Shown here one piece after another: positions 1 through 64,000 of a stretch of DNA of 64,000 bases. The notes beneath the pieces were generated by a model. The model saw nothing but the letters and a program-made list of their open reading frames with translations. It was not told where the DNA came from and made no database searches. Numbering within the stretch: position 1 is the stretch's first letter; each line of letters starts with the position of its first letter. Location: NCBI GenBank assembly GCA_041659765.1, contig JBAZXR010000001.1, positions 467,338 to 531,337 on the forward strand, written 5' to 3'. The DNA is from Patescibacteria group bacterium. Lineage in GTDB: Bacteria > Patescibacteriota > Patescibacteriia > UBA9934. A program made the position numbers and the translations under genes.

Positions 1-650
1 TGATCAGCGGGCTCGATGAGCGTTGTCTTCACGCCGACCGAAGCAAAAAAAGTAGCAAATTCACAGCCCACTGGTCCCCCGCCAATAATCGCGATCGATT
101 TTGGCAAACGCGGCAGGCTAACGGCATCAGCATAACCGAGCACCTCAACATCCTCTAGGCCGGCAATCGGCGGAACCAAATCGGTAGTGCCGGTAGCTAT
201 AACAATCGACTTCGCCTTCAGCACTCGCGAACCAGCTCGCAAAGTATGGGCATCTTCAAAAACTGCCTTGCCTCTTATCACATCAACCCCCTGACTTTTC
301 AGATAATTCTCAAGGCGGCCACCACCGACGATCGCCTGGATCACCGACTCTTTTCGGGCCATGGCTCGCTTTAGATCAAATCGCGGAGAGCCAAGTACGC
401 CGAACTCTAGACCATCTTTAAGAAAACTTTTGTACATCTTGGCCGAGGCGAGCAACGACTTGGTAGGCACGCAGGCTCGGTTGGGACACTCTCCGCCGAG
501 ATTTCCTGATTCAATCAAGCAAATACGTGATGCCCCAGCTGCCTTAGCCCCTTCAACCGCGGCCATGCCGGCACCCCCGCCGCCAATAATCACCACCTCA
601 AAAGTTGTGGAAGCAGAGGAGGTTGCGGATAGCTTGGAAGATCGTTTCAT
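1..650 (-). CDS. FAD-dependent pyridine nucleotide-disulfide oxidoreductase (dihydrolipoyl dehydrogenase / mercuric reductase class I family), N-terminal part; gene continues past window start
   Basis: Minus-strand translation from ATG (rc of cat at 648-650) gives MKRSSKLSATSSASTTFEVVIIGGGGAGMAAV...GGECPNRACVPTK (FAD GxGxxG plus redox-active CxxxxC) and later IAIIGGGPVGCEF (second dinucleotide fold); open to position 1. Absent from ORF track because incomplete. The + ORF 361..684 is its shadow. Confidence 0.75.
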   Translation of the reverse strand, partial: MKRSSKLSATSSASTTFEVVIIGGGGAGMAAVEGAKAAGASRICLIESGNLGGECPNRACVPTKSLLASAKMYKSFLKDGLEFGVLGSPRFDLKRAMARKESVIQAIVGGGRLENYLKSQGVDVIRGKAVFEDAHTLRAGSRVLKAKSIVIATGTTDLVPPIAGLEDVEVLGYADAVSLPRLPKSIAIIGGGPVGCEFATFFASVGVKTTLIEPAD

Positions 651-653
651 ACT

Positions 654-1661
654 TTATCTGAAGATGGTTCTGGCTTCGTCATAAAGCCGCGAGTTGCCAT
701 GAGCCTTTAGGAAGTACCACCATTCTACGCCCCACAAATATACCTCAGAAAACCCGGTTCGTTTGGCAAAAGCTACATGGTCGCGCAACCGTTCTGCAGG
801 GAAAGCCGTATACGCCTTAGCCAAATCTTCCGGCATATTGCCACCGTCAAACCACGGCTCGGCCTGAAGCTCAGAAATGATAGTTTGCTTCACCCAGAGG
901 GCAATGGTTTGGCGCTCGACTGCATACCAAGCCGCAGAATGCGGGTAAACCACCGGACCAATATGCTTGTTCCACACCACCCTATACAGACTTACCCCAA
1001 GCACATCAGCACTCTTAGCCAGATCTAGCCACGGTTCGCTTTCACCGCTGACGGTTAGCTGAATATCATGTGTAGGATCCGTTAACCGAACTGCTTCAAT
1101 CTCTCGCTTGAGTAAACTTAGGTCAGGCGGAGGACAAAGACCAAAAGGAAACAGCGGCTCGTTCTCTACTTGATAGCGCAAGAGTGCCGGACTGTCTTTG
1201 TAGCGTTCCACAGTAGTCTCAAGGAAACCTACTAGATCATCACCGTAGGCCGGCGTCCCAATTTCGTCCTGAATAAAAGCTGGCAAATGGCATTCTGGCC
1301 AACGTGGAACTTTGGCTCCGATAACTAGCGTAATCTTCACCCCGCGTTTAGCGGCTTCCTGCATGAAGTAATCCGTCTCCTGCCAATCATACTGGCCGCG
1401 TATTTTCTCAGTCTCGTTCCAGTAAACCGGCACGCGAATGTACTTCACTCCTAGATCATCCATGAGGCTCAGGTACGTCTCCCAAGCGTTCAATTTGAGA
1501 TACCTGGCCTGAGGCGCAGAAAACGTCACCCCAAAGTTAACTGATCGCGGCCATAGAAATATTTTACCGAAGACAAGCGTCGCGACGAGAAAAAGGAGGA
1601 CAAAGAAAAGTCCTCCGAGCACCTGAGGAACACGCAGATTAAATTTGTTCGCGTTTTTCAC
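654..1661 (-). CDS. Membrane-anchored glycoside hydrolase, clan GH-A (GH5-like cellulase/mannanase fold)
   Basis: N-terminal TM (LGGLFFVLLFLVATLVF) then a domain with RYQVENEPLF, the conserved NEP acid/base motif of clan GH-A (family 5-like). Family assignment is from motif only. Confidence 0.5.
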   Translation of the reverse strand: MKNANKFNLRVPQVLGGLFFVLLFLVATLVFGKIFLWPRSVNFGVTFSAPQARYLKLNAWETYLSLMDDLGVKYIRVPVYWNETEKIRGQYDWQETDYFMQEAAKRGVKITLVIGAKVPRWPECHLPAFIQDEIGTPAYGDDLVGFLETTVERYKDSPALLRYQVENEPLFPFGLCPPPDLSLLKREIEAVRLTDPTHDIQLTVSGESEPWLDLAKSADVLGVSLYRVVWNKHIGPVVYPHSAAWYAVERQTIALWVKQTIISELQAEPWFDGGNMPEDLAKAYTAFPAERLRDHVAFAKRTGFSEVYLWGVEWWYFLKAHGNSRLYDEARTIFR

Positions 1662-3207
1662 GGATATAAGCTAGCCAACCCTCAATAAACTGAATGGCGA
1701 CTTTAAGCGGAGCTTCAATGATGAAGTCAAAGAAATAAATAAACACATTGATTTTAGAAACTTTTTCTGATAGCCAAGAGCCGGCACGAACTATCGGCAA
1801 GAGCAAAATATCAAAGATGGTGCCAAAGAAGCCGCTCCTGGAATCAGAAGCGATCACGTCATTGGCGCTGGTACGAATACGGATACCGAAGAACGTTACC
1901 AGCGAGATAAAGAACAGGAAGAGACCGATGGACAACGCATGGAACTGAGCCAAGTGCAGCACCCAGGCAATAGCTCCGTAGACGCCAGCGAATAATAAGG
2001 CGTATATAGCGTCAAAGAAAATTTGCCACTTGCCACGAACGATCCGTTTCACGCGCACATGAAGAACCGGATGGTCAGCGCCAACCGAGAGCGCACGGAT
2101 TGCATTTTTATAGTCCTCGGTATTTTGTTTCTCCGGGATCTTAATGGTGAGCGAAATAATGGCCAAGAAAATAGGATGGAACAGAATATTTACGAAGAGC
2201 GGATAAAGCGGAGCCTTGCCCTGAAAAAAGATGGCATCATAAGGCACTTCCAACAACATCGCCAAAAACATCTTCGTGATGATCAAGAAAATAATAGCTC
2301 GGACGGTGGTGCGGCGGAGGCGAACCTTAAAATCCTTAGTTCTGACCGAGAGCGCCTCAGTCACGGCCGAATCAAGCTCGGCCGGATCCTCATGAACGTC
2401 TTCCTTGGCACCCTTCAGGACATCGCCGAGCACACGGAAGATGCCGGCGCGTCTACGCAATAGTCTAGTCAGCCGCTCGGTTAGCGGATGTGTAATCTGG
2501 CCCTCAATAGCACTAACTACAGCCGGGAGATTAGCCGCAATCTCGGCCACGAGCGGATCTGTGGCCGTGGCTTCCCGCCAGGTAGGATAATAGAGAGTAA
2601 ATAAACGGAAACGCAGAGTAGCCGGGGTAGATTTCAAAAGCGAACGATGAACGGCCACGTAAAAACGCAAATCCTTATCTTCCGCTGAAATGGCTAAGGT
2701 CGGGTCCCATTCAGTGCGAACTTTCATCTCTTCATACATGAAGCTAGCCAGCGCCTCATCGGCATTGGGCGGTTGAAGCAAGTACTCAATCTCCGTCGCG
2801 AGGATATCGAGCACCACGTGAAAAAGTACATCTGCCTGTTCCTTGTCTACTTCGGCGGATTTAAGCAAGACTTCGTACTTCGCGAGAATCGGTGCGATCT
2901 GGTGGACAAAAGACGTTGGGACAACTTTGTTCGGCAAGTACTTCGCCCAAACTAGTTCACGCAGAAGATTTCCGGCGGTGCTTTCAAGACTAGCGTGCGT
3001 ACCAACGTAGCGTTTCAAAATTCGCAAAATTGCGTTGCGACGAAGCAAGTGCTCTTCCTGATACTCTAAAGAATTCCTAATTTTTTCGTAAATAGAGGCT
3101 GCGGTGGATGCCGGAGCGCTCACCTCAATAAACTCATCGCTCGCTTTAGAGCCAAAAGCCTTATCCGGAACTAGATGCTGGGCCAGGCGCAAAAGACGTT
3201 CGGACAT
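1639..3207 (-). CDS. Hypothetical polytopic membrane protein (about 280-aa soluble N-domain plus 5-6 C-terminal TM helices)
   Basis: 522-aa ORF with hydrophobic C-terminal half (IIFLIITKMFLAMLL, LFVNILFHPIFLAIISL, LLFAGVYGAIAWVL, IGLFLFFISLVTFFGI); no recognisable catalytic motif. Confidence 0.55.
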   Translation of the reverse strand: MSERLLRLAQHLVPDKAFGSKASDEFIEVSAPASTAASIYEKIRNSLEYQEEHLLRRNAILRILKRYVGTHASLESTAGNLLRELVWAKYLPNKVVPTSFVHQIAPILAKYEVLLKSAEVDKEQADVLFHVVLDILATEIEYLLQPPNADEALASFMYEEMKVRTEWDPTLAISAEDKDLRFYVAVHRSLLKSTPATLRFRLFTLYYPTWREATATDPLVAEIAANLPAVVSAIEGQITHPLTERLTRLLRRRAGIFRVLGDVLKGAKEDVHEDPAELDSAVTEALSVRTKDFKVRLRRTTVRAIIFLIITKMFLAMLLEVPYDAIFFQGKAPLYPLFVNILFHPIFLAIISLTIKIPEKQNTEDYKNAIRALSVGADHPVLHVRVKRIVRGKWQIFFDAIYALLFAGVYGAIAWVLHLAQFHALSIGLFLFFISLVTFFGIRIRTSANDVIASDSRSGFFGTIFDILLLPIVRAGSWLSEKVSKINVFIYFFDFIIEAPLKVAIQFIEGWLAYIREKREQI

Positions 3208-3210
3208 AAA

Positions 3211-3981
3211 TTAAAAGAAGTGCCGTTCTGATGTTTTCTTGCAAATATCGTAGGCTTCCTCTGCCGTATCCACAATCCTAACCAAATCTAGATCTTTTCT
3301 ATCAACGGCGTCCATCTTAGCATAAACCTCACTCTGAATCCAGTTCCATAGACCGCCCCAAAACTCCTTACCGACCAGGACGATGGGGATGTGTTCTGAC
3401 TTGCCAGTTTGGATCAACGTAATAATTTCAAACATCTCATCAAGCGTCCCGAACCCGCCTGGAAAAAAGACGTAGGCCTGGCTAGAAGCAGCCAGCATCA
3501 CCTTCCGGGTAAAGAAATAATAAAAGGCCTTGCTGTCAGTCACGTATGGATTGATTCTTTGCTCTTTAGGCAACTGAATGTTAAGACCAACGGAACGAGC
3601 TCCAACTTCAAATGCCCCTTTGTTAGCCGCCTCCATGATGCCAGGCCCGCCGCCAGTCACCACCGTAAAGCCTCCCTTGCCAAGCAAGGCGCCAAGTTTA
3701 ACCGCCTCTCCGTACCAGCGCTGGCCCGGCGGGATACGCGCCGAACCAAAAACTGAAACCTCTTTTTTTGTAGTAGACAAAAACTGGAAGCCCTCAACAA
3801 ACTCCGCCATGATCCGAAAAATTCGCCACGTGATATCACTCATGCGTGGCGGCGCACCTAGGTCACGACAAATTTTCTTTTCCTCATCCGTAAGCGGTAT
3901 CCTAGCGTGGGGATCATGCTGTTTCCCGCTCACAGATTTTGAGCCTCCGAACATATCCATACGGTAACTATTGTAACACAA
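3211..3981 (-). CDS. LOG family protein (cytokinin riboside 5'-monophosphate phosphoribohydrolase-like, TIGR00730)
   Basis: Motifs [17 protein letters not shown] and [13 protein letters not shown] typical of the LOG/lysine-decarboxylase-like Rossmann family; true start may be the internal MDMFGG. Confidence 0.8.
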
Positions 3982-3982
3982 A

Positions 3983-4018
3983 ACACGCGCCCCATTCAGA
4001 TGGAGCGCGTGTTTTTTT
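3983..4018. terminator. Bidirectional intrinsic terminator
   Basis: acacgcgc-N13-gcgcgtgt stem flanked by A-run upstream and ttttttt downstream; reads as hairpin+TTTTGTGTT on the minus strand immediately after the 4019 stop. Confidence 0.6.
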
Positions 4019-6091
4019 CTAGTGTGAGTTGAGAGCTGACCGGGTCTTCATGTTCGTCATGTTCACCGGGAAAGCAGTGTCAATCTCTTTTCCTAGCGTA
4101 AATTTCTTATAGAAGGCTGGGGACACGTCAATCACGTAGTCTGCCCAGTGAGTGCCAAACACATATTCGGCCGTCATCTCATTAGGAACCTCTCTTAGAA
4201 TGGTATTGCCAGAAGCGTCATTCTCCAGGGCGTACACTTCGGTAGCGCTCTGAATTTTGACGAGAACTGTTCCGGCCTTCGGCAAGACGAGAGACCCCAT
4301 TGGATAATTCGCCAAAGCTTCATCCGGCAAGGTCTTCACTACGTCCCATGAATCCTGGTAGGTGAAATAAGTTTGTTCGTCGATCAATACATGGCGCACC
4401 ATATCAGCACTCACGTAGTAGACGGTGGACCAAGAAGTTCCGCGAATATAATCGCCGGCCATGACGCCATTACCATCAACCAATGCGCTGTCAGTGGTAC
4501 CGAGCACCTGGGCTGGCGGGGCAACTGGGGTGATTACCGCCGCTGGTGCCGGGTCAATACCTGGAAGATTCGGAGCAATGTAACCGCTACCACCCCGACT
4601 ACCACCAGAAGACTGGTTTGTAGTGAAAGTAATGGTACGACGCGCTGTCCGATTGCCACGCAAGTCTGTCATGTCAAGCACTACGCCCCTGCGCATTGCT
4701 GCACCAATCTGTATGTGATACGTGTTATTAATCAGCAAATCTGTGTCCGGATTTAATGTCACAACAGGACCAAAGCCCCCAACTATACTGGATTGTTCCT
4801 GCAAACTAACGGAAGAAGAAGCAATGGAATCTGTTGAGATATCCTCCGAGAAAGTGAGCGCTAAATCTGACGACAAATTAGCCAGATTGCCACCGTCTGC
4901 AGGCGTTGATGACACAAGAACCGGAGCGGCTCCGTCAAAAACCTCTAACGTGGCATAAAACTGCTGATAGGCCCGGGACTGGTTGCCACTTGAATCAGTA
5001 AGCAGGAAGTCTGGACCATCAGTTACATCCGCAATAGAGAAAGCTGAACCAGCTCCCGTAGAAACTACAGAAGATTCAACCAACGGCAAACGGATCGTAG
5101 AGGAATCAACCGTAATCAGGTCAGTCGAGTCATTACCAAAACTTACACCGGCAAAACCACCATTTCCTACAATCATCAGGGAATTTGGTGCGAGCGAGCT
5201 CGAAGACGCACTCACGGTCTCCGTCAACTCAAGATCAAGGCTGTCAATCATGCCATCGGCATCACCATCAAGGTAAGTCAAAGACTTCATGAGCGGCTTA
5301 GCCAAGTCAACAACTGAAGCCTGGGGCTGTGCGCCCACGTTCAAATCAGGGTTCAAGAAGACATCGGACGCGCTATAAGTAGGCGTCGTAGCTAAGGCGA
5401 AGGCGCCAGAATCATCATGCGTGTCAATAGCTGAGCCTTCGCTCAACAGAACGGAAACCCATTTCATGTCTACACCAATTTCAAGATTACCGCTGATACC
5501 GTCTGGGCCAACGGCAGCTACGGTCGTACCCGTAAAATCACCGGCATTAGCTATTTCAAAACTACTAACAGAAAAGAAGGCTCCATCGGAAAGCGCCTCA
5601 GAATACCGGACAATCAAATGGTCGATTTTTCCGTTCCAGTTATCATCCGTATACTCGATTGAGCGGATCACCGGACCGGCGCCGTCTGTAGCCGTCACTG
5701 AACCGTCGGCAGAAGAACCGGAAGTATCAAGAACCCCGTTCACGAGAACGTTACAGGTAACACCGGTATCCATATATATCACACTCTCTTCAGTGATAGA
5801 GAGTGAGACGGAGTCAGGTCCAGTTGAAGCAGCTGCGGTAACTGGAAAAGCTGGAGTGAAAAAGGTGCAGCTAGCGGTAGAAAAATCCGAGGCGGCCAAA
5901 GAAGTCGCGTCAATCGGGCCGGAAAAAGTGACATCAATGTGATCGAGTCGACCGTTATGATCAGCGTCTCGCATGACAGCGCCGGAAACCGTGGTGACAG
6001 AAACCGCGAACGCCGCAGAAGGCAGCGCGGCAACGCCTGAACCCACTAACATCAATGAAAAAATACCGGCGATAGATTTACGAATATTCAT
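4019..6091 (-). CDS. Secreted/surface repeat protein (signal peptide; three ~100-aa internal repeats; S/T/D/G-rich)
   Basis: Start at internal [29 protein letters not shown] (signal peptide) rather than track start 6127; repeats [17 protein letters not shown] / [17 protein letters not shown] / [16 protein letters not shown]. Confidence 0.7.
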
Positions 6092-6117
6092 AGGAATAAC
6101 AATAATTACTGCGCGAA

Positions 6118-6146
6118 ATAGTAACATAAAAACCGACTTTTGTCAA
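6118..6146 (-). promoter_or_regulatory. Sigma70-like promoter TTGACA-N17-TACTAT for surface protein gene
   Basis: Minus strand reads ttgacaaaagtcggtttttatgttactat, 20-25 nt upstream of ATG 6091. Confidence 0.55.
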
Positions 6147-6174
6147 TGTAAAAGCCAGTTTTACAAGGCTGTTT

Positions 6175-7446
6175 CTACTGTTTCCTTAGGAATCCTCGGG
6201 CATCAAGTACAACCCCGCTGCGAACCCGTGTTCGAAGTTCGGACAACGAGTAAGAGGCGAATTCTGGCCATTCCGTTAACAGGGCCAAGGCGTCTGCACC
6301 GCGCAGGGATGATTCTGGATCAAGCGCCACCTCAACCAAAGGGAACTGCCCCCTAATTTTCTCCCCAACTTTTGGATCACACGTAACAACAGATGCGCCT
6401 TCGCGCAACAAACGATCAATAAAGTATAACGCCGGGGATTCGCGCGTGTCATCCGTTCCCGCTTTATAAGAAACACCCCAGAGAACGATACGTTTCCCGC
6501 GCACTCCGCCAAGCGAGTTCGATAACGATTCATACATTCGTACGCGCTGGCCTACGTTTACCCGGTCAACCTCCGGAATGATCTGAAACCTGTAGCCTGC
6601 CTCTTTGCCGGCAACTACTAGAGCCCGCACATCTTTTGGCAAACAACTTCCGCCATAGCCAATGCCTGGTTTTAAAAACTTCGGCCCGATACGGCTATCA
6701 AGACCCATGCCCTTGGCCACATCCTGGGCGGAAGCACCAACAAGCTCGGCGTAATTAGCGATCTCATTAATAAAACTAATTTTTGTGGCGAGAAAGGCGT
6801 TCGCTGCGTATTTAGTAAGTTCACTGGTGGGAATATTTGTAGAAACCAACGGAATACCGCGGGCGATGAGCGGTGCATAGAGCTCGCGCAAAGCTGATTC
6901 GCCAGTCTCGCCTTCTGATCCAATAATAATGCGCTCAGGTTCGAGCGAATCTTTGACCGCACTGCCCTCGGCTAAAAATTCAGGATTTGAAGCAACCGCA
7001 TATGGCTGCGTCACACCGCGCAAACGTAGTTCCTCGCCGATAATTTCCTGACAGTGCTTGCCCGTGCCCGGCGGAACTGTAGAGCGGACAACAAACACGC
7101 TTCCCCGCTCAATGCCTCGCCCAAAATCACGTGCAACGTCATAGACCGCAGAAAGGTCAGCGGCGCCGTTGGGGAGTGGCGGCGTACCGACAGAACAAAG
7201 CACGATATCTGTCTGCGCGACGGTATCAAGCGTGGCGGCAGAAATGATCAAATTCCCCGTTGAAAGACCCGCAGAAAACAGCTCGGGCAAGCCGGGCTCA
7301 AAAAACGGCAAATCGCCCCTCTTCAGGGCGATGATCCTCTCTTCACGATTGTCCGTTAAAACGACATCGTGTCCCAGGTGTGCAAGCACGGCTGCGGAAA
7401 TAATCCCCACCCAACCGGCCCCAACCACAGTTACTTTCATACCCAT
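6175..7446 (-). CDS. ugd: UDP-glucose 6-dehydrogenase (nucleotide-sugar dehydrogenase family)
   Basis: N-terminal GAGWVGI Rossmann, GGSCLPKD catalytic-Cys motif, C-terminal UDP-binding domain. Confidence 0.85.
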   Translation of the reverse strand: MGMKVTVVGAGWVGIISAAVLAHLGHDVVLTDNREERIIALKRGDLPFFEPGLPELFSAGLSTGNLIISAATLDTVAQTDIVLCSVGTPPLPNGAADLSAVYDVARDFGRGIERGSVFVVRSTVPPGTGKHCQEIIGEELRLRGVTQPYAVASNPEFLAEGSAVKDSLEPERIIIGSEGETGESALRELYAPLIARGIPLVSTNIPTSELTKYAANAFLATKISFINEIANYAELVGASAQDVAKGMGLDSRIGPKFLKPGIGYGGSCLPKDVRALVVAGKEAGYRFQIIPEVDRVNVGQRVRMYESLSNSLGGVRGKRIVLWGVSYKAGTDDTRESPALYFIDRLLREGASVVTCDPKVGEKIRGQFPLVEVALDPESSLRGADALALLTEWPEFASYSLSELRTRVRSGVVLDARGFLRKQ

Positions 7447-7464
7447 CAGGTTTCAGGTGTCAGG

Positions 7465-8025
7465 TTAAAACGACGCCTCGGCCACCTTCTGCCCTTTTTG
7501 GTCGGCTGATTTCTGCTCCTTCATGATGACGAGCGTCCGGTAAGCGTCAGGTTCAGCAATACCACTAAGCGCGCCCGCCGTAAAGTCCGCTACCCAGCTG
7601 CCATCCGCTCTCGGCGACAAGTCCCCCATTCGCTTAACATCGGCCAATCCATCTTTCAAGAGCCAGACTGCGTACGTTTGAGTGAGACCGTCTATTCCTG
7701 GAAGATACACGATCAAGTGATAATCGGCACTTTTTTCTCCAGGGGTTCTATTTGCCACACCCGTCGCTTTACCGTCAGTTGAAGAAATAATATCCGAGCG
7801 GAAAAGCATGGGTTCGGCCGCGGAAACTGAGCCAGGAGAAAGTAAATCGGTCACCGTCCCGGAACCAGCCGCAATTTTTTCCGTAGTTGACGCACCGCCG
7901 CGCAGCCAATTCATACCGCCCCAAAATAGCCCTCCTCCAAGGACAATAAGAAAAGCTGAAGACAAGAGCGACCGGCCAAATGAGGATCGTTTTCGGCGAG
8001 TGTGCCGAAAAACGCGTTGGGTCAT
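7465..8025 (-). CDS. Hypothetical membrane-anchored protein
   Basis: 186-aa ORF with N-terminal TM (LLSSAFLIVLGGGLFWGGM); no motif recognised. Confidence 0.5.
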   Translation of the reverse strand: MTQRVFRHTRRKRSSFGRSLLSSAFLIVLGGGLFWGGMNWLRGGASTTEKIAAGSGTVTDLLSPGSVSAAEPMLFRSDIISSTDGKATGVANRTPGEKSADYHLIVYLPGIDGLTQTYAVWLLKDGLADVKRMGDLSPRADGSWVADFTAGALSGIAEPDAYRTLVIMKEQKSADQKGQKVAEASF

Positions 8026-8027
8026 AA

Positions 8028-9200
8028 TTAGGCCTGGAGGATTGCGCGCCTAATACTCTCCGCAGGGTTCTCCTCCAAGATGCTAGGTAGTATACACTGT
8101 TTTTCTGGGCTTTTTACTGTCCCAGCCAGAGCCTGTGCAGCAGCCAGTTTCATCTTCGAGGTTAGTCGGCGAACACGGCCATCGAGCAAGCCTCGAAACA
8201 GTCCGGGATACACGAGAACATTGTTAACTTGATTTGGATAATCAGAACGTCCAGTGGCGATAACTTCCGCTCCCCCAACAAGCGCTTCTTCCGGCATTAT
8301 TTCCGGCGTGGGATTCGCCAGCGCAAAGATAATTGAGCGCGGAGCCATGGTCGAAACCATCTCGCGGGTCACGAGACCTGGACGACTCACGCCGATAAAC
8401 ACATCAGCGTCTTTAAGAGCATCGGCGAGCGTTCCAAGTTTCCCGTCGAGGTTAATGATCTTCGCGAGTCTATCTTTTTCTGAGTTCATTTTCTCACGGC
8501 CGAGGGCGATAATGCCGACAGAGTCGAGAAGATCAATCTTCGTGGCGCCTGCGTCGATCAAAAGCTGAGTGATCGCAATGCCTGCCGCACCAGCGCCACT
8601 AATAACCATGCGAACATTCGACAATTCCTTCCCGACAACTTTCAAAGCATTGAACAGTCCACCAACAACCACAATCGCCGTGCAGTGCTGATCGTCGTGC
8701 ATGACGGGAATGTCGAGCTCCTCGGTTAATCGACGCTCAATCTCGAAGCATGCCGGAGCTGCGATATCTTCAAGATGGATTCCTCCGAACGTCGGCGCAA
8801 TCATTTTCACGGCCTGCACAATGTCGTCGACGTTCTTACTCGCAAGGACAATCGGCATGGCGTCTATGTCTGCATACTTCTTGTACAAGACCGCCTTCCC
8901 TTCCATCACCGGGAGTCCCGCCATCGGACCAATATCGCCCAAACCAAGCACCGAAGTGCCATCGCTTACCACCGCCACCGTGTTGCCCTTCATGGTCAGC
9001 TCGTAAGCAAGCTCCGGGTTCTTCTGAATCGCCAAACACGGCTCAGCTACGCCCGGGGTGTACGCAATAGATAAATCATCCTTGGTTTCAAGGGGCATCT
9101 TTGAAGTAATGGCCCATTTACCCTTCTTTTCTTTATGAGCAGCTAAGGAGAGCGCGGCGTAGTCTTTCTTTTCCATAAAACGAAAGTTATCGTTGGGCAA
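8028..9200 (-). CDS. NAD(P)-dependent malic enzyme (short form)
   Basis: LSIAYTPGVAEPC, VVSDGTSVLGLGDIGP, GIHLEDI and GAGAAGIAI motifs of malic enzyme N-terminal and NAD domains. Confidence 0.85.
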   Translation of the reverse strand: MPNDNFRFMEKKDYAALSLAAHKEKKGKWAITSKMPLETKDDLSIAYTPGVAEPCLAIQKNPELAYELTMKGNTVAVVSDGTSVLGLGDIGPMAGLPVMEGKAVLYKKYADIDAMPIVLASKNVDDIVQAVKMIAPTFGGIHLEDIAAPACFEIERRLTEELDIPVMHDDQHCTAIVVVGGLFNALKVVGKELSNVRMVISGAGAAGIAITQLLIDAGATKIDLLDSVGIIALGREKMNSEKDRLAKIINLDGKLGTLADALKDADVFIGVSRPGLVTREMVSTMAPRSIIFALANPTPEIMPEEALVGGAEVIATGRSDYPNQVNNVLVYPGLFRGLLDGRVRRLTSKMKLAAAQALAGTVKSPEKQCILPSILEENPAESIRRAILQA

Positions 9201-9615
9201 AATATTCTGTCACTGCCGTATATTCCTCCTCATTTGAGAACTCCTCTCGCATGAATGTTTTCTCGTTCGGGTTGATCCATTCAGCGCCGGCATGCTCGTC
9301 CGATAACACTTCAGTGCCCGAGACGTACTCGGCTTCAAATACCGTGAGAAATACGTATCGATCCATGGTCTTGAGATATCTGCGAAACTGGCATGCGACT
9401 GCACCGAGCGTATAAACGATGCCTTCACCCAGCTCTTCCCGAATTTCGCGGGTAAGCGCGTTCTGCAATGGCGTAGTGTATTCGTCGTTATCAATGCGGC
9501 CGCCAGGAAAGTCGTATTTGCCACTATGCATCTTTAAAAACAGATATTTCCCGTCTTTCTTCAAAAGAATCTTCTGACCCACATGAAAAAGCCCGTAGTC
9601 TTTCTTCATTTCCAT
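9187..9615 (-). CDS. NUDIX hydrolase
   Basis: Nudix box GGRIDNDEYTTPLQNALTREIREELGE. Confidence 0.8.
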   Translation of the reverse strand: MEMKKDYGLFHVGQKILLKKDGKYLFLKMHSGKYDFPGGRIDNDEYTTPLQNALTREIREELGEGIVYTLGAVACQFRRYLKTMDRYVFLTVFEAEYVSGTEVLSDEHAGAEWINPNEKTFMREEFSNEEEYTAVTEYFAQR

Positions 9616-9672
9616 AGTGAGAGGATATTACTCCCAGACCCTGACGCCAGGAAGGGTCTAGAGGTGGATGAA

Positions 9673-9713
9673 TTAGAAAGTGCCCGGGATTCCTGTAATA
9701 TCTTTCAAGGAGG
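9673..9713 (+). promoter_or_regulatory. Promoter TTAGAA-N17-TAATAT plus AAGGAGG SD for small ORF
   Basis: ttagaaagtgcccgggattcctgtaatat, then ctttcaaggaggttcga ATG. Confidence 0.5.
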
Positions 9714-9718
9714 TTCGA

Positions 9719-9877
9719 ATGTCTCGTGGGAAGCCGAAGGACAAGACAGAGAAGCAGAATCCGCAGAAGAAACCTGTGAACCGGTACCTGATCATCAAGC
9801 CCGCGCTAGAAGCGGACGCAAAGCTCGCGACCCGATCAATGCAGGTCATTCGTCACCGCCATTGCAAGGTGCGCTAG
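9719..9877 (+). CDS. Small lysine-rich basic protein (52 aa), unknown function
   Basis: MSRGKPKDKTEKQNPQKKPVNRYLIIKPALEADAKLATRSMQVIRHRHCKVR; perfect AAGGAGG 6 nt upstream, own promoter, followed by hairpin and T8 run. Confidence 0.5.
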   Translation: MSRGKPKDKTEKQNPQKKPVNRYLIIKPALEADAKLATRSMQVIRHRHCKVR

Positions 9878-9885
9878 TTCAAATC

Positions 9886-9925
9886 GTCGCCACCGCCCGG
9901 AACCACGCCGAGCGGTATTTTTTTT
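9886..9925. terminator. Putative terminator (weak stem ccgc..gcgg + T8) shared by small ORF and convergent helicase
   Basis: ccgcccggaaccacgccgagcgg followed by tattttttttag; overlaps helicase stop at 9924. Confidence 0.4.
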
Positions 9926-12047
9926 AGTAATCTCCCAAAAAACTAGTCGGCATTTTCTTTTGGACACGCTCGCCGTTATTGTCGAGAACGATTGTGGGCT
10001 CGTCGTCATACACGTTCGCGGAAGGCTGACGAGGAGTAGTCGAACGATACGCAGTCGACGCGCCCCAGGAAGGGATGCTGGTTTTAAGGCGGATTTCTTC
10101 GATGAGTTCTTTGGGGATTTCGTCGAGGAATTGAGACGGCTGGCGAATCTCAACGGATTCATAGCCGGTTGTTACTGGGTATGTGAAATAGAGATTTCGG
10201 CGGGCGCGGGTTGCAGCTACATAAAAGAGTCGTCGCTCCTCGGCCATGCCGTTCTCCTCGCTATACGCCCGCGAGTGTGGGAATGCTCCTTCGGCGAGGT
10301 GAATGATAAAGACGCTGTCCCATTCGAGTCCCTTTGCTTGGTGAATGGTCGAAAGAATCAATTTGTCTCCCCCGTCTTCTTCCCTCGGTTTTTCAGGATC
10401 TTGCAACGTCACGCCAAAGTCGCCGGTAAGTGTTACCGCGTCCAAGAAGTCACCCAGCTTCTCGTACTGCTCGGCGAACAAGCCGAACTGCTCAAGATCC
10501 TCCTGCCTATCACGAGCATTTTGATATTCGGCTTCTAAGTATTGTTTGTAGACATCACTCGACGCAAAAGCACGCAACATTCCGGCGGGCGAAGATTCAG
10601 CCAACATGGCGCCGAAAATCTGCACGCACTTCTGCCAGCCGAGTGCAGCTTTGGCGCCAAGCGGAGGAAAGCTGACGATCGCTGACTGCGCGTCCGGCAA
10701 CTCGCCCAAGTAGTTAGCGGCCTTGCTCGCCGTCACGAGACCCATGCCTGGGTGAATCTGAAGCGCCCGCATCCAAGCCATGCCGTCTTTTACATTTCGG
10801 ATTACTCGAAGGTGAGCAATGGCGTCCTTCACATGCGCGCGCTCGAAGAACTTTAGTCCCCCGCGATATTCATAGGGAATATTCCGCCGCATGAGTTCAA
10901 ATTCCAATGACTGCGAGTGAAACGCGGCTCTAAATAGCACAGCGATGCTTCTCATTGGCGCGCCTTCGTCGATCAACTCAAAAATCTGCTCGGTGACATA
11001 TTGTGCCTCCTGCCTTTCGTCTGTCGCCGGGACAAGAGACGGCTTGTCACCGTGCGCGACGACGGCCGTCAGATCCTTCGAAAACTGTTCCTTGTTATTC
11101 TTAATAACAGCGTTCGCAACAGCCAGAATTTCCGGCGTCGATCGGTAGTTCGTGACTAATCGAAACACCTGCGCGTTCTCGTACCGCTTCGGGAAGTCGA
11201 GAATGTTTTTGATCTCGGCAGCTCGAAAAGAATAGATGCTCTGCGCGTCATCACCAACGACTAATAAGTTCCCATTCACGCTCGACAACAAGTGAACGAT
11301 CTCGGCCTGGATCATGTTTGTATCCTGGAACTCGTCGACCAAAACATAAGCGAACTTGTTACCGAGTTTCTGTCGAAGATCGTCGTCGCGTTGCAGGAGT
11401 TCGAGGAGCTTTACGAGGAGATCGTCAAAATCCATGGCCTTCTGGCGCTCTTTTTCTTTGCCGTACATGTCGATCACGGCCAGAATGTCGTCCTTAAAAC
11501 CTACAAGTGCGGGATGCTTCCACTCGATGACCTCATCAGCAGACTTGCGCGCGTTGACCGCATAGGAACCGATCGACCGGCACACCGACGGCGACGGAAA
11601 CCGCTCCCCCGTAATCTTCACGTGTCGCTCTTTAATACAAAGCTTCATCATGTCATTCGCGTCCTCTTCGTCCAAAATCGAAAAGTCTCGACCAAAAACT
11701 GTCCGGTCGCCGTACATGCGCAAAAGTCTGTTCGCGATCGAGTGAAATGTGCCAGCCCATAACCCTTGCGGGAATACCTTAAGCAAGGCTTCCGAGCGCG
11801 TCATCATTTCCTTGGCGGCCTTATTAGTAAACGTCAAAAGCAAAATACGATCAGGCGGTACGCCATGTTCGAGCAACCATGCCACGCGATACGTGACTGT
11901 TCGCGTCTTGCCAGAACCCGCACCAGCGAGCACCAAGCATGGCCCATCACCGTTCTCAACAACTGCGTACTGTTCATCGTTTAATTCGGCTTTATAGTTT
12001 ATGTTTAAATGGACCTGACCGCCGCCGGAGAGTACGAATTCCTTCAT
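9924..12047 (-). CDS. UvrD/PcrA/Rep-family ATP-dependent DNA helicase
   Basis: Walker A AGAGSGKT, TFTNKAAKEM, DEFQDTN, and C-terminal helicase motifs. Confidence 0.85.
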   Translation of the reverse strand: MKEFVLSGGGQVHLNINYKAELNDEQYAVVENGDGPCLVLAGAGSGKTRTVTYRVAWLLEHGVPPDRILLLTFTNKAAKEMMTRSEALLKVFPQGLWAGTFHSIANRLLRMYGDRTVFGRDFSILDEEDANDMMKLCIKERHVKITGERFPSPSVCRSIGSYAVNARKSADEVIEWKHPALVGFKDDILAVIDMYGKEKERQKAMDFDDLLVKLLELLQRDDDLRQKLGNKFAYVLVDEFQDTNMIQAEIVHLLSSVNGNLLVVGDDAQSIYSFRAAEIKNILDFPKRYENAQVFRLVTNYRSTPEILAVANAVIKNNKEQFSKDLTAVVAHGDKPSLVPATDERQEAQYVTEQIFELIDEGAPMRSIAVLFRAAFHSQSLEFELMRRNIPYEYRGGLKFFERAHVKDAIAHLRVIRNVKDGMAWMRALQIHPGMGLVTASKAANYLGELPDAQSAIVSFPPLGAKAALGWQKCVQIFGAMLAESSPAGMLRAFASSDVYKQYLEAEYQNARDRQEDLEQFGLFAEQYEKLGDFLDAVTLTGDFGVTLQDPEKPREEDGGDKLILSTIHQAKGLEWDSVFIIHLAEGAFPHSRAYSEENGMAEERRLFYVAATRARRNLYFTYPVTTGYESVEIRQPSQFLDEIPKELIEEIRLKTSIPSWGASTAYRSTTPRQPSANVYDDEPTIVLDNNGERVQKKMPTSFLGDY

Positions 12048-12063
12048 AGATGCGCCCAGATTA

Positions 12064-12099
12064 ACATAAATAAAAAGACGAAGCCATGCGGCTCCGTCT
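12064..12099 (-). terminator. Intrinsic terminator after pilin gene
   Basis: Minus strand agacggagccgcatggcttcgtct followed by ttttatttatgtt. Confidence 0.5.
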
Positions 12100-12120
12100 C
12101 TTTAAAACTATATCTGCCAA

Positions 12121-12603
12121 TTATCGGCTGAGTGAGATAGGTGCATTTTCTGGGTCACAAGCACCCGCAGTCAGCGTACCGGAAGCATTCCTGATCAAAT
12201 AGTAATCAGTCTTGGTGGCGGCGCCGCTGGTTGGGTCCATCGGGACGCTGCCGAGGTAGCCAGCTGTTTGCAAGGCTGTAAGATCTGCACAAGCAGCGGC
12301 CGTGGTCTGAGCCGTACAACCTGTGTCACAACCGATAGCATCAGTTCCAATCACGTAAGCCGTTCCCGCAGTCATCGCGGCAACCGAAGCTATATAGGCA
12401 CCGCCGTTATCAACCTGCGCCGTCTTCAGCGCAGCCACGATGTTTGTAACATCACTTGAACGACGTGAATCGCGGGCATCGGCGAAACGCTTAGCTGGGT
12501 TAAGAGCTACGAAAACTGCAGCGGCCAGCACCACGATAATAGCGATTACAATCAATAACTCAATAAGAGTGAATCCTTTTCTCTCCCGCTGCACGCTCTT
12601 CAT
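12121..12603 (-). CDS. Type IV (major) pilin with prepilin N-terminal cleavage/methylation domain
   Basis: KGFTLIELLIVIAIIVVLAAAV class III signal (G|FTLIE), Cys pairs in C-terminal region. Confidence 0.8.
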   Translation of the reverse strand: MKSVQRERKGFTLIELLIVIAIIVVLAAAVFVALNPAKRFADARDSRRSSDVTNIVAALKTAQVDNGGAYIASVAAMTAGTAYVIGTDAIGCDTGCTAQTTAAACADLTALQTAGYLGSVPMDPTSGAATKTDYYLIRNASGTLTAGACDPENAPISLSR

Positions 12604-12740
12604 AAAAATTGATTCGTTTAAGAATAAACATATTATAATCTATTTTTACCGGTATCAGGCGCAGCTGCTGTTTAATGTGCATAACCTCATGCACACCCGC
12701 CCTCACCAAAAGCCAGTCTAGCAACTATAATGATACGTAT
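12604..12740. promoter_or_regulatory. AT-rich divergent promoter region between pilin and pilB; palindromic ATTATAAT -10 at about 12632-12639
   Basis: attataat is its own reverse complement, so it gives a consensus TATAAT in both directions; second TATAAT at about 12723. Confidence 0.4.
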
Positions 12741-14045
12741 ATGGCCACCGAAAAAAAACCTAAAATCATCAAATTAATCACCAAGGGGCCTAAAACAACG
12801 AATGGCAACCTTCCATCAAAAAAAGACGTTGAAGATCTCATTGCCAAAGCAATTGCCGGTACTACATCAGATGCAGCCGTTAGGCTCTTTGAGATGATCA
12901 TGATCTTTGCTCATGCTGCCCGCGCCTCAGACGTTCATCTTGAACCGTGGAAGGATCACGCTATTATCCGCATTAGAATAGACGGCATTCTTCATGATGA
13001 ATTCACTCTGGATACCGATCTCCATACCCAGTTAGTAGCCCGTATAAAGATTCTAACCCGGATGCGAACCGACGAGCATCATGGCCCGCAAGATGGAAGA
13101 TTTAAATTTACTTCTCCGCTCGGAGACGTGGATGTTCGCGTCTCAATTCTGCCCGATTCCTTTGGCGAAAAAGGGGTTTTACGCCTCCTCTCCAGCCAAT
13201 CGCATCAATTAACGCTTGAACAGCTTGGTTTTTGTGAAGAAGATTTGGCTCGTATCACTAGAGCCATAAAAAAACCTTGGGGCATGATTCTAGCCACCGG
13301 TCCAACGGGCAGCGGAAAAACTACGAGTATTTACGCGATTCTTGAAGTAATTAACAGGCGAGAAGTAAATATCGCCACCATTGAGGATCCAGTTGAATTT
13401 GAAATCCCCGGAGTCAATCAAAGCCAGGTTGATCACGTGGCTAAACTGACATTTGCTACCGGCCTACGAGCGCTATTGCGACAAGATCCGGATGTTATCA
13501 TGGTCGGAGAAATTAGAGACGAGGAAACTGCAAAAATTGCGGTCAATGCGGCCCTGACCGGACACAAACTCCTATCCACTCTCCACACCAATAACGCCGC
13601 CACCAGCATTCCGCGGCTTATCGATATGGGCGTTGAGCCTTTTCTTATCTCGTCTACATTTATCTGCGCCATCGCCCAAAGACTGGTTAGACGCGTCTGC
13701 AAAGATTGCGTAGAAACACAAAACTTGGGAATTGCTGAAGGAAGTAAAATGTTGCACAAACAAACAGCCGATGCTCTTTTCAAAGATAGGAAGACCATCG
13801 AAATCGCCAAAGCTAAGGGCTGCACAAAATGCAACGATACCGGGTATAAAGGGCGAATCGGTATTTATGAGGTACTAGAAAACTCCGTCGCCATTCAAAG
13901 CCTCATCAATAAGCGGGCAACGAGTGATGAAATTCAAGAGGTAGCAAAAAAAGAAGGCATGACCACTATCATGGAGGATGGCGTGCGAAAAGTCCTAACC
14001 AAGGAGACCACGATAGAAGAACTTAGTCGCGTCATGGAAGAGTAA
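12741..14045 (+). CDS. pilB: Type IV pilus assembly ATPase PilB (GspE family, short form lacking N-terminal GSPII domain)
   Basis: Walker A GPTGSGKTT, Asp box, His box, tetracysteine CKDC...CTKC; start taken at MATEKKPK (track start 12675 is a likely extension). Confidence 0.85.
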   Translation: MATEKKPKIIKLITKGPKTTNGNLPSKKDVEDLIAKAIAGTTSDAAVRLFEMIMIFAHAARASDVHLEPWKDHAIIRIRIDGILHDEFTLDTDLHTQLVARIKILTRMRTDEHHGPQDGRFKFTSPLGDVDVRVSILPDSFGEKGVLRLLSSQSHQLTLEQLGFCEEDLARITRAIKKPWGMILATGPTGSGKTTSIYAILEVINRREVNIATIEDPVEFEIPGVNQSQVDHVAKLTFATGLRALLRQDPDVIMVGEIRDEETAKIAVNAALTGHKLLSTLHTNNAATSIPRLIDMGVEPFLISSTFICAIAQRLVRRVCKDCVETQNLGIAEGSKMLHKQTADALFKDRKTIEIAKAKGCTKCNDTGYKGRIGIYEVLENSVAIQSLINKRATSDEIQEVAKKEGMTTIMEDGVRKVLTKETTIEELSRVMEE

Positions 14046-14048
14046 GGT

Positions 14049-15131
14049 ATGAACAGCAAAAAAAAATCTGGAGTGAGTCTTTACACTAAACTCTCAGTTC
14101 AGCTGTCGCTGACTGAGCAGCTTCTGCTGACTAAATATTTAGCTGTGCTGCTCAAATCTGGACTACCGATTGATGATGCGATTGAAATTCTTTCGAACCA
14201 GTCAAAAGGCTCCTTAAAAACGATCTTAACCAGCCTCAGGGAATCTGTTAGAAGCGGCAACACACTGGCTGACGGCCTGGAAAAATTTCCTCATGTTTTC
14301 TCCACGACCTTCATAAACCTGATTCGAGCCGGCGAAAACTCAGGAACGCTCCAGGGAAATCTTCAGCAACTAGCTGATCAGATGCAAAAAGAACACGACC
14401 TGCGGGTAAAAATCCGGAGTGCCATGATGTATCCGTCCATTGTTTTCATGAGCGCTATCACTATCTGTACTGGAATTGTTGTCTTTGTCCTGCCGAATAT
14501 TACCGCGCTCTTCAAATCTCTTGATGTTCCGTTGCCTTGGACTACCAAAGTTCTCCTCTGGATTGCCTTCGTAGTCCAACATTATGGAATTTTGATTGCC
14601 ACGGTTACAATCGCGTCAATCGTCATATTCATGTTTATTCGTAATTTATCTTTCGTAAAACCAATAACGCATTTCTTAACCCTCCGTGCGCCAGTTTTAG
14701 GAAAAATCGTCAGAAATACTAATCTAGCCAGAATCATGCGACTGCTCGGCACCCTTCTTAACACCGGTATGGCGCTTGACGAAGCCCTGCCGGTAACCGT
14801 TTCTGTAATTAAAAACCACTACTACAAACGCCTCTTTACTAAAATGGAAACTACTGTTTCCGAAGGAAATACTATTACCGTAGCTCTCGCCTCGAATAAT
14901 TATCTTGTTCCGCCCATCGCCCTGCGACTAATCAGAGTCGGCGAGGAAACTGGCACCCTAGGAGAAATGCTCATCTACCTAGCTAATTTTTATGAACAAG
15001 AAATTGATGAAGCGACAAAAAACGTCACCACGCTCATTGAACCAATCATGATTGTCGGGATCGGACTCATGGTTGCCTTGCTGGCCTTCTCTATCATCTC
15101 GCCTATTTACCAAGTAGTCGGCTCTATCTAA
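14049..15131 (+). CDS. pilC: Type IV pilus inner-membrane platform protein PilC (GspF family)
   Basis: Two GspF repeats, three TM segments; immediately follows pilB. Confidence 0.85.
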   Translation: MNSKKKSGVSLYTKLSVQLSLTEQLLLTKYLAVLLKSGLPIDDAIEILSNQSKGSLKTILTSLRESVRSGNTLADGLEKFPHVFSTTFINLIRAGENSGTLQGNLQQLADQMQKEHDLRVKIRSAMMYPSIVFMSAITICTGIVVFVLPNITALFKSLDVPLPWTTKVLLWIAFVVQHYGILIATVTIASIVIFMFIRNLSFVKPITHFLTLRAPVLGKIVRNTNLARIMRLLGTLLNTGMALDEALPVTVSVIKNHYYKRLFTKMETTVSEGNTITVALASNNYLVPPIALRLIRVGEETGTLGEMLIYLANFYEQEIDEATKNVTTLIEPIMIVGIGLMVALLAFSIISPIYQVVGSI

Positions 15132-15132
15132 C

Positions 15133-15627
15133 GTGAACAATCCAAAAGGCTTCACATTTCTAGAGATCATCATCACCCTCGGGGTCTTCGGGATTCTTTT
15201 TTCAATCTCCGGAATAGCCTTAACAAAATTTCAACAATCCGTAGCCTCAAGTGCCAGCGACCGCGAGATCCTCCATATTCTATCAACCGCCGCCCGTAAA
15301 GCCCGCCACGGCCAAGGGGGCGCTCCTTGGGGGGTTTATATTCCCTACAGTGAAAGCACGAGAGCAACAACGACCGTCACGGTCTTTTGCGGAGCCACCT
15401 ACGCCACCAGAGATATAACCTGTGACGACGTCTACACGGTTAGCAACAATATCCATTTTTTGGCCGTAGATTTTAGTGGAGCAGCTCCAGACACTACAAA
15501 TGATCATGAAATAGTTTTTAACCCGCTCTCTGGGTCTACCGCCCAATACGGCTCAATCTCACTTGGCTGGTATAACACTACTCGCTCGTTGTCCATTAGT
15601 CCGGACGGCTTTGTAAATAGGCAATAA
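15133..15627 (+). CDS. Minor pilin / pseudopilin (prepilin-type N-terminal domain)
   Basis: KGFTFLEIIITLGVFGILF prepilin motif. Confidence 0.7.
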   Translation: MNNPKGFTFLEIIITLGVFGILFSISGIALTKFQQSVASSASDREILHILSTAARKARHGQGGAPWGVYIPYSESTRATTTVTVFCGATYATRDITCDDVYTVSNNIHFLAVDFSGAAPDTTNDHEIVFNPLSGSTAQYGSISLGWYNTTRSLSISPDGFVNRQ

Positions 15628-15630
15628 TCT

Positions 15631-16512
15631 ATGCGTAACTCCAGACGTTCTATTCAAAGAGGCTCATTGCTTCTTGAAGCCATCGTGGCAATTGGCGCCA
15701 CCGCATCTTTCATGACGGCGTTGATCGGTTTTGTAGTTGTCGCCAACCGTGGCAGTGACCGAGCCCAAGAAATCCAACAGTCGTTATGGAATACAAATGA
15801 AGGCGCCGAAGCGCTTAGAACCATCTCCTTCGCCAGCCTAACAGATACGCTAACCGGCGCCCTGACCTTCGTAGCTCCCGCCTGGGCATTAGCCACTAAC
15901 GGACCGCAAACCTTAGCCGATGGTTCAACTCGAATAGTTAAAATATACCCAGTCTACAGAGATGCGTCCTGTAATGTGGTGGTCTCTGGAGGCACTGCTG
16001 ATCCAGATAGCAAAAAAATTATTAGCGAAACTAGCTGGATCGATACCGCTGGCAGAACCCATACCACCTCAACCACTACGCTGCGCACAAACTGGCTAAA
16101 CCCGACTGGCACTTGTTTTGCCCCTAGACAGGCTGGACAGGTCAGCTTCGCCGTTAATGCAGCCCAATTCTATGGAGGCAAACAGCTTAGAGAACTTTAT
16201 TTCACCAACACCGGTGGAACGAGCGTGACAATCGATAAAATAACCTTCACCTGGAGCAACGGTTCTGAATTCGATCAATTGTTCATCGATAACTCAAAAG
16301 TCTGGTCAACCTCTGGTCCGGGTACGCCCACGGGAGTCGATGTTTATTCAGGAACCACGCTCGACATCCAAAATTTCACCATGGCGCCAGGACAAACTTC
16401 GCAAATCACCAAGGGACAATTTGAAGATCTAATGTCGGGTGCTTCAATGACCATGTCCGTAACCTTTGCCGACGGCTCGGTCTTCACTTCAGGTTCGTTC
16501 AATCCCCTTTAG
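15631..16512 (+). CDS. Minor pilin-like protein
   Basis: RGSLLLEAIVAIGATASF prepilin-like motif (G|SLLLE). Confidence 0.6.
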   Translation: MRNSRRSIQRGSLLLEAIVAIGATASFMTALIGFVVVANRGSDRAQEIQQSLWNTNEGAEALRTISFASLTDTLTGALTFVAPAWALATNGPQTLADGSTRIVKIYPVYRDASCNVVVSGGTADPDSKKIISETSWIDTAGRTHTTSTTTLRTNWLNPTGTCFAPRQAGQVSFAVNAAQFYGGKQLRELYFTNTGGTSVTIDKITFTWSNGSEFDQLFIDNSKVWSTSGPGTPTGVDVYSGTTLDIQNFTMAPGQTSQITKGQFEDLMSGASMTMSVTFADGSVFTSGSFNPL

Positions 16513-16513
16513 T

Positions 16514-17065
16514 ATGAACAACAAAGGCACAACTCTGCTTGAGACCGTTCTCTACATTGGCATCGTGATGATCGTCTTGCCGACCTTCGTAATGTTTCTA
16601 ATAAACCTGTGGCAGACTTACACCTTGCTTGATGCTCGTTCTAGAATAGAACAAACTGCCTCAGTAGTGTTTTTGGAACTACAAAACTCACTCACTGAGG
16701 CTGATGCAATTAGCATTAGTACCTCTACCCTGGCAAATGACAGCGGAGTTTTAAAATTTCTTGATGCCACGGGACAACTAGTAACCATTGACCGACCAAC
16801 CGTAGCGGTGACCTTAGTTGGAGCACCGCAAAATGTACGGAGATTACGGATGCAAAAAGGCACAAACCCAGCAACCTATCTGACAGATCCGGAGATAGAC
16901 GTGACCCAATGGCGCATAGAGGCAATTCGGACCGACGCGACCCTATCCGGTCTAAGAATAAGTTACGATATGGCCATGCTGAATCCCGGGATCGGCGCCT
17001 ATCGTCATTCCGCCTTCTCGGCTGATACTACCTTTGCTCTCTCCGGACACACTATAGAAAATTAA
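16514..17065 (+). CDS. Minor pilin-like protein
   Basis: Start at MNNKGTTLLETVLYIGIVMIVL (KG|TTLLE) right after upstream stop; track ORF 16466 is an extension. Confidence 0.6.
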   Translation: MNNKGTTLLETVLYIGIVMIVLPTFVMFLINLWQTYTLLDARSRIEQTASVVFLELQNSLTEADAISISTSTLANDSGVLKFLDATGQLVTIDRPTVAVTLVGAPQNVRRLRMQKGTNPATYLTDPEIDVTQWRIEAIRTDATLSGLRISYDMAMLNPGIGAYRHSAFSADTTFALSGHTIEN

Positions 17066-17066
17066 T

Positions 17067-17450
17067 ATGCTCGTCCGCTCGCCCAAAGGTGTCGTCCTTC
17101 TCTACACCATGCTAGTCATGGGCTCTGCTAGCCTATTGGCCCTCACTATCCTTGCTCATGGAAGCATGGGTGGGTTCATTGACGCTAACCATGAGGTGGC
17201 CACGCTCCAGGTCAGATCATCCGTCATGGGCTGTACTGACGAATTTATTATTCAGCTCAAAAAAAATAGTGGCTACGCACCGGCTACTATTCCAGTTGGA
17301 ACCGCAACCTGTACGCTCACCGTAACCGCCAACGGAACTACTCGTTCGGGCCTAATCAAGCTCACTCAAAATAACATCACCCGCGGGGTGCGTGTAGACA
17401 TGGAGACGAGTCCTTTTTCCGTCACTCAAGTAACTGAAACCTTACAATAA
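17067..17450 (+). CDS. Minor pilin-like protein (PilX-like)
   Basis: KGVVLLYTMLVMGSASLL N-terminal hydrophobic segment; last gene of pilus operon. Confidence 0.55.
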   Translation: MLVRSPKGVVLLYTMLVMGSASLLALTILAHGSMGGFIDANHEVATLQVRSSVMGCTDEFIIQLKKNSGYAPATIPVGTATCTLTVTANGTTRSGLIKLTQNNITRGVRVDMETSPFSVTQVTETLQ

Positions 17451-17460
17451 TTTTTTCAAT

Positions 17461-18489
17461 CTACCTGAGATACTTCGCCTTATTTTGAATATGCTGTTCA
17501 AACGTCTCGGCGTAGTACACATTCCCTAAATCATCAGTCAAGAAATACAGGTAGCCGTTAGTCGCCGGATGAATAACGGCTGTCAGCGCATTCATCCCTG
17601 GATTGCTAATGGGGCCCGGAGGCAGGCCAGGATTCTTGTACGTGTTATAAGGCGAAACGGTGTCACGCTCGTTTAATGAGATGGACGGATCCTTGCCACC
17701 GGTCACATAATTTACTGTGGAGTCTGCCTGCAGAGCCATGCCGATAGACAGGCGCTTCAAGAAAATATCCGCCACGTTTTTCATTTCTGAGGGCTTCCGC
17801 ACTTCGCGCTCAACAATTGAAGCCAGAGTCAAAATTTCGTGCATGGTCATACCCTTAGCGTCCCCAGTGGGTTCGTCTAGTCCATCCACCTTTTCTTCCA
17901 TGGTGTCGATCAGCTTCTGCACTACGTCGTCAGCGGTTGCGTCGGCAAAAAACCGATATGTATCAGGAAAAAGATAGCCTTCAAGATCAACGTCGTCCGG
18001 CTTCTGGGCGCGCACCACGAATGGATGCGTTTCGAACTTCGAATATTGCCCCGTGGCCTTTGACCAATCCTCGGCAGAAATTTTGAACTTAGTCTGTACC
18101 AGCTCGCCCATCTGCTTGAGGGTCAAGCCTTCGGGGAACGTGATTGAGATATCCGTGACCTCGCTCGTAGTCAGATGCGCTAAAATATCTGCGTAGCTCT
18201 GGCCAGGGGTAAATGAATAAACACCAGTTTGTACGTCATCAGTCAGCCCGGCAAACTCTGCCGCTACGCGAAACCAAAGTGCATTCGCAATAATGCCACG
18301 CTCTTTAAGCAACGTAGCGTAATTCGAGAAGGAACCGCCCGGTGAAACCGTAAAGGAAATTGCCGGAGTACCCGCTTTTGGCGTTTGAAAAAAAATGTGG
18401 TTGATTTGATTTACGGCCACTACCAAGCAAACCAGCCCGATCGCAGCAGCAAGAATAAGCGCACGGACAAGAAGACGAAGAATATTCAT
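17461..18489 (-). CDS. mltG: Endolytic murein transglycosylase MltG (YceG family)
   Basis: N-terminal TM, YLFPDTY and SPYNTYKNPGLPPGPI motifs. Confidence 0.85.
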   Translation of the reverse strand: MNILRLLVRALILAAAIGLVCLVVAVNQINHIFFQTPKAGTPAISFTVSPGGSFSNYATLLKERGIIANALWFRVAAEFAGLTDDVQTGVYSFTPGQSYADILAHLTTSEVTDISITFPEGLTLKQMGELVQTKFKISAEDWSKATGQYSKFETHPFVVRAQKPDDVDLEGYLFPDTYRFFADATADDVVQKLIDTMEEKVDGLDEPTGDAKGMTMHEILTLASIVEREVRKPSEMKNVADIFLKRLSIGMALQADSTVNYVTGGKDPSISLNERDTVSPYNTYKNPGLPPGPISNPGMNALTAVIHPATNGYLYFLTDDLGNVYYAETFEQHIQNKAKYLR

Positions 18490-18493
18490 AGGT

Positions 18494-19234
18494 TTACAAT
18501 GCCCTATTTTTCAAAAAATCCTCAACCCGTGCGAGTCTCTCGTGCGTCCCGGAATCAAACCAAGGTTCTGTACCGTGATAGAAGCCGAGTGTGCGGCCGG
18601 ATTTCGACAAAGCTGGCCAAACATGTGTTTCGTGAGAAAGCGGCATCTCATCTGGCGCGATGTCGAGCACGTCCGGCGTCATAATATACCAGCCAGAAGA
18701 AACGAACACGGAGGGCGACGCAGCACGCAACGGCTCGGCGAGGCTTCTATCAACGTACGCATTGAGCTTAGTCTTATCGGTATTCGTATCGAGAATCTCG
18801 TAGTTGTTGGCCGTCTCGCTCGGAATAGAAATACCGGCAATAGTCGCCGTGGCCCCAGTTTCCTCGTGACGTTTTAAAAAAGCCGAAACATCAATCCAAA
18901 AGAGATTATCCGCGTTGGCTACAATAAACTTTTCGTCGAGCTGAGATTTATCGACTAACTTCATCCAGCCGCCGGTGCCCATCATTTCTGGCTCGCGCAG
19001 GTATGTCAGCTCCAGGCCCATGGACGAACCGTCGCCGTAGGTTTCCTCAATGAGGTGGCCGAGATAGGCAGTCGAGATCGCCACGTTCGTAATGCCCGCA
19101 GCTTTCAAATGTTCAAGGACGTACGTCATCATTGGCTTGCCCAAAATTGGCACCAAGGGCTTAGGCATGGTGTCGGTCAGGGGGGCGAGACGCGTACCTC
19201 GACCGCCGGCAAGTAAGATGGCTTGAATGGGCAT
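18494..19234 (-). CDS. Sugar-phosphate nucleotidyltransferase (mannose-1-P guanylyltransferase / G1P-NTP transferase family)
   Basis: LLAGGRGTRLAPLTDTMPKPLVPI nucleotidyltransferase signature. Confidence 0.75.
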   Translation of the reverse strand: MPIQAILLAGGRGTRLAPLTDTMPKPLVPILGKPMMTYVLEHLKAAGITNVAISTAYLGHLIEETYGDGSSMGLELTYLREPEMMGTGGWMKLVDKSQLDEKFIVANADNLFWIDVSAFLKRHEETGATATIAGISIPSETANNYEILDTNTDKTKLNAYVDRSLAEPLRAASPSVFVSSGWYIMTPDVLDIAPDEMPLSHETHVWPALSKSGRTLGFYHGTEPWFDSGTHERLARVEDFLKNRAL

Positions 19235-19241
19235 AACGAAA

Positions 19242-19314
19242 CGTAAAGTATTAAAGAATAAAGTGTTAAAGCCACTCAGAAACTTTAATACTTTAATCTT
19301 TACGCTTTATTCTT
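19242..19314. repeat. Inverted arrays of pentanucleotide repeats (TAAAG x4 / CTTTA x4) forming a ~18-bp imperfect hairpin
   Basis: cgTAAAGtatTAAAGaaTAAAGtgtTAAAG ... aaCTTTAataCTTTAatCTTTAcgCTTTAtt; lies between PAP2 stop and 8 nt upstream of the nucleotidyltransferase start codon. Confidence 0.6.
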
Positions 19315-19321
19315 ATAACAA

Positions 19322-19813
19322 TTAATACATTACCCCAAACCCAATCCCCAGGACAAACCCAACCAGTACATCGCCAAAGTAGTGCACGCCGACCACAATA
19401 CGCCCCAGGCCAATCAACATCTCGGCGATCACAAACAAAATAGCGAGAGAAACGAGGATCAAGGGATTTGGAAAATGTACTTGGAGCAAAATGACGGTCG
19501 CGACTGCTGCAGAAATGGTCGCATGCCCGCTCGGGAGGGAGTACGTGCGCCACCACATTTTGTAGCCGGTCTTCTCCTCAAACTTGGGCCGCGCGCGTCC
19601 CACAATCGCTTGCGTGCTGATGGTCAAAATCCAAGACGAAAAAGCGATCAGCGGCAACACCCACCAAGCTAACCAGCCAAGTAAGCCAAGCGCCACCCAC
19701 GCTATTACATAAACATTAATCAGCTGGACGGCAAAGAAATACCACAATTTATAGTGTGGCTTGCCCCAAGCTTCAATCCGTGTGCTGAGCGGTTTGTCTA
19801 AGTTGAAATCCAT
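19322..19813 (-). CDS. PAP2-family membrane phosphatase (undecaprenyl-diphosphatase-like)
   Basis: PAP2 motifs KxxxxxxRP (GRARPKF), PSGH, and GRIVVGVHYFGD. Confidence 0.75.
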   Translation of the reverse strand: MDFNLDKPLSTRIEAWGKPHYKLWYFFAVQLINVYVIAWVALGLLGWLAWWVLPLIAFSSWILTISTQAIVGRARPKFEEKTGYKMWWRTYSLPSGHATISAAVATVILLQVHFPNPLILVSLAILFVIAEMLIGLGRIVVGVHYFGDVLVGFVLGIGFGVMY

Positions 19814-19895
19814 GTCAGCAGAATATCATTTCTTCCCTCTTTTCAAAAGCCCTCGGGCGTAGCCCTAAGTACATCTATCAGTCCCTACGGGCGAG

Positions 19896-19929
19896 CCCCG
19901 CCGCCAGGGTATTGGCGACGGAGCGTTTT
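19896..19929 (-). repeat. Conserved 3' stem-loop element, copy 1 (ccccgccgccagg-gtat-tggcgacggagcgtttt)
   Basis: 34/35 nt identical to 20833-20867; on the transcribed (minus) strand forms CCGUCGCCA-AUACCC-UGGCGGCGG hairpin about 26 nt downstream of the stop of gene 19958..20773. Confidence 0.6.
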
Positions 19930-19957
19930 GAGCGATTAGAAAGTTTCCCTGTGGTCT

Positions 19958-20773
19958 TTACTGATTAGTCGTGCAAAACGTCCCGTTTGTTGTTTCACCC
20001 CCAATATAAGACGGCGTGTACCAGATTCGAGCGATAACGCACGCATTGTCCTTCCACTCGAATGCGACAGGGCCAAGGCCTCCCGGAGAATTAGAATCCC
20101 CTTCCTGAATAAACGTGAAGCCTTGCGTGGTGAACGGCGTATTCATTTCGGAAAGCCTACCAATACTGTCCGTCGTACCAGTTAACAAATCGAAAATATA
20201 GAGGTCTGGAGCTGGTGTATCGCCCGTAGAACGCGAATCATCAAACGGGATGAAAGCGATCTTAGTTTGATCTGGAGATACTCTGACTTGAGAAGAAGCA
20301 AGATGCATGCCTGGTGCGAAGGCAATAACTTCCTGGGGTATAACATCACTCTTTGTGAGATCAATTGTGTATACCTTCACTGGATTAAAATCACTTCCTT
20401 CGCCAAGTAAATTGACGAATACTCGCCCGTCGTATCCGATCTGCGGAACAGCAACGAGCTCAACAAAGCTGTCTCCGCGGTCGAGAATTAGCTTCTTCTC
20501 ACCCGTTGTCCTATCAAGCTGATAGAGCTTATTTCCAAACGGAGCATCAGGATATGTTTTCTCTACAAACAACAATGGTGGAACTGCACCCTTGCCTGTC
20601 AGACCATCATCCCCATAGGGAATCGCCGTCTTCCCGGGGATTGCCGGTGCGCCAAGTTTCACCATGGCATAGCCGAGCGTAGCGGTTTCAACAACCATGA
20701 GCGCGACCAACATCATGATAATGATGGCGTGGGTTCCGTTCTTGTGGCCTGTGGCCATTGGCATTTCGGCCAT
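19958..20773 (-). CDS. Signal-anchored secreted protein, beta-propeller-like body (paralog A of cassette pair)
   Basis: MAEMPMATGHK...IIIMMLVALMVVETATLGYAMV anchor; N-terminal ~45 aa similar to 20904..21530 protein, rest unrelated. Confidence 0.6.
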   Translation of the reverse strand: MAEMPMATGHKNGTHAIIIMMLVALMVVETATLGYAMVKLGAPAIPGKTAIPYGDDGLTGKGAVPPLLFVEKTYPDAPFGNKLYQLDRTTGEKKLILDRGDSFVELVAVPQIGYDGRVFVNLLGEGSDFNPVKVYTIDLTKSDVIPQEVIAFAPGMHLASSQVRVSPDQTKIAFIPFDDSRSTGDTPAPDLYIFDLLTGTTDSIGRLSEMNTPFTTQGFTFIQEGDSNSPGGLGPVAFEWKDNACVIARIWYTPSYIGGETTNGTFCTTNQ

Positions 20774-20776
20774 ATA

Positions 20777-20794
20777 GAAGAAGAAGAAGAAGAA
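20777..20794. repeat. (GAA)6 / (TTC)6 trinucleotide repeat in 5'UTR of gene 19958..20773
   Basis: gaagaagaagaagaagaa, 3 nt upstream of the start codon and immediately after the mini-ORF stop; paralog B has an unrelated 13-nt spacer here. Confidence 0.7.
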
Positions 20795-20830
20795 TTACTT
20801 GTTCTCAGTATACATGAGCGCAACCTTAAA
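20795..20830 (-). promoter_or_regulatory. Conserved 5' module: extended -10 TGTATACT plus mini-ORF ATGTATACTGAGAACAAGTAA (MYTENK*)
   Basis: Near-identical to 21544-21580 (the C-terminal REFMYTENK* of cca); both are followed by a gene starting M[A/D]EM. Confidence 0.5.
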
Positions 20831-20832
20831 CG

Positions 20833-20867
20833 CCCCGCCGCCAGGATATTGGCGACGGAGCGTTTTT
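20833..20867 (-). repeat. Conserved 3' stem-loop element, copy 2
   Basis: ccccgccgccaggatattggcgacggagcgttttt, about 37 nt downstream of stop of gene 20904..21530. Confidence 0.6.
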
Positions 20868-20903
20868 AATGCGAGAGTAATTTCCTCTTCCCTGGACATG
20901 ATG

Positions 20904-21530
20904 CTATTTCGCCTTGAATGTTTTTATAATTGCGCTCGTTTCTGCAAGCATCTCAAACTGCTTTGGATCATCAATTCCTCCGCGGCCAGCGTTATCTCCG
21001 CCACCGACGTAGTAATAACTGAAGCCATTCTTTGAGGTAATGAACGTATTCGGGTAATCAATAATCATCGGATCCTTCGCGTAGGCGTCGGCAACCACCT
21101 GAATAGTGATGTATCGAGCAGGATCGTTCTCAGCCGTAAGAGTTGCCTGGTACGTCATCTGTGTGACCTCAGGAGAGTAGTCCTCCTTTTCATGGATCAT
21201 TCCCCAAGATGTGGGGAGCACAAGAGAAAAACTGTACACATCGCTGGTGTATTCAGTTCCCTGTGGCGTGATTCGAATATATGAGTGCAGACCGCGAGAT
21301 TCATCGCCGGTCAAGGTATCGATATTTGGCGGAGTGTCTGACGCTACAATCGGCGAAGTGGTCGTTGATGGAACAGTCTTTACGATACTGTTCTTTGCCG
21401 GCGCAGGCGTTGCTGCTGGCTTAGACACTATATAGCCGAGGGCTACCGCCTCGAGTACAACCAAAACCACTAGCATAAGGCTCACGAGCATCCAAGGGCT
21501 TCTGTGGTGCATTGAAGACATTTCGTCCAT
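20904..21530 (-). CDS. Signal-anchored secreted protein (paralog B of cassette pair)
   Basis: Start taken at MDEMSSMHHRSPWMLVSLMLVVLVVLEAVALGY, 13 nt after cca stop; track start 21578 would overlap cca. Confidence 0.6.
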   Translation of the reverse strand: MDEMSSMHHRSPWMLVSLMLVVLVVLEAVALGYIVSKPAATPAPAKNSIVKTVPSTTTSPIVASDTPPNIDTLTGDESRGLHSYIRITPQGTEYTSDVYSFSLVLPTSWGMIHEKEDYSPEVTQMTYQATLTAENDPARYITIQVVADAYAKDPMIIDYPNTFITSKNGFSYYYVGGGDNAGRGGIDDPKQFEMLAETSAIIKTFKAK

Positions 21531-21543
21531 ATAAGGATAAAAA

Positions 21544-22986
21544 TTATTTGTTCTCAGTATACATGAACTCCCGCACAAAAACGCGGGCGTCGTCTGGAGT
21601 TTCGAGCTGGCCTTCGTCGCGAGCTGACTCTACCGCCTTCATAACCTCGCCAATCTTCGGACCGGGGGTCATATTGAATTCGGCCATCAGTTCAGCGCCG
21701 GTGAGAAGCGGTATTTTAGCCGCGGATTCTAGGTCAAACTTTTTCACCGTTTCACGTAAGTACAAACCGGGCGTGTAGTCTACTTTAGCTGCGTCAGTCC
21801 CCCGTCCGCGAGTGTCAGACTCGGTCACCGCTAGGAAGGCCTCGAGCGAGGTACCGCCCAAGCGCTTGATTAACCGGCGCACGGCGTTGGCGTATTGTTT
21901 TTCATTGAGTTCGCCTTTTTGAAAAGAACGATAAAGCATGGTCGGCTTCAGGTGATCACGAACAATGGCGGCTACGTCATGGGTAACGTCATCGCCAAAG
22001 GTAAATTTCTGCAAGAAAGATTTAGTCAGCGAAACGCCAGCTTCTTCGTGACCCAGAGCGCGAATTTTACCGTCGATTGTTTTGGTAACCAGTGGTTTGC
22101 CGATGTCATGGCACACCGCCCCAAGCATCGCGATCGTGTCGTCGGGGTCAACCTTTACGTCGACCCTCCCCCGCACGATCCGCGCGCATTCGTCTACGGC
22201 GAGCAAGGTGTGAATCCAAACATCGCCCTCGGGGTGCCAGTCGGGCTCTTGGGGAGTGCCAATCATCGCGAACAACTCCGGGTAGTAGCGTTCAATGATG
22301 CCGAGGTCGCGCATGAGTGTGAAACCGATCGAAGGCTTTGGAGATTTGAGCAACAGCTTTTTCCATTCATCAGTGACACGTTCCTTCGAGAGTTCGCCGA
22401 GCGCCCCGTCTTCCACCATCTGCTTCATGAGCGCGAAGGTCTTTGGTTCGACCGAGAGACCGAACCGTGCCGCAAACTGCACGCCGCGAAAAACACGGAG
22501 AGGATCCTCAACAAATGTCTTCTCGTCGACGACACGCAAAAGTTTATTCGCGAGGTCAACACGTCCGCTGTACGGGTCGATCGTTTCGTTCGTCGACACA
22601 TCCATCGCAATCGCGTTGATGGTAAAGTCGCGCCGACGCAAGGCTGCCTCGACGGAGAGTGACGGGTCACCGATCACTTCGAACCCTTTGTGACCCTTCC
22701 CTGTTTTTGACTCTGTTCGAGGAATGGCCACATCGAGCATCCTCCCCTCATCGAGCGAAACTTTGTACACACCAAATGAGGCGCCGACAACATCAACTTG
22801 CGTAAAAAGTTCTCGCAAAATCTTTTCGAGCGCGTCCGGTTCGATCCCGTAGACCTCAACATCAGCATCTTTCGTCGGCACGCCGAGGAACAGGTCGCGA
22901 ACTGCCCCGCCAACCAAAAGAGCGCGCGGAACTTTCCCGGAGAGTGTAGAGACGGCGTCTTTTAGGATTTTATCTGATAGTTGCAT
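21544..22986 (-). CDS. cca: CCA-adding tRNA nucleotidyltransferase with HD domain
   Basis: LVGGAVRDLFLG...DADVEV polymerase-beta head; HDIGKP HD motif. Confidence 0.85.
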   Translation of the reverse strand: MQLSDKILKDAVSTLSGKVPRALLVGGAVRDLFLGVPTKDADVEVYGIEPDALEKILRELFTQVDVVGASFGVYKVSLDEGRMLDVAIPRTESKTGKGHKGFEVIGDPSLSVEAALRRRDFTINAIAMDVSTNETIDPYSGRVDLANKLLRVVDEKTFVEDPLRVFRGVQFAARFGLSVEPKTFALMKQMVEDGALGELSKERVTDEWKKLLLKSPKPSIGFTLMRDLGIIERYYPELFAMIGTPQEPDWHPEGDVWIHTLLAVDECARIVRGRVDVKVDPDDTIAMLGAVCHDIGKPLVTKTIDGKIRALGHEEAGVSLTKSFLQKFTFGDDVTHDVAAIVRDHLKPTMLYRSFQKGELNEKQYANAVRRLIKRLGGTSLEAFLAVTESDTRGRGTDAAKVDYTPGLYLRETVKKFDLESAAKIPLLTGAELMAEFNMTPGPKIGEVMKAVESARDEGQLETPDDARVFVREFMYTENK

Positions 22987-23083
22987 ATTCTGTCTCCACT
23001 CTGAGCCATGCGAAGAGTCCGACCCTCACCGGTGAAAGTCGGATCCTTCGCTCTCGCTCAGGATGGATGCGGGATCGTCGAGT

Positions 23084-24697
23084 CTATAGCAAGGGAGTAC
23101 CGGTCATGTCAGGCGGTTGCGGTATTCCAAGAATGGCAAGCATGGTTGGGGCAACGTCAGCGAGCATGCCAACGGGTGGCATAAGGGAGAGATCGCCATT
23201 AGGCACGTCACCGGCAATTGACTGTTTGCCCTCAAACTGATTGCCGATAATAAAGAACGGAACAGGATTTGTGCTGTGCTCTTTATCCATGGCGTGTGTC
23301 TGGAGGTTCAGCACTTCTTCCGCGTTGCCATGATCAGCCGTGATCAATAAGACGCCATCGTGCTTCAAAATGGTTTCCACTAGCCGGCCAACGCACGCGT
23401 CGACAGCTTCAACGGCCTTGATCGTCGCCTCTAAGTTACCCGTATGCCCCACCATGTCTGGGTTAGCAAAGTTACCAATAATGACGTCATAGTTTCCGCG
23501 CTCGATCTCCGCGATCACTCGGTCAGTCACGGCCACGGCACTCATTTCTGGCACGGCGTCATAACTCGCCACGTGAGGCGATGGAATAAGTGCGCGATCT
23601 TCGTTAGGAAAGGCTTCCTCCCGCGTACCGTTCATGAAGAAGGTAACGTGCGCGTATTTTTCTGTTTCGGCAATGTGAAGTTGAACGAGTCCAGCCTTAG
23701 AAATAGTCTCCGCCAGTGAATTCTCGATGACGATTGGCGGGAAGGCAACGTCTACCGGCAATCCCTTTTCATAATCAGTCATGGTGACAAAAACAAGATC
23801 CTTGATGTACTCACGCGTAAACTTTTCAAAAGTCGGCAACACAAAGGCCCGCGTTAGCTCACGTGAACGATCTGGGCGAAAATTAAAGAAGAGCACAGCA
23901 TCACCCATATTTACGGTCGCGACCGGTTTGTTACCTTTCACAATTACTGTGGGCGGGAATTCTTCATCGTAAACCTCTTTTGAATAACTGTCTTGAAGTG
24001 CAGCGAAAGGATCTTCAGAAGTTTTATCGGACTGGCCAAGGGCGATAGTGTTATAAGCCTTCTCTACGCGATCCCAACGGTTGTCACGATCCATAGCAAA
24101 GTATCGCCCCATAAGCGAGGCGATCTCGCCCACTCCGTACTCCTTCATCTTGGCATCCAAATTGCGGATGAAATCAATTCCTGAGTTATAAAGGGTGTCG
24201 CGACCATCAAGAATAGCGTGTACGGCAACTTTTTTGATGCCTGCTTCCTTACACATGCGCAAAAGCGCGTAACAATGATCATCGTACGAGTGGACTTTAC
24301 CACTCGAAACAAGACCGAGGAGATGCAGGGTGCCACCACTTGATTTCACTGTGGAGATCGCTTTGGCGAGTGCGGGGTTAGACGCAAACGAACCGTCTAC
24401 CACGGCCTTGTTAATTCTCGGTAAAGTTTGGTAATACACACGGCCCGCACCAATCGCCAAGTGGCCCACTTCCGAGTTCCCCATCTCGCCCCAAGAAAGT
24501 CCCACCTCCTCGCTCGAAGCCCGCAAGGTCATGACCGGGTAGCGGCTGGTCAGCATGTCAAATGTCGGTTTTTTGGCCCGAGTGATGGCGTTTCCTTCAG
24601 AATCCGGGGCAACGCCAAAACCATCAAGGACAAAAAGGACAGCTGGCCGCGGACGGCCACCGGGATTTGGTGAATCCATACCGAACCATTTTAGCAC
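23084..24697 (-). CDS. gpmI: 2,3-bisphosphoglycerate-independent phosphoglycerate mutase
   Basis: VLFVLDGFG, NSEVGHLAIGAGR, DHGN motifs; start may be internal M at 24679. Confidence 0.85.
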   Translation of the reverse strand: MLKWFGMDSPNPGGRPRPAVLFVLDGFGVAPDSEGNAITRAKKPTFDMLTSRYPVMTLRASSEEVGLSWGEMGNSEVGHLAIGAGRVYYQTLPRINKAVVDGSFASNPALAKAISTVKSSGGTLHLLGLVSSGKVHSYDDHCYALLRMCKEAGIKKVAVHAILDGRDTLYNSGIDFIRNLDAKMKEYGVGEIASLMGRYFAMDRDNRWDRVEKAYNTIALGQSDKTSEDPFAALQDSYSKEVYDEEFPPTVIVKGNKPVATVNMGDAVLFFNFRPDRSRELTRAFVLPTFEKFTREYIKDLVFVTMTDYEKGLPVDVAFPPIVIENSLAETISKAGLVQLHIAETEKYAHVTFFMNGTREEAFPNEDRALIPSPHVASYDAVPEMSAVAVTDRVIAEIERGNYDVIIGNFANPDMVGHTGNLEATIKAVEAVDACVGRLVETILKHDGVLLITADHGNAEEVLNLQTHAMDKEHSTNPVPFFIIGNQFEGKQSIAGDVPNGDLSLMPPVGMLADVAPTMLAILGIPQPPDMTGTPLL

Positions 24698-24706
24698 GAA
24701 AATATA

Positions 24707-25027
24707 CTACCTCCCAAGAGCCACTTCATTAGAAGAAATCTTCATGTACTTCACTTCTACTGGCTCAACCAGGCCCAAAAAAGCTTGCCGATCAGAAATG
24801 CTGGCGAGTGAACGCAAACGATCAATCTCTGTTAAAAGCCGATCGCTATCATGGGCGAGCGACTGGCGCTGATTTTCTAAATCGCGAATCGTGTAAGCTT
24901 TCATGGACGCCTCGTTCATTTGAAAAACATACAACAGTCCAAAAACCAGGGCGACTATGCCAAAAAGGGCCTGCAGCATCTTCTGCTTAGCGGCACTGCC
25001 CAAAAAATTGTTTCCTCCTTCTGACAT
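24707..25027 (-). CDS. ftsL: FtsL-like cell division protein (single TM + coiled coil)
   Basis: Position directly downstream of rsmH in the dcw order; TM LQALFGIVALVFGLLYVF followed by charged helical region. Call is position-based. Confidence 0.55.
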   Translation of the reverse strand: MSEGGNNFLGSAAKQKMLQALFGIVALVFGLLYVFQMNEASMKAYTIRDLENQRQSLAHDSDRLLTEIDRLRSLASISDRQAFLGLVEPVEVKYMKISSNEVALGR

Positions 25028-25041
25028 ATCCTCCGATATGG

Positions 25042-25890
25042 TTATGCACGCACCGCGATCCGCAATTTTGCACTGCGCGATCTTGGATTAGTTCGTATCT
25101 CTTCCTCGCTGGCCTCGATCGGCTTTTTGGTTGTGCCCTTCAAGACTGCGCTGTCCTTGAAAAAGTTTTTGACCATTCGGTCTTCCAGCGAGTGGAACGT
25201 GATGATGGCAATTCTGCCCCCCGGATTCAGTATCTGTTCAGCGGCTTTAAGTCCGCGCTCAAGCTCGCCAAGTTCATCATTGACCGCAATGCGCAAGGCT
25301 TGAAAAGTTCGAGTCGCCGGATGAATTTTACCGCGCCCCTTTGAGAGGCTGGCGATAAAATCCGCGAGTTCAAGCGTGGTCGCGAACTTCTTCTCTTTCC
25401 GTTTGTCCGTGATTGCCTTAGCTATCTGGTTCGCGAAAGGTTCCTCGCTATAGATCCGCAGCATCGCTGCAATCTCTTCGCGCGGTGCACCATTCACAAT
25501 GTCCGCGGCCGTCTCCCCCTTTGACGCGTCATAACGCATATCAAGCGGTCCGTCCTTCATGAAGGAAAACCCGCGCGTGGCGTCATCAACGTGCATGGAC
25601 GAGAAACCGAGGTCGAACAGAATGGCATCTGCCTTTTCCACGTGCGCCACCATGTTCCCGAAAGAATCATGGACATAGGTCACGCGGTCAGAGCTACCCT
25701 TCATGCCGTCACAAGCAATTTCGAGATTTCTTGCATCTCGATCAAAGCCGATGAGCCGGCCGCTTGGTGCGGTGGCTGCGAGCATGAGTGCGGCGTGCCC
25801 TCCTCCGCCAAGCGTGCCGTCAATGACGGTTTCGCCCGGCCGTAGCGCCAAGCCTTCTAATACCTCTTTCGCGAGAACGGGAATGTGCAT
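25042..25890 (-). CDS. rsmH: 16S rRNA (cytosine1402-N4)-methyltransferase RsmH (MraW)
   Basis: MHIPVLAKEVLEGL..., DGTLGGGGHA SAM motif. Confidence 0.9.
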   Translation of the reverse strand: MHIPVLAKEVLEGLALRPGETVIDGTLGGGGHAALMLAATAPSGRLIGFDRDARNLEIACDGMKGSSDRVTYVHDSFGNMVAHVEKADAILFDLGFSSMHVDDATRGFSFMKDGPLDMRYDASKGETAADIVNGAPREEIAAMLRIYSEEPFANQIAKAITDKRKEKKFATTLELADFIASLSKGRGKIHPATRTFQALRIAVNDELGELERGLKAAEQILNPGGRIAIITFHSLEDRMVKNFFKDSAVLKGTTKKPIEASEEEIRTNPRSRSAKLRIAVRA

Positions 25891-25923
25891 AAGGGCAAAA
25901 CGGGCTAGTGGGCAAAATGGGCA

Positions 25924-26349
25924 TTAAATTCCTCCCAATTGCTCTGCAATGGCGCCGGAATCGGCTTCGGCCTTCTTTGCGTATGCATTCCACGCATCCT
26001 CGTCCCAAATTTCCAAACGATTCTGAATACCGACCACGACCGCGTTCTTTTTTAGTCCGGCGAATGTCCGAAGATATTCGGGAACTACAAAGCGTCCGTG
26101 GCTATCTAACTCGACGTCCATTGCGCCTGCGAGCATAAAGCGCGCAAAAGCTCTAGAGTTGGCTTGTCCCAGGGGCAAACTAGCGATTTTTTCCGCCAGC
26201 TTTCCCCACTCTTCCAAGGGCAAGACAAACAGTGAAGTGTCGAGGCCTCGCGTCACCACCGCTCCTTGCGCTAAGGCCCCGCGAAACTTCACCGGAACGC
26301 TGAAGCGTCCCTTGTCGTCGATGGTGATGTGGTATTCGCCAATGAACAT
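25924..26349 (-). CDS. mraZ: Transcriptional regulator MraZ
   Basis: Two DXXXR repeats: ITIDDKGRFSVP and VELDSHGRFVVP. Confidence 0.9.
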   Translation of the reverse strand: MFIGEYHITIDDKGRFSVPVKFRGALAQGAVVTRGLDTSLFVLPLEEWGKLAEKIASLPLGQANSRAFARFMLAGAMDVELDSHGRFVVPEYLRTFAGLKKNAVVVGIQNRLEIWDEDAWNAYAKKAEADSGAIAEQLGGI

Positions 26350-26453
26350 AGCGGTGTGTGTTCCGTCACGAGCATTTGATGCCGAGAGGTGTTCAAATGT
26401 TCATGACGGGGGAAATTCCTCGAAGGGAGGCCTATAACAAACCAACGCACGAC

Positions 26454-26519
26454 CCCACTTCGTACTTGCTTCGGATGATACCATCCCACTTTAGCCCACT
26501 CAATGCCATTTCATCCCAC
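26454..26519 (-). promoter_or_regulatory. Putative MraZ operator: GTGGG direct repeats with 10-bp phasing upstream of mraZ
   Basis: On the mraZ (minus) strand, GTGGG at about 26519, 26499 and 26489 (phased 20 and 10 bp, with a degenerate TGGCA at the skipped position) plus one at 26458; 135-170 nt upstream of the mraZ ATG. Compares to the TGGGN x3 MraZ boxes known from E. coli and Mycoplasma. Confidence 0.4.
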
Positions 26520-26534
26520 TTGGGGATAACAAAT

Positions 26535-26599
26535 AGGGGTCGACGCATGGATCAACCCCTACCACGATCCGATGTAAGGGCGGACCCATGCGTCCGCCC
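26535..26599. repeat. Two interlocking palindromes sharing the core GACGCATGG / CCATGCGTC
   Basis: aggggTCGACGCATGGatcaacccct (6-bp stem) and gggcggaCCCATGCGTCcgccc (perfect 8-bp stem); the cores are mutual reverse complements, so alternative pairing is possible. Confidence 0.45.
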
Positions 26600-26601
26600 C
26601 T

Positions 26602-26629
26602 TTACGAAACTCCTGAAATATGCTATATA
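26602..26629 (+). promoter_or_regulatory. Promoter TTACGA-N17-TATATA for GC-rich ORF 26688
   Basis: ttacgaaactcctgaaatatgctatata; downstream part resembles the promoter at 31697 (tataNatagaNacgc). Confidence 0.4.
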
Positions 26630-26687
26630 AATAGACGCTTTCCATCCCAGAAAGCTAAAACTCCGCGCCCCGAGGTTCCCCTTGTCC

Positions 26688-27026
26688 ATGGACCGCTCCC
26701 CGCAAGAACCCGAGATCGCCAGAACGACCACCATCGTGCTGAGTGTATTCATCGGCATCCTGTTCATCACACTCTTCATCGGCATGACCATTCTGGCCAT
26801 GACCGGATGTGAGGCTTCGCCTACGCCGATTCCGTGCGTACCGCCGGCGATCGATCTGCACGAGGCCAAGTACCTGGCGCTGTGCGACGACTACAAGACC
26901 GCTGCCGGAGTGTCAGATCCGCTCACCGGCCAGGACTGCGAGGACTTCCTCCAAATGGCCTGGACCACGAGCGACGAGACCGTCAGTCCCGACTTCGCCC
27001 TGCCCGCGGATTGCCTGTCGGAGTAA
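26688..27026 (+). CDS. Hypothetical small membrane-anchored Cys-rich protein (GC3-rich, atypical composition)
   Basis: MDRSPQEPEIARTTTIVLSVFIGILFITLFIGMTILAMTGCEASP...; about 60% GC with strong G/C at third positions; GAGG 12 nt upstream; followed by twin terminators. Confidence 0.55.
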   Translation: MDRSPQEPEIARTTTIVLSVFIGILFITLFIGMTILAMTGCEASPTPIPCVPPAIDLHEAKYLALCDDYKTAAGVSDPLTGQDCEDFLQMAWTTSDETVSPDFALPADCLSE

Positions 27027-27033
27027 CAGAAAA

Positions 27034-27096
27034 GGGAGCGCAAGCTCCCCCGTCTAAGCCCCCACGCACACGTTATGCGCGGGGGTTTTGCTTTTT
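27034..27096. terminator. Twin convergent terminators (GNRA-loop hairpin + 10-bp GC hairpin with T-run)
   Basis: gggagc-gcaa-gctccc, then cccccacgca-cacgtta-tgcgcggggg-ttttgcttttt (terminates + ORF). On the minus strand the first hairpin is followed by ttttctgtt (terminates uvrC). The uvrC stop at 27073 lies inside the second hairpin loop. Confidence 0.65.
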
Positions 27097-28425
27097 AGGA
27101 ATGCCGGAACGTTGCGCCCGCAGCACTCGATGATAACTTCCTGCAAATCTATGCGCTTCGTCGCGAACTTTTTGAAGAGTTTCCTTAAAGGCTTCGGCAA
27201 CTCTTCGCAGATCAGCGTTTGATTGGTCGAAAACTAAACGATCCTGTTTACGATCAAAGCCTTTGGCGATACCAATAATCGGCACTTTGATCTCCATCTC
27301 GTCTAGCACTTCGCGGACTCGATTCACCTGACCCTCTCCCCCGTCGATAACCAGCAAGTCGGCCCGTGGCCAGTCGTCATGCGAGAACCGGCGGCGAATA
27401 ACTTCTTCCATGGCTCGCACATCGTCAGTGCCCTCGAAGCCCTTGATTCTGAACTTTCGATATTCGTCCTTCGCCGGCTTACCATTCTCGAACACGGTCA
27501 TCGCCGCGACGTTCGACGTTCCAGAAATGTGAGCAATGTCATACGCCTCAATTCTACCGAGAGCATTAATGTGACCCGTGTCAATGTCACGCAATGGCAA
27601 CGTCGACGGTTCATCTTCACGAGTGATTAGAGCGACGTCTTGAATGTGCTCGAGCGCAAACAATTCATCACGCAATTTTGCAGCGACCTCAAACTCGCCC
27701 TGCTTCGCCGCAACCTCCATCTCCTTTCGCATCGACTTCACTATTCGATCTTTCTTGCCCTCAAAAAATAACTGGAAATTCTTGATAATTTTTCTGTACG
27801 CCGTTTTATTGATCGCGCCCGTACATACGCCGGGACACTTTCCGATTTGTGCATCGAAACACGGCCGTGGCAAGGCGGGGTTAGTAACCCCGCCTTCCGA
27901 CGCGACCGGTGGTTCACACGTCGACCACGGCAGCGCTCGGCGAATGAGATTAAGCGCGGTGCGCAATGACCGACCGCTCACATACGGTCCGTACACAGCA
28001 ATAAACTTTCTCTTGGCGAGGGCTGACAATTTCCGCTCAAACGGCTTAATGCCAAGACGCTCGAGATCGAAGCCTCTCATCAAGACTGGCCGAGGAAACT
28101 CGTCGTTAGTCAAACACAAGTACAGAAAACTTTTGTCATCGAGCAACATCACGTTGTACGGTGGCTCGTTCGCTTTAATCTGGTTCGCTTCGAGCACGAG
28201 AGCCTCGATCACCGTCGGCGTCTGGATGTAATCGATCCGTCGAATTTTGCTCACGAGCTCGCCGATCCGGGCGTCATGGGCCTTCGTAAAATACGAACCA
28301 ACACGCTTCTTCAAGCTGGTTGCTTTCCCCACGTAAAGCAGTTTTCCCCCTTCGTCATAATGAAAATACACTCCCGGGGAATCCGGAAGCTCGCCGTGAA
28401 GGATTTTGACGTACTCGGGAATCAT
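27073..28425 (-). CDS. uvrC: Excinuclease ABC subunit C (short form)
   Basis: GIY-YIG N-terminal (GVYFHYDEGGKLLYVGKATSLKKRV), UvrBC domain, RNase H-like endonuclease domain. Confidence 0.8.
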   Translation of the reverse strand: MIPEYVKILHGELPDSPGVYFHYDEGGKLLYVGKATSLKKRVGSYFTKAHDARIGELVSKIRRIDYIQTPTVIEALVLEANQIKANEPPYNVMLLDDKSFLYLCLTNDEFPRPVLMRGFDLERLGIKPFERKLSALAKRKFIAVYGPYVSGRSLRTALNLIRRALPWSTCEPPVASEGGVTNPALPRPCFDAQIGKCPGVCTGAINKTAYRKIIKNFQLFFEGKKDRIVKSMRKEMEVAAKQGEFEVAAKLRDELFALEHIQDVALITREDEPSTLPLRDIDTGHINALGRIEAYDIAHISGTSNVAAMTVFENGKPAKDEYRKFRIKGFEGTDDVRAMEEVIRRRFSHDDWPRADLLVIDGGEGQVNRVREVLDEMEIKVPIIGIAKGFDRKQDRLVFDQSNADLRRVAEAFKETLQKVRDEAHRFAGSYHRVLRAQRSGIPKKQNPRA

Positions 28426-28454
28426 GTCTTCTTTTATAGCAGTTCTGCTATCAT

Positions 28455-28949
28455 GTGGGCAATATGGGAAATATCTTCTTTCTACTCTTGGCTTTTATTG
28501 GTGTCATCAACACTACATACCTCATCATCAAACGAAGAAAGGGAAAGGCGCCTATATGTCCCCTCAGAGGGGATTGTGCGATGGTCCTCAATAGCAAATA
28601 CACCAAGACTTTTGGAATACACAATGATGTCATCGGGCTCGCCTATTTCATAGCCGTTCTCCTGACCCCGGTCGTCGTTCTCGCGACACTCATATACGGA
28701 TCAGACGAAACGTTCGCCCTAGGTATCACAACGCTGACGCTGCTCATAGGAACATTCGTAGCCATACACGTCGGAACCTTTCTTGCGACGGTCATGACCA
28801 TCCGGCTCCTCTACGTGCAATTCTTTATCATCAAAAAGATGTGTTTCTGGTGTCTCATCTCTTCCTTCTGCGTACTCGGAATGACTGCCATGCTCATGCC
28901 GTCGCTCGTTACTGATATCTCAAATTTCCTATCTGCGAGCGCTGGTTAG
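28455..28949 (+). CDS. Vitamin K epoxide reductase (VKOR)-family thiol-disulfide oxidoreductase
   Basis: Four TM helices, loop Cys pair CPLRGDC and TM4 CFWC (CXXC). Confidence 0.65.
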   Translation: MGNMGNIFFLLLAFIGVINTTYLIIKRRKGKAPICPLRGDCAMVLNSKYTKTFGIHNDVIGLAYFIAVLLTPVVVLATLIYGSDETFALGITTLTLLIGTFVAIHVGTFLATVMTIRLLYVQFFIIKKMCFWCLISSFCVLGMTAMLMPSLVTDISNFLSASAG

Positions 28950-29077
28950 TTCTTGTGTTCAGGACTCTTTTCGCCCTCCTCATGACTCTCCGCATGCTAT
29001 TTCTCCAGTTTTTTGTCATTAAAAAGATGTGTTTTTGGTGCCTTTTGTCATTTGATATGTTCATCATTATTCACTAG
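28946..29077 (+). pseudogene. Duplicated 3' fragment of the VKOR gene (out of frame, non-functional remnant)
   Basis: Frame +2 reads LVLVFRTLFALLMTLRMLFLQFFVIKKMCFWCLLSFDMFIIIH*, homologous to VKOR residues TFLATVMTIRLLYVQFFIIKKMCFWCLISSF; starts inside the VKOR stop codon with no start codon. Confidence 0.6.
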
Positions 29078-29131
29078 TATTACCGGTTCACGTTTCACGG
29101 AATGTTTCTTGCAATTCCCCCAAAACCTCCA

Positions 29132-29167
29132 CCCCGGAACCAACGTGGTTCCGGGTGTTTTTTTTTT
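29132..29167. terminator. Bidirectional intrinsic terminator between VKOR and uvrA
   Basis: cccggaacc-aacg-tggttccggg followed by tgtttttttttt; uvrA stop overlaps the T-run. Confidence 0.7.
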
Positions 29168-31697
29168 ACTTCAAGTATTTCTTCAGATACTGACCGGTGA
29201 AACTTTTTGGCTTGCGGGCGATGTCTTCCGGCGTACCAACAGCCACGACTGTCCCACCAAGGTCACCTCCTTCAGGACCCATGTCAATCAGCCAGTCAGC
29301 AGTTTTAATCACGTCGAGGTTATGTTCGATAACGACCATCGTATTCCCCTTATCGACTAAACGATGGAGTACTTCGAGCAACTGCTTCACATCGTCGAAG
29401 TGTAAACCCGTCGTCGGTTCATCGAGGAGGTAAAGCGTCTTCCCGGTTTGTCTGCGGGCGAGTTCGGAGGCAAGTTTTACGCGCTGAGCTTCGCCACCGG
29501 ATAAAGTAGTCGCACTCTGGCCGATTTTAATATAGCTCAAGCCGACCTCGTTCAAGGCTTTTAGCTTCGTGTCGACATCCGGAATATCCTTAAAGAACTT
29601 CGCCCCCTCTTCGACCGTCATTTCTAGCACGTCCGAGATGTTTTTATCCTTGAAAGTTACTTCGAGCGTTTCACGGTTAAAGCGCTTGCCCTTACACACT
29701 TCACAGGTCACATAGACAGTCGGCAGGAAGTGCATTTCAATTTCGATTAACCCATGTCCTTCGCAATGCTCGCAACGACCGCCGGGTACGTTGAAGCTAA
29801 AGCGACCGGGCTTGTAACCGCGGAATCTTGCCTCCTCAGTCGACGCAAACAAATCGCGAATCGGTCCCCACGCCCCCGTGTACGTCGCAGGGTTCGAACG
29901 AGGCGTACGGCCAATGGCGCCTTGGTCGATCAAAATAGCCTTGTCGATATATTCCACGCCTAGCACGGCCGTCGCTTTCCCGCCCTTATCTTTTCCGCCG
30001 TTTAATTTGTGATTAATAGTTTGATACATCACGTCATGCGCCAAGGTCGATTTGCCCGAACCCGAAACGCCGGTGACGCACACAAATTTACGCAACGGGA
30101 AATCAACATCTACATTCTTCAAGTTATTTTCGACGGCTCCACGAACCTTAATTACGCCGTGTTCTTTCGTTCGTCGTTCTGCGGGAACAGGAATCTTCAA
30201 GTCGCCACGCAGATACCCCGCCGTTCTTGATTTCTTGTCTTTGAAAATCTCGGGCGTGGTACCAATAGCGACCACCTCTCCCCCATGAACGCCGGCTCCG
30301 GGACCAATCTCGACCATGAAGTCACAGGCACGAATAGTGTCCTCGTCATGTTCAACGACGAGCACGGTATTTCCGATATCACGCAAGTTTTCAAGTGTCT
30401 TAATTAGACGCTCGTTATCTCTTTGATGCAGGCCGATGGTTGGCTCGTCGAGCACATACATCGCGCCGACCAATTTCGATCCAATCTGCGATGCAAGACG
30501 AATACGCTGTGCTTCGCCACCGGACAATGTGCCGGCCGTACGGTTGAGCGTCAGATAATGGAGGCCGACATCTAACATGAAGCTCATGCGGTTTTCGATT
30601 TCCTTCAAAATGGTCGCCGCAATTACTTGCTCACGCTCGGTCAGTTTCAATTCGAGGAAGAATTGGATGGCTCCGTCAACTGAAAGATTCGTCACGTCGA
30701 CGATCGATTTACCGCCAACGTAAACGTGCAACGCTTCTTCGCGCAGACGTTTGCCGTGACAGGTCAGACACGGCTCGTCGGAGAATAACTCGACGGTTCC
30801 CAAGCCTGAACACGCCGGACACGCGCCATACGGCGAGTTGAACGAAAACAAACGAGGTTCGATCTCGGGGAATGAGAAACCGTCATCAGGACAGCTGAAT
30901 TTACTTGAAAGCAATCGATCTCCGTTCGGTGTAAGCACCTGAACTAGGCTCTGACCGCGATCAACAGCCTGCTCGAGTGCATCGCTCAAACGCTGGCGTG
31001 CGTCAGGAAGTGCGCTCGCCGGAATAGTGTCGATCACGACTTCGATTGTATGTTGCTGATACCGCGAGAGTTCGATCTTCTCGCTCAAGCGGTGCATCTT
31101 GCCGTCGATTCTAACTTTCGCAAAACCAGAATTATAAAGATCGTAGAGCAACTGGTAGTACTCGCCCTTGCGACCGCGGACGACTGGGGCAAGAATGACG
31201 ACCTCGCGGTCGTATTTGCCCTCACCCCTACCCTCTCCCCTACGGGGAGAGGGAGAAGCGACCATTAGATCCTTCAGAACGATGTCGACCATTTCGTCGA
31301 TCGTCAGTTTTTCGATCTTACGACCACACTTAACACAGTGTGGTTCGCCGACGCGGGCGTACAAGACACGCAGGTAGTCGTAAATCTCGGTAATGGTGGC
31401 GATCGTACTCCGAGGATTCCGTGAGTGCGCTTTCTGGTCAATGGAAATCGCGGGCGAGAGACCCTCGATTTCATCTACATCTGGCTTCTGCATGCCGCCC
31501 AAAAACTGGCGAGCATACGCCGAGAGAGATTCCACATACCGGCGCTGACCTTCAGCAAAAATGGTGTCAAAAGCCAGGCTGGATTTGCCCGAACCAGAAA
31601 GGCCCGTAAAACATACGAGCTTGTTTCTGGGGATCTCAAGCGAGATATTTTTCAGGTTATGTTCCCGGGCACCTTTGATTTTTATCTTGTCTTGCAT
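29166..31697 (-). CDS. uvrA: Excinuclease ABC subunit A
   Basis: Start at [40 protein letters not shown] (compare E. coli UvrA N-terminus); two ABC modules, zinc fingers. Track start 31754 is an extension. Confidence 0.9.
31231..31253. repeat. Perfect 10-bp inverted repeat inside uvrA coding sequence
   Basis: ccctctcccc-tac-ggggagaggg; encodes the low-complexity insert [13 protein letters not shown] in UvrA. Confidence 0.6.
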
Positions 31698-31702
31698 ATA
31701 GA
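31675..31702 (+). promoter_or_regulatory. Promoter TTGATT-N16-TATAGA for ORF 31733
   Basis: ttgatttttatcttgtcttgcatataga, then AGGAGG 5 nt before ATG; overlaps the uvrA start region on the other strand. Confidence 0.4.
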
Positions 31703-31732
31703 ATAGAGACGCACACATACTTAGGAGGCAAC

Positions 31733-32116
31733 ATGGGCGGCGGAGGACTAACAAGCGTCTACGGTGAACCGATTACAGAACCCGAGGACTCACTCCCGCG
31801 AGATCTCTCGACCGTGACCGAGACGGCCGACCCGGGTGGCGACTTTGTGGGCCGGGCAGAGGCGCCGGCACACAAGTCCTACGGGCCGTGGTGGGAGCAG
31901 CTCAAGCCGCACAGAAACGCGATCAAGAAGCCGCGGCACCAAGAGGAGTTTGACGAACTCATGACCATCTGCGTCAAGTCAGAAGAACCAGGCATGGGTA
32001 GTCTGCGCGGTGCGTGCGTCCGCCAGCTGCGTATCTTCTACGCTAAATATCTGCACGACGAACAGGCCAATCTGGAATCTACCCTCAGCGAACTTCCGGA
32101 AAGCCTCACGGCGTGA
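31733..32116 (+). CDS. Hypothetical soluble protein (127 aa; GC3-rich atypical composition)
   Basis: Fills the 350-bp gap between uvrA and uvrB on the opposite strand; AGGAGGcaacATG; hairpin + T7 follows at about 32120-32162, inside the uvrB 3' end. Confidence 0.55.
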
Positions 32117-34163
32117 CCTTCTTCCGAGCTCCCCGGTTCTTACCGCGGGGGCTCGTACTTTTTTTAGCAGCTAATTCTTTTTCTAACTCGACTAGTTCGT
32201 CACGTAACAACGCAGCTGTTTCAAAGAGCAAATTCTCGGCCGCCCGTTTCATGTCATCTTTCTTGTCCCGGATAGCTTCTTCGAGTTCTTCTGGGCTAGC
32301 CGTCATTTCAATCTTCAGAATCTTCTTCACCTTTTCTTCATCGATTCCATCCGCGCCGAGCATCTTTCTGATATCGCCGATTTTTTTCTCGATGCTCTTC
32401 GGCGTAATGCCGTGGTCAGCGTTGTACTTGAGCTGAATCTTTCGACGTCTATCTGTTTCAGCGAGTGCTCGATTGAGTGAGCCGGTCATGTGATCGGCAT
32501 AGAGCAGGACAAGTCCGTTCACGTTACGAGCCGCACGACCGATTGTTTGAATGAGCGACGTTTCGCTACGCAGGAACCCTTCTTTGTCCGCGTCGAGAAT
32601 ACCGATCAGCGACACCTCCGGCAGGTCGAGTCCTTCACGCAACAAGTTCACGCCAACCAACACGTCATACACGCCTTTACGCAAGTCCGACAAAATGGTG
32701 ATGCGTTCGAGTGTTTCGATGTCGGAGTGGAGATAGGCGACGTTCATGCCATCCTCCTTCAAATAACCCGCCAGGTCCTCGGCCATCTTTTTGGTTAACG
32801 TCGTAATCAACGCTCGTTCACCCTCCGCGACTCGCACTTTGATGCGCGCCATGATGTCTTTCACCTGTCCGGGATAGTCGTCAGTGGCGGTTACCGGCAA
32901 AATAATGGTCTGCGGATCAACGAGTCCAGTAGGACGAATGATCTGTTCGACAATGGCGTTTGACGTCTCGCGTTCGTACGGGCCAGGCGTGGCGGACACA
33001 TAAAGGGTCTGTCCCGTGCGCTCAATAAATTCATCAAACTTCAGTGGGCGGTTGTCCTTAGCGCTCGGCAAGCGGAAGCCGTGATCGACGAGCGTTTGTT
33101 TACGCGCTTGGTCACCGGCGAACATGCCGCCAATCTGCGGCAGCGTGACGTGGGATTCATCAATGATGGTCAGAAAGTCTTTCGGGAAGTACGAGATTAG
33201 ACTCGACGGCGGTTCGCCCACAGTGCGACCGTCAAAGTGACGCGAATAGTTTTCAATGCCGTTACAGTATCCAATATTTTTGATCATCTCCAAATCATAC
33301 TTTGTCCGGCGCGACAAACGCTCATACTCAAGTACTTTTCCTTCAGCGTCGAGTTCTTTCAGGCGTTCGGCGAGTTCATGCTCGATGGCCCGGTACGCTC
33401 GCTCTCGCTCATCGAGTGAAGCCATGAAGTGTTTGGCGGGAAAAATCCAAGTGTCTTTCAGCTTCTCGTCGATCTCTCGCGTAATGTGATTTAATCTAAA
33501 AATTTCCGCAATCTTAGAACCGTCGAAAACTATTCTGAACAAGATTTCCTCGTTCACCGGCATGATTTCCACCACATCGCCGCGCGCACGGAAATGGCCT
33601 CGCGTGAGGTCAGTGTTAGTGCGTGTGAACTGCATATCAATCAGCTTGCGCATCATCTCGTCGCGCTCAACTATGTCACCCTCGATCAAATGCAATACTT
33701 CTTTCTCATATGCTTCCGGCGAACCTAAACCATAAATGCAGGACACCGAAGCGACGATGATTACATCGCGTCGGGTCAAGAGCGCCGAGGTAGCTGCGTG
33801 CCGTAGACGATCAATCTCCTCGTTAATCGTCGCTTCTTTTTCAATGTAGGTATCCGTCCGCGGCATGTACGCCTCTGGCTGGTAGTAATCGTAATACGAA
33901 ACAAAATACTCAACAGCGTTGTTTGGAAAAAACTCTCTAAACTCCTGACACAACTGCGCGGCCAACGTCTTGTTATGGGCAATGACGAGCGTAGGGCGCT
34001 GAACATTCTGAATCACGTTCGCCATGGTGAACGTTTTGCCGGAACCCGTAACTCCAAGAAGAGTCTGTCTATCCAGACCTTTATTGAGTCCGTCGGTCAA
34101 CAACTCAATCGCCTTTGGCTGATCTCCGGCTGGTTTGTACTCAGATTTAAGATCGAACTTCAT
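32106..34163 (-). CDS. uvrB: Excinuclease ABC subunit B
   Basis: Start at [22 protein letters not shown] (compare E. coli [21 protein letters not shown]); helicase motifs [12 protein letters not shown]; C-terminal UvrB/UvrC interaction helix. Track start 34322 is an extension. Confidence 0.9.
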
Positions 34164-34277
34164 ATGAATAGACAAAGGCCCCAAGAGCCGGGGCTCTAGG
34201 GGTATGTTCGTATTTTGTACGGTTACAATAACATGGCTCTTTTCTGGTGTCGAGAGTTGTCCACAAATTCGTTGAAT

Positions 34278-34312
34278 AAAAAAAACGGCTCTTCCCGGGT
34301 GGGCAGAAGCCG
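34278..34312 (-). terminator. Intrinsic terminator after gene 34334..35023
   Basis: Minus strand acggcttctgcccacccgggaagagccg followed by tttttttt, 22 nt after stop. Confidence 0.55.
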
Positions 34313-34333
34313 TCACTGGCACAGAACTCCCAG

Positions 34334-35023
34334 CTAACTGTCCGCCACCCGCTCCTTCAGGTACTTCCGGAATATCGCCGAAACCTCTCGTCGCTCCCGC
34401 GGAGCGAGCAGGGGCAGAAAATCTCGGGGAGCATATTCCTTCTCTCGTTCGACTGACCCGAGGAAAAGAATCTGGTAGCTAAGGTCGGACGTTCCATTCT
34501 TTGGAACGGTCACCGCGTAATCACCGATCCCGCGGATCCGTAGAATGCGAACCGTCTTTGATTCATCGTCGCCGAGAGCGAGATGTAGGCCGTTCGCCAT
34601 ACCCACCTCCTCTTCAGGAGCGAACTGTACCTTGAGGGTGCCGTGATTGGACACAGTTTTCTGTATTTTCAGACCACGCTCCTGGCTAGCGCGCAGCAGA
34701 TCGGCATAGGTAATGAGCTGCTTCCCGTAGGCCGATACCCGCTTGCCCACAACGTGAACCAGGGCAATAAGCACCACCACGCCCAGAACACCAGTGCAGG
34801 CCACCAAGAAGGTCCGAAAGGCATACGGCGCCGAATAGACCTGCCAGAACACCAAGATATCGCCGACGAGCACGATCAAGAAAATAGCAACGAAGCTCAA
34901 CAGGGAAAGCGCGGCAAAGATCACCGCTTCAGTCCATGACGGAACACGAATGTCGTATTTTGACTTCTTCACGTTTCCTCCAAAAGGCCTGCTTATATTA
35001 GCGAAAAAAATAAGAATTGTCAA
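34334..35023 (-). CDS. Membrane protein with two TM helices and C-terminal soluble domain (possibly bacterial PH-domain / DUF304-like)
   Basis: TMs [28 protein letters not shown] and [21 protein letters not shown]; family call is weak. Confidence 0.45.
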
Positions 35024-35102
35024 GCGATGAGCTCAAGGTTTAAAGCCTCACCCAACATCTGCCGGGGGTTCGGTAAATTACTAGGATTAATGGGGTTTTC
35101 GT

Positions 35103-35132
35103 TTGACAAAACTGAAAAAATATGGCTAAATA
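35103..35132 (+). promoter_or_regulatory. Promoter TTGACA-N18-TAAATA for ORF 35168
   Basis: ttgacaaaactgaaaaaatatggctaaata; resembles the 26602 promoter (AAACT..GAAA.ATATG.CTA.A.AAATA). Confidence 0.45.
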
Positions 35133-35167
35133 TGGCCACGTTTTTTGGATCAACTCGGAGGTACTCC

Positions 35168-35662
35168 ATGGAAATGACCGATGCGCTCGCCGCAGTCTTT
35201 GACCCGCATTACTCAAACCCCCGGCTGCAGGCGCTCCGCGACCTCATGCGGGATCCGGCGTGGGCGGCGATCATCACGGATCACGAAGTGACCCGGATCA
35301 CCGGAAACCCCAAGGACTACGTGGAAGTGACCATCCTGACCGCGAGCGTGCTCCTCAAGTCCCCCATGGCGGGCGTGGCGCTCGAGCGACTGCAGGAATA
35401 CCTGACGTCGTCCACGACATTTAACCAATCGATGGTCAGGCTCCGAGTGATCACAGTTGCCGGCGACACCCTTTGCTTGCGCAGGAACTTCATACGTGAG
35501 CTCAGTGAACTCATTGACGTACTCGAAAAAACGCTCGTAAGCGTCGCCCTGAGCTGGCCTCGGGAGAATGAGAAAGACGCTGAAACCATCCTCGACGGCC
35601 GTGCACTCGACGCCTTCCGCAGGCGGTGCATCAAGGAAGGTCTCGAGAGCGTAGGCGCGTAA
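35168..35662 (+). CDS. Hypothetical protein (164 aa; GC3-rich atypical composition)
   Basis: Start at MEMTDALAAVFDPHYSNPRLQALRD with GGAGGtactccATG; track ORF 35027 is an extension. Own promoter and terminator. Confidence 0.55.
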   Translation: MEMTDALAAVFDPHYSNPRLQALRDLMRDPAWAAIITDHEVTRITGNPKDYVEVTILTASVLLKSPMAGVALERLQEYLTSSTTFNQSMVRLRVITVAGDTLCLRRNFIRELSELIDVLEKTLVSVALSWPRENEKDAETILDGRALDAFRRRCIKEGLESVGA

Positions 35663-35685
35663 CGCCCAGAGGGCCCGTACCCAGT

Positions 35686-35724
35686 ATCCCCGCTTACCGT
35701 AAAAAGTAAGACGGGGATTCTTTT
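35686..35724. terminator. Intrinsic terminator (atccccgcttac-cgtaaaaa-gtaagacggggat + ttctttt)
   Basis: Follows stop of ORF 35168; overlaps the NMNAT gene stop on the other strand. Confidence 0.55.
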
Positions 35725-36214
35725 AACCGTTGGTCTTAGCAATTACCATTTCGACAACATCCATAGCACCCGCTGGAACCTTCTTGCGCCAGTCGTGATT
35801 TTTTGAAGCGATCATCTTGCGGATGTCCTCGCCCACAATCCCGGGAACAGGGACAATTTTCTTAGTGGCGATCTTTTTGTTCTCGAAAATTTTACGCACA
35901 TTCTCGTCGCCGCTCCAGACAATTGCGTCGCTTGGGTTTCCGGCAGCATCAAGAACGTGATGCGCCCATGACTCATCTGACTCCGTGTCTTTCACCGCCA
36001 CAATAGTCGCGTCCATGATGTCAGCCGACAATAACGCAGCGCTAATCATCTCGCGGCGTTCATCAAGTGAAAATGGATCTTCGGCACTTCTTGGGTCTTT
36101 GGCTTCGCAAATAACAATGGTCGCGTTGCCGCAGGCCTTCATCATGCCCTGGACCACCATGAGATGGCCGTTATGAAAAGGCTGAAACCGACCGGGAAAG
36201 ATACAGATGTCCAT
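35723..36214 (-). CDS. Nicotinamide-nucleotide adenylyltransferase (archaeal/NadM-type cytidylyltransferase fold)
   Basis: GRFQPFHNGH (HxGH) nucleotidyltransferase motif near N-terminus, size 163 aa. Confidence 0.65.
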   Translation of the reverse strand: MDICIFPGRFQPFHNGHLMVVQGMMKACGNATIVICEAKDPRSAEDPFSLDERREMISAALLSADIMDATIVAVKDTESDESWAHHVLDAAGNPSDAIVWSGDENVRKIFENKKIATKKIVPVPGIVGEDIRKMIASKNHDWRKKVPAGAMDVVEMVIAKTNG

Positions 36215-36237
36215 AAGAAAAGGTGTTAGGTGGTAGG

Positions 36238-37014
36238 TTATGGGTTGCCTGACAATAATTCTTGCAGAACAGCCGGTGGCACGTCAATCTCAGAAATCTC
36301 ATTCGTCCACTGAGAATCTTGAGCCAAGTCTTCAAGATGTGAAATCTCGTGGGCATCTTGTCCGGCGATAGTAGACATGATCGTATCAACGGCAACTGGA
36401 TCCAGACTGGCTAGAAAACCTTGCCCAGACAGAATACCATCACGCAATGAAGCGTGGCAGGGGTATGAGCGGAAAAGAAAGGCCAGTAAACGTTCTCGCT
36501 CAAGCAGTGATAACGCCTCAATGAATGGCCCCTTGCTCCAGCTTCTGCCCTGTGAGGTTTCGCGTGACGGGACTACCCAAGTACCGAGCCCCCAATCAGC
36601 CACGCTCCCGAGAGCCATTCTAAACGGTGCTTGAACTGCCGTCTTGGCTCGACGTATATGGAGCCCTCCCCCATCAGCTCGCACAAAATCCTGCTCGACA
36701 ACCTCATCTTTGGTTAAATCTAATAAATGCACGTTCGAATATAAGTTAGGTATCTCCTCAAGTCCGGCTGCTTGGAAGGCCTTCATAGCGCCCCTCTCTG
36801 GCGCATCACCAATGACTACCGGGGCATTCGTATAAAGGCGTAGAACGTCGAGTGTGCCCCTTAAACTCTCAAGTACGTCTCTTGAGACATCCACATACAC
36901 AAAAACATAACTGGCGTCCTTCAGTTTTCGCAAAAACTCATGCCCCAAATCATCCACTGCCTTCCGGGCAGCTCGACGTTTATCCTCCCCCTCAGTGAAC
37001 GCTACGTGAACCAT
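36238..37014 (-). CDS. Hypothetical protein
   Basis: Start taken at MVHVAFTEGEDKRRAARKAVDDLG; the track extension to 37056 would run over the tRNA terminator hairpin. Confidence 0.5.
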   Translation of the reverse strand: MVHVAFTEGEDKRRAARKAVDDLGHEFLRKLKDASYVFVYVDVSRDVLESLRGTLDVLRLYTNAPVVIGDAPERGAMKAFQAAGLEEIPNLYSNVHLLDLTKDEVVEQDFVRADGGGLHIRRAKTAVQAPFRMALGSVADWGLGTWVVPSRETSQGRSWSKGPFIEALSLLERERLLAFLFRSYPCHASLRDGILSGQGFLASLDPVAVDTIMSTIAGQDAHEISHLEDLAQDSQWTNEISEIDVPPAVLQELLSGNP

Positions 37015-37054
37015 AGTATGGGTATGGTACAACAAAAAAACACCGGTGCAGGAC

Positions 37055-37085
37055 AAAAAAATCCAACCTTGCGGTTGGATTTTTT
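37055..37085. terminator. Bidirectional terminator after tRNA-Gln
   Basis: aaaaaaa-atccaacc-ttgc-ggttggat-ttttt. Confidence 0.6.
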
Positions 37086-37159
37086 GGTTCGGGGACTTGG
37101 AATCGAACCAAGATTCATGGCTTCAAAGGCCACTGTCCTGCCGTTAGACGATCCCCGAG
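37085..37159 (-). tRNA. tRNA-Gln (anticodon TTG), CCA encoded
   Basis: rc: TCGGGGA TC GTCTAACGGCAGGAC A GTGGC CTTTGAA GCCAT GAAT CTTGG TTCGATT CCAAG TCCCCGA A CCA; 7-bp acceptor, T-loop TTCGATT, anticodon loop CUUUGAA. Confidence 0.85.
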
Positions 37160-37208
37160 TAGTTGAAAACTTGGGAAATCGTACTCTATCGCGCCGGAAA
37201 AATCAACC

Positions 37209-38120
37209 CTAGATCTTCAAATATTTTCGCATAGCCATGAAAGACGTGGCCATGCTTAAGAACGACAAGGTCAAGAACTCGAGCAAAAAGAGGATCGGCC
37301 CCTTGGAGTAGAAGAAACCTAACAGATTTAAATCCACGCCAGCAAAAAAAGCGTTAATGGCTGGCTGCCAAACTTTCAATAAGCCATACATCAGACCGGC
37401 GACTACCGCCGTGGCCACCAATGAGTAAACAACCCCCTCTATCAAAAATGGAGCGCGGATAAACCAATCATGCGCACCAACTAGCCGCATGACGGCTATT
37501 TCATCGCGATGCACATAAATAGCCACGCGAACCGTGTTAAAAACCATCAGGAGCGCGATCATAGCGAAGAAGCCGGCCACGATCAGTCCACCGTAACGCA
37601 CTTTATCACTGAGCGCGGTCAGAGACCGCACTACATCCTCATAGTCAGCCTGGCCGGTCTCCTCAATGTGCGGTGAGAACTCAGGAGTATTAACCGCTTG
37701 AAGAATAAACGGAATATCAGCCGGCGACCGAGAGCTTACCCTTAAAGTGTCGCCGAGCGGGTTAGAGCCGATTTCGTCGAGCGCGGCCAGAATATCGGCG
37801 TCACCGGCATGCTTGGCCTTGAAATCAATCAATGCTTCATCGGCCGGTACGGCGATGACTTGCTTGACCTGAGCCAGCCCGGTCAAATAACCGCGAATGG
37901 CCGCCTGAGTATCCTGGCTAGTGCCTTTTTTCAAATAAACGTCTACATGAACCCGGCTCTCTATTGAGCTAATAGTGGACTGACCCACTACGTTCATAAA
38001 CACAACAGCGTTCACGGTGATAAGTGTCAGGAGAAAAACGCTAGTCGTCACAAAGGACAACCAAAAGTTTCTAAAAATGCTCTGAAAAGCGAATTTAATG
38101 GTGCGCAGAATGGATCGCAT
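37209..38120 (-). CDS. ftsX: Cell division ABC transporter permease FtsX
   Basis: Start at MRSILRTIKFAF (TGA-T-ATG junction with ftsE); four TM helices, large periplasmic loop. Confidence 0.8.
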   Translation of the reverse strand: MRSILRTIKFAFQSIFRNFWLSFVTTSVFLLTLITVNAVVFMNVVGQSTISSIESRVHVDVYLKKGTSQDTQAAIRGYLTGLAQVKQVIAVPADEALIDFKAKHAGDADILAALDEIGSNPLGDTLRVSSRSPADIPFILQAVNTPEFSPHIEETGQADYEDVVRSLTALSDKVRYGGLIVAGFFAMIALLMVFNTVRVAIYVHRDEIAVMRLVGAHDWFIRAPFLIEGVVYSLVATAVVAGLMYGLLKVWQPAINAFFAGVDLNLLGFFYSKGPILFLLEFLTLSFLSMATSFMAMRKYLKI

Positions 38121-38121
38121 A

Positions 38122-38805
38122 TCAGACAATGTGATATTTACCGTGAGCAGCATCACCAGCAATCTTGCCCCGGTTGATACTAATCACTCGACGATTCAAA
38201 GCGTTAACAATGTCTCGATCATGAGTTACGAGAACGACAGTCGTGCCGAACTCATTAATCTTTTTTAAGAGCGATAAAATCTCCTGCGCCGTAATAGCGT
38301 CGAGATTTCCAGTCGGCTCATCGGCCAGCATGATCTTTGGCCGGTGAACCAGCGCCCGGGCAATTGAAACACGCTGCTGCTCGCCTCCCGAAAGTTCCTG
38401 CGGGAAGCGGTGGCCTTTTTCTCCCAGGCCGACAATCTTTAAAACATGCGGAACTACCTCGCGAATCCGAGCTCCTGGTGCGCCAGCGACTTCTAAAGCA
38501 AAGGCTACGTTCTCGTACGCGGTTTTCTGCTGTAATAATTTGAAATCCTGAAAAACCATCCCAATCTGCCGGCGCAGGCCCGGAACGTCTGCCCTGTGGA
38601 TATTTGTGATATCCCAATCACCAACCTTAACTACCCCCGCCGTTGGCCGTTCTTCGGCAAACAAAATCTTGGCGAGCGTAGACTTCCCGCTGCCAGAAAC
38701 GCCAACAACGGACACAAACTCCCCCGACCGAATATGAAGACTCACGCCATCCAAGGCGCGGATATCTGGCTTATAGACCTTAGAGATGTTTTCGAACGTG
38801 ATCAT
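38122..38805 (-). CDS. ftsE: Cell division ABC transporter ATP-binding protein FtsE
   Basis: Walker [13 protein letters not shown] signature LSGGEQQR, Walker B IMLADEPT. Confidence 0.9.
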   Translation of the reverse strand: MITFENISKVYKPDIRALDGVSLHIRSGEFVSVVGVSGSGKSTLAKILFAEERPTAGVVKVGDWDITNIHRADVPGLRRQIGMVFQDFKLLQQKTAYENVAFALEVAGAPGARIREVVPHVLKIVGLGEKGHRFPQELSGGEQQRVSIARALVHRPKIMLADEPTGNLDAITAQEILSLLKKINEFGTTVVLVTHDRDIVNALNRRVISINRGKIAGDAAHGKYHIV

Positions 38806-38891
38806 GTAGAACTAGTATAGCAGAGGCCAAAGCTGCGCAGGATGGGGCAGCTAGACGCATAAATAGGCCTATGCTAGTATTCTTCGCGATT

Positions 38892-38966
38892 GCAGGAGTA
38901 GTTCAGTGGTAGAACATTTGCTTCCCAAGCAAAGGGTCGCGGGTTCGAGTCCCGTCTCCTGCTCCA
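38892..38966 (+). tRNA. tRNA-Gly (anticodon CCC), CCA encoded
   Basis: GCAGGAG...TTTGC TTCCCAA GCAAA...GGTTCGAGTCC...CTCCTGC T CCA. Confidence 0.85.
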
Positions 38967-38970
38967 ATAC

Positions 38971-39046
38971 GCCGATTTAGCTCAGCTGGTAGAGCAATGC
39001 TTTCGTAAAGCAGAGGTCCCGAGTTCAAATCTCGGAATCGGCTCCA
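38971..39046 (+). tRNA. tRNA-Thr (anticodon CGT), CCA encoded
   Basis: GCCGATT TAGCTCAGCTGGTAGAGC...TGCT TTCGTAA AGCA...GAGTTCAAATCTC GGAATCGGC T CCA. Confidence 0.8.
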
Positions 39047-39049
39047 GGA

Positions 39050-39085
39050 AAAATCATTCCGCAAGGGATGGTTTTTCTTTTTACC
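39050..39085 (+). terminator. Intrinsic terminator after tRNA pair
   Basis: cattcc-gcaa-gggatg (GNRA loop, one G-U pair) followed by gtttttcttttt. Confidence 0.5.
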
Positions 39086-39800
39086 ACACAAATATCCACG
39101 GGCGGTTGTTTTTGGCGGATTTGGTGATGATTTCTGGGAGTTCTTTCTTTTTTAAAGCAATGCCGTAAACACGAGGAATATCTGAAACTTTAGTCAGTAG
39201 CCAATAGGCGTCCGAACCGTTCAAAGTTTCCGAAACATCTTTAACGGACAAACTAAAAATCGGGCTCATCCAGGCCGGCGATCCGCTGACAGTCACGTTT
39301 CCCAAGTCGCCGTTCAGCCTAGCCGATGAATCTTCCGAATAGCGCATGGCCGCATCCGTAAACGGGAGACCATCGTTCACGATCCTCGAGCGTAAACCGT
39401 CCAACCGCAGCTTCACGTCGGACTGCAGTTCGATCGACGAAAATACAGCGGCATTCGCGGCCTTGGAAAGCTCGACAACCCCGGCCACGGGATCTTCGCG
39501 GTTTCGTTGGTCAAACGGAGCCTTCGTTTGCTTCAGGATGTTCCGCACTCGAGCTTCGTAAACCGTTTCTTGCAGACCAAGTTCAATCGCCTCGCCTTTC
39601 TTCATCGAAACGTCCTCGTTGCGAGCGACTTGAGCAAACGCAGCCACGCGCGGGTACCAAATAAGTCGACCGCCGACCACGCCAGCCGGTAAAACAAAAT
39701 GCGACAGTGATAGAAACGGACCCGACAACGGATGAAAAACAAAAACAATAAAATTTAGACCCAAATAACCCGCCATGAGGAGACGAACCAATGTCCTCAT
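39081..39800 (-). CDS. Parvulin-type peptidyl-prolyl cis-trans isomerase (PpiC/PrsA-like), membrane-anchored
   Basis: MRYSEDSSARLNGDLGNVTVSGSPAWMSPIFSLSVKDVSETLNGSDAYWLLTKV matches the rotamase consensus (SeD..s...GGDLGw......fe.a.f.l..G.vs.pv.t..G.hii.v). Confidence 0.55.
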   Translation of the reverse strand: MRTLVRLLMAGYLGLNFIVFVFHPLSGPFLSLSHFVLPAGVVGGRLIWYPRVAAFAQVARNEDVSMKKGEAIELGLQETVYEARVRNILKQTKAPFDQRNREDPVAGVVELSKAANAAVFSSIELQSDVKLRLDGLRSRIVNDGLPFTDAAMRYSEDSSARLNGDLGNVTVSGSPAWMSPIFSLSVKDVSETLNGSDAYWLLTKVSDIPRVYGIALKKKELPEIITKSAKNNRPWIFVW

Positions 39801-40210
39801 AGCTTGCTCATGTCCTCAAACTTGGTGCGATCAAAGAAATAATAAAACCAACGAGTAGGATTGTTAACGCCTGCAAGCGAATCCGTTGCGCCGAGCACTT
39901 TTCCGGAGGTCACTGGAATCGCGGATTGGCCAGCGTCAACTACCAACAGAGTTTCGCCAGGCTTGGCAAGTCCCTCTTTAGTTCGCGCCTGTCCTTCGAG
40001 GTAATATTGGCTCGAGAGTTTATCAATGAGATCAAGGAACTCCAGTTTCTTGCCGTCAAGCCTGTAATTCTCCGCTTCGAGCGAGGCAATCTGCGCAGCA
40101 ATTTCGCGTTCGCGCAGGTATTCTCGGCCAAAACCGAACACAAAAATTCCGGCCACAATCATCGTCGCCAAAAGAAAGATACCTTTTTTTCCGCCGCCTC
40201 CCTTGCTCAT
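39797..40210 (-). CDS. Septum formation initiator (FtsB/DivIC family)
   Basis: N-terminal TM then coiled coil EIAAQIASLEAENYRLDGKKLEF. Confidence 0.55.
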   Translation of the reverse strand: MSKGGGGKKGIFLLATMIVAGIFVFGFGREYLREREIAAQIASLEAENYRLDGKKLEFLDLIDKLSSQYYLEGQARTKEGLAKPGETLLVVDAGQSAIPVTSGKVLGATDSLAGVNNPTRWFYYFFDRTKFEDMSKL

Positions 40211-41478
40211 ACGCTCTTATGATACCCCATCTCACCTAATAGCTCACGCGCTACTTTTCTGTCATCCCAAGCAATTTTTTTGCCTCCAGCCACCGCCATG
40301 ACTGGTTCTGAACCTTTGCCCGTCAAAAGCACTACGTCGCCTGCCTCTGCCAAGCTGAAAGCTTTTTTAATCGCTTCTTTGCGGTCGTCGACCAAAAACA
40401 AATCGGTTCCCTCAACCTTCCCCGCTTCTTGTGCACCGCGAGCTACGGCCTCGATAATTTCACGCGGATCCTCGTCGTATGGATCCTCATTGGTCACAAT
40501 AACGACAGCCTCATACTCACCAGCAAGCTTGCCAATAATCGGCCGTCGAGCAATATCTCTCCCTCCCCCAGCTGAACCGTGAACGCCAATCAATCGCGAA
40601 CCTTTCACCGCGTCGAACAGCGCCTCAAGCGCATACGGCTCGTAGGCGTAATCGACAATGACCATAAACGGCTGACCTTGATCGATCTTCTCAAAACGCC
40701 CAGCGAGTGGTCGCAGTAAACTCGCAGCGTCCATCACGCGCTTCAACGGGAAACCAAGGGACTCGACCGTCGCAATTGCCGCGAGTGCGTTCTTCTGTTC
40801 AAACTCGGCTCGCAGTGGCAGCTTGTCGACAGGATGTGCAACGTCACCGACACGAATCAGTTTATCGGCAAAGCTAAACGACACGCGCCTGTCAGCCGGA
40901 AAACTTGCGAAATACGCCGCGTGCTCGTCATCACTATTCACCACGATCGTTTTCGGCACGTCATGCCCCTCTAGTCTCTTCTTTCGTCGAGCGGTCAAAT
41001 GTTCGAACAATTTCCCTTTCGCCTTTCTGTAATTATCAAAACCGCCATGCGCCTCTATGTGCTCTGGGGTGAGGTTCGTAAACACTGCGACATCGTAATT
41101 GATGCCCAAATGTCGAAATTGGTCGAGTCCCTGGCTACTCGTTTCGATAATGGCGTACGAACATTTGGCCTTTACCATCTCGCCCAAAATATTCTGCAAA
41201 TAAAACCGTCCCGGCATGGTCATCTTCATCTTATTCTCAACTTCTTTTCCAGCAATGGAAAACCCCGCCGTCGATGTATAACCAACCGTCTCACCGAGAT
41301 TCGTCAAAATCTGGGCGATGAAATTAACGGTCGAGCTCTTCCCGTTCGTCCCCGTTACACCGATGACGATCAGCTTCTCCGACGGATGCCGATAAACCGC
41401 CTCTGCCGTTTTAGCGAGGACGTAGTGGTAGGCTTGAAGCGCTGGTCGAGGAATCATTTTCTTGAGCTGGTGCAGCAT
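40207..41478 (-). CDS. murE: Mur ligase family protein, MurE-like (short N-terminal domain)
   Basis: P-loop VIGVTGTNGKSST, MTMPGRF (TTPe-like), ETSSQGL, FTNLTPEHIEAHG, KAKGKLF; adjacent to murD. P-loop only 40 aa from the N-terminus, so the MurE vs MurF/MurT assignment is tentative. Confidence 0.55.
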   Translation of the reverse strand: MLHQLKKMIPRPALQAYHYVLAKTAEAVYRHPSEKLIVIGVTGTNGKSSTVNFIAQILTNLGETVGYTSTAGFSIAGKEVENKMKMTMPGRFYLQNILGEMVKAKCSYAIIETSSQGLDQFRHLGINYDVAVFTNLTPEHIEAHGGFDNYRKAKGKLFEHLTARRKKRLEGHDVPKTIVVNSDDEHAAYFASFPADRRVSFSFADKLIRVGDVAHPVDKLPLRAEFEQKNALAAIATVESLGFPLKRVMDAASLLRPLAGRFEKIDQGQPFMVIVDYAYEPYALEALFDAVKGSRLIGVHGSAGGGRDIARRPIIGKLAGEYEAVVIVTNEDPYDEDPREIIEAVARGAQEAGKVEGTDLFLVDDRKEAIKKAFSLAEAGDVVLLTGKGSEPVMAVAGGKKIAWDDRKVARELLGEMGYHKSV

Positions 41479-41522
41479 AGATCGTTTCGAAGTTCCTCCG
41501 ACTTTCTATTTTCTACTTCTAA

Positions 41523-42980
41523 CTACAGATTTCTTACCTCTTCTCTGAACTGCTCGCCGCGATCGAATTCGTTCTTGAAAATATTAAAGCTAGCTGCGCC
41601 TGGAGACAGAAGAACGATGTCGCCGGTTTCCGCAAGTTTACGAGATTTCTGAACCGCCTCTTTCATATTGGCTGCGTGCTCGATCGGTACTTTGCCGAGT
41701 AGCCCCTTCTCGATGATATCTGAAGCATCGCCAGGGAACAGAACGACAGCCTTACAGCCCTTAGCAGCCTCAGCGATCATTTCTTCGTACGGCAATTTCT
41801 TATCTACACCGCCAGCAATGAGAATAGCTTTCTTGTCCTTGCCATAAACTTTTAGCGCAGCAACAACCGCAGTTGGCGCGGTGGCCGCCGTGTCATTGAT
41901 GTACATAATCTCGTCGACCTCACGGACGAGCTCCTGACGGTCAGGAACCCCCTTGAACTCCTTGAGGACTTTCGCCACACCTTCGACCGTAACCCCGCGC
42001 AACATAGCGGCACAAGCAGCCGAGAGAACATTTTCTAGGTTGTGTTCGCCCTGAAGTGCGACGTCTTTATAGGCACAGATGGGAGTTTCGACGCCGTCTT
42101 TACGGAAAATAACAGCCTCGCCCTTCAAGAAACAGCCGTTAGCTTTTCCGTCATCAGTCTTCGAGAACCAGTACAGTTTGCCCTTTACGCGTGGTTCCAT
42201 CGAACGCACTAAATCGTGATCGCGATTTAACACAGTGTACTGCTCGGGAGTTTGGTACTCGAAAATAATCTCCTTGGACTTTTGATAGTCTTCGAAAGAC
42301 GCGTAACGGTTCAAGTGATCCGGAAAGACGTTTGTGAGCACCGCGATGTCTGGGCCTTTCTTCATCTCGGCGAAGGCTCCCGGCAAACTCTCTAGCAACC
42401 ATGATGAAAGCTCGAGCACGACTGGTCGCTTAATGTCAGAGACAAGTAGATCATCCAGAAACTCGAGTGGCGATACCTTCACGTTACCCGCAATAATCGT
42501 CTCAGGATCCATGGTCTTCACCATCTCGCCCAAGAGCAACGTGGTGGTAGTCTTCCCCTTCGTGCCGGTAACCGCGATGATCTCATGCGGGTAGTAGCGG
42601 AAGAACAAGCTCACGTCGGATTCAATGTGAATGTTTTGTGCTTTGGCTTGCTGCACAAATTCGCTCTCACTAGGAACTCCAGGATTCTGCACGACACAGT
42701 CGACGCCGGTGAAATCTTCCTTTCTGTGCTCGCCCAAAATAAAGAGCGGCTGATAAATGGTGCGATCTGGGTAGAGTTCCTTGTATTTATTAAACCATTC
42801 CATGACCAGGTCCACGGACTCCTTCAGCTCCTTCTCGTCCTTCAAGTCCGTGATAACCGTCTGCGCCTCATGACGCATCAGCCACTTAGCGGTCCCAAGC
42901 CCGCTGCCCTGCTTGTATCGACCCAACCCCATAACCGTTACAATTGCGTCCTTGAAACTAGCGATTTTGCTCAGATCCAT
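41523..42980 (-). CDS. murD: UDP-N-acetylmuramoylalanine--D-glutamate ligase
   Basis: VMGLGRYKQGSG Rossmann, QNPGVP, P-loop IAVTGTKGKTTTT, AGNVKVSP (GNIG equivalent). Confidence 0.8.
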   Translation of the reverse strand: MDLSKIASFKDAIVTVMGLGRYKQGSGLGTAKWLMRHEAQTVITDLKDEKELKESVDLVMEWFNKYKELYPDRTIYQPLFILGEHRKEDFTGVDCVVQNPGVPSESEFVQQAKAQNIHIESDVSLFFRYYPHEIIAVTGTKGKTTTTLLLGEMVKTMDPETIIAGNVKVSPLEFLDDLLVSDIKRPVVLELSSWLLESLPGAFAEMKKGPDIAVLTNVFPDHLNRYASFEDYQKSKEIIFEYQTPEQYTVLNRDHDLVRSMEPRVKGKLYWFSKTDDGKANGCFLKGEAVIFRKDGVETPICAYKDVALQGEHNLENVLSAACAAMLRGVTVEGVAKVLKEFKGVPDRQELVREVDEIMYINDTAATAPTAVVAALKVYGKDKKAILIAGGVDKKLPYEEMIAEAAKGCKAVVLFPGDASDIIEKGLLGKVPIEHAANMKEAVQKSRKLAETGDIVLLSPGAASFNIFKNEFDRGEQFREEVRNL

Positions 42981-42992
42981 AATGCGGACATT

Positions 42993-45509
42993 CTACATGA
43001 TGCCTCTTGATTCAGGAATAACTAGGTGTTTAAGACTTTCAAAGAGGCCGAGCTTCACCAGAAGCACAAGGAAAAGCCCGACGAACCCGATAACTGGCAA
43101 AAGCGACAAGCCAAAAATATCGCGCAGGCTAGGAATGGCCAAAACTAGACCGACTGAGATTAAACTAGCCAGAACAGCCGGTAGAAATGCTCGGTTACGT
43201 TCAGTAGCACGCGTAAACGCATAGCCTCGCAAGTGACGAATCACGAACACGGCAATTACGCCGTCCAAACAGAGCGACAGGAAGAGAACGGTCCGAACAA
43301 CTTCAACCGGCATCTGCCAGCCAGACAAGACTGCCTCCATCACGAGGAGCGAAATAACTGAGACGGCGCCGATCGCGCCCATGAGGGCCAGTAAATTAGA
43401 ATTGATAACCGCCTCATCTTTCTTTCTCGCGCCAGCTCGCATGATACCCGGCTCGGCTGACTCAAAGGCCAGAGCCATAGCCGGGAACCCATCAGTCACC
43501 ACGTTTATGAAGAGCAGGTGGATGGGTAGGAACGGCACCGGAATGTTAGCTACAAGCGCAAAGACAATCACGGCCACCTCGCTCAAACTGAAGGTCATGA
43601 GATAGGCTACAACTTTACGCACGTTGTCATACAACACCCGTCCTTCGCGAATAGCGGAGAGCAGAGTGGCGATGTTGTCATCAAGCAAGACCATATCAGC
43701 CGCTTCCTTGGCCACGTCTGTGCCGCTACCCATCGCTACCCCGATATCTGCTGTCTTCAGCGCCGGCGCGTCATTCACGCCATCACCAGTCATCGCTACG
43801 ACATGGCCAGCCTGCTGGAAGATCTTCACAATACGCACCTTATCTTCAGGCAGAACTCGGGCAAAGACGCGAATCGAGTTAATTCGTTTTAACAACTGTC
43901 GATCGTCGAGCGTCGCCAGCTCGGCATGCGACACCACAGCCCCGGCGTGGATGGAGAGACCGAGGGCGGCAGCGATTCCGCGCGCCGTATCTTCATGATC
44001 GCCCGTCACCATGACCGTACGCACGCCAGCGAGCAAAGCGTTGGCTACCACATGTTTAGCCTCAACCCGCAAAGGGTCGCGTAAACTCAGAAAGCCAAGC
44101 GGTTCGAGATCCTGGACTGCTTCGACATTTAGCTTTTCGCCATGCCAAGATTTTTTAGCCAGCAACAAAACGCGCAAACCCTTTGACATGAGTTCTTTGT
44201 GCGTGGTCTTCAACTTCTCGAGTGCGTCAGGGTAAAGATCGAGGTGTTCGAACAAAATATCCGGAGCGCCCATCACACAAAGCGTTTCTTCGTTATTTGC
44301 TTTAGAAACTACGGCCGAGAATTTTCGTTTTGAATCAAAGGGCAACTCGTGAATCACCTCGGCGGCTTGTACGTCGATGTTCCGTTCAATGAGATACGCC
44401 TGGCCAGCCTTTTCGAGCGGTGACGAGTGGCCGTCTTCCAGTTTCAAAAGCGCCGACAGCACATTCAGCGACTCGTCGTCCCCATCAAACAACTCAACCT
44501 TCATTTCGCCGGTCGTCAGCGTGCCCGTTTTATCCATGCACATCACGGTCACAGCGCCAAGTGTTTCCGCGGCTACCATGCGACGCATCAGCGCTCCGCG
44601 TTTGGCCATACGGCGCATCGCGGCCACGAAGATGACCGTTAGCGCTACGGTTAAACCCTCCGGTACAGCGGCCACAGCCAGCGCCGCGGCGAGCGTCAGC
44701 ATAGAAACCATCGGTTCGCCCCGAGCAATCCCCAGAATAAATACAGCTACCGCAATTAGTGCAATAAAAATGGTTATCCGTCGCGAAAATCGCTTCAGCT
44801 CGCCGGTCAACGGCGTGTCCATCTTGGCTGCACCGAAAACAAGTTGAGCAATTTTTCCAAACGCCGTCTGTTCGCCCACCGCCACCACGACCACCTGTGC
44901 CTTACCAGCCACCACGACCGTTCCAGCAAACATCATGCAGGTCTGTTCAACGATCGACGCTTCTGATTTGACGTGGTGACTGGATTTCTCGACCGGTTCA
45001 GACTCCCCCGTTAAAGGCGCCTCGTTTGTTAAACAATTACTCGCTGACAGCACCCGCGCATCCGCCACAATTTTGTCGCCGCTCGTTAAGTGCATGATAT
45101 CGCCTGGCACCACGTCTTCTGCGGCGACGGTCATGAGAACACCCGATCGACGAACGACAGCCGTTCTCGGCAACAGTTGTGCGAGTGCAAAGAGCGCCCG
45201 GTCTGCACGGTACTCCTGAAAGAAACCGAGCGTAACATTAAACAACACAATAAAAATAATAAGCACCGCGTCCTGCCACTCGCTTGAGAACGCGCTCAAC
45301 GCCACCGCAACAGCCAGAATGAGCATGAACGGGCTCACAAACTGGTTCATCAAAATCTTAAACGCGCTTGTCGCCCGCGGTTTCTTAAGCCTCGGCAACT
45401 CCGCCAGCCGTTTCTTCGCCTCAGCTTCCGACAACCCTTCGCGCCCCGAACCAAGCGACGCCAAAACCTCCCCCGCCCCCAAATGATGCCAAATCAACCC
45501 CTCAGTCAT
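42993..45509 (-). CDS. P-type cation-transporting ATPase (type II, Ca2+/Mg2+-like)
   Basis: TGES, CMDKTGTLT phosphorylation site, TGDGVNDAPAL hinge, 10 TM helices. Confidence 0.9.
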   Translation of the reverse strand: MTEGLIWHHLGAGEVLASLGSGREGLSEAEAKKRLAELPRLKKPRATSAFKILMNQFVSPFMLILAVAVALSAFSSEWQDAVLIIFIVLFNVTLGFFQEYRADRALFALAQLLPRTAVVRRSGVLMTVAAEDVVPGDIMHLTSGDKIVADARVLSASNCLTNEAPLTGESEPVEKSSHHVKSEASIVEQTCMMFAGTVVVAGKAQVVVVAVGEQTAFGKIAQLVFGAAKMDTPLTGELKRFSRRITIFIALIAVAVFILGIARGEPMVSMLTLAAALAVAAVPEGLTVALTVIFVAAMRRMAKRGALMRRMVAAETLGAVTVMCMDKTGTLTTGEMKVELFDGDDESLNVLSALLKLEDGHSSPLEKAGQAYLIERNIDVQAAEVIHELPFDSKRKFSAVVSKANNEETLCVMGAPDILFEHLDLYPDALEKLKTTHKELMSKGLRVLLLAKKSWHGEKLNVEAVQDLEPLGFLSLRDPLRVEAKHVVANALLAGVRTVMVTGDHEDTARGIAAALGLSIHAGAVVSHAELATLDDRQLLKRINSIRVFARVLPEDKVRIVKIFQQAGHVVAMTGDGVNDAPALKTADIGVAMGSGTDVAKEAADMVLLDDNIATLLSAIREGRVLYDNVRKVVAYLMTFSLSEVAVIVFALVANIPVPFLPIHLLFINVVTDGFPAMALAFESAEPGIMRAGARKKDEAVINSNLLALMGAIGAVSVISLLVMEAVLSGWQMPVEVVRTVLFLSLCLDGVIAVFVIRHLRGYAFTRATERNRAFLPAVLASLISVGLVLAIPSLRDIFGLSLLPVIGFVGLFLVLLVKLGLFESLKHLVIPESRGIM

Positions 45510-45576
45510 ATTGGGATCATTTTATCACCTAATTGCCTCCTGCGGGCAAATGGCATAGGCTTATCCGGGAGGTTTC

Positions 45577-45927
45577 ATGAGCCATCGCCAATTGGTTCGG
45601 ACCGCGTCACGGAGACTGGTTCACAATTTCATTTGGCATCATCTCAAAAATACGCCCTGCGAAGAGGGTCGAAAAGTTGAGATCCCGTCCATCTCGGCCT
45701 TTGACCATGCGTTCATGGTCTACTGGAACGCGATAGAACAGCGGCACAAGCAAACGTGCAAACCCTGTAAAGAAATACAGGCCTGTTTCTTTGGCGATAC
45801 GATCCAGAAACTGCGGCCAGATCCCGTCACCGGAGTATCCGTTTACTTCCACGAATATCTCCTCGCCAACGGCCAGTTCGACCTCGTCACCGGCCACGGC
45901 ACGGTTCTCCTCGAAGCCCTGCGTTGA
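45577..45927 (+). CDS. Possible hypothetical protein (116 aa); coding strand ambiguous
   Basis: GGGAGGtttcATG, the same SD style as the GC-rich island genes; the overlapping minus ORF 45607..45897 (GTG start after AGGAGA) is an equally long alternative. Confidence 0.3.
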   Translation: MSHRQLVRTASRRLVHNFIWHHLKNTPCEEGRKVEIPSISAFDHAFMVYWNAIEQRHKQTCKPCKEIQACFFGDTIQKLRPDPVTGVSVYFHEYLLANGQFDLVTGHGTVLLEALR

Positions 45928-45988
45928 AAGACGTGGGGCTATTCTTTTCTCGGCAAAAAGAAAATCCCCGATTTCTCGGAGATGTTCT

Positions 45989-46063
45989 TGGTGCGCCGGG
46001 TGGGGATCGAACCCACGACCATAGGCTTAAAAGGCCTGTGCTCTACCACTGAGCTACCAGCGC
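45989..46063 (-). tRNA. tRNA-Lys (anticodon TTT), CCA encoded
   Basis: rc: GCGCTGG TA GCTCAGTGGTAGAGC A CAGGC CTTTTAA GCCTA TGGTC GTGGG TTCGATC CCCAC CCGGCGC A CCA. Confidence 0.85.
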
Positions 46064-46129
46064 ATAGCTTGTAACGGCGGGAATCGTACACGAAAATCCC
46101 CTATTTGGCAACTACGCAATCATGCAGGG

Positions 46130-46158
46130 ATTGCGGATTATCTCGTAATCTGCTATCA
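46130..46158 (+). promoter_or_regulatory. Promoter TTGCGG-N17-TATCAT for ORF 46187
   Basis: ttgcggattatctcgtaatctgctatcat. Confidence 0.45.
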
Positions 46159-46186
46159 TTATCCGTTCCTTTCACGGAGGTGACTC

Positions 46187-46726
46187 TTGGCAAAAGTGTT
46201 GTTCATTCCGAGTTGCGAAGTGGCGGCCATCGACACCCTCGAGGGCACGGAGACGGAAATCCGCTTGAAAGCGGGGCTCGAAGAGTGGAAAAAGGGAGCG
46301 TTCGACGTCATCGCCGTGGCTGGCGGGGTGTACCTACCGCCGGAGCTGCAGACGCGACCGTCGGGAACCCTCATGAAGGAGTGGCTCCTCACGCGCGGAC
46401 TCACGGAGCACCAGGTGGTGGCCGAGACGAACTCTCGGGACACGTACGAGAACATCTCCGGCGTGGTCTCTGCACTCTGGGGACGGCCGATCGAACGAAT
46501 CGCCGTCATCACGCAGTGGCAGCACGCGTTGCGGTTCTGGGTGACCTTCCGACGCGCCCACGGCGTGAAGGCGGAGATCATCCCGTTGTGGTACTCCCCC
46601 GGGCTGAGTCGGTTCCTCAAAGAGTGGCTGTTCCTGCTCATTCACGTGTTCGATGCCACAGGAACAAGTCCGCTCGTCATGAAGAACAAACAGAACTGCA
46701 CGTTCCCCAAGCCGGCGACCAGCTGA
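46187..46726 (+). CDS. DUF218 / YdcF-like (SanA-like) domain protein, TTG start, GC3-rich
   Basis: AVAGGVYLPP...TNSRDTYENI pattern of the DUF218 family; GGAGGTgactcTTG. Confidence 0.55.
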   Translation: MAKVLFIPSCEVAAIDTLEGTETEIRLKAGLEEWKKGAFDVIAVAGGVYLPPELQTRPSGTLMKEWLLTRGLTEHQVVAETNSRDTYENISGVVSALWGRPIERIAVITQWQHALRFWVTFRRAHGVKAEIIPLWYSPGLSRFLKEWLFLLIHVFDATGTSPLVMKNKQNCTFPKPATS

Positions 46727-46745
46727 CAGGAACATCTCGCGACAA

Positions 46746-46773
46746 CCCCGCACCAAGTGCGGGGTATTTTTTT
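46746..46773 (+). terminator. Intrinsic terminator ccccgcac-caag-tgcgggg + tattttttt
   Basis: Perfect 7-8 bp GC stem, T7; near-identical to the terminator at 48037. Confidence 0.75.
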
Positions 46774-46800
46774 GACAAAACACCTCTTTTTTGCTAATAT
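46772..46800 (+). promoter_or_regulatory. Consensus sigma70 promoter TTGACA-N17-TAATAT
   Basis: ttgacaaaacacctcttttttgctaatat; the -35 overlaps the T-run of the upstream terminator. Confidence 0.6.
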
Positions 46801-47012
46801 TTCTGGTCGATTCTCCTTTCAATGTAGAGGAGTTCGATCACCTTTAGGGAATAATAATCCCAATGTGGATTTTATTTCTGAGTGGCAGACTTCTCAAGGG
46901 AATGTCTACAGACCTGGGTACGGAGGCAAAAAAAACGCTCGCAGCCGGAAACGGTAGCGAGCCACGTCGTTCACGAACGACGTAGCGGGTCAACCCAAGT
47001 TCGGAGAGTTTC
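46801..47012 (+). ncRNA. Long structured 5' leader (~205 nt) upstream of ORF 47013: candidate cis-regulatory RNA / riboswitch of unknown class
   Basis: Successive hairpins: tcgattctcct..aggagttcga; aatcc-caatgt-ggatt; agac..gtct; gcaaaaaaaacgctcgc-agccggaaacggta-gcgagc; perfect cgtcgtt-cacg-aacgacg; ends with GGAGagtttcATG. Confidence 0.4.
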
Positions 47013-47435
47013 ATGGGCAAGCAAGTCATCATCCGGCGTCGCGGAACCGCGGCCTACGAGAGGGCGGTCGGTGTGTACGTGCAAGAAGGACAAGTGTTCG
47101 GCGACACCAAGTACATCGACCCGCAGGCAGAAATATTAAAAGCCACTGGCAGGCTCCTCGATCGGGGCATGTGCATCCTGGACTTTGCGAGCGGCATCAA
47201 GGCGTCAGGCTGCGTGGTCTGGATCGACGAACGGCGAAAGGGCCGTCTCTACTCGTTCAAGGCGTTCATTGACTACTCCCCAACCGGCTTTTACTCGGAC
47301 TACTACATGTTCGGACTGCTGTGGGGACGAGGTCAATGGAACCTCCTTAAGGACGGTTTCGCCCGCGACGTACCGCTCCGCGATCAGACCTACACATTGG
47401 GGACGCTCGTGGACGCTGGCATCATCCGCGTGTGA
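47013..47435 (+). CDS. Hypothetical protein (140 aa, GC3-rich)
   Basis: MGKQVIIRRRGTAAYERAVGVYVQEGQVFGDTKYIDPQAEIL...; no recognised motif. Confidence 0.5.
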   Translation: MGKQVIIRRRGTAAYERAVGVYVQEGQVFGDTKYIDPQAEILKATGRLLDRGMCILDFASGIKASGCVVWIDERRKGRLYSFKAFIDYSPTGFYSDYYMFGLLWGRGQWNLLKDGFARDVPLRDQTYTLGTLVDAGIIRV

Positions 47436-47447
47436 CAACTCGAACAT

Positions 47448-47482
47448 CCCGATCGGACATCCGGTCGGGACTTTACTTTCTT
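47448..47482 (+). terminator. Intrinsic terminator cccgatcgg-acat-ccggtcggg + actttactttctt
   Basis: 9-bp stem with one mismatch, T-rich tail; the -35 (tttact) of the next promoter lies within the tail. Confidence 0.5.
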
Positions 47483-47524
47483 ACCACATTTTGCTATCGT
47501 TCTCTGTTCCTTCATGGAGGTTAC

Positions 47525-48016
47525 ATGCCAGATGTTTTGCCATTCACTCAGAATCGCGCACGAAGGTTGATCGTTCCCGATACAAGGTCGAGCGAATGCA
47601 TCGCCCTGCCTCCACCGACCCACTCGAGTCCCCCAGAAGAGAGGAAGATCGCTTACCGTACGTCCGAAACGATGCGTCTGCAGATCCTCCGGGATCACAA
47701 GTTCGTGGAAGACGTTCAGGCCTTGCTCACCGGCGAACGGTGGCTTCTCGAGCCAACGTCAACCGCTATCTTCAACCACCATCACAAGTACCAGATCGAT
47801 GCCAAACCACAACGACAGTCGTGGCGAAAACGTGGTGACATGAAGTCGAGCGATGCGGGGCGTTACTGTGTGGGTTGCCGGTGGCAAGTAGCGGATCATC
47901 TGGCTCCCCATCTGCTTGCTATCGTTCCCTCCATCTCCCGCAAGCGAGCCGAGGCGTTCATCAACCACGGCCACACGATCGTTGAGCGACGGGGCCAATA
48001 CTCAACTCGCCGCTAA
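47525..48016 (+). CDS. Hypothetical His/Cys-rich protein (163 aa, GC3-rich)
   Basis: Start at MPDVLPFTQNRARRL with GGAGGttacATG; the leader tgctatcgttctctgttccttcatggaggttac is about 80% identical to the leader of ORF 46187. Confidence 0.5.
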   Translation: MPDVLPFTQNRARRLIVPDTRSSECIALPPPTHSSPPEERKIAYRTSETMRLQILRDHKFVEDVQALLTGERWLLEPTSTAIFNHHHKYQIDAKPQRQSWRKRGDMKSSDAGRYCVGCRWQVADHLAPHLLAIVPSISRKRAEAFINHGHTIVERRGQYSTRR

Positions 48017-48036
48017 AACCATCAGTTCCCGTCAGG

Positions 48037-48065
48037 CCCTGCACCACGTGCGGGGTTCTTTTTTT
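48037..48065. terminator. Intrinsic terminator ccctgcac-cacg-tgcgggg + ttcttttttt (sequence-related to 46746 terminator)
   Basis: Overlaps the stop codon (48064) of the convergent minus-strand gene. Confidence 0.7.
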
Positions 48066-48756
48066 AGTACCTTCCGCACTGAACTTCGTTGCCGTTGGAA
48101 ATTATTTCGGCAAAGGGACCCGTCGATAAACTGATGCGGAAGAAACGGCTTGAAAGTTTAAAATCTATGCCAGTCGGTGTGTCTGTCCAGTAGGTCACGA
48201 TCCTGCCCGTGCGGGCGTCTACAATGGCGAAGCCTTCATGTTTCTGAGCGTCGTCAGACGGCATGCCCCAGCGAGACACCACGTAAGCGCCGGCGAAGTT
48301 TACCCCGCGAGCGACGTCTTTGGTGATGGCGGTGCGATACCTTGCGGCGTCAGGCCATGTCGAGAAATCCGGCCGGTGCGGGCGGCCTTTGTAGAATTCT
48401 GTGGCGGGATAGTCAGCAAACTCGCCTTGCACGCCGTAGCCGCACTCGGGAGCGGGATCGGTGGCGGGAGCAGTCGAGTAGTCGGAGGGAGTGACGAGAG
48501 GAACGGGAGAGGGCGTAGGTGGGCGTGTGTCTTGTGTCTCAAAAACAACGAGTTTGCCACCGGGAAAGACGCAAGTAGGTTTTTGAGCATTCCATAGCCA
48601 CTCCCCGCCCTGCTCTTCGCAGGATGACCGATAGGAGGCCGAGGTTGGTTCGCCGCCGGTGAAAAATTTAAAAAGAAGAACGAAAGCAATGAGGCCGAAA
48701 AAGACGGTCGGCGACAAAAGTTTAACCCAATGTTTGTCCGGCATTTCCCAGGTCAT
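48064..48756 (-). CDS. Hypothetical membrane-anchored protein (GC-rich)
   Basis: TM VFFGLIAFVLLFKFF, Pro/Thr-rich linker, Cys pairs; likely start MPDKHWVKLL. Confidence 0.5.
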   Translation of the reverse strand: MTWEMPDKHWVKLLSPTVFFGLIAFVLLFKFFTGGEPTSASYRSSCEEQGGEWLWNAQKPTCVFPGGKLVVFETQDTRPPTPSPVPLVTPSDYSTAPATDPAPECGYGVQGEFADYPATEFYKGRPHRPDFSTWPDAARYRTAITKDVARGVNFAGAYVVSRWGMPSDDAQKHEGFAIVDARTGRIVTYWTDTPTGIDFKLSSRFFRISLSTGPFAEIISNGNEVQCGRY

Positions 48757-49816
48757 GGATACACTCTACCGCCGACACAAGTTTTTCGTCGAGTTCAAAC
48801 GCGAACAACTTTCCTGCAGCTTCCGACAGATCCGCTCGCTTCAGGTCATCGTGCGAAAGTTTTTGGATTACTTGAAGAAGGTTTTGCGGAGTTGCGCCTG
48901 GAGACAAGACGAAACAGGCGCCGCGAGATTCGACAGCCTGCGCGTTTTGTTCTTGATGCGAACCAGCGATTGGAATCAAGATGGTCGGTTTCTTGAGTGC
49001 AGCTACTTCCATGATGGTTCCCATGCCCGCACGGGCGACGACGACATCCGCAAGTGCATACGCATCAGCCAGCGACTCGCCCAAAAACTCAACGGCTTTA
49101 TAACCGTCGCCGATCTTTTCCAGAGCTGGCAGCATCTTGCCCTTCCCCGTTAAGTGAATAACATTCGCGGATTTCACGAGCTCAGGACCAATGGTCACAA
49201 ACATGTCGTTCATGCTAGCCGCGCCAGTACCGCCGCCAATAATAAGGACTGTTGGCAATGGCCGATGAAGCCCAAATCTTTCGCGAGCCAGATGCGCTTC
49301 GCCGAGCAACATGGACTTCCTAACGGACCCACCAGCCACCTCGGTCTTCCCTTTTGGAAAGACTGAAAGATTTTCTGGCCAAGTGACGAAAATCTTTTTC
49401 GCAATTTTTGCCATCAGTTTGTTGGCAATGCCCGGCGTCACATCAAGCTGCTCGATTACCACGGGGATTCCAAGAACCTTCGCCATGAATGCGACAGGCA
49501 CACTCACGTAGGCGCCCGCGCTTACAACAGTCAACGGCTCGATATCCTGGAGCATCGAGTATGCCTTGATCGAACTCACAATAAATTGCGGAATAATAAA
49601 CGGCAGCGTCCAAAGTCTAGTACGGTCCAACTTGGGCGCCGAGAGCACTCTAAACTCGTAGCCGTCACGCTCGACCAGTTCTCGCTCGGGTCCCTCCGGC
49701 GTACCGATCCAAACAATTTTCACCTCCGGATTTCTGTCACGCAAAAGCCGCGCCGCTGACAAAAGCGGAGTGACCGGACCAAGCGTACCTCCACCGGTGA
49801 ATAAAACGGTTTTCAT
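48722..49816 (-). CDS. murG: UDP-N-acetylglucosamine--N-acetylmuramyl-(pentapeptide) pyrophosphoryl-undecaprenol GlcNAc transferase
   Basis: Start at MKTVLFTGGGTLGPVTPLLS; GT28 N- and C-domains (HQEQNA). Confidence 0.85.
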   Translation of the reverse strand: MKTVLFTGGGTLGPVTPLLSAARLLRDRNPEVKIVWIGTPEGPERELVERDGYEFRVLSAPKLDRTRLWTLPFIIPQFIVSSIKAYSMLQDIEPLTVVSAGAYVSVPVAFMAKVLGIPVVIEQLDVTPGIANKLMAKIAKKIFVTWPENLSVFPKGKTEVAGGSVRKSMLLGEAHLARERFGLHRPLPTVLIIGGGTGAASMNDMFVTIGPELVKSANVIHLTGKGKMLPALEKIGDGYKAVEFLGESLADAYALADVVVARAGMGTIMEVAALKKPTILIPIAGSHQEQNAQAVESRGACFVLSPGATPQNLLQVIQKLSHDDLKRADLSEAAGKLFAFELDEKLVSAVECIHDLGNAGQTLG

Positions 49817-50904
49817 ACCTCTTTCATCTCCTTCGAAATATTCAGGAGTATCCCCGCTGCCGTTAAGCATACCGCAAGTGACGTTCCGCCGTAGCTGACA
49901 AACGGGAGCGGTACACCGGTGATGGGCAGAACGCCAACCATGGCGCCAATATTCACGAACGCTTGAATACCGATCCAGGCCACAATCCCGACAGCGAGGT
50001 ATCGGCCAAAAGCATCAGGCGCCTTATCAGCGATCGTCAGGCCTCGCCAAAGAAAGGCGACGTAGAGGACCAGAAAAGCCAAGATAAGAATAAAGCCCAG
50101 TTCCTCACCGGCCACGGCAAAAATGCTGTCGCCTTCTACTTCTGGCAAATACTGAAACTTCTGCACACTATGCCCGTAGCCTCGGCCAAAGATTCCACCG
50201 GAACCAATGGCGAGCAAGGCTTGGTTAATATGATAGCCAACCCCCTGCGGGTCGAGCTCTGGATGCAGGAAGGTCATGAACCGGGCGGCTCGATAGGGTG
50301 AAAACCTTATCAAAAGCCAAAATAAACCGGCGCCAAGTCCGCCAAAGATAAAAAAATATCTGAGCGGCGCCCCCGCCACAAAATAAACGGCCAGCGACAT
50401 CGCAACAATAATGGCCATTGATCCGGTATCGGGCTCGAGAATTAAGAGGCCCATCACAATGCCAAGGATGGTCATGAACGGAATCAGTCCGGTATTTATG
50501 TTGTGCAAATCGTCCTTTGATCGTTTCTCCATCCATGCCGCAAGGTAGATCAAGAAAGTAAGTTTAACGATCTCAGACGGCTGAATGGAAAAACTGCCAA
50601 GTGTAATCCAACTCTTAGATGAACCAAAGTCAGCCTGCAATCCGGGAACGAACACCAAGACAAGAAGACCAATCGAAACGAGCAACATGAGAAACGCATA
50701 ATCTCGGTAAAACGAGTACGGAATCCGGGAAGCGATAACAGCGCCAATGACACCCGGAATGAGACCGAAGATCACCTGGTGCTTCAAAAAATAGTAGCCG
50801 TCGTGAAACTTATCAAAGCCAAGCGGCCAGGACGCAGATGCCAACATCGCCAGGCCGAAGAGCACGAGACCGGAAAGCAGGACCAAGAGTGTTCGGTCCG
50901 ACAT
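49813..50904 (-). CDS. ftsW: SEDS-family peptidoglycan glycosyltransferase FtsW/RodA
   Basis: 10 TM helices, SEDS motifs; sits between mraY and murG. Confidence 0.85.
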   Translation of the reverse strand: MSDRTLLVLLSGLVLFGLAMLASASWPLGFDKFHDGYYFLKHQVIFGLIPGVIGAVIASRIPYSFYRDYAFLMLLVSIGLLVLVFVPGLQADFGSSKSWITLGSFSIQPSEIVKLTFLIYLAAWMEKRSKDDLHNINTGLIPFMTILGIVMGLLILEPDTGSMAIIVAMSLAVYFVAGAPLRYFFIFGGLGAGLFWLLIRFSPYRAARFMTFLHPELDPQGVGYHINQALLAIGSGGIFGRGYGHSVQKFQYLPEVEGDSIFAVAGEELGFILILAFLVLYVAFLWRGLTIADKAPDAFGRYLAVGIVAWIGIQAFVNIGAMVGVLPITGVPLPFVSYGGTSLAVCLTAAGILLNISKEMKEV

Positions 50905-50906
50905 AG

Positions 50907-51977
50907 CTAAGAAAAGAAACTTGGATCAAGAAGGGCAAGGATCAGGCCAATTCCGGCGCCGATCCACGAAATTACCCAAAAGCGCATGACCACTTTTGGC
51001 TCTGGCCAGCCCTTGGCCTCAAAGTGATGATGAATAGGCGCGATCAAAAATACTTTCTTCTGCAAAAGTTTCATTTTGACGAGTTTCTTCGAGGCGATCT
51101 GAATCAAGGTGGTGAGCGCTTCGACTACAAACACGATACCGATGATCGGCAAAAGGGCTACCGTGTTTGTCAGCATCGCCACCACTCCGAGCGTGACCCC
51201 AAGACTCATTGCCCCTGTATCCCCCATAATAAAACGCGCCGGATAGATGTTGAACCAGAGGAAGGCAAGCGTCGCGCCAACAATGACTCCGCACAGGGCG
51301 GCCAGTTCAAATTTACCCTCGAGCAAAGCAATAATGGCGTAGGCGGCAAAGGCCGAGGCGAGCGTTCCACCAGCCAGTCCGTCAAGCCCATCAGTCTGAT
51401 TAACGGAGAACGAAGTAGCGACAATGACGAGGATAAAAAGGAGAATGTACCAAGGTCCAATGGAAATATCGCCGGCAAAAGGAATGTGGAGCGCGTCAAA
51501 ACCAAGTTTAAAATAAAACCACCACGCGCCGATAGCCGCAATAATAGTGTAGAGGACTATTCGCTCGCGGAAACGAATTCCGCCACCGTCAGGACCGATC
51601 TTCAAGATATTAAATAGGTCGTCGACTATACCCACCAAACCAGCGGCCACGAGCACGGCGAGCGGGAGCCAAGTCTGTGAGCGCGTCAGAAAACTTAACG
51701 GAGCAAGAGGGCTGCTGGGAAATAACCCGGCGATCAAGGCAAAAAATAAGGCCAAAAACAGCGCCGTACCCCACATGAGAGTTCCGCCCATAGTGGGCAC
51801 GCCAGCTTTCTTTTTGTGCAGCTCCGCAAACATGGGCGCCTTCACCGCGCTCCGAATACTTTTGCCTAAGCGGTACTTATACAAAAAGTGCGTTAAAGCC
51901 GGCGTCCAGGCTATAGCCACGACAAAAGCTAAAGTAGAGAGGAGGAGTATTTTGCCAATCGCGAAGGGATCAACCAT
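50907..51977 (-). CDS. mraY: Phospho-N-acetylmuramoyl-pentapeptide transferase
   Basis: GTLMWG, VDDLFNILK, DGLDGLAGG, HHHFE motifs. Confidence 0.9.
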   Translation of the reverse strand: MVDPFAIGKILLLSTLAFVVAIAWTPALTHFLYKYRLGKSIRSAVKAPMFAELHKKKAGVPTMGGTLMWGTALFLALFFALIAGLFPSSPLAPLSFLTRSQTWLPLAVLVAAGLVGIVDDLFNILKIGPDGGGIRFRERIVLYTIIAAIGAWWFYFKLGFDALHIPFAGDISIGPWYILLFILVIVATSFSVNQTDGLDGLAGGTLASAFAAYAIIALLEGKFELAALCGVIVGATLAFLWFNIYPARFIMGDTGAMSLGVTLGVVAMLTNTVALLPIIGIVFVVEALTTLIQIASKKLVKMKLLQKKVFLIAPIHHHFEAKGWPEPKVVMRFWVISWIGAGIGLILALLDPSFFS

Positions 51978-52362
51978 ACGAGATGTTCAAGAGGATAATG
52001 AAGATGGTAGCCACAAAGAGAATCGATTCTATAAACAAAGTGGCTCCGGCCGCCATATATGAAAGTGCCCGCTCGCCCTTCATGAAATAACGAATCAGTC
52101 CCATATTGAGTAACAGCATAACCAATCCAATCGTTGGCACAGTATAAATTCTCCACCATTCGCCGATGGTGTCTACGCCAAAATGAATATTGTAGTGAAG
52201 CGGAACCGCTGTTTGGCCGTAAACCATGGGCAACACCCGCCAAGAAATAAGAGCGATCTCCGTCAGGATCAACAACACACAAATGATAGGCACGAAACGA
52301 AAAAAACCGACGCTCCAGAGCCGTTGATCACTGCCTTCGTGCAAGGTAAATAATGAGCGCAT
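51970..52362 (-). CDS. Small hypothetical membrane protein (3-4 TM)
   Basis: 130-aa hydrophobic ORF filling the gap upstream of mraY. Confidence 0.4.
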   Translation of the reverse strand: MRSLFTLHEGSDQRLWSVGFFRFVPIICVLLILTEIALISWRVLPMVYGQTAVPLHYNIHFGVDTIGEWWRIYTVPTIGLVMLLLNMGLIRYFMKGERALSYMAAGATLFIESILFVATIFIILLNISYG

Positions 52363-52365
52363 GTG

Positions 52366-52593
52366 CTAAGCAACCTGAACCACTTCTTTAATTTGAGGCA
52401 CCGTTTCATGCAACATGACCGCCACCCCGTCTTGAAGCGTAACGGCCTGGAGCATACAAGAAGAACACATACCCGTAAAACGAACCTTCACCACTCCCGA
52501 AGCTTCGTCACAATCCACTAATTCTATGCCCCCGGCATGGATTTTAAGGGCTTCTGACACCCCCAAAAGGGCCTTTTCAACAGCTTCACGCAT
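52366..52593 (-). CDS. NifU-like (Nfu) Fe-S cluster scaffold domain protein (75 aa)
   Basis: MREAVEKALLGVSEALKIHAGGIELVDCDEASGVVKVRFTGMCSSCMLQAVTLQDG... (CxxC Nfu motif). The track extension to 52845 overlaps rpmA and is rejected. Confidence 0.6.
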   Translation of the reverse strand: MREAVEKALLGVSEALKIHAGGIELVDCDEASGVVKVRFTGMCSSCMLQAVTLQDGVAVMLHETVPQIKEVVQVA

Positions 52594-52620
52594 AGCATTT
52601 TCATTATACACCTCTAATCC

Positions 52621-52649
52621 TTGACTAATTATACGGTTTCGCGTAATCT
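52621..52649 (+). promoter_or_regulatory. Promoter TTGACT-N17-TAATCT for rpmA
   Basis: ttgactaattatacggtttcgcgtaatct, 23 nt upstream of ATG. Confidence 0.5.
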
Positions 52650-52672
52650 TCCGCCATTCGTATTTACTTTCT

Positions 52673-52945
52673 ATGGCACATAAACTTGCCCAAGGTTCTA
52701 CAAGAAACGGCCGAGATTCGCAACCCAAGCAGCTTGGCGTTAAGCGTTCTGATGGCACCACCGTCAAAACCGGCGAAATTTTGATCCGCCAGCGCGGTAC
52801 CAAAATCCACCCTGGAAAGAACGTGAAAGTCGGTACCGACTTCACTATCTACGCCATGAAGGACGGCGTAGTAAAGTTCATGAAGAAGCAATCCCCGAAC
52901 TTCGTGGGTGCGCTCAAACTCCGCACTTACGTGTCCGTTGTCTAA
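52673..52945 (+). CDS. rpmA: 50S ribosomal protein L27
   Basis: [51 protein letters not shown] matches the bL27 consensus. Confidence 0.9.
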
Positions 52946-52957
52946 ATACTCCAAACC

Positions 52958-52987
52958 CAAAAACGAGCCCGAAAGGGCTCGTTTTTG
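52958..52987. terminator. Bidirectional terminator aaaaa-cgagccc-gaaa-gggctcg-ttttt
   Basis: Perfect 7-bp stem, GNRA loop, symmetric A/T runs. Confidence 0.7.
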
Positions 52988-52993
52988 TATCGC

Positions 52994-53075
52994 GGGCGGG
53001 AATAATACTGTCGCGATGAGGCTGCTTAGTCGGTAATCCGACGACAGCCGAAGAGCAACAGTATTATTCCCGCCC
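52994..53075. repeat. 82-bp composite palindrome (18-bp perfect outer arms gggcgggaataatactgt / acagtattattcccgccc with nested inner hairpins)
   Basis: The right arm encodes the last codons (LTGRE*) of pyrG; inner ggctgc..gcagcc and gtcgg-taatc-cgac stems. Confidence 0.6.
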
Positions 53076-54683
53076 AGTAAGGAGAGCCACAAAGAGCGGG
53101 TGTGGAGCTAGCGGCCGGCTTTGGAACTCGGGGTGAAACTGCACGCCTACAAAGAACGGATGCTCTTTGTGCTCGATCATTTCTACGAGTGAGCCGTCGG
53201 GCGAGGTGCCGGCAATTATCAAACCAGCCTGTTCAAGCTCGACGCGAAAAGTATTGTTGAACTCATAGCGGTGACGGTGTCGCTCTGAGATCGTCGTGCG
53301 CCCGTAAGCATCGATTGACTTCGTGCCAGGTGCTAAGAGACAGTCATAGGAACCGAGGCGGAGCGTTCCGCCGTACTTACCCTTCTCCACATTCTCGTCC
53401 TGTCCCGGAAGAAAATCAATCACCGGATGACTAGTCAATTTGTCGATCTCGGTCGTGTTCGCATCAGCCCAACCGAGCACGTTCCGGGCGTATTCGATAA
53501 CCGCCAATTGCATGCCGTAACACAGACCGAGGTACGGAATCTTGTTCTTGCGGGCGAACTCGATGACTTTTATTTTCCCCTCGATGCCACGCGAACCGAA
53601 CCCGCCAGGGACGACGATCGCCTGGAGATCTCTAAGCGATTCTAACTTGTCCGGATTCTGATCAAACTCTTCAGCATTCAACCACTCGATCACCGGTTTA
53701 ACGCCAACAGCCGCGCCAGCATGCTTGATCGCTTCAAGCACCGAGAGATACACGTCCGATAACACAAAGTCGCCGGTAGAAAAATACTTGCCAACCACGC
53801 CCACGCGGATTTCCTTTTGCGCCGATCGAATCTTAGCCGTGAAGGCGTTCCATTCCTCCAGCTTGTTGCCGTGTGGCATAAGGCCAAAGCTGTGCAGAAT
53901 CTTCATGGCGAATTCCTGACCTTCAAAGATATCGGGAATGTCGTAAATGCTTTTTACGTCCGGAGCGGAGATAATATGCTCGGCCGGAACAGCACAAAAC
54001 TGCGCGATCTTTTCCTTACGAGGCTTATCGATCGGCATTTCTGAGCGACCAACAATAAAGTTTGGAAGAATTCCCGTACCGTTTAACTCGCGTACGGCGT
54101 ACTGAGTAGGCTTCGTCTTCATCTCACCAATTGATCTCGGCACCGGCAAATAACTAACGAGTACAAACTGCACGCGGTCGCGTCCGAGCTCGCCCTGCAT
54201 CATGCGGGCAGCTTCAAGGAACAAAATGTTCTGGTACTCGCCGACCGTCCCGCCGACCTCGATAATCGTAATATCGGCCTGTGCATTTTCTGCTGCAGCT
54301 TTGATTCGTCGGATGATCTCCTCGGGAACATGTGGAACTACCTCCACACACTTCCCGCCGTACTCTAGATTCCGCTCGCGGGCGATGACCGATTGGTAGA
54401 CTCGACCCGTCGTCATGTAGTTGAGACGAGTAATGTCTTCGTTTAAAAAGCGTTCGTAGGTTCCAATATCTTGATCGGTCTCGTCGCCGTCGATGGTTAC
54501 AAAAACTTCACCATGTTCCAAAGGATTCATCGTTCCCGCGTCTACGTTTACGTAAGGATCGATCTTCATCATCGTAATTTTGTACCCTTTAGCCTTAAGT
54601 GTAAGGGCCAAAGCCGCACTCGATGTCCCCTTGCCCACACCACTCATGACTCCGCCCACAATAAACAAGTAGGAATGTTGCAT
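53064..54683 (-). CDS. pyrG: CTP synthase
   Basis: N-terminal synthetase domain (GGVMSGVGKG), C-terminal GATase (GLCYGMQ, HPEF). Confidence 0.9.
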   Translation of the reverse strand: MQHSYLFIVGGVMSGVGKGTSSAALALTLKAKGYKITMMKIDPYVNVDAGTMNPLEHGEVFVTIDGDETDQDIGTYERFLNEDITRLNYMTTGRVYQSVIARERNLEYGGKCVEVVPHVPEEIIRRIKAAAENAQADITIIEVGGTVGEYQNILFLEAARMMQGELGRDRVQFVLVSYLPVPRSIGEMKTKPTQYAVRELNGTGILPNFIVGRSEMPIDKPRKEKIAQFCAVPAEHIISAPDVKSIYDIPDIFEGQEFAMKILHSFGLMPHGNKLEEWNAFTAKIRSAQKEIRVGVVGKYFSTGDFVLSDVYLSVLEAIKHAGAAVGVKPVIEWLNAEEFDQNPDKLESLRDLQAIVVPGGFGSRGIEGKIKVIEFARKNKIPYLGLCYGMQLAVIEYARNVLGWADANTTEIDKLTSHPVIDFLPGQDENVEKGKYGGTLRLGSYDCLLAPGTKSIDAYGRTTISERHRHRYEFNNTFRVELEQAGLIIAGTSPDGSLVEMIEHKEHPFFVGVQFHPEFQSRPLAPHPLFVALLTGRE

Positions 54684-54701
54684 AAAAAGAAGAGCCGACC
54701 A

Positions 54702-55121
54702 TTAGGCCGGCTCTAGGGTAACCTTTATTTGTGCTTCGAAGCCAGAGGAGAACTCCACAGGGACATCTGAAGTTGTAAAGTTGTTGAGTTGTAAAGTTTT
54801 AATAGCGTCCTTAGGCACAGTGTAGCCGAGTTCCTTCAGCCCCTTTCTGATCTCGGTGGCAGTGACTGCGGACTTTGGTTTGCCTTTGACCGACTTCACC
54901 GGGATGACAACCTCGAGACCGTCAATCTCGGCTGCCAGTTTCTCTTCTGCCAGTTCAGCCTTTGTTGGCTCTTGGCTCTTGATCTCCTTTAGTGTCTTCT
55001 CTCCGCCCTCGACAGCAAGGTGCTGAGGAAACAAAAAATGCGTAGCGTACCCTTCCGGGACTTCTACACTTTGGCCTTCGGCGCCAAGCGACGCGACGTT
55101 TTCCAAGAGGGTGACGAGCAT
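54702..55121 (-). CDS. rplI: 50S ribosomal protein L9
   Basis: MLVTLLENVASLGAEGQSVEVPEGYATHFLFPQHLA aligns with bL9 N-terminal domain (MQVILLDKVANLG...VKAGYARNFLVPQGKA). Confidence 0.85.
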   Translation of the reverse strand: MLVTLLENVASLGAEGQSVEVPEGYATHFLFPQHLAVEGGEKTLKEIKSQEPTKAELAEEKLAAEIDGLEVVIPVKSVKGKPKSAVTATEIRKGLKELGYTVPKDAIKTLQLNNFTTSDVPVEFSSGFEAQIKVTLEPA

Positions 55122-55621
55122 AGGCGTAATGCCTTCTTGATTATACCAAGCATATCCTTGTAGCTCGAACGTTTAAGCAGTTCATCGGCCGGGACCCAGG
55201 CTACGTCCTTAATGGTCTCCCCCTGTTCCTGCGGCGCTGGTTTTATCAGGATGGCGTCCGGATGGGCTTCGAACAAGAAATAGTGGATGTACTTATGGAT
55301 CAGGCTGCCCTTATGGACGAAGCGATCGCGGAACCAGATGTCGATCGTGTCGAGTCTGGCGATGGTTCTGAGGCGCGTGAGTCCCATCTCTTCACGAATC
55401 TCGCGCACGGCCGCTTCCCGGTAGCGCTCGTCCAGCTTCACATGGCCTTTGGGGAACGCCCATTTGCCGTAACTATCCACGACCATCGCAAAGACCACGC
55501 CGGTTTTTGTGCGCTTGAAAACTAAGCCTCCAGCGGAGACTTCCGTGCGGTGCTTGCCTCCTCCTGGCTTATTTCTTGAGGAGATCGATCGCCTTTTGAA
55601 GTTGGGGGTCTCGGTTTGCAT
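55064..55621 (-). CDS. NUDIX hydrolase
   Basis: Nudix box GHVKLDERYREAAVREIREEMG; coordinates from the track imply 58-nt overlap with rplI and 53-nt overlap with the peptidase gene, so the true start/stop is uncertain. Confidence 0.6.
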   Translation of the reverse strand: MQTETPNFKRRSISSRNKPGGGKHRTEVSAGGLVFKRTKTGVVFAMVVDSYGKWAFPKGHVKLDERYREAAVREIREEMGLTRLRTIARLDTIDIWFRDRFVHKGSLIHKYIHYFLFEAHPDAILIKPAPQEQGETIKDVAWVPADELLKRSSYKDMLGIIKKALRLCSSPSWKTSRRLAPKAKV

Positions 55622-56795
55622 GTAAGTCTTCTACCGTAAATGGGACAACCGTGTCAGGCATGATGCCTTCTTTATCAATCGACCGGCCAAGCGGAGTCAA
55701 CCAGCGAGCCACGGTAATCTTCACCGCGCTGCCATCTGGCAAATCATGATATTCCTGAACCGAACCTTTACCGAATGTTTTCTCGCCGACCAAACCTGCA
55801 AAGTGATAATCCTGTAAGGCACCGGACAAAATTTCCGAAGCCGAGGCCGAACCGCCGTTCACAAGCACCATGGTTGGCATCTTCGAGAGAAGATTGTTTC
55901 CGCGGGCAATTGTCTCGGTACGCTTGCCGCGCACTTCTTCCATGACCGCGGTTTTACCATCCATCCAATAACCGGCCAGATTAATTGCCGAATCGAGCAG
56001 ACCACCTGGATCATTCCGCAGGTCCACAACCAAGCCCTGGGCATTTTTCTTCATGATGTCCGTTACGGCGTCAGCAAACAATTTAGTTGTGTCTTCGTTA
56101 AAGATCGTCACGGTAATCACCGCGATGCCATCATCACGCATTTTCCACGTTACACTCTTCACGGAGATTTCATCGCGAGTAATCTCCACTGTCTTTGGCG
56201 TCTTTGCGCCTTTAGAAAGAATCACGAGCTTCACTGACGTGCCCTTTTCACCGCGAATCTTTTTCACTGCCTCATCAACACTCATGCCGGTAGTATCGAC
56301 CGTATCAATCGCCAAAATATGATCCTCAGCCAAGATGCCGGCTTTATCAGCCGGCGTCCCCGGCAGTGGGGCGATCACGGTAATAAAACCGTCTTTATCA
56401 AGGCCGATCTGAGCGCCGATACCAAAAAACGTACCGTCCAGTTCGTCATTAAACGCTTGCGCGCTCTCCGGATCAAAAAATGTAGAGTAGTGGTCCTGCA
56501 AACCAAACACCATACCATCGAGCGCACCGTAAAAGAGATCTTTATCTGAAACTGGCTGGTCAACGTACTGTGATTTAGCTAACTTCCAAACATCCCAAAA
56601 CATATTAAAGTCCACGTCCTTCAGGGCGAAAGGCGGGAGTGCGCCCATGTTAGAGATGGTATCGGAGCTTGGAGCAGCCCCGCTGACAGACGGCACTCGG
56701 CCGGCAATAAAGCCCCCAGAGAAAACCGCCGCGGACCCGACTACCAAAATAAGTGCCTTAAAAGAATGGGGCAAAGAAGAGGGAGACATTCTCAT
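55569..56795 (-). CDS. C-terminal processing peptidase (S41 family, CtpA-like) with PDZ domain
   Basis: Signal anchor, PDZ region, GGLLDSAINLA and LVNGGSASASEILSGALQD S41 motifs. Confidence 0.85.
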   Translation of the reverse strand: MRMSPSSLPHSFKALILVVGSAAVFSGGFIAGRVPSVSGAAPSSDTISNMGALPPFALKDVDFNMFWDVWKLAKSQYVDQPVSDKDLFYGALDGMVFGLQDHYSTFFDPESAQAFNDELDGTFFGIGAQIGLDKDGFITVIAPLPGTPADKAGILAEDHILAIDTVDTTGMSVDEAVKKIRGEKGTSVKLVILSKGAKTPKTVEITRDEISVKSVTWKMRDDGIAVITVTIFNEDTTKLFADAVTDIMKKNAQGLVVDLRNDPGGLLDSAINLAGYWMDGKTAVMEEVRGKRTETIARGNNLLSKMPTMVLVNGGSASASEILSGALQDYHFAGLVGEKTFGKGSVQEYHDLPDGSAVKITVARWLTPLGRSIDKEGIMPDTVVPFTVEDLHANRDPQLQKAIDLLKK

Positions 56796-56824
56796 AGATT
56801 TCTAAGCCATGCTACCATACTGAT

Positions 56825-58015
56825 ATGCGTAAAACAACCCGCCAAATCCTCTTTTTCTTCTTTGCTGGGGCTTTCTTAGTATCTGCACCGCTCGTGGTGC
56901 TCTACACCGCTGGCTACCGGTTAAGTTTGAACAACTACCGCGTGCTGGAAACGGGCGCGATTGCCACCAGCACCAGTCCACGGGGAGCAACTGTGTTGGT
57001 TGACGCCAAAAAAGAATCGGCCAAAACCCCAGCCGTGATTCAGAATATTTTACCGCATGACACGCGCGTCAGGTTTGAACGCGCCGGCTATATTCCCTGG
57101 GAACAAACCGTACCGGTCAGCGCCGGCCGAACCACCTACGTTTCGGCGGTGCTCTTTGCAGACACTGAGCCAGAAAAGTTTATGGCGTTTGGCACAGGCT
57201 CGGTCTTTGCCCATTCAACCAACGGCCGATATCTCTTGATCCTAAATCCAGACATGGATGGCACAAACGTGACCCTCTACGATAATTTGACTCGTTTTGC
57301 CAAAACGCTGTCCAAGTTGCCACACGCCACGACTCCTTACAGCGCAGCCTACGGGGAAAGCGAAAATCTTTTTGTCGTCTCAGCCGGTGGTACGCCGGTC
57401 ATCGGCTTCACCGTTAACGGCGAACGAGTGGACGGCAACGCGATTCCCCGGACCGGTACAAATGCTCCGGTCACGCTTGTGGACAACGGGGAGAATGTAG
57501 AAGTCCGCCCGGCTCGGAGTAATACGCAAACTGTCCTAGCGCTTCTACCGAAGGGGGCGTACTCGACCGTTGCCTTTGATGATGAATTTGTGGTTTTGAA
57601 AGATGAGCGTCGGGTCCTAACTGTTGTTTCGCTGGCTGGAAATAATGCCATCTCTCTAGACTCCCCCGCCGTCACGCTCAGCTGGTTGCCTGATTTTCAT
57701 CTCCTAGCCTGGTCTGATGGCGTTGAAGTCAACAGCTATGACGCCACCACCGGTGAGCGGACATTCTTCACCCGCCAAAGCGATCTCATCACCTCGCTTG
57801 CTTGGCATCCAAGCGGTTCGGCAGTCCTAGTCGGCACCTCGACGCACATCACAGCCATAGACAAAGAGGCCTTCAATAACCGTGTTTCAACCTTACTCTT
57901 GGACTCAAAATCTGCTCTCCTTGATATGTGGCTCGATAAAGCCGGCAAAAACCTCTACATCATTAGGAATAGAGATGGATTCCCTACTCTTGAACGAAGA
58001 AGGCTGGTGCAGTAA
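56825..58015 (+). CDS. Membrane-anchored PEGA-domain protein with C-terminal beta-rich domain
   Basis: TM ILFFFFAGAFLVSAPLVVLY; PEGA-like GATVLVDAKKESAKTPAVIQNILPHDTRVRFERAGYIPWEQTVPV. Confidence 0.5.
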   Translation: MRKTTRQILFFFFAGAFLVSAPLVVLYTAGYRLSLNNYRVLETGAIATSTSPRGATVLVDAKKESAKTPAVIQNILPHDTRVRFERAGYIPWEQTVPVSAGRTTYVSAVLFADTEPEKFMAFGTGSVFAHSTNGRYLLILNPDMDGTNVTLYDNLTRFAKTLSKLPHATTPYSAAYGESENLFVVSAGGTPVIGFTVNGERVDGNAIPRTGTNAPVTLVDNGENVEVRPARSNTQTVLALLPKGAYSTVAFDDEFVVLKDERRVLTVVSLAGNNAISLDSPAVTLSWLPDFHLLAWSDGVEVNSYDATTGERTFFTRQSDLITSLAWHPSGSAVLVGTSTHITAIDKEAFNNRVSTLLLDSKSALLDMWLDKAGKNLYIIRNRDGFPTLERRRLVQ

Positions 58016-58032
58016 GGTGGGAGGAGAAGTTT

Positions 58033-58872
58033 ATGACCGATGTAACAGTGGTATTTGTAAACTATAAAATGAAGGATGATATCCTCCGCGCGGCCGCGGC
58101 GGTCCTTTCTGACCTGGATGATTCTTCACTATCGGCTGAAGTGGTGGTGGTCGATAACTCACAAAACGCGGACGGCATCCGTGAGGCACTCGCCCAAGCG
58201 CTCCCTCGCGTGCGGTACGTAGATGCCGGCGGGAATGTGGGTTTTGGCAAAGGAAACACTATTGGCTTCAAGGCATTCCCAGCGCGCTATTATTTTGCGC
58301 TGAACCGAGACACGGATATTGCCAAAGGGACAAAGACCATGGAGCGCCTCATCGCCTTCATGGACGCCAACCCGCTCGTGGGCATCTGCGGACCCAAACT
58401 GGTCTACCCGGACGGCCGTCTGCAGTATTCCTGCTACCGGTTTGATCTCCCGTCGCTGTTTATCAAACCGTTCAAGCAGGCCCGGCTCGATGGAAAATTG
58501 CCGCTTGCCAAGAGACTCGTCGACCGCCTGCAGATGACGGATTTCGACCATGAATCCACCAGACCCGTCGATTGGGTTCTCGGCGCGGCGCTACTTGTGA
58601 GGGGCGAGGCTATCCAAGAGGTGGGCTGGTTTGACGAGCGCTATTTCATGTACTTGGAAGATTGCGACTGGTGCCGAACCATGTGGGAAAAAGGGTGGAA
58701 AGTCTATTACGTCCATGACGTAGAGATCACCCATGTACACGAACGACAGAGCGCCAGAGTTCCTGGTATTCTGTCCGCGATTCTAAAAAACAAACTCGCG
58801 CGAGTCCACGGCGCCAGCTGGCTCCGCTATCTTTCAAAGTGGGCGTTCAAACACCGCAACTATGCCGAATAA
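58033..58872 (+). CDS. Family 2 glycosyltransferase
   Basis: VVFVNYKMKDDILRAAA...VVVDNSQ (GT-A DxD context), DCDWC. Confidence 0.7.
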   Translation: MTDVTVVFVNYKMKDDILRAAAAVLSDLDDSSLSAEVVVVDNSQNADGIREALAQALPRVRYVDAGGNVGFGKGNTIGFKAFPARYYFALNRDTDIAKGTKTMERLIAFMDANPLVGICGPKLVYPDGRLQYSCYRFDLPSLFIKPFKQARLDGKLPLAKRLVDRLQMTDFDHESTRPVDWVLGAALLVRGEAIQEVGWFDERYFMYLEDCDWCRTMWEKGWKVYYVHDVEITHVHERQSARVPGILSAILKNKLARVHGASWLRYLSKWAFKHRNYAE

Positions 58873-59956
58873 AAAAGTAGCTGTTATTTATCTGTCGTTT
58901 CATTCGGAGCCGTACTTCCCGGATGTTGTCGACGCGCTCAAAAAACTGAACTACCCGAAAGAGCTGATGGAATTTGTTATCGTCGACAACCCGCATCCTG
59001 TTCATGGCCTATCAAAAGCATACGTCGAGGAGCACATCCTCCCCATCTCTGGAACGGAGATTCCTCACGTCACCTATCTCCCCCAGCCGGAAAACGGCGG
59101 CTTCGGTATTGGCAACAACGCCGGCGTCACGTGGGCGCTTGAACATGAGTGTGACTACGTCTTCTTCCACAATAATGACGCCGCCCTGGGTGAGGATTGC
59201 ATCTTAAAACTCGTCGAAGCAATGGAGGCAGATTCGACTATTGGTATTGCGCAGTCGATGGTCCTGCTCTTCAACAACAAGGAGCTTGTAAACACGTCGG
59301 GCAATGCTTTTCACTATCTCGGCTTTGGCTATTGCAACGACTACATGAAGAAGCTGGCCGATCTTCATCTGCCGGCTGTATATGACGTTCCCTACGCCAG
59401 CGGTGCAGCACTCATGGTCAGCGCAAGTGTCCTTCGAAAATTTGGTGCGTGGGATGAAGACTTTTTCATGTATCACGAAGACCTGGAGTGGTCCCTGCGT
59501 CTCAGAATCAACAAACTCCGCGCAGTCTGCGTTCGCGATTCCCTCTTCTATCACAAGTACGAATTCTCGAAATCGATTACGAAGTTCTTCTGGATGGAAC
59601 GCAACCGTTACGCCGTGCTCCTCATGTTCTTCAAGTGGCCGACGTTGCTTCTTATTCTTCCGATCCTTGGTCCCCTCGAACTCGGCCTTTGGGTCTTTGC
59701 GCTTAAAGGCGGTTGGGTAAGCGAGCGCGTCAAAGTCCTCAAATACTGGATCAAGCCGTCGAACTGGAAACTGTGGTTGTCAAAACGAAAAAAGACGCAG
59801 GCTATGCGTCAGATTTCCGATAAAGCAATTCTCGAAACCTGCGTCGGCTCCATTCTCTTCCAGGAATCTTCGATGGAGTCCCCGATCGTCACCAAGTTCG
59901 CAAACCCGATTATGGAGTTGTATTTCAAAATCGTGAAAGCAATTGTCCGATGGTAG
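58862..59956 (+). CDS. Family 2 glycosyltransferase (with C-terminal membrane helices)
   Basis: VAVIYLSFHSEPYFPDVVDALKKL...FVIVDNPH, FFHNNDA (DxD-like); overlaps upstream GT by 11 nt (operon). Confidence 0.65.
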   Translation: MPNKKVAVIYLSFHSEPYFPDVVDALKKLNYPKELMEFVIVDNPHPVHGLSKAYVEEHILPISGTEIPHVTYLPQPENGGFGIGNNAGVTWALEHECDYVFFHNNDAALGEDCILKLVEAMEADSTIGIAQSMVLLFNNKELVNTSGNAFHYLGFGYCNDYMKKLADLHLPAVYDVPYASGAALMVSASVLRKFGAWDEDFFMYHEDLEWSLRLRINKLRAVCVRDSLFYHKYEFSKSITKFFWMERNRYAVLLMFFKWPTLLLILPILGPLELGLWVFALKGGWVSERVKVLKYWIKPSNWKLWLSKRKKTQAMRQISDKAILETCVGSILFQESSMESPIVTKFANPIMELYFKIVKAIVRW

Positions 59957-60006
59957 TCCCCTTTTAAAAGAATTGGGGAATTGGTACCCTCTCCCCGGAG
60001 GTTTCC

Positions 60007-60438
60007 ATGTATCCCATTGTGCGTTGTGACAATTCTCCGCATACCGTGCGCAGGTATCTACCGGAAGTGAACAGGCTGTGTGCTCGCATTAGTCCGAACC
60101 ATGAAGAAGTCACGTTTAGTGCGCTCATGGAAAGCGCGCTCAAGAGCTGTCTTCTTTTCTGCTGGGATCAAGATTCAAGCCTGGCGGGCATGGGCATGCT
60201 GAGCGCCGTGCCGAGCTTCCATCCGTACGGCATCATCGACTACGTGGTCGTCGACGAACGTCACGAGGGCAAAGGCGTTGGGAAAATGATCATGCACGCG
60301 CTCATCAACGACGCGCGAGCGCTCAAGCTCCATCACATCGATCTCACGAGCAAGCCCTCTCGGGAACGGGCGAACAAGCTCTACCCTAAGCTCGGGTTCG
60401 AACTCCGTGAAACGAACGTCTACCGGCTCAAACTCTGA
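60007..60438 (+). CDS. GNAT-family N-acetyltransferase (GC3-rich)
   Basis: VVDERHEGKGVGKMIMHALINDAR (acetyl-CoA binding Q/RxxGxG/A motif); GGAGGtttccATG. Confidence 0.7.
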   Translation: MYPIVRCDNSPHTVRRYLPEVNRLCARISPNHEEVTFSALMESALKSCLLFCWDQDSSLAGMGMLSAVPSFHPYGIIDYVVVDERHEGKGVGKMIMHALINDARALKLHHIDLTSKPSRERANKLYPKLGFELRETNVYRLKL

Positions 60439-60452
60439 GCTCAAACAAAAAT

Positions 60453-60494
60453 GCCCGCCAGTCCGGAACACGGACGGCGGGCTATTATTTTTAT
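60453..60494. terminator. Intrinsic terminator gcccgcc-agtccggaacacggac-ggcgggc + tattatttttat
   Basis: 7-bp GC stem with nested gtccg..cggac; between convergent GNAT and nucleotidyltransferase genes. Confidence 0.6.
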
Positions 60495-61570
60495 AATTCT
60501 ACTCGTGCATGGTCTCCAACGACCAACTTGTGACCATGTGGCAATGATTCTTCAACTCGTGTCACAACTGCGTTCTTGCCGATGAGGCTATCGACGATAC
60601 GCTTGCCGCAGCGAATAGCAGCGCCGTCAAAGACGATGGAGTGCTCTATTTCTGTACCGTCAACGGTAACGGAGTTGCCAATAGCGGTGTAGGGACCAAT
60701 GTACGCGTCGTTAATAATGCAACCTTCGCCGATGACAACAGGACCGCGGATCAAAACCTTGGGGCCGATTTTTGTGCCGGCGCCAACGCTGACCTTGCCC
60801 TGGATAACTGCACCGTCCATGACCTCACCCTGCATAACGGTTTTTTCAATGGGCAGTTCGTTCAAGAAAAGTGCGTTGCCCTCAAGCAAGTCTTCTGGAT
60901 TACCCGTATCTTTCCACCAGCCAGTAATTTCTTCGTGGCCAACGTTGTAGTTGTTCTGCAGAAGCCAGGTGTGAATATCAGAAATTTCATACTCGCCTCT
61001 AGCAGATGGCTGAATGTGCTTAAACGCCTCAAAAAAACTCTTGTCGTAGACGTAAATACCCGTCACCGCGTACTGGCTCTTGGGGTTTGCAGGCTTCTCC
61101 TCTACGCTCGTAATTTTTCCAGCTTCGTTAAAAACAGGCACGCCAAAACGGTTTGGGTTCTTCACGCGGGAGAGAGCGAGCAAGCAGTTCAACTTTTCAG
61201 TTTCAAACTTATCGACAAAACGCTTCAAGCTACCGAGCACAATGTTGTCGCCTAGGAAAAAGATAAAAGGCTCATCTCCCAAAAATGCCTGTTGCGCGTT
61301 CACGGCGTGCGCAATACCAAGCGGCCCGCCTGGCTGTTCAAGATAAGAAAGTTTTGCCCCAAATTTGCTGCCGTCGCCAAAAGCTGCGGCAATTTCCGTG
61401 TCTCCTGCGTTGACGTTGATTCCAATCTCCGTAATCCCCGCGTCAACGAGTTTTTCAATGGCATACCCAAGCATCGGCTTATTCGCCAATGGGATAAGGT
61501 GCTTATTCAAAGTCCACGTAATCGGTCGCAACCGTGTGGCACGTCCCCCAGCTGTCAAAAGTGCTTTCAT
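60491..61570 (-). CDS. Sugar-1-phosphate nucleotidyltransferase with C-terminal left-handed beta-helix (RmlA/GlmU-like long form)
   Basis: LTAGGRATRLRPITWTLNKHLIPL signature; hexapeptide repeats in the C-terminal ~120 aa. Confidence 0.75.
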   Translation of the reverse strand: MKALLTAGGRATRLRPITWTLNKHLIPLANKPMLGYAIEKLVDAGITEIGINVNAGDTEIAAAFGDGSKFGAKLSYLEQPGGPLGIAHAVNAQQAFLGDEPFIFFLGDNIVLGSLKRFVDKFETEKLNCLLALSRVKNPNRFGVPVFNEAGKITSVEEKPANPKSQYAVTGIYVYDKSFFEAFKHIQPSARGEYEISDIHTWLLQNNYNVGHEEITGWWKDTGNPEDLLEGNALFLNELPIEKTVMQGEVMDGAVIQGKVSVGAGTKIGPKVLIRGPVVIGEGCIINDAYIGPYTAIGNSVTVDGTEIEHSIVFDGAAIRCGKRIVDSLIGKNAVVTRVEESLPHGHKLVVGDHARVEL

Positions 61571-61585
61571 AGCACAGGGAACATT

Positions 61586-61626
61586 AGCAAAGAAAAGCGC
61601 CCGGCGTCAACGAAGACGACGGGCGT
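61586..61626 (-). terminator. Intrinsic terminator after IMPase-family gene
   Basis: Minus strand cgcccgtcgtc-ttcgtt-gacgccgggcg followed by cttttctttgc. Confidence 0.5.
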
Positions 61627-61640
61627 TCGAGACTAAGGGC

Positions 61641-62507
61641 CTACCTGTTCAATCGTTCGAGCAGCTGCTCGGCGATCCGCATGTTGGCGGCCAAGATGCA
61701 GGGAGTCTGCGTCTTGAAGTCGTACGTGCGCGTGCCGAGGTCCTTCCCGTCCCAGTCCACCGCCACGCCGCCCGAACCTTTTACGAGCGCGTACCCGGCG
61801 CCCAGCTCATGCTGTTTCTGGCGATCGCAGACGAACGCCACAGCCTGACCGCTCGCCACGGAAGCCATTTCGTAGGCTGCGGAGCCAGGCGAACGAAGCC
61901 AGCCTTTCTCCCCTGCAAACGCACGGAAGAGCTTCTCCCGATTCTCCGGGTAGTACATCTCGCCGATGACGTTCATGCGCCCGAGATCGAGCGTGCCGAC
62001 GTCCATAGTCGATCCGAACGCGTGGTACGACTTGCCGCTACGAAGTCGAGTCGAGTATCGAGACTCTTTAGAGCGCCAAGTGGCGGTCCAGCTATCACGC
62101 AACGTACCACGCAAGTCGAGCACGGCGACGTCAGTGATGTCCGCAAAGGTAGCTCCCGCCTTCTTGTTCAACACTGTCACGACGGCGGTGACGGGGAATC
62201 CCGTCATGCCACCGGCGTGCAGATAGTTCAAGGATCCGTCGAGCGGATCCACCGTAACCCACGTGTGCGAAGGATCATCCGTGTCCTTGTCCGGCAATCC
62301 CTCCACGCTGATGCACGCTCCGGGAAAAACTTTCCGGAACTGCTCGGCCAGATACTGACCGATGACCTTGTCTGCAGTGAGCTCGGTGTCATTCTGCAGA
62401 TCACCGAATGCCCCGCCTGCTCGGGAAATGTCTTTTCCTGTTTTCAATTCGCGCAAACGCTTCTTCGCCAACAGAAGTGTCTGTAGCAATACCGCTGATG
62501 ATTTCAT
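61641..62507 (-). CDS. Inositol monophosphatase family protein (IMPase/CysQ-like), GC-rich
   Basis: WVTVDPLDGSLNY and later WDGKDLG / GAGYALV motifs of the FIG/IMPase superfamily. Confidence 0.7.
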   Translation of the reverse strand: MKSSAVLLQTLLLAKKRLRELKTGKDISRAGGAFGDLQNDTELTADKVIGQYLAEQFRKVFPGACISVEGLPDKDTDDPSHTWVTVDPLDGSLNYLHAGGMTGFPVTAVVTVLNKKAGATFADITDVAVLDLRGTLRDSWTATWRSKESRYSTRLRSGKSYHAFGSTMDVGTLDLGRMNVIGEMYYPENREKLFRAFAGEKGWLRSPGSAAYEMASVASGQAVAFVCDRQKQHELGAGYALVKGSGGVAVDWDGKDLGTRTYDFKTQTPCILAANMRIAEQLLERLNR

Positions 62508-62539
62508 GAAACCTCCGCCGGGAATGTGCCATATTTCTC

Positions 62540-62579
62540 TACAAATGAAAAGCGCCCGACGAATCGTATCGTCAGGCGC
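62540..62579 (-). terminator. Intrinsic terminator after NUDIX gene 62604..63302
   Basis: Minus strand gcgcctgacga-tacgat-tcgtcgggcgc followed by ttttcattt. Confidence 0.55.
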
Positions 62580-62603
62580 CTGAAGTTGTGTAGCGTGCCG
62601 CGG

Positions 62604-63302
62604 CTAGCTCTTCAGCATGCCCCAGAGCCGGCCGACGCCAGCGACGGTGAACATGTCGCCGAGCATGATGGCCTCGAGCGCCGGGATGAAATGGCAGCCC
62701 GTGATCTGCTCGGCCGCACGGTTCTCCTTGTCCACGGTGACGGCGGACTTCCGGAACTTCACCAGACCGTTCTTGGTGACGAGAAGGCCGGGCGACACTT
62801 CTACCGTAGAGAACTTCACGCCCTCATCGACCTGGACGGTTTCGAAGAAAGCGCTATTCGGGTTTGTGGGCTTGCCCGGGAGGAGCCGAAGGCTTCCCAC
62901 GAACTTGCCGACTTCTTCCGCGAGCTCACGCTCGGCACCGACCCAGTGGGGCTCTCCGGGCTTCAGGAACCCACGCGGGACGTTCAACACCTTCCCGCCC
63001 TGGTTCGGCCTGTCCTGCTCCACCACGCCGATCAGCAAGTTGCCGTCAACCGTTGCGTACGGAACGATGACTGCTCCGCCGCCGCCGTTCTCGTGGAACG
63101 CCCACGAGTCGAAGTTCCCGCCCGGGTTCTTCCCGTACGCGAGCGTACCGTATTTCGGATTCGTCAGCTCCATGTAGGCGAGCTGGCTCAAATCCGCTTC
63201 GGTTCCGTCCCGGAGATGGCCCTTGGCTTTCCAACCCACATTCACCCCGTCCACAATCGGACGAATCAACGTGGGAAACTCATTCGTATCAGGATCACTC
63301 AT
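62604..63302 (-). CDS. NUDIX hydrolase (ADP-ribose pyrophosphatase-like), GC-rich
   Basis: Nudix box GFLKPGEPHWVGAERELAEEVG. Confidence 0.75.
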   Translation of the reverse strand: MSDPDTNEFPTLIRPIVDGVNVGWKAKGHLRDGTEADLSQLAYMELTNPKYGTLAYGKNPGGNFDSWAFHENGGGGAVIVPYATVDGNLLIGVVEQDRPNQGGKVLNVPRGFLKPGEPHWVGAERELAEEVGKFVGSLRLLPGKPTNPNSAFFETVQVDEGVKFSTVEVSPGLLVTKNGLVKFRKSAVTVDKENRAAEQITGCHFIPALEAIMLGDMFTVAGVGRLWGMLKS

Positions 63303-63367
63303 CGTACCTCCTTAGTCCGCAAGGGACCCCGTAACCTACATGACGCAAAAAAATTGTGCAAGAAAGC

Positions 63368-64000
63368 CTATAAAAGGGCTCCTTTTACGCGTGCGGCGTA
63401 TTTCTCCATGGTATCGCGTAACGCAATTGAAATCGGGCGCATCGAAATACCAAACTCGCCGAGGCGTTCAGAGGCGAGGAAGTTATTTGAGCGTAGTTTG
63501 GTCGCTAAGCCCTGGGCGACCAGGTCTTCGGCGGTGATCCACTCATTGGTATGTGCGGGATTTACAAGCTCGACGTACAGCGCCATGAGCTCGCGATGCT
63601 TCATAGTGCCGGGGTTTGTCACGTGAAAAATACCGGGAGCTTTTTTCTCCATGAGCTGATAAAAAACGGCAAGCATATCGTCAATCACCGTGACGGAGTT
63701 TTCGACGTCAATGATCTTTGGATATTTGGAAAGCTTGTCGATGAGATTTCTCGAGCCCGGAATATGATCAATCGGCATGCGCACACGGCCGATGCCGACG
63801 TTTGGCAAAGTCGACAACATCAAGTCTGCGGCCAACTTTGACCGTGAGTACACAGGCTCTGGATTTCCATGGTCATTTTCTCGCCAGGCTTTGTCCGGGT
63901 GCGGAGAATCGCCGTAGTAAATACAACCAGAACCCATGTGCAAAAGATACACCCTTGCTTCTTGGCACGCGTCAGCAATCAGCATCGGCAAAATAGCGTT
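63368..64000 (-). CDS. NAD-dependent epimerase/dehydratase (RmlD-like dTDP-4-dehydrorhamnose reductase family), C-terminal part; gene continues past window end
   Basis: YSRSK (SDR catalytic YxxxK), HMGSGCIYY; N-terminal Rossmann beyond 64000. Confidence 0.55.
   Translation of the reverse strand, partial: NAILPMLIADACQEARVYLLHMGSGCIYYGDSPHPDKAWRENDHGNPEPVYSRSKLAADLMLSTLPNVGIGRVRMPIDHIPGSRNLIDKLSKYPKIIDVENSVTVIDDMLAVFYQLMEKKAPGIFHVTNPGTMKHRELMALYVELVNPAHTNEWITAEDLVAQGLATKLRSNNFLASERLGEFGISMRPISIALRDTMEKYAARVKGALL

Follow-up and report, generated by a model that had tools for sequence, protein, structure and literature searches.

The slot between cca and a PAP2-family phosphatase gene was examined in a member of the Patescibacteria. 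The analysis was centered on a 64-kb window, which is the whole stretch of DNA under study and part of a genome of ~897 kb. The features of the slot all lie on the minus strand and are listed from upstream to downstream.

21544..22986, minus strand: cca, CCA-adding tRNA nucleotidyltransferase (Pfam PolyA_pol, PolyA_pol_RNAbd and HD; synteny in relatives)
21542..21566, minus strand: leader copy 1, TCATGTATACTGAGAACAAATAATT, with a -10-like TATACT overlapping the cca stop (21-nt core 21564-21544)
21531..21543, minus strand: pyrimidine-rich degenerate spacer TTTTTATCCTTAT before gene B, without a Shine-Dalgarno (SD) motif; the relative L003 has TTTCTTTTTCT at the same place
20904..21530, minus strand: gene B, 208 aa, with a conserved ectodomain joined through a Pro/Thr linker to an N-terminal TM anchor (aa ~12-35); its ortholog in L003 is P0005
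20795..20899, minus strand: 34-codon relic ORF between B and A, with codons ~1-23 an nth 5' relic and its end (...LMYTENK*) a copy of the cca tail
20832..20866, minus strand: hairpin copy 1, 35 nt, with the stem extending to about 20865-20828 and the tail GUUUAAGG
20795..20817, minus strand: leader copy 2, TCATGTATACTGAGAACAAGTAA, the promoter-like element of gene A (21-nt core 20815-20795)
20777..20794, minus strand: (TTC)6 microsatellite (GAA on the plus strand), filling the space between the TAA and the TAT-ATG of gene A
19958..20773, minus strand: gene A, 271 aa, with a TM anchor (GHKNGTHAIIIMMLVAL..ETATLGY), a putative beta-propeller-like ectodomain and two Cys
19894..19956, minus strand: nth 5' relic 2 (tblastn, nth aa 3-23, E 1e-3), with hairpin copy 2 inside it (19895-19929)
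19844..19894, minus strand: second stem-loop, with GGGCUUUUG after it; probably the terminator tail of A, and homologous to the post-A region in L018
19322..19828, minus strand: PAP2-family phosphatase gene (Pfam PAP2; promoter statistics)

The PAP2 gene forms the downstream border of the slot and has a leaderless-type promoter, in which TGATATTCT is followed by 6 nt and the ATG. The order iPGM-cca-A-PAP2-(NTP transferase)-YceG with one A gene is seen in L004/L005, L006-L009, L013, L014 and L019, and the ancestral order is iPGM-cca-A-PAP2-YceG with a single A gene. The slot contains A alone in the L006 species, A and orf113 in L004 and L018, B, orf114, P0006 and nth in L003, and B and A in the window. 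The cca-PAP2 slot is conserved in position yet variable in content within this one Patescibacteria lineage.

The regions upstream of A and B have been compared in the window and in related genomes. The sequence ATGTATACTGAGAACAA[A/G]TAA occurs exactly twice in the 64-kb window, with a spacing of 749 nt, and none is expected by chance (100 shuffles), in agreement with a preliminary description of this DNA that reported an upstream module repeated at both genes. The block common to the two leader copies spans ~25 nt (TCATGTATACTGAGAACAARTAATT), and TATATGG[A/C]CGAAATG follows the spacer in both copies. Leader copy 1 is also the last 7 codons of cca (MYTENK*), and the earlier proposal of a local duplication as the origin of the flanks is supported, the cca tail being part of it. 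The leader had further been read as a 7-codon mini-ORF, but it neither stands free nor is conserved as an ORF: at gene A, MYTENK* is the tail of the 34-codon ORF (20899-20795), and in the distant relative L014, where cca stops before the element, the corresponding sequence (GAGTATACTAAGAGCAATTCTTAATC) is intergenic, non-coding and without an ATG, 52 nt from the start of A. The leader is 21/21 identical in L003 and 18-19/21 identical in L004 and L006. Its TATACT element is a putative promoter for A, the basis of this assignment being the non-coding conservation in L014. The distance from TATACT to the ATG is 33 nt at A and 25 nt at B, and TG directly abuts TATACT, so that TGTATACT lacks the one-base spacer of TGnTAnnnT and is not the canonical extended -10 originally suggested. 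The TGnTAnnnT motif is present 5-12 nt upstream of the start in 9 of 58 genes, compared to 0.8% of control ATGs, with A and B not among these genes, and an SD-like motif precedes 7 of the 58 genes, again including neither A nor B. A simple consensus promoter/terminator scan of the window called neither the leader nor the hairpins. The sharp end of the similarity at TCATG may simply reflect the end-point of a duplication and not selection.

Gene A encodes an N-terminally anchored, putatively beta-propeller-like protein of an undescribed family. A single TM helix is predicted at aa 12-32 (AF2), the two Cys are nearly invariant (at least 90% of 35 family members), and searches for Pfam PD40 or another family gave no above-threshold match. 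The identity of the A bodies is about 25-44% in every genome pair, regardless of the identity of the flanks (38-90%), and does not track PAP2 identity (Spearman rho -0.05, 15 pairs). In the comparison of the window with L006, for example, iPGM, cca and NTP transferase are 93%, 85% and 92% identical and the A body 24-29%, while in the comparison with the distant L014 the values are 55% for cca and 40-43% for the A body. Furthermore, L013 and L018, which come from one metagenome, share an identical 98-nt cca tail and PAP2 genes with 90.7% nt identity, and have A bodies that are 34% identical. These results indicate that the A ectodomain is replaced, or is diverging very fast, between lineages, and variable bodies on fixed flanks, as initially described, are indeed a property of gene A. 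They are not a property of gene B, which is 81% identical to P0005 overall and whose body is strongly conserved (dN 0.031, dS ~1.0, dN/dS ~0.03); the dN of the B anchor is 0.49. No match to B was found in Pfam, NCBIfam, PHROGs or the PDB, and the AF2 model of B is poor (pLDDT 38), with a single TM helix at aa 12-35.

The ~45-aa N-termini of A and B, previously thought to be the same, are homologous but cannot be called identical, as they share only 38% identity in this genome. The mature domains appear unrelated, as had been stated: BLASTP detects no similarity, profile-profile homology is confined to the anchor, and a profile of 35 A-family sequences aligns with B over 35 anchor columns only. 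With the model of B at pLDDT 38, a very remote homology of the bodies keeps some probability. The lengths and the predicted secondary-structure patterns of A and B also differ. Together with P0006 there are three body types on one anchor, with homology limited to the anchor with or without the linker; B and P0006 have anchor plus linker in common, and the anchor is native to the wider A family. The finding that a conserved 5' region, putative promoter and anchor are joined to non-homologous ectodomains extends to A, B and P0006.

The 35-nt hairpin element is present in 2 copies in the window, spaced by 937 nt, and none is expected by chance. The identity of 34/35 reported for the two copies was confirmed, while the coordinates first given were off by one base (20866-20832 and 19929-19895). 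The element folds with -31.4 kcal/mol (z -6.1). Although it was described as a 3' hairpin, tblastn identifies it as an nth 5' relic corresponding to codons ~10-22 of endonuclease III (nth). This gene is intact in L003, and hairpin copy 1 matches its 5' coding region there without a difference (core 34/34); residues 1-26 of L003 nth match the window at 20899-20822 (tblastn, E 1.8e-5). No intact nth follows relic 2 in the window. Directly after the stem, the window hairpins have no good U-run and continue with GUUUAAGG or with the second hairpin and then CUUUUG; in L003 (after B), L006 and L018, the homologous stems run on into UUUUUGG. The differences among the hairpins of relatives fall in the loop or yield G-U pairs. 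This GC-rich stem-loop would close off A as a putative terminator.

The 34-codon ORF begins 4 nt after the B stop and was annotated as a gene by the gene caller in a Logan assembly. Within it the nth relic is fused in frame to ...LMYTENK*, and the ORF is a duplication/recombination junction. Additionally, B is accompanied in both the window and L003 by a distinct nth relic of its own (M[ST][SR]E[ED]EI[ST]LALKTLRR). The homology of the two units is confined to the ~25-nt leader, the start region, the ~40-aa anchor and the 35-nt hairpin.

The (TTC)6 tract is located 3 nt from the A start codon and is the sole perfect 1-3-nt repeat of at least 6 units in the 64 kb; at the corresponding site copy B has the TTTTTATCCTTAT spacer and no tract. 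Orthologous tracts at the same site have 4 (interrupted; 4+GTC+TTC), 6, 10, 14 and 27 units, demonstrating the change in tract length between close relatives that had been anticipated. The site is shared by at least five lineages, and (TTC)n is an ancestral feature of the A-type genes. Of two haplotypes that occur together and have the same 98 nt upstream (the cca tail), one carries 14 units and the other 27, and the (TTC)14 and (TTC)27 branches are resolved in one assembly, each with unique downstream sequence. Same-species assemblies are 100% identical clones with identical tracts, and L006 and L007 (99.2% identical) have the same interrupted tract. No significant structure is seen for the leader containing (UUC)6 (z -1.5). 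A UTR tract that gains or loses triplets is unable to shift the reading frame; a frame-shifting on/off switch is an unlikely function for (TTC)n, and by analogy with other repeats the tract would most likely tune the expression of A quantitatively.

Based on these results, the locus is best described as a recombination/duplication scar at a conserved but variable cca-PAP2 slot and not as a multigene antigen family, a reading to which we assign a probability of roughly 0.6. It is proposed that the slot ancestrally held one gene, A, coding for a membrane-anchored, extracytoplasmic, beta-propeller-like protein that would be expressed from the -10-like TATACT element at or over the cca stop. In this clade, the 5' UTR of A would consist largely of a slippage-prone (UUC)n tract without a Shine-Dalgarno motif, and the stem-loop closing A would double as codons ~10-22 of the neighboring nth, which is intact in one relative. 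A rearrangement, presumably by duplication or recombination, had its end-points in the cca tail and the 5' end of nth, as the junction shows, and put the second anchored gene, B, upstream of A. Putative promoter element, anchor and stem-loop were retained in one copy at each gene, thereby giving repeated flanks around different bodies. The likeness of the flanks would reflect function and cross-species conservation, and not homogenization within the genome; concerted evolution is not needed because the same elements are equally conserved between species (leader 21/21 and hairpin core 34/34 in L003). The (TTC)n tract could act through the length of the 5' UTR or by setting how far the start codon lies from the stop codon or promoter upstream of it.

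The preliminary description likened the locus to variable surface antigen families such as Mycoplasma vlp/vsp, or to gene conversion onto a fixed scaffold, with the triplet tract as a plausible contingency switch. In its full form, this reading has bodies placed on the scaffold by gene conversion from a reservoir and (GAA/TTC)n as an on/off switch. The conservation of scaffold and anchor around three unrelated bodies, the discordance of A alleles with their flanks, the variable repeat length and the control of vlhA expression in M. gallisepticum by an upstream (GAA)n (PMC6258824) are all consistent with such a system, which is nevertheless very improbable here. In the genomes and metagenomes scanned there are 1-2 anchor genes per genome, every time at the cca-PAP2 slot; a degenerate anchor pattern finds one locus per genome in these collections and matches gene A only within the window. 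Among 5.8 billion sequences, the only anchor-only protein matches are P0005 and P0006, both from L003. Further leader and hairpin copies were sought, and each occurs twice in the 64-kb window, both at this locus; silent cassettes were seen neither in the window nor in the anchor scans of genomes and metagenomes. A lipobox is also lacking, and A, B and P0006 have no Cys within their first ~60 residues. Strong purifying selection acts on B, and the tract is downstream of the -10-like element and consequently not a promoter spacer. Another view holds that A and B are paralogs left by a simple, ancient tandem duplication, that their ectodomains have drifted too far apart to be recognized as related while constraint preserved the flanks, and that the tract is a neutral by-product of slippage. 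It accounts for the shared order of leader, start region, anchor and hairpin, and the junction ORF has exactly the structure such an event yields. The anchor plus linker of B and P0006 and the 25-40% identity among the A bodies themselves also fit this view. We consider it unlikely, as the A-family profile meets B in the anchor columns only and the two proteins differ in length and predicted secondary structure. The very slow evolution of the B body (dN 0.03 at dS ~1) means that runaway divergence would have had to stop, and a single site keeps perfect tracts of 6-27 units in lineages separated by dS ~1, contrary to the prediction of neutral decay.

The remaining alternatives concern the role of the tract. 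In one, the conserved MYTENK* end would serve translation instead of transcription: ribosomes ending at the TAA of cca or of the relic ORF could re-initiate, or scan over the unstructured (UUC)n to the A start, with n setting the efficiency of coupling. An open ORF ends at the same TAA in both cassettes, 13-21 nt before the start, the relic ORF that begins 4 nt past the B stop is open for 34 codons, SD-like motifs are rare in the window and missing before A, and in L019 a gap of 7 nt separates the end of cca from the A start. The L014 arrangement, with cca ending before an ATG-less element 52 nt from A, and the distance of 84 nt produced by 27 repeats make such coupling rather doubtful. A little less doubtful, though still not favored, is the view that the differences in length stem from faulty assembly or are a neutral polymorphism devoid of any biological role: repeats may come out at the wrong size when assembled from short reads, tracts are the same in identical clones, and adding or removing triplets in a UTR has no evident on/off effect. 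Against this, tracts of 18-81 nt with their flanks are shorter than typical reads or k-mers, the 14- and 27-unit forms are separately resolved in one assembly, independent assemblies reproduce 6, 10 and the interrupted 4, and the tract site recurs in at least five lineages. A more far-reaching proposal, to which we would give similarly limited credence, is that the slot is a true contingency locus, in which a hypermutable (TTC)n sets the level of A and the promoter-anchor module acts as a landing pad where inter-strain recombination brings in new ectodomains (A alleles, B, P0006). If true, A might function in host attachment, for example, or be exposed to phage.

Comparison with known systems helps to place these proposals. 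As in vlhA/pMGA, a perfect GAA/TTC tract lies just upstream of a variable surface-protein gene, has conserved sequence to either side and differs in length between orthologs and strains (PMC6258824). In contrast, vlhA comprises dozens of lipoprotein genes, as opposed to 1-2 non-lipoprotein genes here, and has its tract ~40 nt upstream of the TSS, with only 12 repeats active, whereas the present tract is found between the -10-like element/stop codon and the start codon with TTC on the coding strand. In Haemophilus influenzae, the (ATCTTTC)n repeat in the 5' UTR of the adhesin gene hmw1A is a rheostat, with expression inversely proportional to repeat number (PMC12721329). Like that repeat, (TTC)n is a pyrimidine-rich SSR that would be transcribed in the 5' UTR of a surface-protein gene (PMC12721329), and a rheostat of the hmw1A type is, by this analogy, the mechanism considered most likely for it. 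The organisms are unrelated, however, the hmw1A repeat is a heptamer and not a trimer, and its action needs a long hairpin with a G-rich partner and RNase III, in contrast to the (UUC)6 leader and its lack of significant structure. The likeness to Mycoplasma vlp/vsp is a conserved 5' region and N-terminal export/anchor sequence with divergent mature regions, and of three features of vlp/vsp/vlhA-type systems compared, this one (conserved 5' UTR and N-terminus with divergent mature regions) is found. The multigene organization, lipoprotein signal peptides, internal repeats and promoter poly-A or invertase switches of vlp/vsp were not found at this locus. Tandem duplication/illegitimate recombination offers a precedent for the novel joint of distal nth 5' end to proximal cca tail, with direct repeats of both ends. 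The units here carry non-homologous bodies instead of being homologous throughout, and therefore two different slot alleles or genes would have been joined, or a body replaced afterwards.

The genomes of Patescibacteria (CPR) are tiny, and an attached life on other cells is assumed for many of these bacteria. To our knowledge, almost nothing is known about the means by which they vary their surface. A keyword search of one paper library found no report of SSR-linked surface variation in the candidate-phyla radiation, and if the contingency reading holds, this case may be the first described. The locus provides a family of anchored, propeller-like proteins that had not been described, at a position of deep conservation in the genome and with clear signs of allele replacement, and the variation in trinucleotide repeat length between close relatives makes the idea of SSR-tuned surface expression in CPR testable with read-level metagenomes. 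It also serves as a caution, in that one rearrangement between conserved regulatory elements can give near-identical flanks to different bodies without a cassette system. In comparison to TolB, DPP-IV and PD40 propellers, A is set apart by a TM anchor at the N-terminus, in which the motif ET..LGY is conserved, and since its domain is just ~200 residues, it would be a partial or small propeller.

The sequence features around genes A and B are real and non-random, and most of the puzzle they pose resolves into known processes, namely a rearrangement scar, a conserved anchor module, a hypervariable surface-protein slot and a slippage-prone repeat in an untranslated region (UTR). What stays of interest is that A varies independently of its flanks, that one module of putative promoter and anchor has captured unrelated ectodomains, and that a repeat of 4 to 27 units occurs in a CPR genome. 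The slot is the space between cca and a PAP2 phosphatase gene, and the gene order around it in the window is as follows.

23084-24697, minus strand, iPGM gene
21544-22986, minus strand, cca
20904-21530, minus strand, gene B (208 aa), anchored protein with an ectodomain unrelated to that of A
20795-20899, minus strand, 34-codon ORF
19958-20773, minus strand, gene A (271 aa), anchored beta-propeller-like protein
19322-19813, minus strand, PAP2 phosphatase gene, followed by an NTP-transferase gene and then YceG

Protein A is annotated in the protein database as a hypothetical protein. An independent Logan assembly (SRR18595301, L001) shares 100% identity with the window over 7.4 kb.

Content of the cca-PAP2 interval and (TTC)n tract in the window and related loci (slot proteins in parentheses)
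Window, L001: tract (TTC)6
L006-L010 (P0004): content A; tract (TTC)4 GTC TTC TT
L004, L005, L011, L012 (P0002): content A, orf113; tract (TTC)10
L013 (P0003): content A; tract (TTC)27
L018 (P0008): content A, orf110; tract (TTC)14
L014 (P0009): content A; TTCTT only at the tract site
L019 (P0018): content A
L017 (P0012): content orf103, A
L003: content B ortholog, orf114, P0006 (third body, same anchor), nth

Gene A belongs to an undescribed family without a Pfam family, with 193 representatives (E <= 1e-3), about 75 of which are 240-300 aa long and match over most of their length. Searches of Pfam and NCBIfam with A, B and P0006 found no family. Two Cys are nearly invariant in A (90% or more of the 35 members compared), a pattern compatible with an extracytoplasmic domain. 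Many members share the anchor type ...HHGALPLIxAMLGVFLVLETVALGYVV, indicating that the anchor is native to A.

The divergence of the A body does not follow that of its flanks. Identity between A bodies is about 25-44% in all 15 genome pairs, with PAP2 at 37-90% (Spearman rho -0.05). Between the window and the closest genome (L006), iPGM is 93%, cca 85% and the NTP transferase 92% identical, and A is the most different at 24-29%; against the distant L014, A is 40-43% identical. Two branches from one metagenome assembly, L013 and L018, match exactly over their initial 98 nt, which are cca tail, and have anchors that are ~95% identical, PAP2 genes with 90.7% nucleotide identity and A bodies with 34% identity; the A proteins of L018 and the more distant L004 share 87% identity. 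These shared flanks around dissimilar bodies, together with the likeness of the L018 and L004 proteins, show allele replacement. The slot flanks are themselves mosaic, as PAP2 of L004 and L013 is 90% identical at the amino acid level and the adjoining YceG only 64%. A small conserved protein (103-114 aa, without a family match) also accompanies the slot and has its own leaderless-type promoter (TGnTATACTGAAAATGT-ATG). Its gene lies before or after the anchored gene (L003 2920-3264; L004 10859-11188; L018 1043-1375; L017 482-793) and is absent from the window.

The preliminary description likened A and B to cassettes of a vlp/vsp-like variable antigen family, with the same N-terminus in front of non-homologous bodies. 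No similarity between the bodies was found by BLASTP or with a 35-sequence A-family profile. The anchors are homologous (hhalign probability 98.5%) at an identity of only 38%, so that "same" is too strong. A degenerate anchor pattern (CAYGCNATHATHATHWBNATGYTNGYNGCNYT) that matched every known A-type cassette was found only in two species genomes, one metagenome contig and gene A in the window, and the anchor-only matches in protein searches were P0005 (the B ortholog in L003) and P0006. So few matches point to a one-locus system of one or two genes rather than a dispersed family. Nothing scored when an anchor-only profile (47 columns) was searched against 5.8 billion proteins, which is probably a problem of short hydrophobic profiles. 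The antigen-family reading fails on copy number, on lipoprotein features and on the conservation of B.

Between the window and L003, the B body has a dN of 0.031 and a dS of ~1.0, and this dS led to the rejection of recent horizontal transfer of B. The B anchor has a dN of 0.49. The window B anchor (21396-21530; MHHRSPWMLVSLMLVVLVVLEAVALGY) is closer to distant A-family anchors than to the local GHKNGTHAIII type, whereas L003 B (anchor 2160-2300) carries this local A-like type, suggesting that anchors are swapped independently of the body. A PDB sequence search with B found no match, and an AF2 model built from a 2-sequence alignment was unusable (pLDDT 38). A PHROGs search with A, B, P0006 and orf114 returned nothing and neither leader nor hairpin was found in viral contigs, so that nothing points to derivation from a phage or mobile element.

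The leader and the hairpin each occur twice, and none would be expected by chance. The leader, ATGTATACTGAGAACAA[R]TAA, is confined to two sites in the 64 kb, 21564-21544 and 20815-20795. DNA similarity of the two cassettes comprises ~25 nt (TCATGTATACTGAGAACAARTAATT), the post-spacer TATATGG[A/C]CGAAATG and then the weakly similar anchor. In the window's clade the leader is the C-terminus of cca. In L014, where cca is 55% identical, the cca stop is earlier and the element (GAGTATACTAAGAGCAATTCTTAATC) is intergenic and lacks an ATG, yet still lies 5' of the A homolog, and in L019 the cca stop, 7 nt upstream of the ATG, shares bases with a -10-like TTATTATAA. The non-coding copy and this overlap indicate that the TATACT element is conserved, not the peptide, and the element is a putative promoter. 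MYTENK was consequently rejected as a conserved leader peptide, and both "mini-ORF" and "extended -10" prove too strong as descriptions of the leader. Across the window, TGnTAnnnT ends 5-12 nt before the ATG in 9/58 genes versus 0.8% of control ATGs (all ATGs), with examples at 3961-3980, 19814-19828, 38806-38825 and 45510-45530, and an SD-like motif is present in only 7/58 genes; leaderless mRNAs thus appear to be common in the genome. A and B depart from this spacing, with pyrimidine-rich leaders of 33 nt and 25 nt, respectively.

The two copies of the 35-nt hairpin (20866-20832 and 19929-19895) are 34/35 identical and fold at -31.4 kcal/mol (z -6.1). The 34 nt also occur in L003 (Logan SRR22387838), as coding sequence for ALKTLRRQYPGGG, which forms the N-terminal helix of the product of an intact HhH-GPD/endonuclease III gene (nth, 4134-4850) at the slot. 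A tblastn search with L003 Nth matched residues 1-26 to window 20899-20822 (E 1.8e-5) and residues 3-23 to 19956-19894 (E 1e-3), and the remainder of nth was not found in the 64-kb window. Both hairpins are therefore 5' relics of nth; at 19814-19957, where L003 has the whole gene, the window keeps ~60 nt of it. The hairpin may act as a terminator of the upstream gene. Differences among six homologous copies are nearly all in the loop or are C/U changes opposite G, which keep G-U pairs, and UUUUUGG comes directly after the corresponding stem of L003 (the one behind B), L006 and L018. The window copy behind B has a poor U-run, and the one behind A leads into a second stem-loop and CUUUUG. Neither hairpin was called in a simple terminator scan of the window, and an Rfam search of 19000-23000 found no family.

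The repeated flanks resolve into the scar of a rearrangement with one end-point in a gene end that bears the putative promoter and the other in a gene start that bears the hairpin. The 34-codon ORF reads MSREEEITLALKTLRRQYPGGGAFKVALMYTENK*, with an nth 5' relic in frame with the cca-tail copy, as would be expected of the joint if a unit bounded by the cca tail and the nth 5' end were placed in tandem. In the window and in L003 alike, B comes with a distinct form of the relic (M[ST][SR]E[ED]EI[ST]LALKTLRR), indicating that the B-plus-relic unit is older than the split of the two genomes (dS ~1). The relic after A is closer to the intact L003 nth (TAAT.CGCTCAAAACG...). Downstream of the B-plus-relic unit, the window has the cca tail, (TTC)6 and A, whereas L003 has orf114, P0006 and nth. 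This arrangement could have arisen by tandem duplication and subsequent replacement of a body, or by an unequal or illegitimate exchange in which two chromosomes with differing alleles took part; exchange is favoured because allele replacement is documented for the slot. Gene conversion within the genome was rejected as the source of flank identity, as the flanks are equally conserved between species and the two L003 anchors (B ortholog and P0006) differ mainly at synonymous sites, suggesting that the anchor peptide is kept by selection and not by recent conversion.

The (TTC)6 tract (20794-20777), previously proposed as a contingency switch, is the sole perfect short repeat of at least 6 units in the window. 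The tract is not peculiar to copy A of the window, as several lineages have one between the cca stop and the TAT-ATG of their A-type genes; in B-type cassettes a degenerate pyrimidine spacer takes its place. The occurrence of 14 and 27 units after identical upstream sequence in one sample indicates that tract length changes faster than point substitutions accumulate. The same-strain assemblies compared are 100% identical clones, and L006 and L007 (99.2% identical) share the interrupted tract, which is presumably stabilised. Read-through and translation of the tract were rejected, because a TAA lies directly upstream and no start codon is found within it in the other frames. No significant structure was found for the (UUC)6 leader (z -1.5). 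On the model of H. influenzae hmw1A (PMC12721329), judged a closer analogy than M. gallisepticum vlhA (PMC6258824), (TTC)n would grade expression of A by altering the length of the UTR or the spacing of the start codon from the upstream stop or promoter. Among the matches listed by keyword literature searches, none dealt with SSR-based variation in Patescibacteria or the CPR.

A type IV pilus/T2SS-like cluster at 12121-17065, a few kb away from the slot and with conserved synteny in L004, comprises a pilin with an N_methyl motif, a T2SSE ATPase, T2SSF and additional small ORFs. This cluster may bear on DNA uptake and hence on allele exchange. Elsewhere in the window, 4-5 copies of a ~9-nt unit, TTGCCCAYT/AGCCCGTT (TAATGCCCATTTTGCCCACTAGCCCGTTTTGCCCTTATG), lie on the minus strand at 25882-25923, between mraZ (25924-26349) and rsmH (25042-25890), and could represent direct-repeat binding sites of the MraZ type, unusually placed.

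Follow-up and report, generated by a model that had tools for sequence, protein, structure and literature searches.

A distinct class of accessory genes, rich in G and C at third codon positions (GC3), led by a Shine–Dalgarno (SD) sequence and closed by a GC hairpin, is embedded in the genome of a Patescibacteria MAG near Candidatus Uhrbacteria (candidate phyla radiation, CPR). Homologues in relatives show a native, vertically inherited class of self-contained monocistronic units; we see about an even chance that this reading holds as a whole, with ribosomes recruited through the SD and a composition owed to selection tied to the mode of expression. A preliminary description had proposed acquisition from a higher-GC donor and named a distinct accessory class as the alternative; the alternative is supported and reaches far beyond the source genome. 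The literature that we searched contains no account of an SD-led GC-rich gene class.

Results

GC3-rich genes carry their own expression signals

The window, a 64-kb stretch of an 897-kb genome, holds 65 genes at 51.5% GC. GC3 is 0.553 ± 0.046 (maximum 0.643) in the 48 genes of the backbone reference set and 0.734 ± 0.060 in the 11 core GC3-rich genes, hereafter H genes (Mann–Whitney p=3.6e-7), which bears out the contrast originally reported; in H genes GC is raised at all three codon positions. Their products are mostly lineage-specific and weakly constrained, comprising membrane-anchored or lipoprotein-like proteins, orphans and small enzymes. Fourteen of the 65 window genes reach a GC3 of at least 0.64, and a correctly spaced SD core (GGAGG, GAGGT or AGGAG) precedes 12 of these 14, compared with 2 of the 51 others (Fisher p=2e-9), confirming the near-consensus SD claimed for most GC3-rich ORFs. 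The SD spacer is 3–5 nt in ten core genes and 11 nt in 26688. As also proposed, all 11 core genes have a GC hairpin with a T-rich tail directly 3′ of the stop (−11 to −25 kcal/mol), and of the six best-scoring terminator-like sites between 45 and 64 kb, five are theirs; terminators overlap the 3′ ends of convergent backbone genes at uvrC, uvrB, the NMNAT gene and the 48064 gene. The antisense placement holds for 9 of 12 units, whereas NUDIX, IMPase and 34334 are co-directional with their neighbours. Of the recognisable −35/−10 hexamers, individual extended −10 boxes are present, with no general surplus of sigma-70 matches (12 against 14.9 expected; 18 against 11.3 ± 3.5). The H promoters that can be recognised are of the host type (extended −10, TGnTAnnnT) and lie in AT-rich regions, and the GC-rich domain ends sharply at the borders of the transcription unit.

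Most backbone genes of the window lack an SD. They form long operons of tightly packed or overlapping genes, in several cases the first gene of an operon has its −10 box just 5–12 nt upstream of the start, and T occupies position −1 in 72% of 54 backbone starts, compared with C in 82% of 11 H starts. The packing, the −10 spacing and the 72% U at −1 suggest that translation of the backbone probably starts independently of an SD, through leaderless initiation, as judged from the −10 spacing, or through 70S re-initiation.

Individual units in the window

All ORFs of the original list except 48064–48756 belong to the class (GC3 0.64–0.82), and 9719–9877, 45577–45927 and 34334–34972 are added to it. 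The 9719 unit (9709–9925, plus strand), detected by scanning for GGAGG plus a start codon, comprises SD GGAGGT (9709–9714), a 52-aa ORF (9719–9877, GC3 0.74) with zero Pfam, PHROG or PADLOC matches, and a hairpin (9892–9916, −11.5 kcal/mol) with T8. In the H26688 unit (26672–27097, plus), a weak SD GAGGT (26672–26676) precedes ORF 26688–27026 (GC3 0.81), whose membrane-anchored or lipoprotein-like product has a C-terminal domain with four Cys. Hairpins follow at 27032–27051 and 27056–27088, the second overlapping the uvrC stop at 27073, and in L005 and L012 weak positional homologues occupy the gap between uvrC and mraZ. The H31733 unit (31675–32165, plus) has a promoter-like TTGATT-18-TAGAAT (31675–31704), SD AGGAGG (31723–31728), ORF 31733–32116 (GC3 0.70) and a hairpin (32125–32155) within the uvrB 3′ tail; the uvrB|uvrA gap of seven relatives contains an antisense ORF sharing its G-x-GG and PEPS motifs.

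The 34334 unit (34284–35023, minus) runs from promoter TTGACA-17-TAATAT (35023–34995) and SD GGAGG (34977–34981) through a GTG start at 34972 to an ORF end at 34334 (GC3 0.65, no match in a Pfam search) and a hairpin at 34284–34314. An SD-led ORF of GC3 0.72 fills the same slot in the NMNAT|uvrB gap of L002, a match by position alone. The H35168 unit (35157–35727, plus) has SD GGAGGT (35157–35162), ORF 35168–35662 (GC3 0.76) encoding a 164-aa orphan, and a hairpin (35686–35718) with a T-rich tail reaching the NMNAT stop. Its L010 orthologue (34% identity) has GC3 0.82 and SD GAGGT, and the family amounts to two clusters among 1.84 billion representatives.

A cluster at 45.5–48.7 kb, within which tRNA-Lys sits, opens with the H45577 unit (45568–45950, plus): SD GGAGGT (45568–45573), ORF 45577–45927 (GC3 0.64; L018 orthologue 34% identical, SD GGGAGGT) and hairpin 45915–45940. 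The DUF218 unit (46151–46773, plus) has the extended −10 TGCTATCAT (46151–46159), SD GGAGGT (46176–46181), a TTG-started ORF at 46187–46726 (GC3 0.82; Pfam DUF218 at 8e-15) and hairpin 46745–46765 with T7. The H47013 unit (46772–47480, plus) comprises promoter TTGACA-17-TAATAT (46772–46800), a leader (46806–47012), weak SD GGAGAG, ORF 47013–47435 (GC3 0.75; L018 orthologue 56% identical) and hairpin 47447–47470. This ~210-nt leader is conserved with L018 despite saturated synonymous sites, and its fold (z −2.9) is predicted to pair the 5′ end with the SD. The H47525 unit (47492–48065, plus) has the extended −10 TGCTATCGT (47492–47500), SD GGAGGT (47516–47521), ORF 47525–48016 (GC3 0.64) and a hairpin with T-run (48036–48056) extending across the 48064 gene's stop codon; its L018 homologue (45% identity, 315 aa) lies on the opposite strand in a different order. 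The marginal 48064 gene (48064–48756, minus) encodes a membrane-anchored protein, has GC3 0.61 and no GGAGG upstream, and its L018 orthologue (61% identity) has GC3 0.52; it is better counted with the backbone than with the H class.

The GNAT unit (59982–60491, plus) contains SD GGAGGT (59997–60002), ORF 60007–60438 (GC3 0.69; Pfam Acetyltransf_1 at 2e-15) and hairpin 60453–60482. NUDIX and the IMPase-family gene are embedded in a co-directional sugar-nucleotide gene cluster. The IMPase-family unit (61598–62516, minus) has SD GGAGGT (62516–62511), ORF 62507–61641 (GC3 0.72; Pfam Inositol_P at 1.8e-16) and hairpin 61625–61598, and 23 of the 25 bases before its start codon are identical to the L001 orthologue. 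The NUDIX unit (~62551–63312, minus) has SD AGGAGGT (63312–63306), ORF 63302–62604 (GC3 0.81; NUDIX family by Pfam) and hairpin 62580–62551; its L001 orthologue (67% identity) has SD AGGAGG and GC3 0.77 where the backbone is near 0.48. The L9 and pilin genes of the window are without GC3 enrichment.

The class recurs at the same positions in relatives

Related Uhrbacteria MAGs hold positional or syntenic homologues of H31733, H35168, H45577, H47013, H47525, DUF218, NUDIX and IMPase, most with an SD and a GC3 excess, and the terminator recurs there as well. Backbone synteny is conserved across 11 Uhrbacteria-like loci. Gap ORFs of the closest trio (the window, L006 and L010) are homologues detectable by blastp; in more distant relatives, SD-led ORFs with elevated GC3 occupy the same gaps. 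The similarity of uvrB|uvrA gap proteins tracks uvrB identity (Spearman 0.62, p=5e-4). Synonymous sites are saturated even between the closest genomes (pS = 0.64–0.77), and both keep the GC3 excess; a one-off import should therefore already have ameliorated. H orthologues are 30–68% identical where backbone proteins are 85–95% identical. For the genes that could be tested, orthologues thus lie at the same positions in relatives and best matches fall within the lineage: named homologues of NUDIX and DUF218 are all Patescibacteria/Parcubacteria, and the best DUF218 match with a known genome is on the nearest relative's same contig (352,527 bp). No homologue of either above 75% identity was detected in any distant genome. 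Searches for phage, plasmid and defence links of H units (including PHROG, PADLOC and viral contigs) found none, and no integrase, att repeat or tRNA-derived direct repeat was seen in the annotated window. At the ATPase|MurG hot spot the order and orientation of cassettes differ between the window and L018, and NUDIX and DUF218 neighbourhoods vary among lineages.

The GC3 excess extends to other CPR genomes and is probably maintained

DUF218 homologues have GC3 0.58–0.79 in genomes whose flanking genes are at 0.26–0.41, and a total GC of ~0.50–0.61 in genomes of 37–52% GC; most of those surveyed are preceded by a GGAGG/GAGG SD-like motif and followed by a stable hairpin. The combination of SD, hairpin and GC3 excess seen in the DUF218 unit of the window recurs in many CPR genomes. 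Across 31 loci, GC3 exceeds the local backbone by a mean of 0.116 for ORFs with an SD and 0.012 for those without (p=1.6e-10). H units hold GC3 near 0.6–0.85 while the backbone GC3 of relatives spans 0.26 to 0.8. In the one 59%-GC Uhrbacteria locus examined, a clear GC3 contrast is lacking (backbone GC3 0.77–0.86, mostly SD-less), and the gene in the H slot has GGAGGG and a terminator.

In parsimony counts on the L023/24/25 triplet, made on few sites at high divergence, 26 W sites yield 13 W>S changes and 99 S sites yield 23 S>W changes, corresponding to an equilibrium GC3 of ~0.68, compared with 0.38 in the backbone; given these few, divergent sites, this suggests that the GC-richness of H units is actively maintained and not decaying. 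The trait is also labile: DUF218 of L028, L030 and L037 is at backbone GC3, and the L028 branch shows 32 S>W and 2 W>S changes (parsimony, few sites, high divergence). GC3 of DUF218 orthologues co-varies with GC1 (r=0.90) and GC2 (r=0.60), which looks like GC pressure on the whole gene and not codon choice alone.

Codon usage partly resembles that of highly expressed genes

Among two-fold pyrimidine-ending codons, H genes favour TAC (0.88), TTC (0.79) and ATC (0.78), a shift equally strong in ribosomal protein genes. The earlier label "highly expressed" is supported only in part: such genes of mid-GC relatives are likewise GC3-rich (S2, L31 and EF-Ts at 0.71–0.81 against a bulk of 0.55–0.61), but they lack an SD and prefer another codon set: G-ending four-fold codons (GCG, GTG, CGG, CTG) are raised in H genes and avoided by ribosomal proteins, and the correlation of codon shifts among G/C-ending codons is 0.30, not significant. 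Ribosomal protein genes of a 42%-GC Uhrbacteria (L016) have no GC3 enrichment.

Discussion

It is very improbable that a donor of higher GC outside the lineage, such as the high-GC host of an episymbiont, recently supplied these genes. The atypical composition, the self-contained signals and the tRNA-Lys within the 45.5–48.7 kb cluster would fit such an origin, yet the homologues in relatives mostly keep both SD and GC3 excess through saturated synonymous divergence, the named NUDIX and DUF218 homologues are confined to the CPR, H35168 has one other cluster in the entire collection searched, and neither a tRNA-derived direct repeat nor an integrase was seen in the annotated window. An exchange confined to the CPR, in which resident alleles are repeatedly replaced through conserved flanks from a shared accessory pool of ~60% GC, is doubtful. 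Cassettes moving between CPR lineages would carry universal signals, namely their own promoter, a canonical SD and a factor-independent terminator, and never ameliorate completely. The similar GC of DUF218 in unlike recipients is consistent with this, as are the resemblance of H-gene GC1/2/3 to genes of a ~60%-GC genome, the existence of 59%-GC Uhrbacteria, the differing NUDIX and DUF218 neighbourhoods and the low identity of H orthologues beside their backbone. However, similarity follows the backbone phylogeny, close NUDIX or DUF218 homologues were not found in distant genomes, H promoter regions are host-type and AT-rich, and the searches for mobility features and phage or plasmid links came back empty. 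Moreover, the backbone of the high-GC Uhrbacteria locus is mostly SD-less, so the SD is not simply a donor's normal signal.

We also consider it unlikely that GC-biased fixation without selection produced the class, with gene conversion or local repair raising GC at putative recombination hot spots between conserved housekeeping genes, and with SD and terminator being ordinary signals of stand-alone genes. This idea draws on the co-variation of GC1 and GC2 with GC3 in DUF218, the increase of both C- and G-ending codons in H genes, the variable gap content between highly conserved proteins, the rearranged ATPase|MurG cassettes and the loss of the trait on the L028 branch. Against it, the GC-rich domain stops sharply at transcript ends, NUDIX and IMPase are GC-rich even inside a co-directional cluster, and the excess (up to 0.38 to 0.78) lies far above effects usually ascribed to bacterial biased gene conversion.

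Where its promoter can be recognised, an H unit runs from an extended −10 through a leader of a few tens of nt, GGAGG(T) 3–5 nt before the start and an ORF of G/C-ending codons to a GC hairpin with T-run, which in units convergent on a backbone gene also lies at the 3′ end of that gene. Such a leadered monocistronic mRNA would have to recruit the 30S subunit de novo and would thus need its SD, whereas backbone genes, with U at −1, may start independently of it by leaderless, coupled or 70S re-initiation. Selection linked to expression mode is the most likely candidate for the cause of the GC-richness, and may act on efficient NNC/NNG decoding, on stable structured mRNAs in strongly translated stand-alone transcripts, or on both.

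The Bacteroidota retain a strong SD on few genes only. As in SD-poor genomes such as these and the Parcubacteria, most genes here are SD-less and a minority has a near-consensus SD; here, however, the genes of this minority also form a class by composition, with GC raised at every codon position, are transcribed singly and end in hairpin terminators, and they are accessory and fast-evolving and not ribosomal or regulatory. Only 48% of Parcubacteria 16S sequences have the anti-SD motif, and bS21 is frequently absent (Tsurumaki et al. 2022, PMC9297842). H genes resemble the 'alien' genes of genomic islands in that their GC and codon usage depart from the backbone and one cluster adjoins a tRNA gene, but they occupy the same positions in relatives, with in-lineage homologues whose similarity follows the backbone phylogeny, their excess outlasts synonymous saturation, and no mobility genes were found with them. 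Prophage morons are single genes of deviant GC with their own promoter and terminator, inserted between phage genes. H units are likewise one-gene units of this build wedged into a conserved gene order, but they sit within chromosomal housekeeping operons, are vertically inherited and have no PHROG or viral-contig relatives that we could find. In mid-GC relatives, S2, L31 and EF-Ts show a bias in the same direction as the strong NNC preference of H genes. Unlike highly expressed genes, H genes also raise G-ending four-fold codons, GC1 and GC2 and carry the SD that ribosomal protein genes lack, and in AT-rich genomes they show a very large excess, whereas the ribosomal protein genes of L016, the one AT-rich relative checked, are unbiased.

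Two gene classes in one genome

The window has a GC content of 51.5% over its 64 kb, and Pfam annotation describes a housekeeping backbone that lies predominantly on the minus strand. This backbone contains type IV pilus genes, uvrD, mraZ-mraW, uvrC, uvrA, uvrB, an NMNAT-like gene, ftsEX, mur ligases, a P-type ATPase, murG, ftsW, mraY, pyrG, L9, glycosyltransferases and rml-type sugar-nucleotide genes. Rfam matches in the window are four tRNAs only, and no rRNA was found in the window or in the retrieved loci. Eleven small genes, hereafter H genes (named by start coordinate, as in H31733), are clearly distinct from this backbone, with a third-position GC (GC3) of 0.734 ± 0.060 vs 0.553 ± 0.046 for the backbone reference genes (p = 3.6e-7). 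The shift is chiefly a fall in T3 from 0.27 to 0.13, with gains in C3 (0.28 to 0.40) and G3 (0.28 to 0.34). Curated coordinates and orthology-anchored gap analysis were used in place of automated models based on length and GC2, which chose wrong-frame ORFs opposite GC-rich genes.

A preliminary description of the window had listed most members of this class. Its list is to be extended by 45577–45927, 9719–9877 and 34334–34972, and one of its entries, 48064–48756 (−), is marginal (GC3 0.61, without a Shine–Dalgarno (SD) sequence). The antisense placement it ascribed to these units applies to most of them, three members being co-directional with their neighbours.

Start signals, leaders and terminators

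The GC3-rich genes also carry a different start signal. An SD core is present in 14 of the 65 window genes, mostly with a spacer of 3–5 nt, and is found in 12/14 genes with a GC3 of at least 0.64 vs 2/51 others (Fisher p = 2e-9), which bears out the near-consensus GGAGG-type SD first described for this class. Nearly all backbone starts lack any SD. When the window is scanned for all GGAGG motifs that precede a start codon, almost nothing but the GC3-rich genes is recovered, among them the 52-aa gene at 9719–9877. The two classes differ at position −1 as well: the 54 SD-less backbone starts have T in 72%, A in 6% and G in 2%, whereas SD-led starts have C in 82%. Backbone starts often read ..TCT|ATG or ..CCT|ATG, and T(−1) also precedes many SD-less genes at four related loci (L013, L015, L017 and L052), including those for S2, EF-Ts, L31 and RF-1. 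This T may provide an extended codon–anticodon context for SD-independent initiation.

At the head of several backbone operons, an extended −10 box lies just 5–12 nt upstream of the start of the first gene, which suggests mRNAs with no leader or a very short one. Where an SD-led gene has a recognisable −10, the box is of the same type but the leader is longer. The recognisable −35/−10 hexamers ascribed to most members are not borne out as a general excess of sigma-70 matches. A GC hairpin with a T-rich tail lies 3′ of each core gene. Four of these hairpins reach into the 3′ end of a convergent backbone gene, as proposed, and among the six strongest terminator-like sites in 45–64 kb, five are those of the H class. 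The terminators of the DUF218 gene (46746–46773) and H47525 (48037–48064) are 86% identical over 28 nt (CCCYGCACCAMGTGCGGGGT followed by a T-run), and their 5′ UTRs are alike too (TGCTATC..TTCCTT.CA.GGAGGT), a hint that neighbouring units may have duplicated or exchanged their regulatory flanks.

SD-sequestering hairpins were not detected in H-gene 5′ UTRs, whose folding energies are no different from those of shuffled sequences (z −1.7 to +2.3), with the exception of the H47013 leader. Here, a ~210-nt leader lies downstream of a consensus promoter, TTGACA-17-TAATAT (window 46772–47012; about 9190–9460 in L018, the ATPase|MurG region of the nearest relative), with long blocks conserved between the two despite saturated synonymous sites. 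The leader contains a GNRA hairpin (GCTCGCAGCCGGAAACGGTAGCGAGC), and in its predicted fold (z −2.9) a 5′ CUCC tract is paired with a weak SD. It matches nothing in Rfam and is a candidate cis-regulatory RNA.

Two further start regions deserve mention. The longest uvrA ORF begins with TTG at 31754 and overlaps the start of H31733 (window 31695–31754); an alignment with a relative's locus (L010) shows the true start to be ATG 31697 (MQDKIKIKG...). The divergent uvrA/H31733 gap is 35 bp, and each promoter overlaps the 5′ end of the other gene. A (CTT)6–7 tract directly precedes the start codon of a 271-aa gene at 19958–20773 (tract at window 20774–20798) and is kept in a related locus (L002 20622–20646) despite a protein identity of just 40%. 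The tract could act as a pyrimidine-rich translation signal or be prone to slippage.

H genes are native to the lineage

The preliminary description preferred transfer from a higher-GC donor, and proposed best-hit taxonomy and synteny in relatives as the check. Scanning genomes with uvrA gave 11 loci in MAGs of Candidatus Uhrbacteria or unclassified Patescibacteria, with UvrA identities of 71–94%; three of these records carry the label uncultured Gammaproteobacteria. Most of the loci keep the order NMNAT-uvrB-uvrA-uvrC-mraZ-mraW, and the uvrB|uvrA gap is about 500–625 bp in 10/11. In seven of these ten, the gap holds an antisense ORF of the H31733 family, mostly with a GGAGG-type SD and a GC3 above the local backbone. 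These ORFs have G-x-GG and PEPS motifs in common with H31733 and group by blastp within sub-clades, and the similarity of the gap proteins correlates with uvrB identity (Spearman 0.62, p = 5e-4).

Positional orthologues were likewise found for H35168, H45577, H47013, H47525 and the DUF218, NUDIX and IMPase genes. H35168 is an orphan (2 clusters among 1.84 billion), and a metagenome scan with it for close strains gave no match; its orthologue in L010 lies in the same place, is 34% identical and has a GC3 of 0.82. In L001, a JGI contig of 48% GC, the NUDIX and IMPase genes adjoin the same rml genes as in the window; the NUDIX gene has a GC3 of 0.77 vs a backbone near 0.48 and an AGGAGG SD, and 23/25 bases before the IMPase start are identical to those in the window. 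The L018 region contains homologues of H45577, H47525, H47013, the DUF218 gene and the membrane-anchored 48064 gene, 34–68% identical vs 76–95% for the backbone, with unit order and orientation shuffled relative to the window. The four H-gene homologues have a GC3 of 0.59–0.68, and three of them an SD. Synonymous sites are saturated between the window and related genomes (pS 0.64–0.77), and dN/dS is 0.01–0.10 for the backbone vs 0.26–0.67 for H genes.

Named NUDIX and DUF218 homologues all belong to the candidate phyla radiation (CPR; Patescibacteria or Parcubacteria), so the closest named homologues fall within the lineage, and the best DUF218 match with a known genome comes from the nearest relative's contig. 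The transfer reading thus fails the check proposed for it, given the positional homologues, the CPR-only named homologues and the lack of a mobility signature. A single old import should also have lost most of its GC3 excess at such saturated synonymous divergence. Genomic islands and alien genes share the deviant composition and codon usage of H genes, but patchy absence from relatives' loci, named homologues outside the lineage and mobility signatures were not found for H genes. Similarity and synteny comparisons do not support horizontal transfer. The alternative offered in the preliminary description, a distinct gene class, is supported: the two gene classes are native and conserved.

Mobile elements were considered individually. 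No integrase occurs in the Pfam annotation of the window, no tRNA-derived direct repeat was found at tRNA-Lys, and a tRNA-Lys island was rejected in view of this missing att-like repeat. The window has no PHROG matches, and the tRNA itself is the only match in phage and plasmid BLAST; a phage, plasmid or defence origin was dropped after viral-contig scans, PHROGs, PADLOC and these BLAST searches gave nothing beyond it. H units resemble a prophage moron in being single genes with their own promoter and terminator and deviant GC; morons, however, sit between phage genes, whereas H units adjoin uvrA/B/C, mur genes, ftsW, pyrG and rml-type genes. Integron cassettes form promoterless arrays next to intI and carry attC sites with a conserved core. 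In contrast, H units are dispersed, several have their own −10 boxes, and their hairpins share only generic CCCCG/CGGGG stems followed by T-runs; no integron integrase is among the annotated window genes.

Neighbourhoods also vary in other ways. NUDIX and IMPase-family genes are adjacent in distant CPR genomes, in tandem or divergently (window 61641–63302; L001 9289–10955; L015 8982–10699), while their surroundings change from rml genes to rpsB-tsf-gap; this lasting adjacency suggests a functional pair. The L001 IMPase gene is split (241 + 47 aa). L018 carries a PIN-domain gene and a small partner between two mur ligases (2863–3446; absent from window 41478–41523), an AT3-rich pair (GC3 0.38–0.40) that is the opposite of the H class, as well as L27 and a Wzy_C gene between nifU and pyrG (15308–17097; absent from window 52845–53064).

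The pattern extends across the clade

The association of SD and GC3 is a property of the clade. Across 31 non-redundant loci, the mean GC3 excess over the local backbone is 0.116 for ORFs with an SD vs 0.012 for those without (p = 1.6e-10). In a DUF218 survey of metagenome contigs, GC3 exceeds the flank median by >0.1 in 15/21 loci (mean excess 0.21), and most of the 21 have SD-like motifs and hairpins. At the rpsB loci of mid-GC Uhrbacteria (L013, L015, L017), SD-led, hairpin-terminated genes of unknown function, including tandem paralogous lipoprotein genes, reach a GC3 of 0.87 vs 0.55–0.61 for the bulk; S2, L31 and EF-Ts in the same loci have a GC3 of 0.71–0.81 without an SD. In a 59%-GC Uhrbacteria locus (L052), GC3 is about 0.8 in nearly all genes and most backbone genes lack an SD, but the gene in the corresponding H slot has one. 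Little GC3 excess is seen in a Uhrbacteria locus of 42% GC (L016). In distant Parcubacteria of 42% GC (L019/L035), the DUF218 homologue has a GC3 of 0.69 vs 0.28–0.40 for the backbone, a GAGGT SD and a GC hairpin, and its neighbour has a GC3 of 0.85. Codon usage there is near-inverted between GC-rich and backbone genes (AAG 0.84 vs 0.19; GAG 0.78 vs 0.23), and the GC-rich domain ends at transcript ends.

Four tandem lipoprotein-like genes lie between prfA and rpsB (L013 4792–8262; L017 6409–9785). Their proteins combine a signal peptide, closed by a Cys lipobox, with a linker rich in Gly, Ser and Thr and a C-terminal domain rich in Cys, and the genes all have SD-like motifs and a GC3 of 0.61–0.87. 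By these features, they look like a variable surface-protein family of Uhrbacteria.

What keeps H genes GC-rich

Among DUF218 orthologues, GC3 increases together with both GC1 (r = 0.90) and GC2 (r = 0.60), so the pressure appears to be on the gene as a whole. In the DUF218 tree, members of low GC3 fall within groups of high GC3; the trait can thus be lost. On the L028 branch there are 32 S>W vs 2 W>S changes. For the loci L023, L024 and L025, polarised counts at amino-acid-identical third positions, which are small and rely on a parsimony that is biased at such divergence, give 13 W>S changes from 26 W sites and 23 S>W from 99 S sites. The implied equilibrium GC3 is near 0.68, with the backbone at 0.38, and these counts favour an actively maintained state over decay. 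Saturated three-taxon counts for L013, L015 and L017 give equilibrium values of 0.57 for the backbone, 0.64 for r-proteins and 0.75 for H genes (only 42 sites).

Selection linked to the mode of expression is the most likely cause of this GC-richness. Simple translational selection is probably not sufficient: codon shifts of H genes agree with those of relatives' r-proteins overall (r = 0.62) but not significantly within G/C-ending codons (0.30), GCG, GTG and CGG are more frequent in H genes but shunned by r-proteins, and four-fold G-ending preferences are opposite. The only r-protein gene in the window, L9, has a GC3 of 0.58. Expression-linked selection has two live rivals: recurrent cassette exchange within the CPR, and GC-biased fixation where recombination is hottest. 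A GC3 held near 0.7 in genomes of GC3 0.3 makes the class an unusually clean test of selection vs biased conversion in bacterial base composition.

Implications for translation initiation

One genome holds two gene sets with opposite initiation signals, opposite −1 context, different codon usage and different terminators. Tsurumaki et al. 2022 (PMC9297842) detected the anti-SD motif in just 48% of 16S sequences from Parcubacteria and found that bS21 is often absent; the SD-poor background of the window fits these observations. The window also matches the known type of SD-poor genome in which most starts are SD-less and a minority is near-consensus at optimal spacing. The arrangement varies two known phenomena, SD-poor genomes and codon heterogeneity within a genome, and does not amount to a new type of system, but it is unusual in strength and breadth; no description of the two-class arrangement in CPR was found in the literature searched.

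Translation of backbone genes would dispense with the SD: first genes would be leaderless, and genes within tightly packed operons would depend on coupling or re-initiation. The stand-alone leadered units would recruit the 30S subunit through their strong SD. H-unit hairpins would terminate both convergent transcripts. A bolder and rather improbable proposal is that many Parcubacteria run two translation channels per cell. The housekeeping channel would combine the absence of an SD, U at −1, A/U-tolerant codons and leaderless or coupled initiation. The other would pair an SD with G/C-ending codons, read mostly by C34 and G34 tRNAs, and serve only those accessory and surface genes that stand alone. 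This second class would be held GC-rich by selection whatever the genome GC, and would then form a regulon controllable through anti-SD availability or a tRNA subset, for example in a switch between host-attached and free states.

The H class is a small, fast-evolving set that includes membrane-anchored and lipoprotein-like proteins, making its members natural candidates for host interaction in episymbionts. It offers a handle on the open question of translation start in CPR bacteria, with their reduced ribosomes and an anti-SD often reported missing. Composition-based transfer detection in CPR genomes would systematically mislabel this native class as foreign, and gene finders that learned from the backbone would overlook its genes or give them wrong starts.

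Two tRNAs with C34, which read G-ending codons (Gly-CCC and Thr-CGT), lie together on the plus strand (window 38892–39046), and two with U34 (Gln-TTG and Lys-TTT) lie on the backbone strand at 37085–37158 (−) and 45989–46063 (−). This strand split may bear on a separate tRNA subset for G/C-ending codons, or may be a coincidence.

Follow-up and report, generated by a model that had tools for sequence, protein, structure and literature searches.

Why would two genes encoding unrelated proteins carry nearly the same leader and nearly the same terminator? The question is raised by a three-gene block in a Patescibacteria MAG, located in a 64-kb stretch of DNA (hereafter the window; positions are counted from its first letter). 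A preliminary description of this DNA proposed modular exchange or co-regulation to account for the resemblance between the first and the third cassette.

Setting and composition of the block

The block is bordered by tRNA-Lys(UUU) on one side and by g230, murG and ftsW on the other, forming an islet of ~2 kb inside an otherwise conserved cell-wall/division cluster. The features are listed below; promoters, leaders and terminators are predicted signals.

45577..45940, + strand: ORF116, a small, fast-evolving gene on the opposite side of tRNA-Lys, where the hotspot has its second variable slot; a hairpin terminator of its own (45915-45940, +, terminator scan) folds at -18.1 kcal/mol
45989..46063, - strand: tRNA-Lys(UUU) (ARAGORN and Rfam), the fixed landmark of the hotspot, with a promoter-like site TTGCCA-17-TACGAT at 46111-46083 (promoter scan)
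46131..46186, + strand: leader L1, upstream of ORF1, with -35-like TTGCGG (46131-46136, +), extended -10 TGCTATCAT (46151-46159, +) and a short 5'UTR with GTTCCTTT and the SD GGAGGTGA (46176-46183, +)
46187..46726, + strand: ORF1, which starts with TTG and encodes a 179-aa DUF218 (YdcF-like) protein
46745..46773, + strand: terminator T1, type A, hairpin 46745-46765, left copy of a direct repeat
46772..47012, + strand: ORF2 promoter and leader, with TTGACA (46772-46777) and TAATAT (46795-46800) from the promoter scan
47013..47435, + strand: ORF2, 140 aa, a lineage-restricted family
47447..47480, + strand: terminator T2 of type B, in which a T-rich tail follows the hairpin at 47447-47470 (terminator scan, -18.4 kcal/mol)
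47472..47524, + strand: leader L3, upstream of ORF3, with -35-like TTTACT (47472-47477, +), extended -10 TGCTATCGT (47492-47500, +) followed by GTTCCTT, and SD GGAGG (47516-47520, +)
47525..48016, + strand: ORF3, 163 aa, a short-form member of a small family
48035..48066, + strand: terminator T3 of type A (hairpin 48035-48057), which forms the right copy of this repeat
48064..48756, - strand: g230, a conserved lineage-specific membrane-anchored protein, the fixed right flank, followed by murG and ftsW

About 10 kb on each side consist of housekeeping genes (Mur ligases, cation ATPase, MurG, FtsW, MraY and similar), as judged from annotations of syntenic loci matched to the ORF sizes in the window. 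The tRNA-Lys(UUU) gene stands at the equivalent place in the related loci L002, L003, L006 and L008, and the same loci hold g230 homologs (55-73% identity) with murG adjoining every time. Across 46019-51033 the window is 100% identical to L001, a Logan assembly made independently. At every locus the cassette genes show a GC3 of 0.62-0.83, as compared to 0.42-0.60 for the flanking core genes; for ORF1 the value is 0.82, as compared to 0.55-0.60 for neighbouring core genes.

The three proteins were assigned with differing success. The earlier description of ORF1 as DUF218-like was borne out by a match to Pfam PF02698 (8e-15; 55.4 bits, gathering cut-off 27.6; profile positions 13-132 of 133), a domain that is also found in 27/27 of its homologs. 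SanA/ElyC-type DUF218 proteins have a link to the cell envelope. ORF2 gave no match in Pfam, PADLOC or PHROG, and its AF2 model is unreliable (pLDDT 49). Its homologs share 67% identity (P0003/L002), 56% (L006), 40% (L015) and ~27% (L014). The consensus promoter and long leader formerly ascribed to this middle cassette were both recovered, as TTGACA-17-TAATAT followed by a conserved leader of ~210 nt; the latter is alignable in five loci, with two hairpins predicted by RNAalifold, and matched no Rfam family. ORF3 had been described as His/Cys-rich. It is no lone oddity and belongs to a small family (n = 8) of short and long forms, whose ~110-aa domain is also found at the C-terminus of proteins of 270-553 aa. 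That ORF1 and ORF3 are unrelated proteins was upheld (BLASTP E = 26, no tblastn cross-match).

In ORF3, a disordered N-terminus of ~44 residues precedes a confidently modelled ~110-aa helical/beta-hairpin domain (AF2 core pLDDT >90) with the core order H-H-H-beta-beta. No Pfam match was obtained. The top Foldseek matches in the PDB are mostly winged-helix proteins (PadR, MarR, F93) but are not significant (best E 0.08, TM 0.2-0.37), matches in a viral library are mostly uncharacterised with a few annotated as HTH (best E 0.054), and none of the fold matches reached E <= 0.001. Based on the model, a winged-helix fold of the ~110-aa domain is possible.

Repeated leaders and terminators within the window

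The 5' regions of ORF1 and ORF3 had been called near-identical, and the strings quoted in support were found in place. Without gaps, 46151-46171 and 47492-47512 agree at 18/21 positions; followed from the extended -10 via GGAGG to the start codon, the two leaders agree at 30/39 positions with indels. Aligned locally, the 5' regions of the pair scored 37, as compared to 16 ± 2 for shuffles and to 13.4 ± 2.5 (maximum 20) against the equivalent regions of 64 other genes in the window. The non-coding part carries the significant similarity (36 versus a null of 11 ± 1.8); the first codons of ORF1 and ORF3 alone gave 12 versus 10 ± 2, which is not significant. The near-identity claimed for the two terminators was confirmed as well, with 24/28 identical positions between 46746-46773 (T1) and 48037-48064 (T3). 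Both fold into G+C hairpins of 9-10 bp with a U-run behind them, at -17.3 kcal/mol (z -4.3) for T1 and -15.6 kcal/mol (z -3.8) for T3. The T-run of T1 extends into the -35 element of the ORF2 promoter and that of T3 abuts the g230 stop codon.

Both repeats are directly observed, and so is their uniqueness. With up to three mismatches, the leader motif occurs at two places only in 64 kb (L1 and L3; shuffles expect 0.01), as does the terminator motif (T1 and T3; shuffles expect 0.00). Degenerate forms of both motifs were found at cassette positions only in the 215 kb comprising the window and the related loci. These counts bear on the simplest reading of the resemblance, namely a generic promoter, SD and terminator style of the organism, chance, or mis-assembly across a repeat. 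Any good promoter would constrain parts of the leader (TGnTAnnnT, GGAGGT, start codon), the local terminators all begin with CCC(C/T)G and finish with GGGG and a T-run, and the 10-mer TGCTATCRTT on its own showed no enrichment. Still, such an origin is extremely improbable. The earlier caveat that the motifs might sit at most genes did not hold within the window: neither has a third copy there, and since no pairing with the 64 other gene starts scored above 20, the leader similarity is not the generic style of the organism. Moreover, other assemblies contain the orthologous joints, with L001 matching identically.

Gene content and joints at related loci

The window was compared with six relatives; three of the seven loci are short fragments. 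Their content is as follows.

Window: DUF218, ORF2, ORF3
L003: none of the three genes, a 113-nt gap
L002: ORF2 only
L008: DUF218 only
L006: ORF2 then DUF218, with a 315-aa long-form relative of ORF3 beyond the tRNA
L014: DUF218, ORF3, ORF2
L015: ORF3, ORF2

A comparison of this kind had been suggested in the preliminary description; it revealed none, one, two or three cassettes, in differing orders, at the same chromosomal spot. These differences in presence and order are directly observed and support that the three genes are separable modules at a hypervariable spot. DUF218, ORF2 and ORF3-family genes occur together at three of the seven loci (window, L006 and L014), in varying order. The identity between loci is visibly mosaic: the DUF218 genes of the window and L014 share 92% of their nucleotides, the adjoining full-length ORF3 homolog only 56% of its amino acids, and the identity breaks at the DUF218 stop codon with a different terminator beyond. 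As the comparison covers seven loci only and the relatives stand at similar distances (MurG 82-86%, ATPase ~75%), the order and direction of events are not polarisable; insertion or deletion is in each case an inferred direction.

The predicted terminators behave differently from what a fixed cassette would imply. DUF218 is followed by type A at two loci (window, L008) and by type B at two others (L006, L014). Type A lies 3' of ORF3 in the window, L014 and L015, and type B 3' of ORF2 in the window and L002. Among the predicted hairpins, terminator type is a matter of position and neighbour, not of the gene. Modular exchange as formerly proposed is supported with regard to separable modules; the notion of a constant expression shell around a swapped payload fails for the terminators. 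What is retained are joints. The step from a type A terminator to the ORF2 promoter (P2) is conserved in L015, where the terminator ends ORF3, and the step from type B to L3 is conserved with L014. In L008, blastn aligned 324-940 to window 46151-46768 and 919-1405 to window 48037-48527. The sole terminator of L008 is directly seen to align to T1 and also to T3, the latter where the g230 homology begins; T1 and T3 are thus a direct repeat flanking a 1.29-kb indel of ORF2 and ORF3, and the pair is best read as the duplicated joint of this indel relative to L008. It should be noted that GGGG and T-run ends are common to all intrinsic terminators, so that breakpoint "repeats" other than T1/T3 are weak evidence.

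Taken together, the block is probably a hypervariable islet of moron-like modules, reshuffled by recombination at terminator/promoter joints in the manner of a minimal mobile element hotspot. Each gene would form an autonomous monocistronic module with a sigma-70-type promoter, a leader and its own hairpin/U-tract terminator, where DUF218 and ORF3 would rely on an extended -10 and a short strong-SD leader, and ORF2 on a long structured one. We infer that these signals truly act as promoters and terminators. The modules would be inserted, deleted and permuted by recombination with breakpoints where a stop codon, a terminator and the following promoter meet; the T1/T3 repeat would flank the segment (ORF2 promoter, ORF2, T2, L3, ORF3) that is missing in the DUF218-only locus L008. 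Exchange presumably proceeds via (short-)homology recombination, possibly following DNA uptake. The homology at the joints, ~20-40 nt at 77-86% identity, is short for RecA-type recombination, which speaks against this reading.

The leaders have a history beyond the window. L008 (33/39) and L006 keep L1 5' of their DUF218 orthologs, and the blastn homology between the window and L008 begins exactly at 46151, the extended -10 of L1. The ORF3 homolog of L014 has an orthologous, more diverged leader (27/38). Overall, three genomes have the core TGCTA...GTTyCCTT...GGAGGT 5' of DUF218 and two have it 5' of ORF3; the sequence just upstream of it is not retained among them. The leader is best read as a putative promoter/5'UTR module common to DUF218 and short ORF3 genes in several genomes. 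This common leader is not explained by the joint model alone and calls for one more event, by promoter capture or duplication, or for selection in the form of co-regulation.

In the first case, a DUF218 cassette of leader, gene and type A terminator would have been duplicated, and in one copy the 3' half of a long-form ORF3-family gene would have taken the place of the coding region, yielding the short ORF3 gene within a DUF218 shell, a chimera that then spread. In favour of this, ORF3 aligns with the 315-aa protein of L006 at 45% identity (E 4e-39), and residues 18-149 match only its C-terminal half (168-299), the N-terminus being the disordered part of ORF3. The long-form gene of L006 has a different promoter and leader; the short forms carry the L-type leader (window, L014) and a type A terminator (window, L014, L015). 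Moreover, the N-termini are alike, with MAKVLF in DUF218, MADVLFF in the L014 ORF3 homolog and MPDVLPF in ORF3 of the window. Finally, DUF218 occupies the slot adjoining g230, which is that of ORF3 in the window, both in L008 (with a type A terminator) and in L006 (with type B). Against this, the first-codon similarity of the window pair is not significant, MAFFT equally aligns the ORF3 N-terminus to long-form residues ~14-25, and cassette 3 holds no DUF218 coding remnant. We regard such a capture as possible, albeit on the unlikely side; it is compatible with recombining modules and not exclusive of them.

In the second case, the segment from the -10 to the SD would be an operator or mark a special promoter class, with DUF218 and ORF3 under one regulator. 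This regulator could be ORF3 itself, autoregulating, if it is a winged-helix DNA binder, and selection would keep the leaders alike. Retention of the leader core next to unretained upstream sequence, the joint occurrence of the three families and the H-H-H-beta-beta model with its PadR, MarR and F93 matches are in line with co-regulation. Conversely, these fold matches fall short of significance, the leader has no clear operator-type palindrome or repeat, and L1 shows no more RNA structure than shuffles. The locus L008 has the leader, and its 2.3 kb of available sequence include no ORF3 gene; both the terminator similarity and the L008 double alignment are left unexplained. Co-regulation is considered an unlikely source of the resemblance.

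Mobility signatures and known systems

The preliminary description had reported neither an integrase nor attC-like sites, and the present searches agree. A regex for attC-like R''/R' pairs found 0 matches between 45.5 and 48.8 kb on both strands (shuffles expect 0.46), and the neighbours within ~10 kb, in the window and the syntenic loci, are housekeeping genes with no integrase among them. The tRNA-Lys 12-mers do not recur elsewhere in the window. For cassette proteins and motifs, searches of phage, IMG/VR, PHROG and plasmid collections came back empty, and PADLOC and PHROG searches of the cassettes were likewise negative.

Site-specific exchange was nevertheless considered, with the hairpins serving as attC-like sites for an unlinked recombinase and a circular unit of ORF2 and ORF3 integrating at type A or B. 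A circle P2-ORF2-B-L3-ORF3-A entering A of an L008-like locus would give the exact order of the window, and the same circle entering B of a DUF218-B locus, as in L006, would give that of L014. The repeats are indeed hairpins, and the breakpoints hug them. However, these hairpins are ordinary terminator stems of 9-10 bp with U-tracts, type A copies differ at 4/28 positions, the cassettes bear their own promoters unlike integron cassettes, and a deletion between direct repeats accounts for L008 equally well. With no integrase in the neighbourhood and no attC-type boxes, this mechanism is judged very improbable. A broader version, in which the A and B hairpins and perhaps the leader are recombination sites of a cassette exchange without an adjacent integrase, a ~1.3-kb circle of ORF2 (with its structured leader) and the winged-helix-like ORF3 re-integrates at either hairpin to produce the order of the window or that of L014, and the ORF3 family acts as a DNA-binding or recombination-directing factor, appears quite improbable too.

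Integron attC sites are imperfect palindromes of ~57-141 nt with R''/L''...L'/R' boxes (RYYYAAC...GTTRRRY). The islet resembles integron arrays in its single-gene units, whose number and order vary among relatives, and in the imperfect hairpin repeats at unit boundaries. It differs in lacking IntI, attI and attC architecture, in boundary hairpins that are terminator stems of 21-24 nt with U-tracts, and in a promoter-like site for every unit, integron cassettes being mostly promoterless. Phage morons are similar in that each ORF lies between a predicted promoter and terminator and is set between conserved genes from which it differs in GC3; here the context is chromosomal housekeeping genes and no prophage.

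Close parallels are seen with the minimal mobile elements of Neisseria. Conserved flanks, here tRNA-Lys/ATPase and g230/murG, enclose differing whole-gene cassettes or none (window, L002, L003, L006 and L008), and the locus holds no mobility genes and no transposon or island terminal repeats. Minimal mobile elements are exchanged by homologous recombination in the flanks after transformation; here the evidence is indirect, namely mosaic identity together with literature on competence, as pili and competence genes are reported to be prevalent in Patescibacteria and proposed to aid DNA uptake (PMC12455944). Unlike strains of one species, the present loci span genus- or family-level relatives. 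Furthermore, cassettes are also permuted inside the site and the internal joints (terminators, leaders) are repeated, pointing to recombination within the islet as well as at its flanks.

If the joints are real recombination sites, a new cassette-exchange mechanism would be at hand; otherwise the locus represents ordinary hotspot mosaicism, a familiar type of genome plasticity in a little-studied lineage. Patescibacteria (candidate phyla radiation) have tiny, streamlined genomes, in which gene gain and loss are poorly documented at base-pair resolution. The locus offers a clean, small example of single genes that come, go and reorder together with their expression signals, with breakpoints at terminators and promoters. 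The three gene families, all lineage-restricted, travel together with a structured leader that is conserved, making them a candidate functional trio; judging by the DUF218 domain and the dcw context, it is possibly linked to the envelope.

As in tRNA-linked islands, variable DNA adjoins the tRNA gene, here on both sides. Unlike such islands, the islet measures ~2 kb only and lacks both an integrase and a directly repeated tRNA 3' end, and it is the 5' (promoter) side of the tRNA that carries most variable genes. On the opposite side, ORF116 is absent from L002, and its homologs in L003 (26% aa identity) and L006 (34%) occupy the equivalent position.

A three-gene block with repeated expression signals

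The block lies between a tRNA-Lys gene and g230, the gene of a membrane-anchored protein, and consists of ORF1 (the DUF218 gene), ORF2 (140 aa) and ORF3 (163 aa), each followed by a predicted terminator (T1 to T3).

45989-46063, minus strand: tRNA-Lys(UUU), left landmark of the block
46187-46726, forward strand: ORF1, DUF218 protein (Pfam 8e-15)
46745-46765: T1, hairpin with T-run
47013-47435, forward strand: ORF2, no Pfam, PADLOC or PHROG match
47447-47470: T2, hairpin with T-run
47525-48016, forward strand: ORF3, no Pfam, PADLOC or PHROG match
48035-48057: T3, hairpin with T-run
48064-48756, reverse strand: g230, 230-aa gene, then murG and ftsW

Each of the three ORFs has a promoter-like site upstream and a strong hairpin with a T-run downstream, the folds of T1, T2 and T3 ranging from -15.6 to -18.4 kcal/mol (z -3.8 to -5.3). 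An independent Logan assembly of the same locus (L001) is 100% identical to the window over 46019-51033, and the arrangement is thus not a mis-join. The lengths of ORF2 and ORF3 are backed by the full-length homologs P0003 (141 aa) and P0031 (162 aa) together with the SD positions; the NCBI-named entries, at 120 and 114 aa, fall below them. For ORF3, a full-length homolog in the related locus L014 (56%) favours the start at 47525 over that of the shorter public annotation. A 15-nt direct repeat, GAAAATCCCC(G/T)ATTT, stands either side of the tRNA-Lys gene (45960-45974 and 46092-46106, spacing 132 nt); it is of borderline significance and not conserved in the related loci L003 or L006.

The preliminary description held that the first and third cassettes share a similar leader and a near-identical terminator around unrelated proteins, and these observations were reproduced. 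The leaders of ORF1 and ORF3 (L1 and L3) agree at 18/21 ungapped positions, or 30/39 from the extended -10 to the start codon, and T1 and T3 at 24/28. DUF218 and ORF3 gave a BLASTP E of 26, and DUF218 tblastn against the window had no match in cassette 3, so that ORF3 as a decayed DUF218 copy was rejected. Aligned to each other, the 5' regions of ORF1 and ORF3 score 37, compared to 16 ± 2 for shuffles and 13.4 ± 2.5 (maximum 20) against the 5' regions of 64 other window genes. At ≤3 mismatches, the leader and terminator motifs each occur no more than twice in 64 kb (shuffle expectation ~0). As no third copy exists and the 64-gene null is exceeded, the reading named as a refutation, a generic organism-wide style, fails within the available sequence.

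The leader similarity sits in the non-coding part (score 36 vs a null of 11 ± 1.8). A chimeric N-terminus, with the alignment running ~35 nt into the coding regions, is no longer claimed and is retained only as a hint, the coding part alone scoring 12 vs 10 ± 2 (not significant); RNA structure in L1 and L3 was rejected, their folds being no better than shuffles. When the leader and terminator motifs are relaxed to degenerate patterns, they occur at cassette positions only in 215 kb (window plus fetched loci), a count that is partly circular because the patterns came from those same sequences. A third copy of TTGCTATCGTTC(T/C)CT was noted at 47916-47930, inside ORF3, where it forms codons for LLAIVPS; it is probably due to chance, since in the L014 homolog other bases encode this peptide.

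Gene content at the tRNA-Lys locus of relatives

Syntenic loci were obtained via murG and via homologs of ORF2, DUF218 and ORF3; a scan of genome contigs with MurG found one relative, and a metagenome scan with the g230 alignment returned no match. The core flanks are 75-86% identical to those of the window (MurG 82-86%, ATPase ~75%), and g230 55-73%. Across these relatives, cassette content and order vary at one chromosomal spot.

Cassette content in the window and related loci (from tRNA-Lys to g230 or its homolog, except in the two fragments)
Window: DUF218, ORF2, ORF3
L003: no gene, 113 nt
L002: ORF2 alone
L008: DUF218 alone
L006: ORF2 then DUF218; 315-aa gene across the tRNA
L014 (fragment): DUF218, ORF3 homolog, ORF2-like
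L015 (fragment): ORF3 homolog, ORF2 homolog

The slot 3' of the tRNA is also variable, being occupied by ORF116 homologs in the window, L003 and L006, empty in L002, and extended by the 315-aa gene in L006. This long-form member of the ORF3 family (L006 5950-7060) has its own TTGACA promoter and lies between ORF114 and tRNA-Lys; its breakpoints fall in the terminator hairpin of the tRNA, with (G/A)AAAATCCCC at both ends. In L008 (47-300), the spacer from tRNA-Lys to the DUF218 leader is ~130 nt longer, with the motif TTCCAAAATACAG duplicated; the tRNA-proximal hairpin region of L008 is entirely absent from the window, another small indel in the hotspot. The contig of L003 (CAYGEQ010000009.1) is titled "uncultured Gammaproteobacteria bacterium", a label that is likely wrong because gene order and 82% MurG identity fit this Patescibacteria lineage.

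In every locus, GC3 is 0.62-0.83 in cassette genes vs 0.42-0.60 in flanking core genes. This difference points to a foreign gene pool shared by the cassettes or to a codon regime of their own. More distant DUF218 homologs (52-55%) reside in unrelated contexts (n=3): in L011 and L013 DUF218 is the lone forward gene amid reverse genes, and in L009 another forward gene follows. A defence-system or phage origin was rejected, as PADLOC, PHROGs, phage and plasmid tblastn, and IMG/VR protein and DNA-motif scans all gave no match.

The minimal mobile element is defined, as quoted in PMC3082526, by conserved flanks that enclose whole-gene cassettes differing from genome to genome, with mobility genes absent. 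The locus shares this structure with the Neisseria element and is a hotspot or MME-like islet, of a known kind, in an under-studied phylum. Its modules are like phage morons (PMC3594210) but lie outside any phage. It differs from a tRNA island in lacking an integrase and a tRNA-derived repeat, and from an integron in lacking attC, IntI and promoterless cassettes. The absence of an integrase and of attC architecture, already reported in the preliminary description, is confirmed; an integron-like, hairpin-specific exchange system is considered highly improbable. Proof that the hairpins are specific recombination sites would give the finding more weight.

Terminators as proposed joints, and the shared leader

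Two terminator types recur at these loci. In the window, type A (CCCYGCRCC..GYGCRGGGG) ends both DUF218 and ORF3, as it ends DUF218 in L008 and ORF3 in L014 and L015; type B (CCCGAYYGG..CCGGYCGGG) ends ORF2 in both the window and L002, and DUF218 in both L006 and L014. Terminator type is therefore not bound to the gene that is ended. Instead it goes with position: in three loci A stands 5' of the ORF2 promoter, and in two B stands 5' of the ORF3 leader. By blastn, window 46151-46768 matches L008 324-940 and window 48037-48527 matches L008 919-1405; the matches overlap, and the single terminator of L008 therefore corresponds to both T1 and T3, which we regard as decisive. Relative to this DUF218-only locus, the window has an additional 1,291-bp segment between direct repeats of terminator A, in the order ORF2 promoter, leader, ORF2, T2, L3 and ORF3. 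The difference would reflect either insertion at A or deletion between A copies in L008. A second breakpoint is seen against L014, where the nucleotide identity of DUF218, 92%, holds until the last few codons; beyond it the 3'UTR, the terminator (A vs B in L014) and the next genes are different or highly diverged.

Versions of the short leader lie 5' of DUF218 in the window, L008 (33/39) and L006 (27/42), and 5' of ORF3 in the window and L014 (27/38); the homology of the window and L008 begins exactly at the leader -10. Pairwise leader identities (30/39 for the two window leaders, 27/38 for the ORF3 leaders of the window and L014, 33/39 for the DUF218 leaders of the window and L008) are too even to argue for or against gene conversion of L1 and L3. 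The leader is read as an older shared module. That it serves to co-regulate DUF218 and ORF3 is regarded as unlikely.

We consider it fairly probable that the block is a set of autonomous modules, moron-like and monocistronic, which occupy a chromosomal hotspot and have been inserted, lost and permuted at joints, with T1/T3 as the duplicated joint of an ORF2+ORF3 indel and the leader as a promoter/5'UTR module common to DUF218 and the short ORF3. The modular cassettes of the preliminary description are largely borne out by the cross-genome variation; its picture of one shell with swapped payloads is replaced by that of an islet shuffled by recombination, with repeated joints. Modules would be inserted, lost and permuted by recombination at stop-codon, terminator and promoter joints, and exchange may proceed by short-homology recombination within the islet or by replacement via the conserved flanks after DNA uptake. 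A published account (PMC12455944) reports a prevalence of competence and pilus genes in Patescibacteria. On the basis of locus fragments, a circular or tandem ORF2+ORF3 unit could give the window order by recombination at A and the L014 order by recombination at B.

The ORF2 leader and the ORF3 family

ORF2 has a leader of ~180-210 nt, conserved in five loci, with two predicted hairpins whose loops are alike (..TCCTTTCAATGTAGAGGA.. and ..GGCTTTTCAATGnGAAAGCC..) and, after them, GGGTAcGGAGGC.

Window: 46801-47012 (promoter 46772-46800)
L002: 9798-10000
L006: 7251-7460
L014: 960-1139
L015: 409-585

L014 carries a compensatory stem change (TCCGCTC/GAGCGGA), and no Rfam family matched. The leader may be specific to this lineage and act as a cis-regulatory RNA or by binding a protein, and the finding would gain weight if it is a new regulatory RNA. 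The 50 matches of its hairpin pattern in a metagenome scan were rejected as chance, all lying in coding DNA without promoter or ORF2. The AF2 model of ORF2 (pLDDT 49) is unusable.

A word-indexed search with ORF3 returned only itself, and its status as an orphan was discarded when BLASTP (L006) and an exhaustive HMMER search (8 relatives) showed a family. BLASTP aligns residues 18-149 with the C-terminal half of the 315-aa protein of L006 at 45% identity (E 4e-39). The ~110-aa domain (QILRDHxFVEEV...HHH...QRQxW..RG.M.SSDEG.YC.GCRW) forms the end of longer proteins (270-553 aa) or stands almost alone in proteins of 143-163 aa. Promoter capture, by which the short ORF3 would be the C-terminal half of a long-form gene placed behind a DUF218-type leader, is compatible with shuffled modules and is held as a possible, if doubtful, addition. 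AlphaFold2 gave pLDDT >90 for residues ~45-160 of ORF3, with the N-terminal ~44 residues disordered. Among PDB folds, the top matches are mostly to winged-helix proteins (PadR, MarR, F93, ORC WH); DNA binding is only a lead, because neither these (E ≥ 0.08) nor the viral-library matches (best E 0.054) are significant.

Directly after a distant short family member, P0037 (L016 522-1120), come two weakly tRNA-like genes (Rfam 32 bits), neither called by ARAGORN and the second Lys-UUU-like by eye. Beyond them runs a series of small same-strand ORFs, a context resembling a phage or mobile element.
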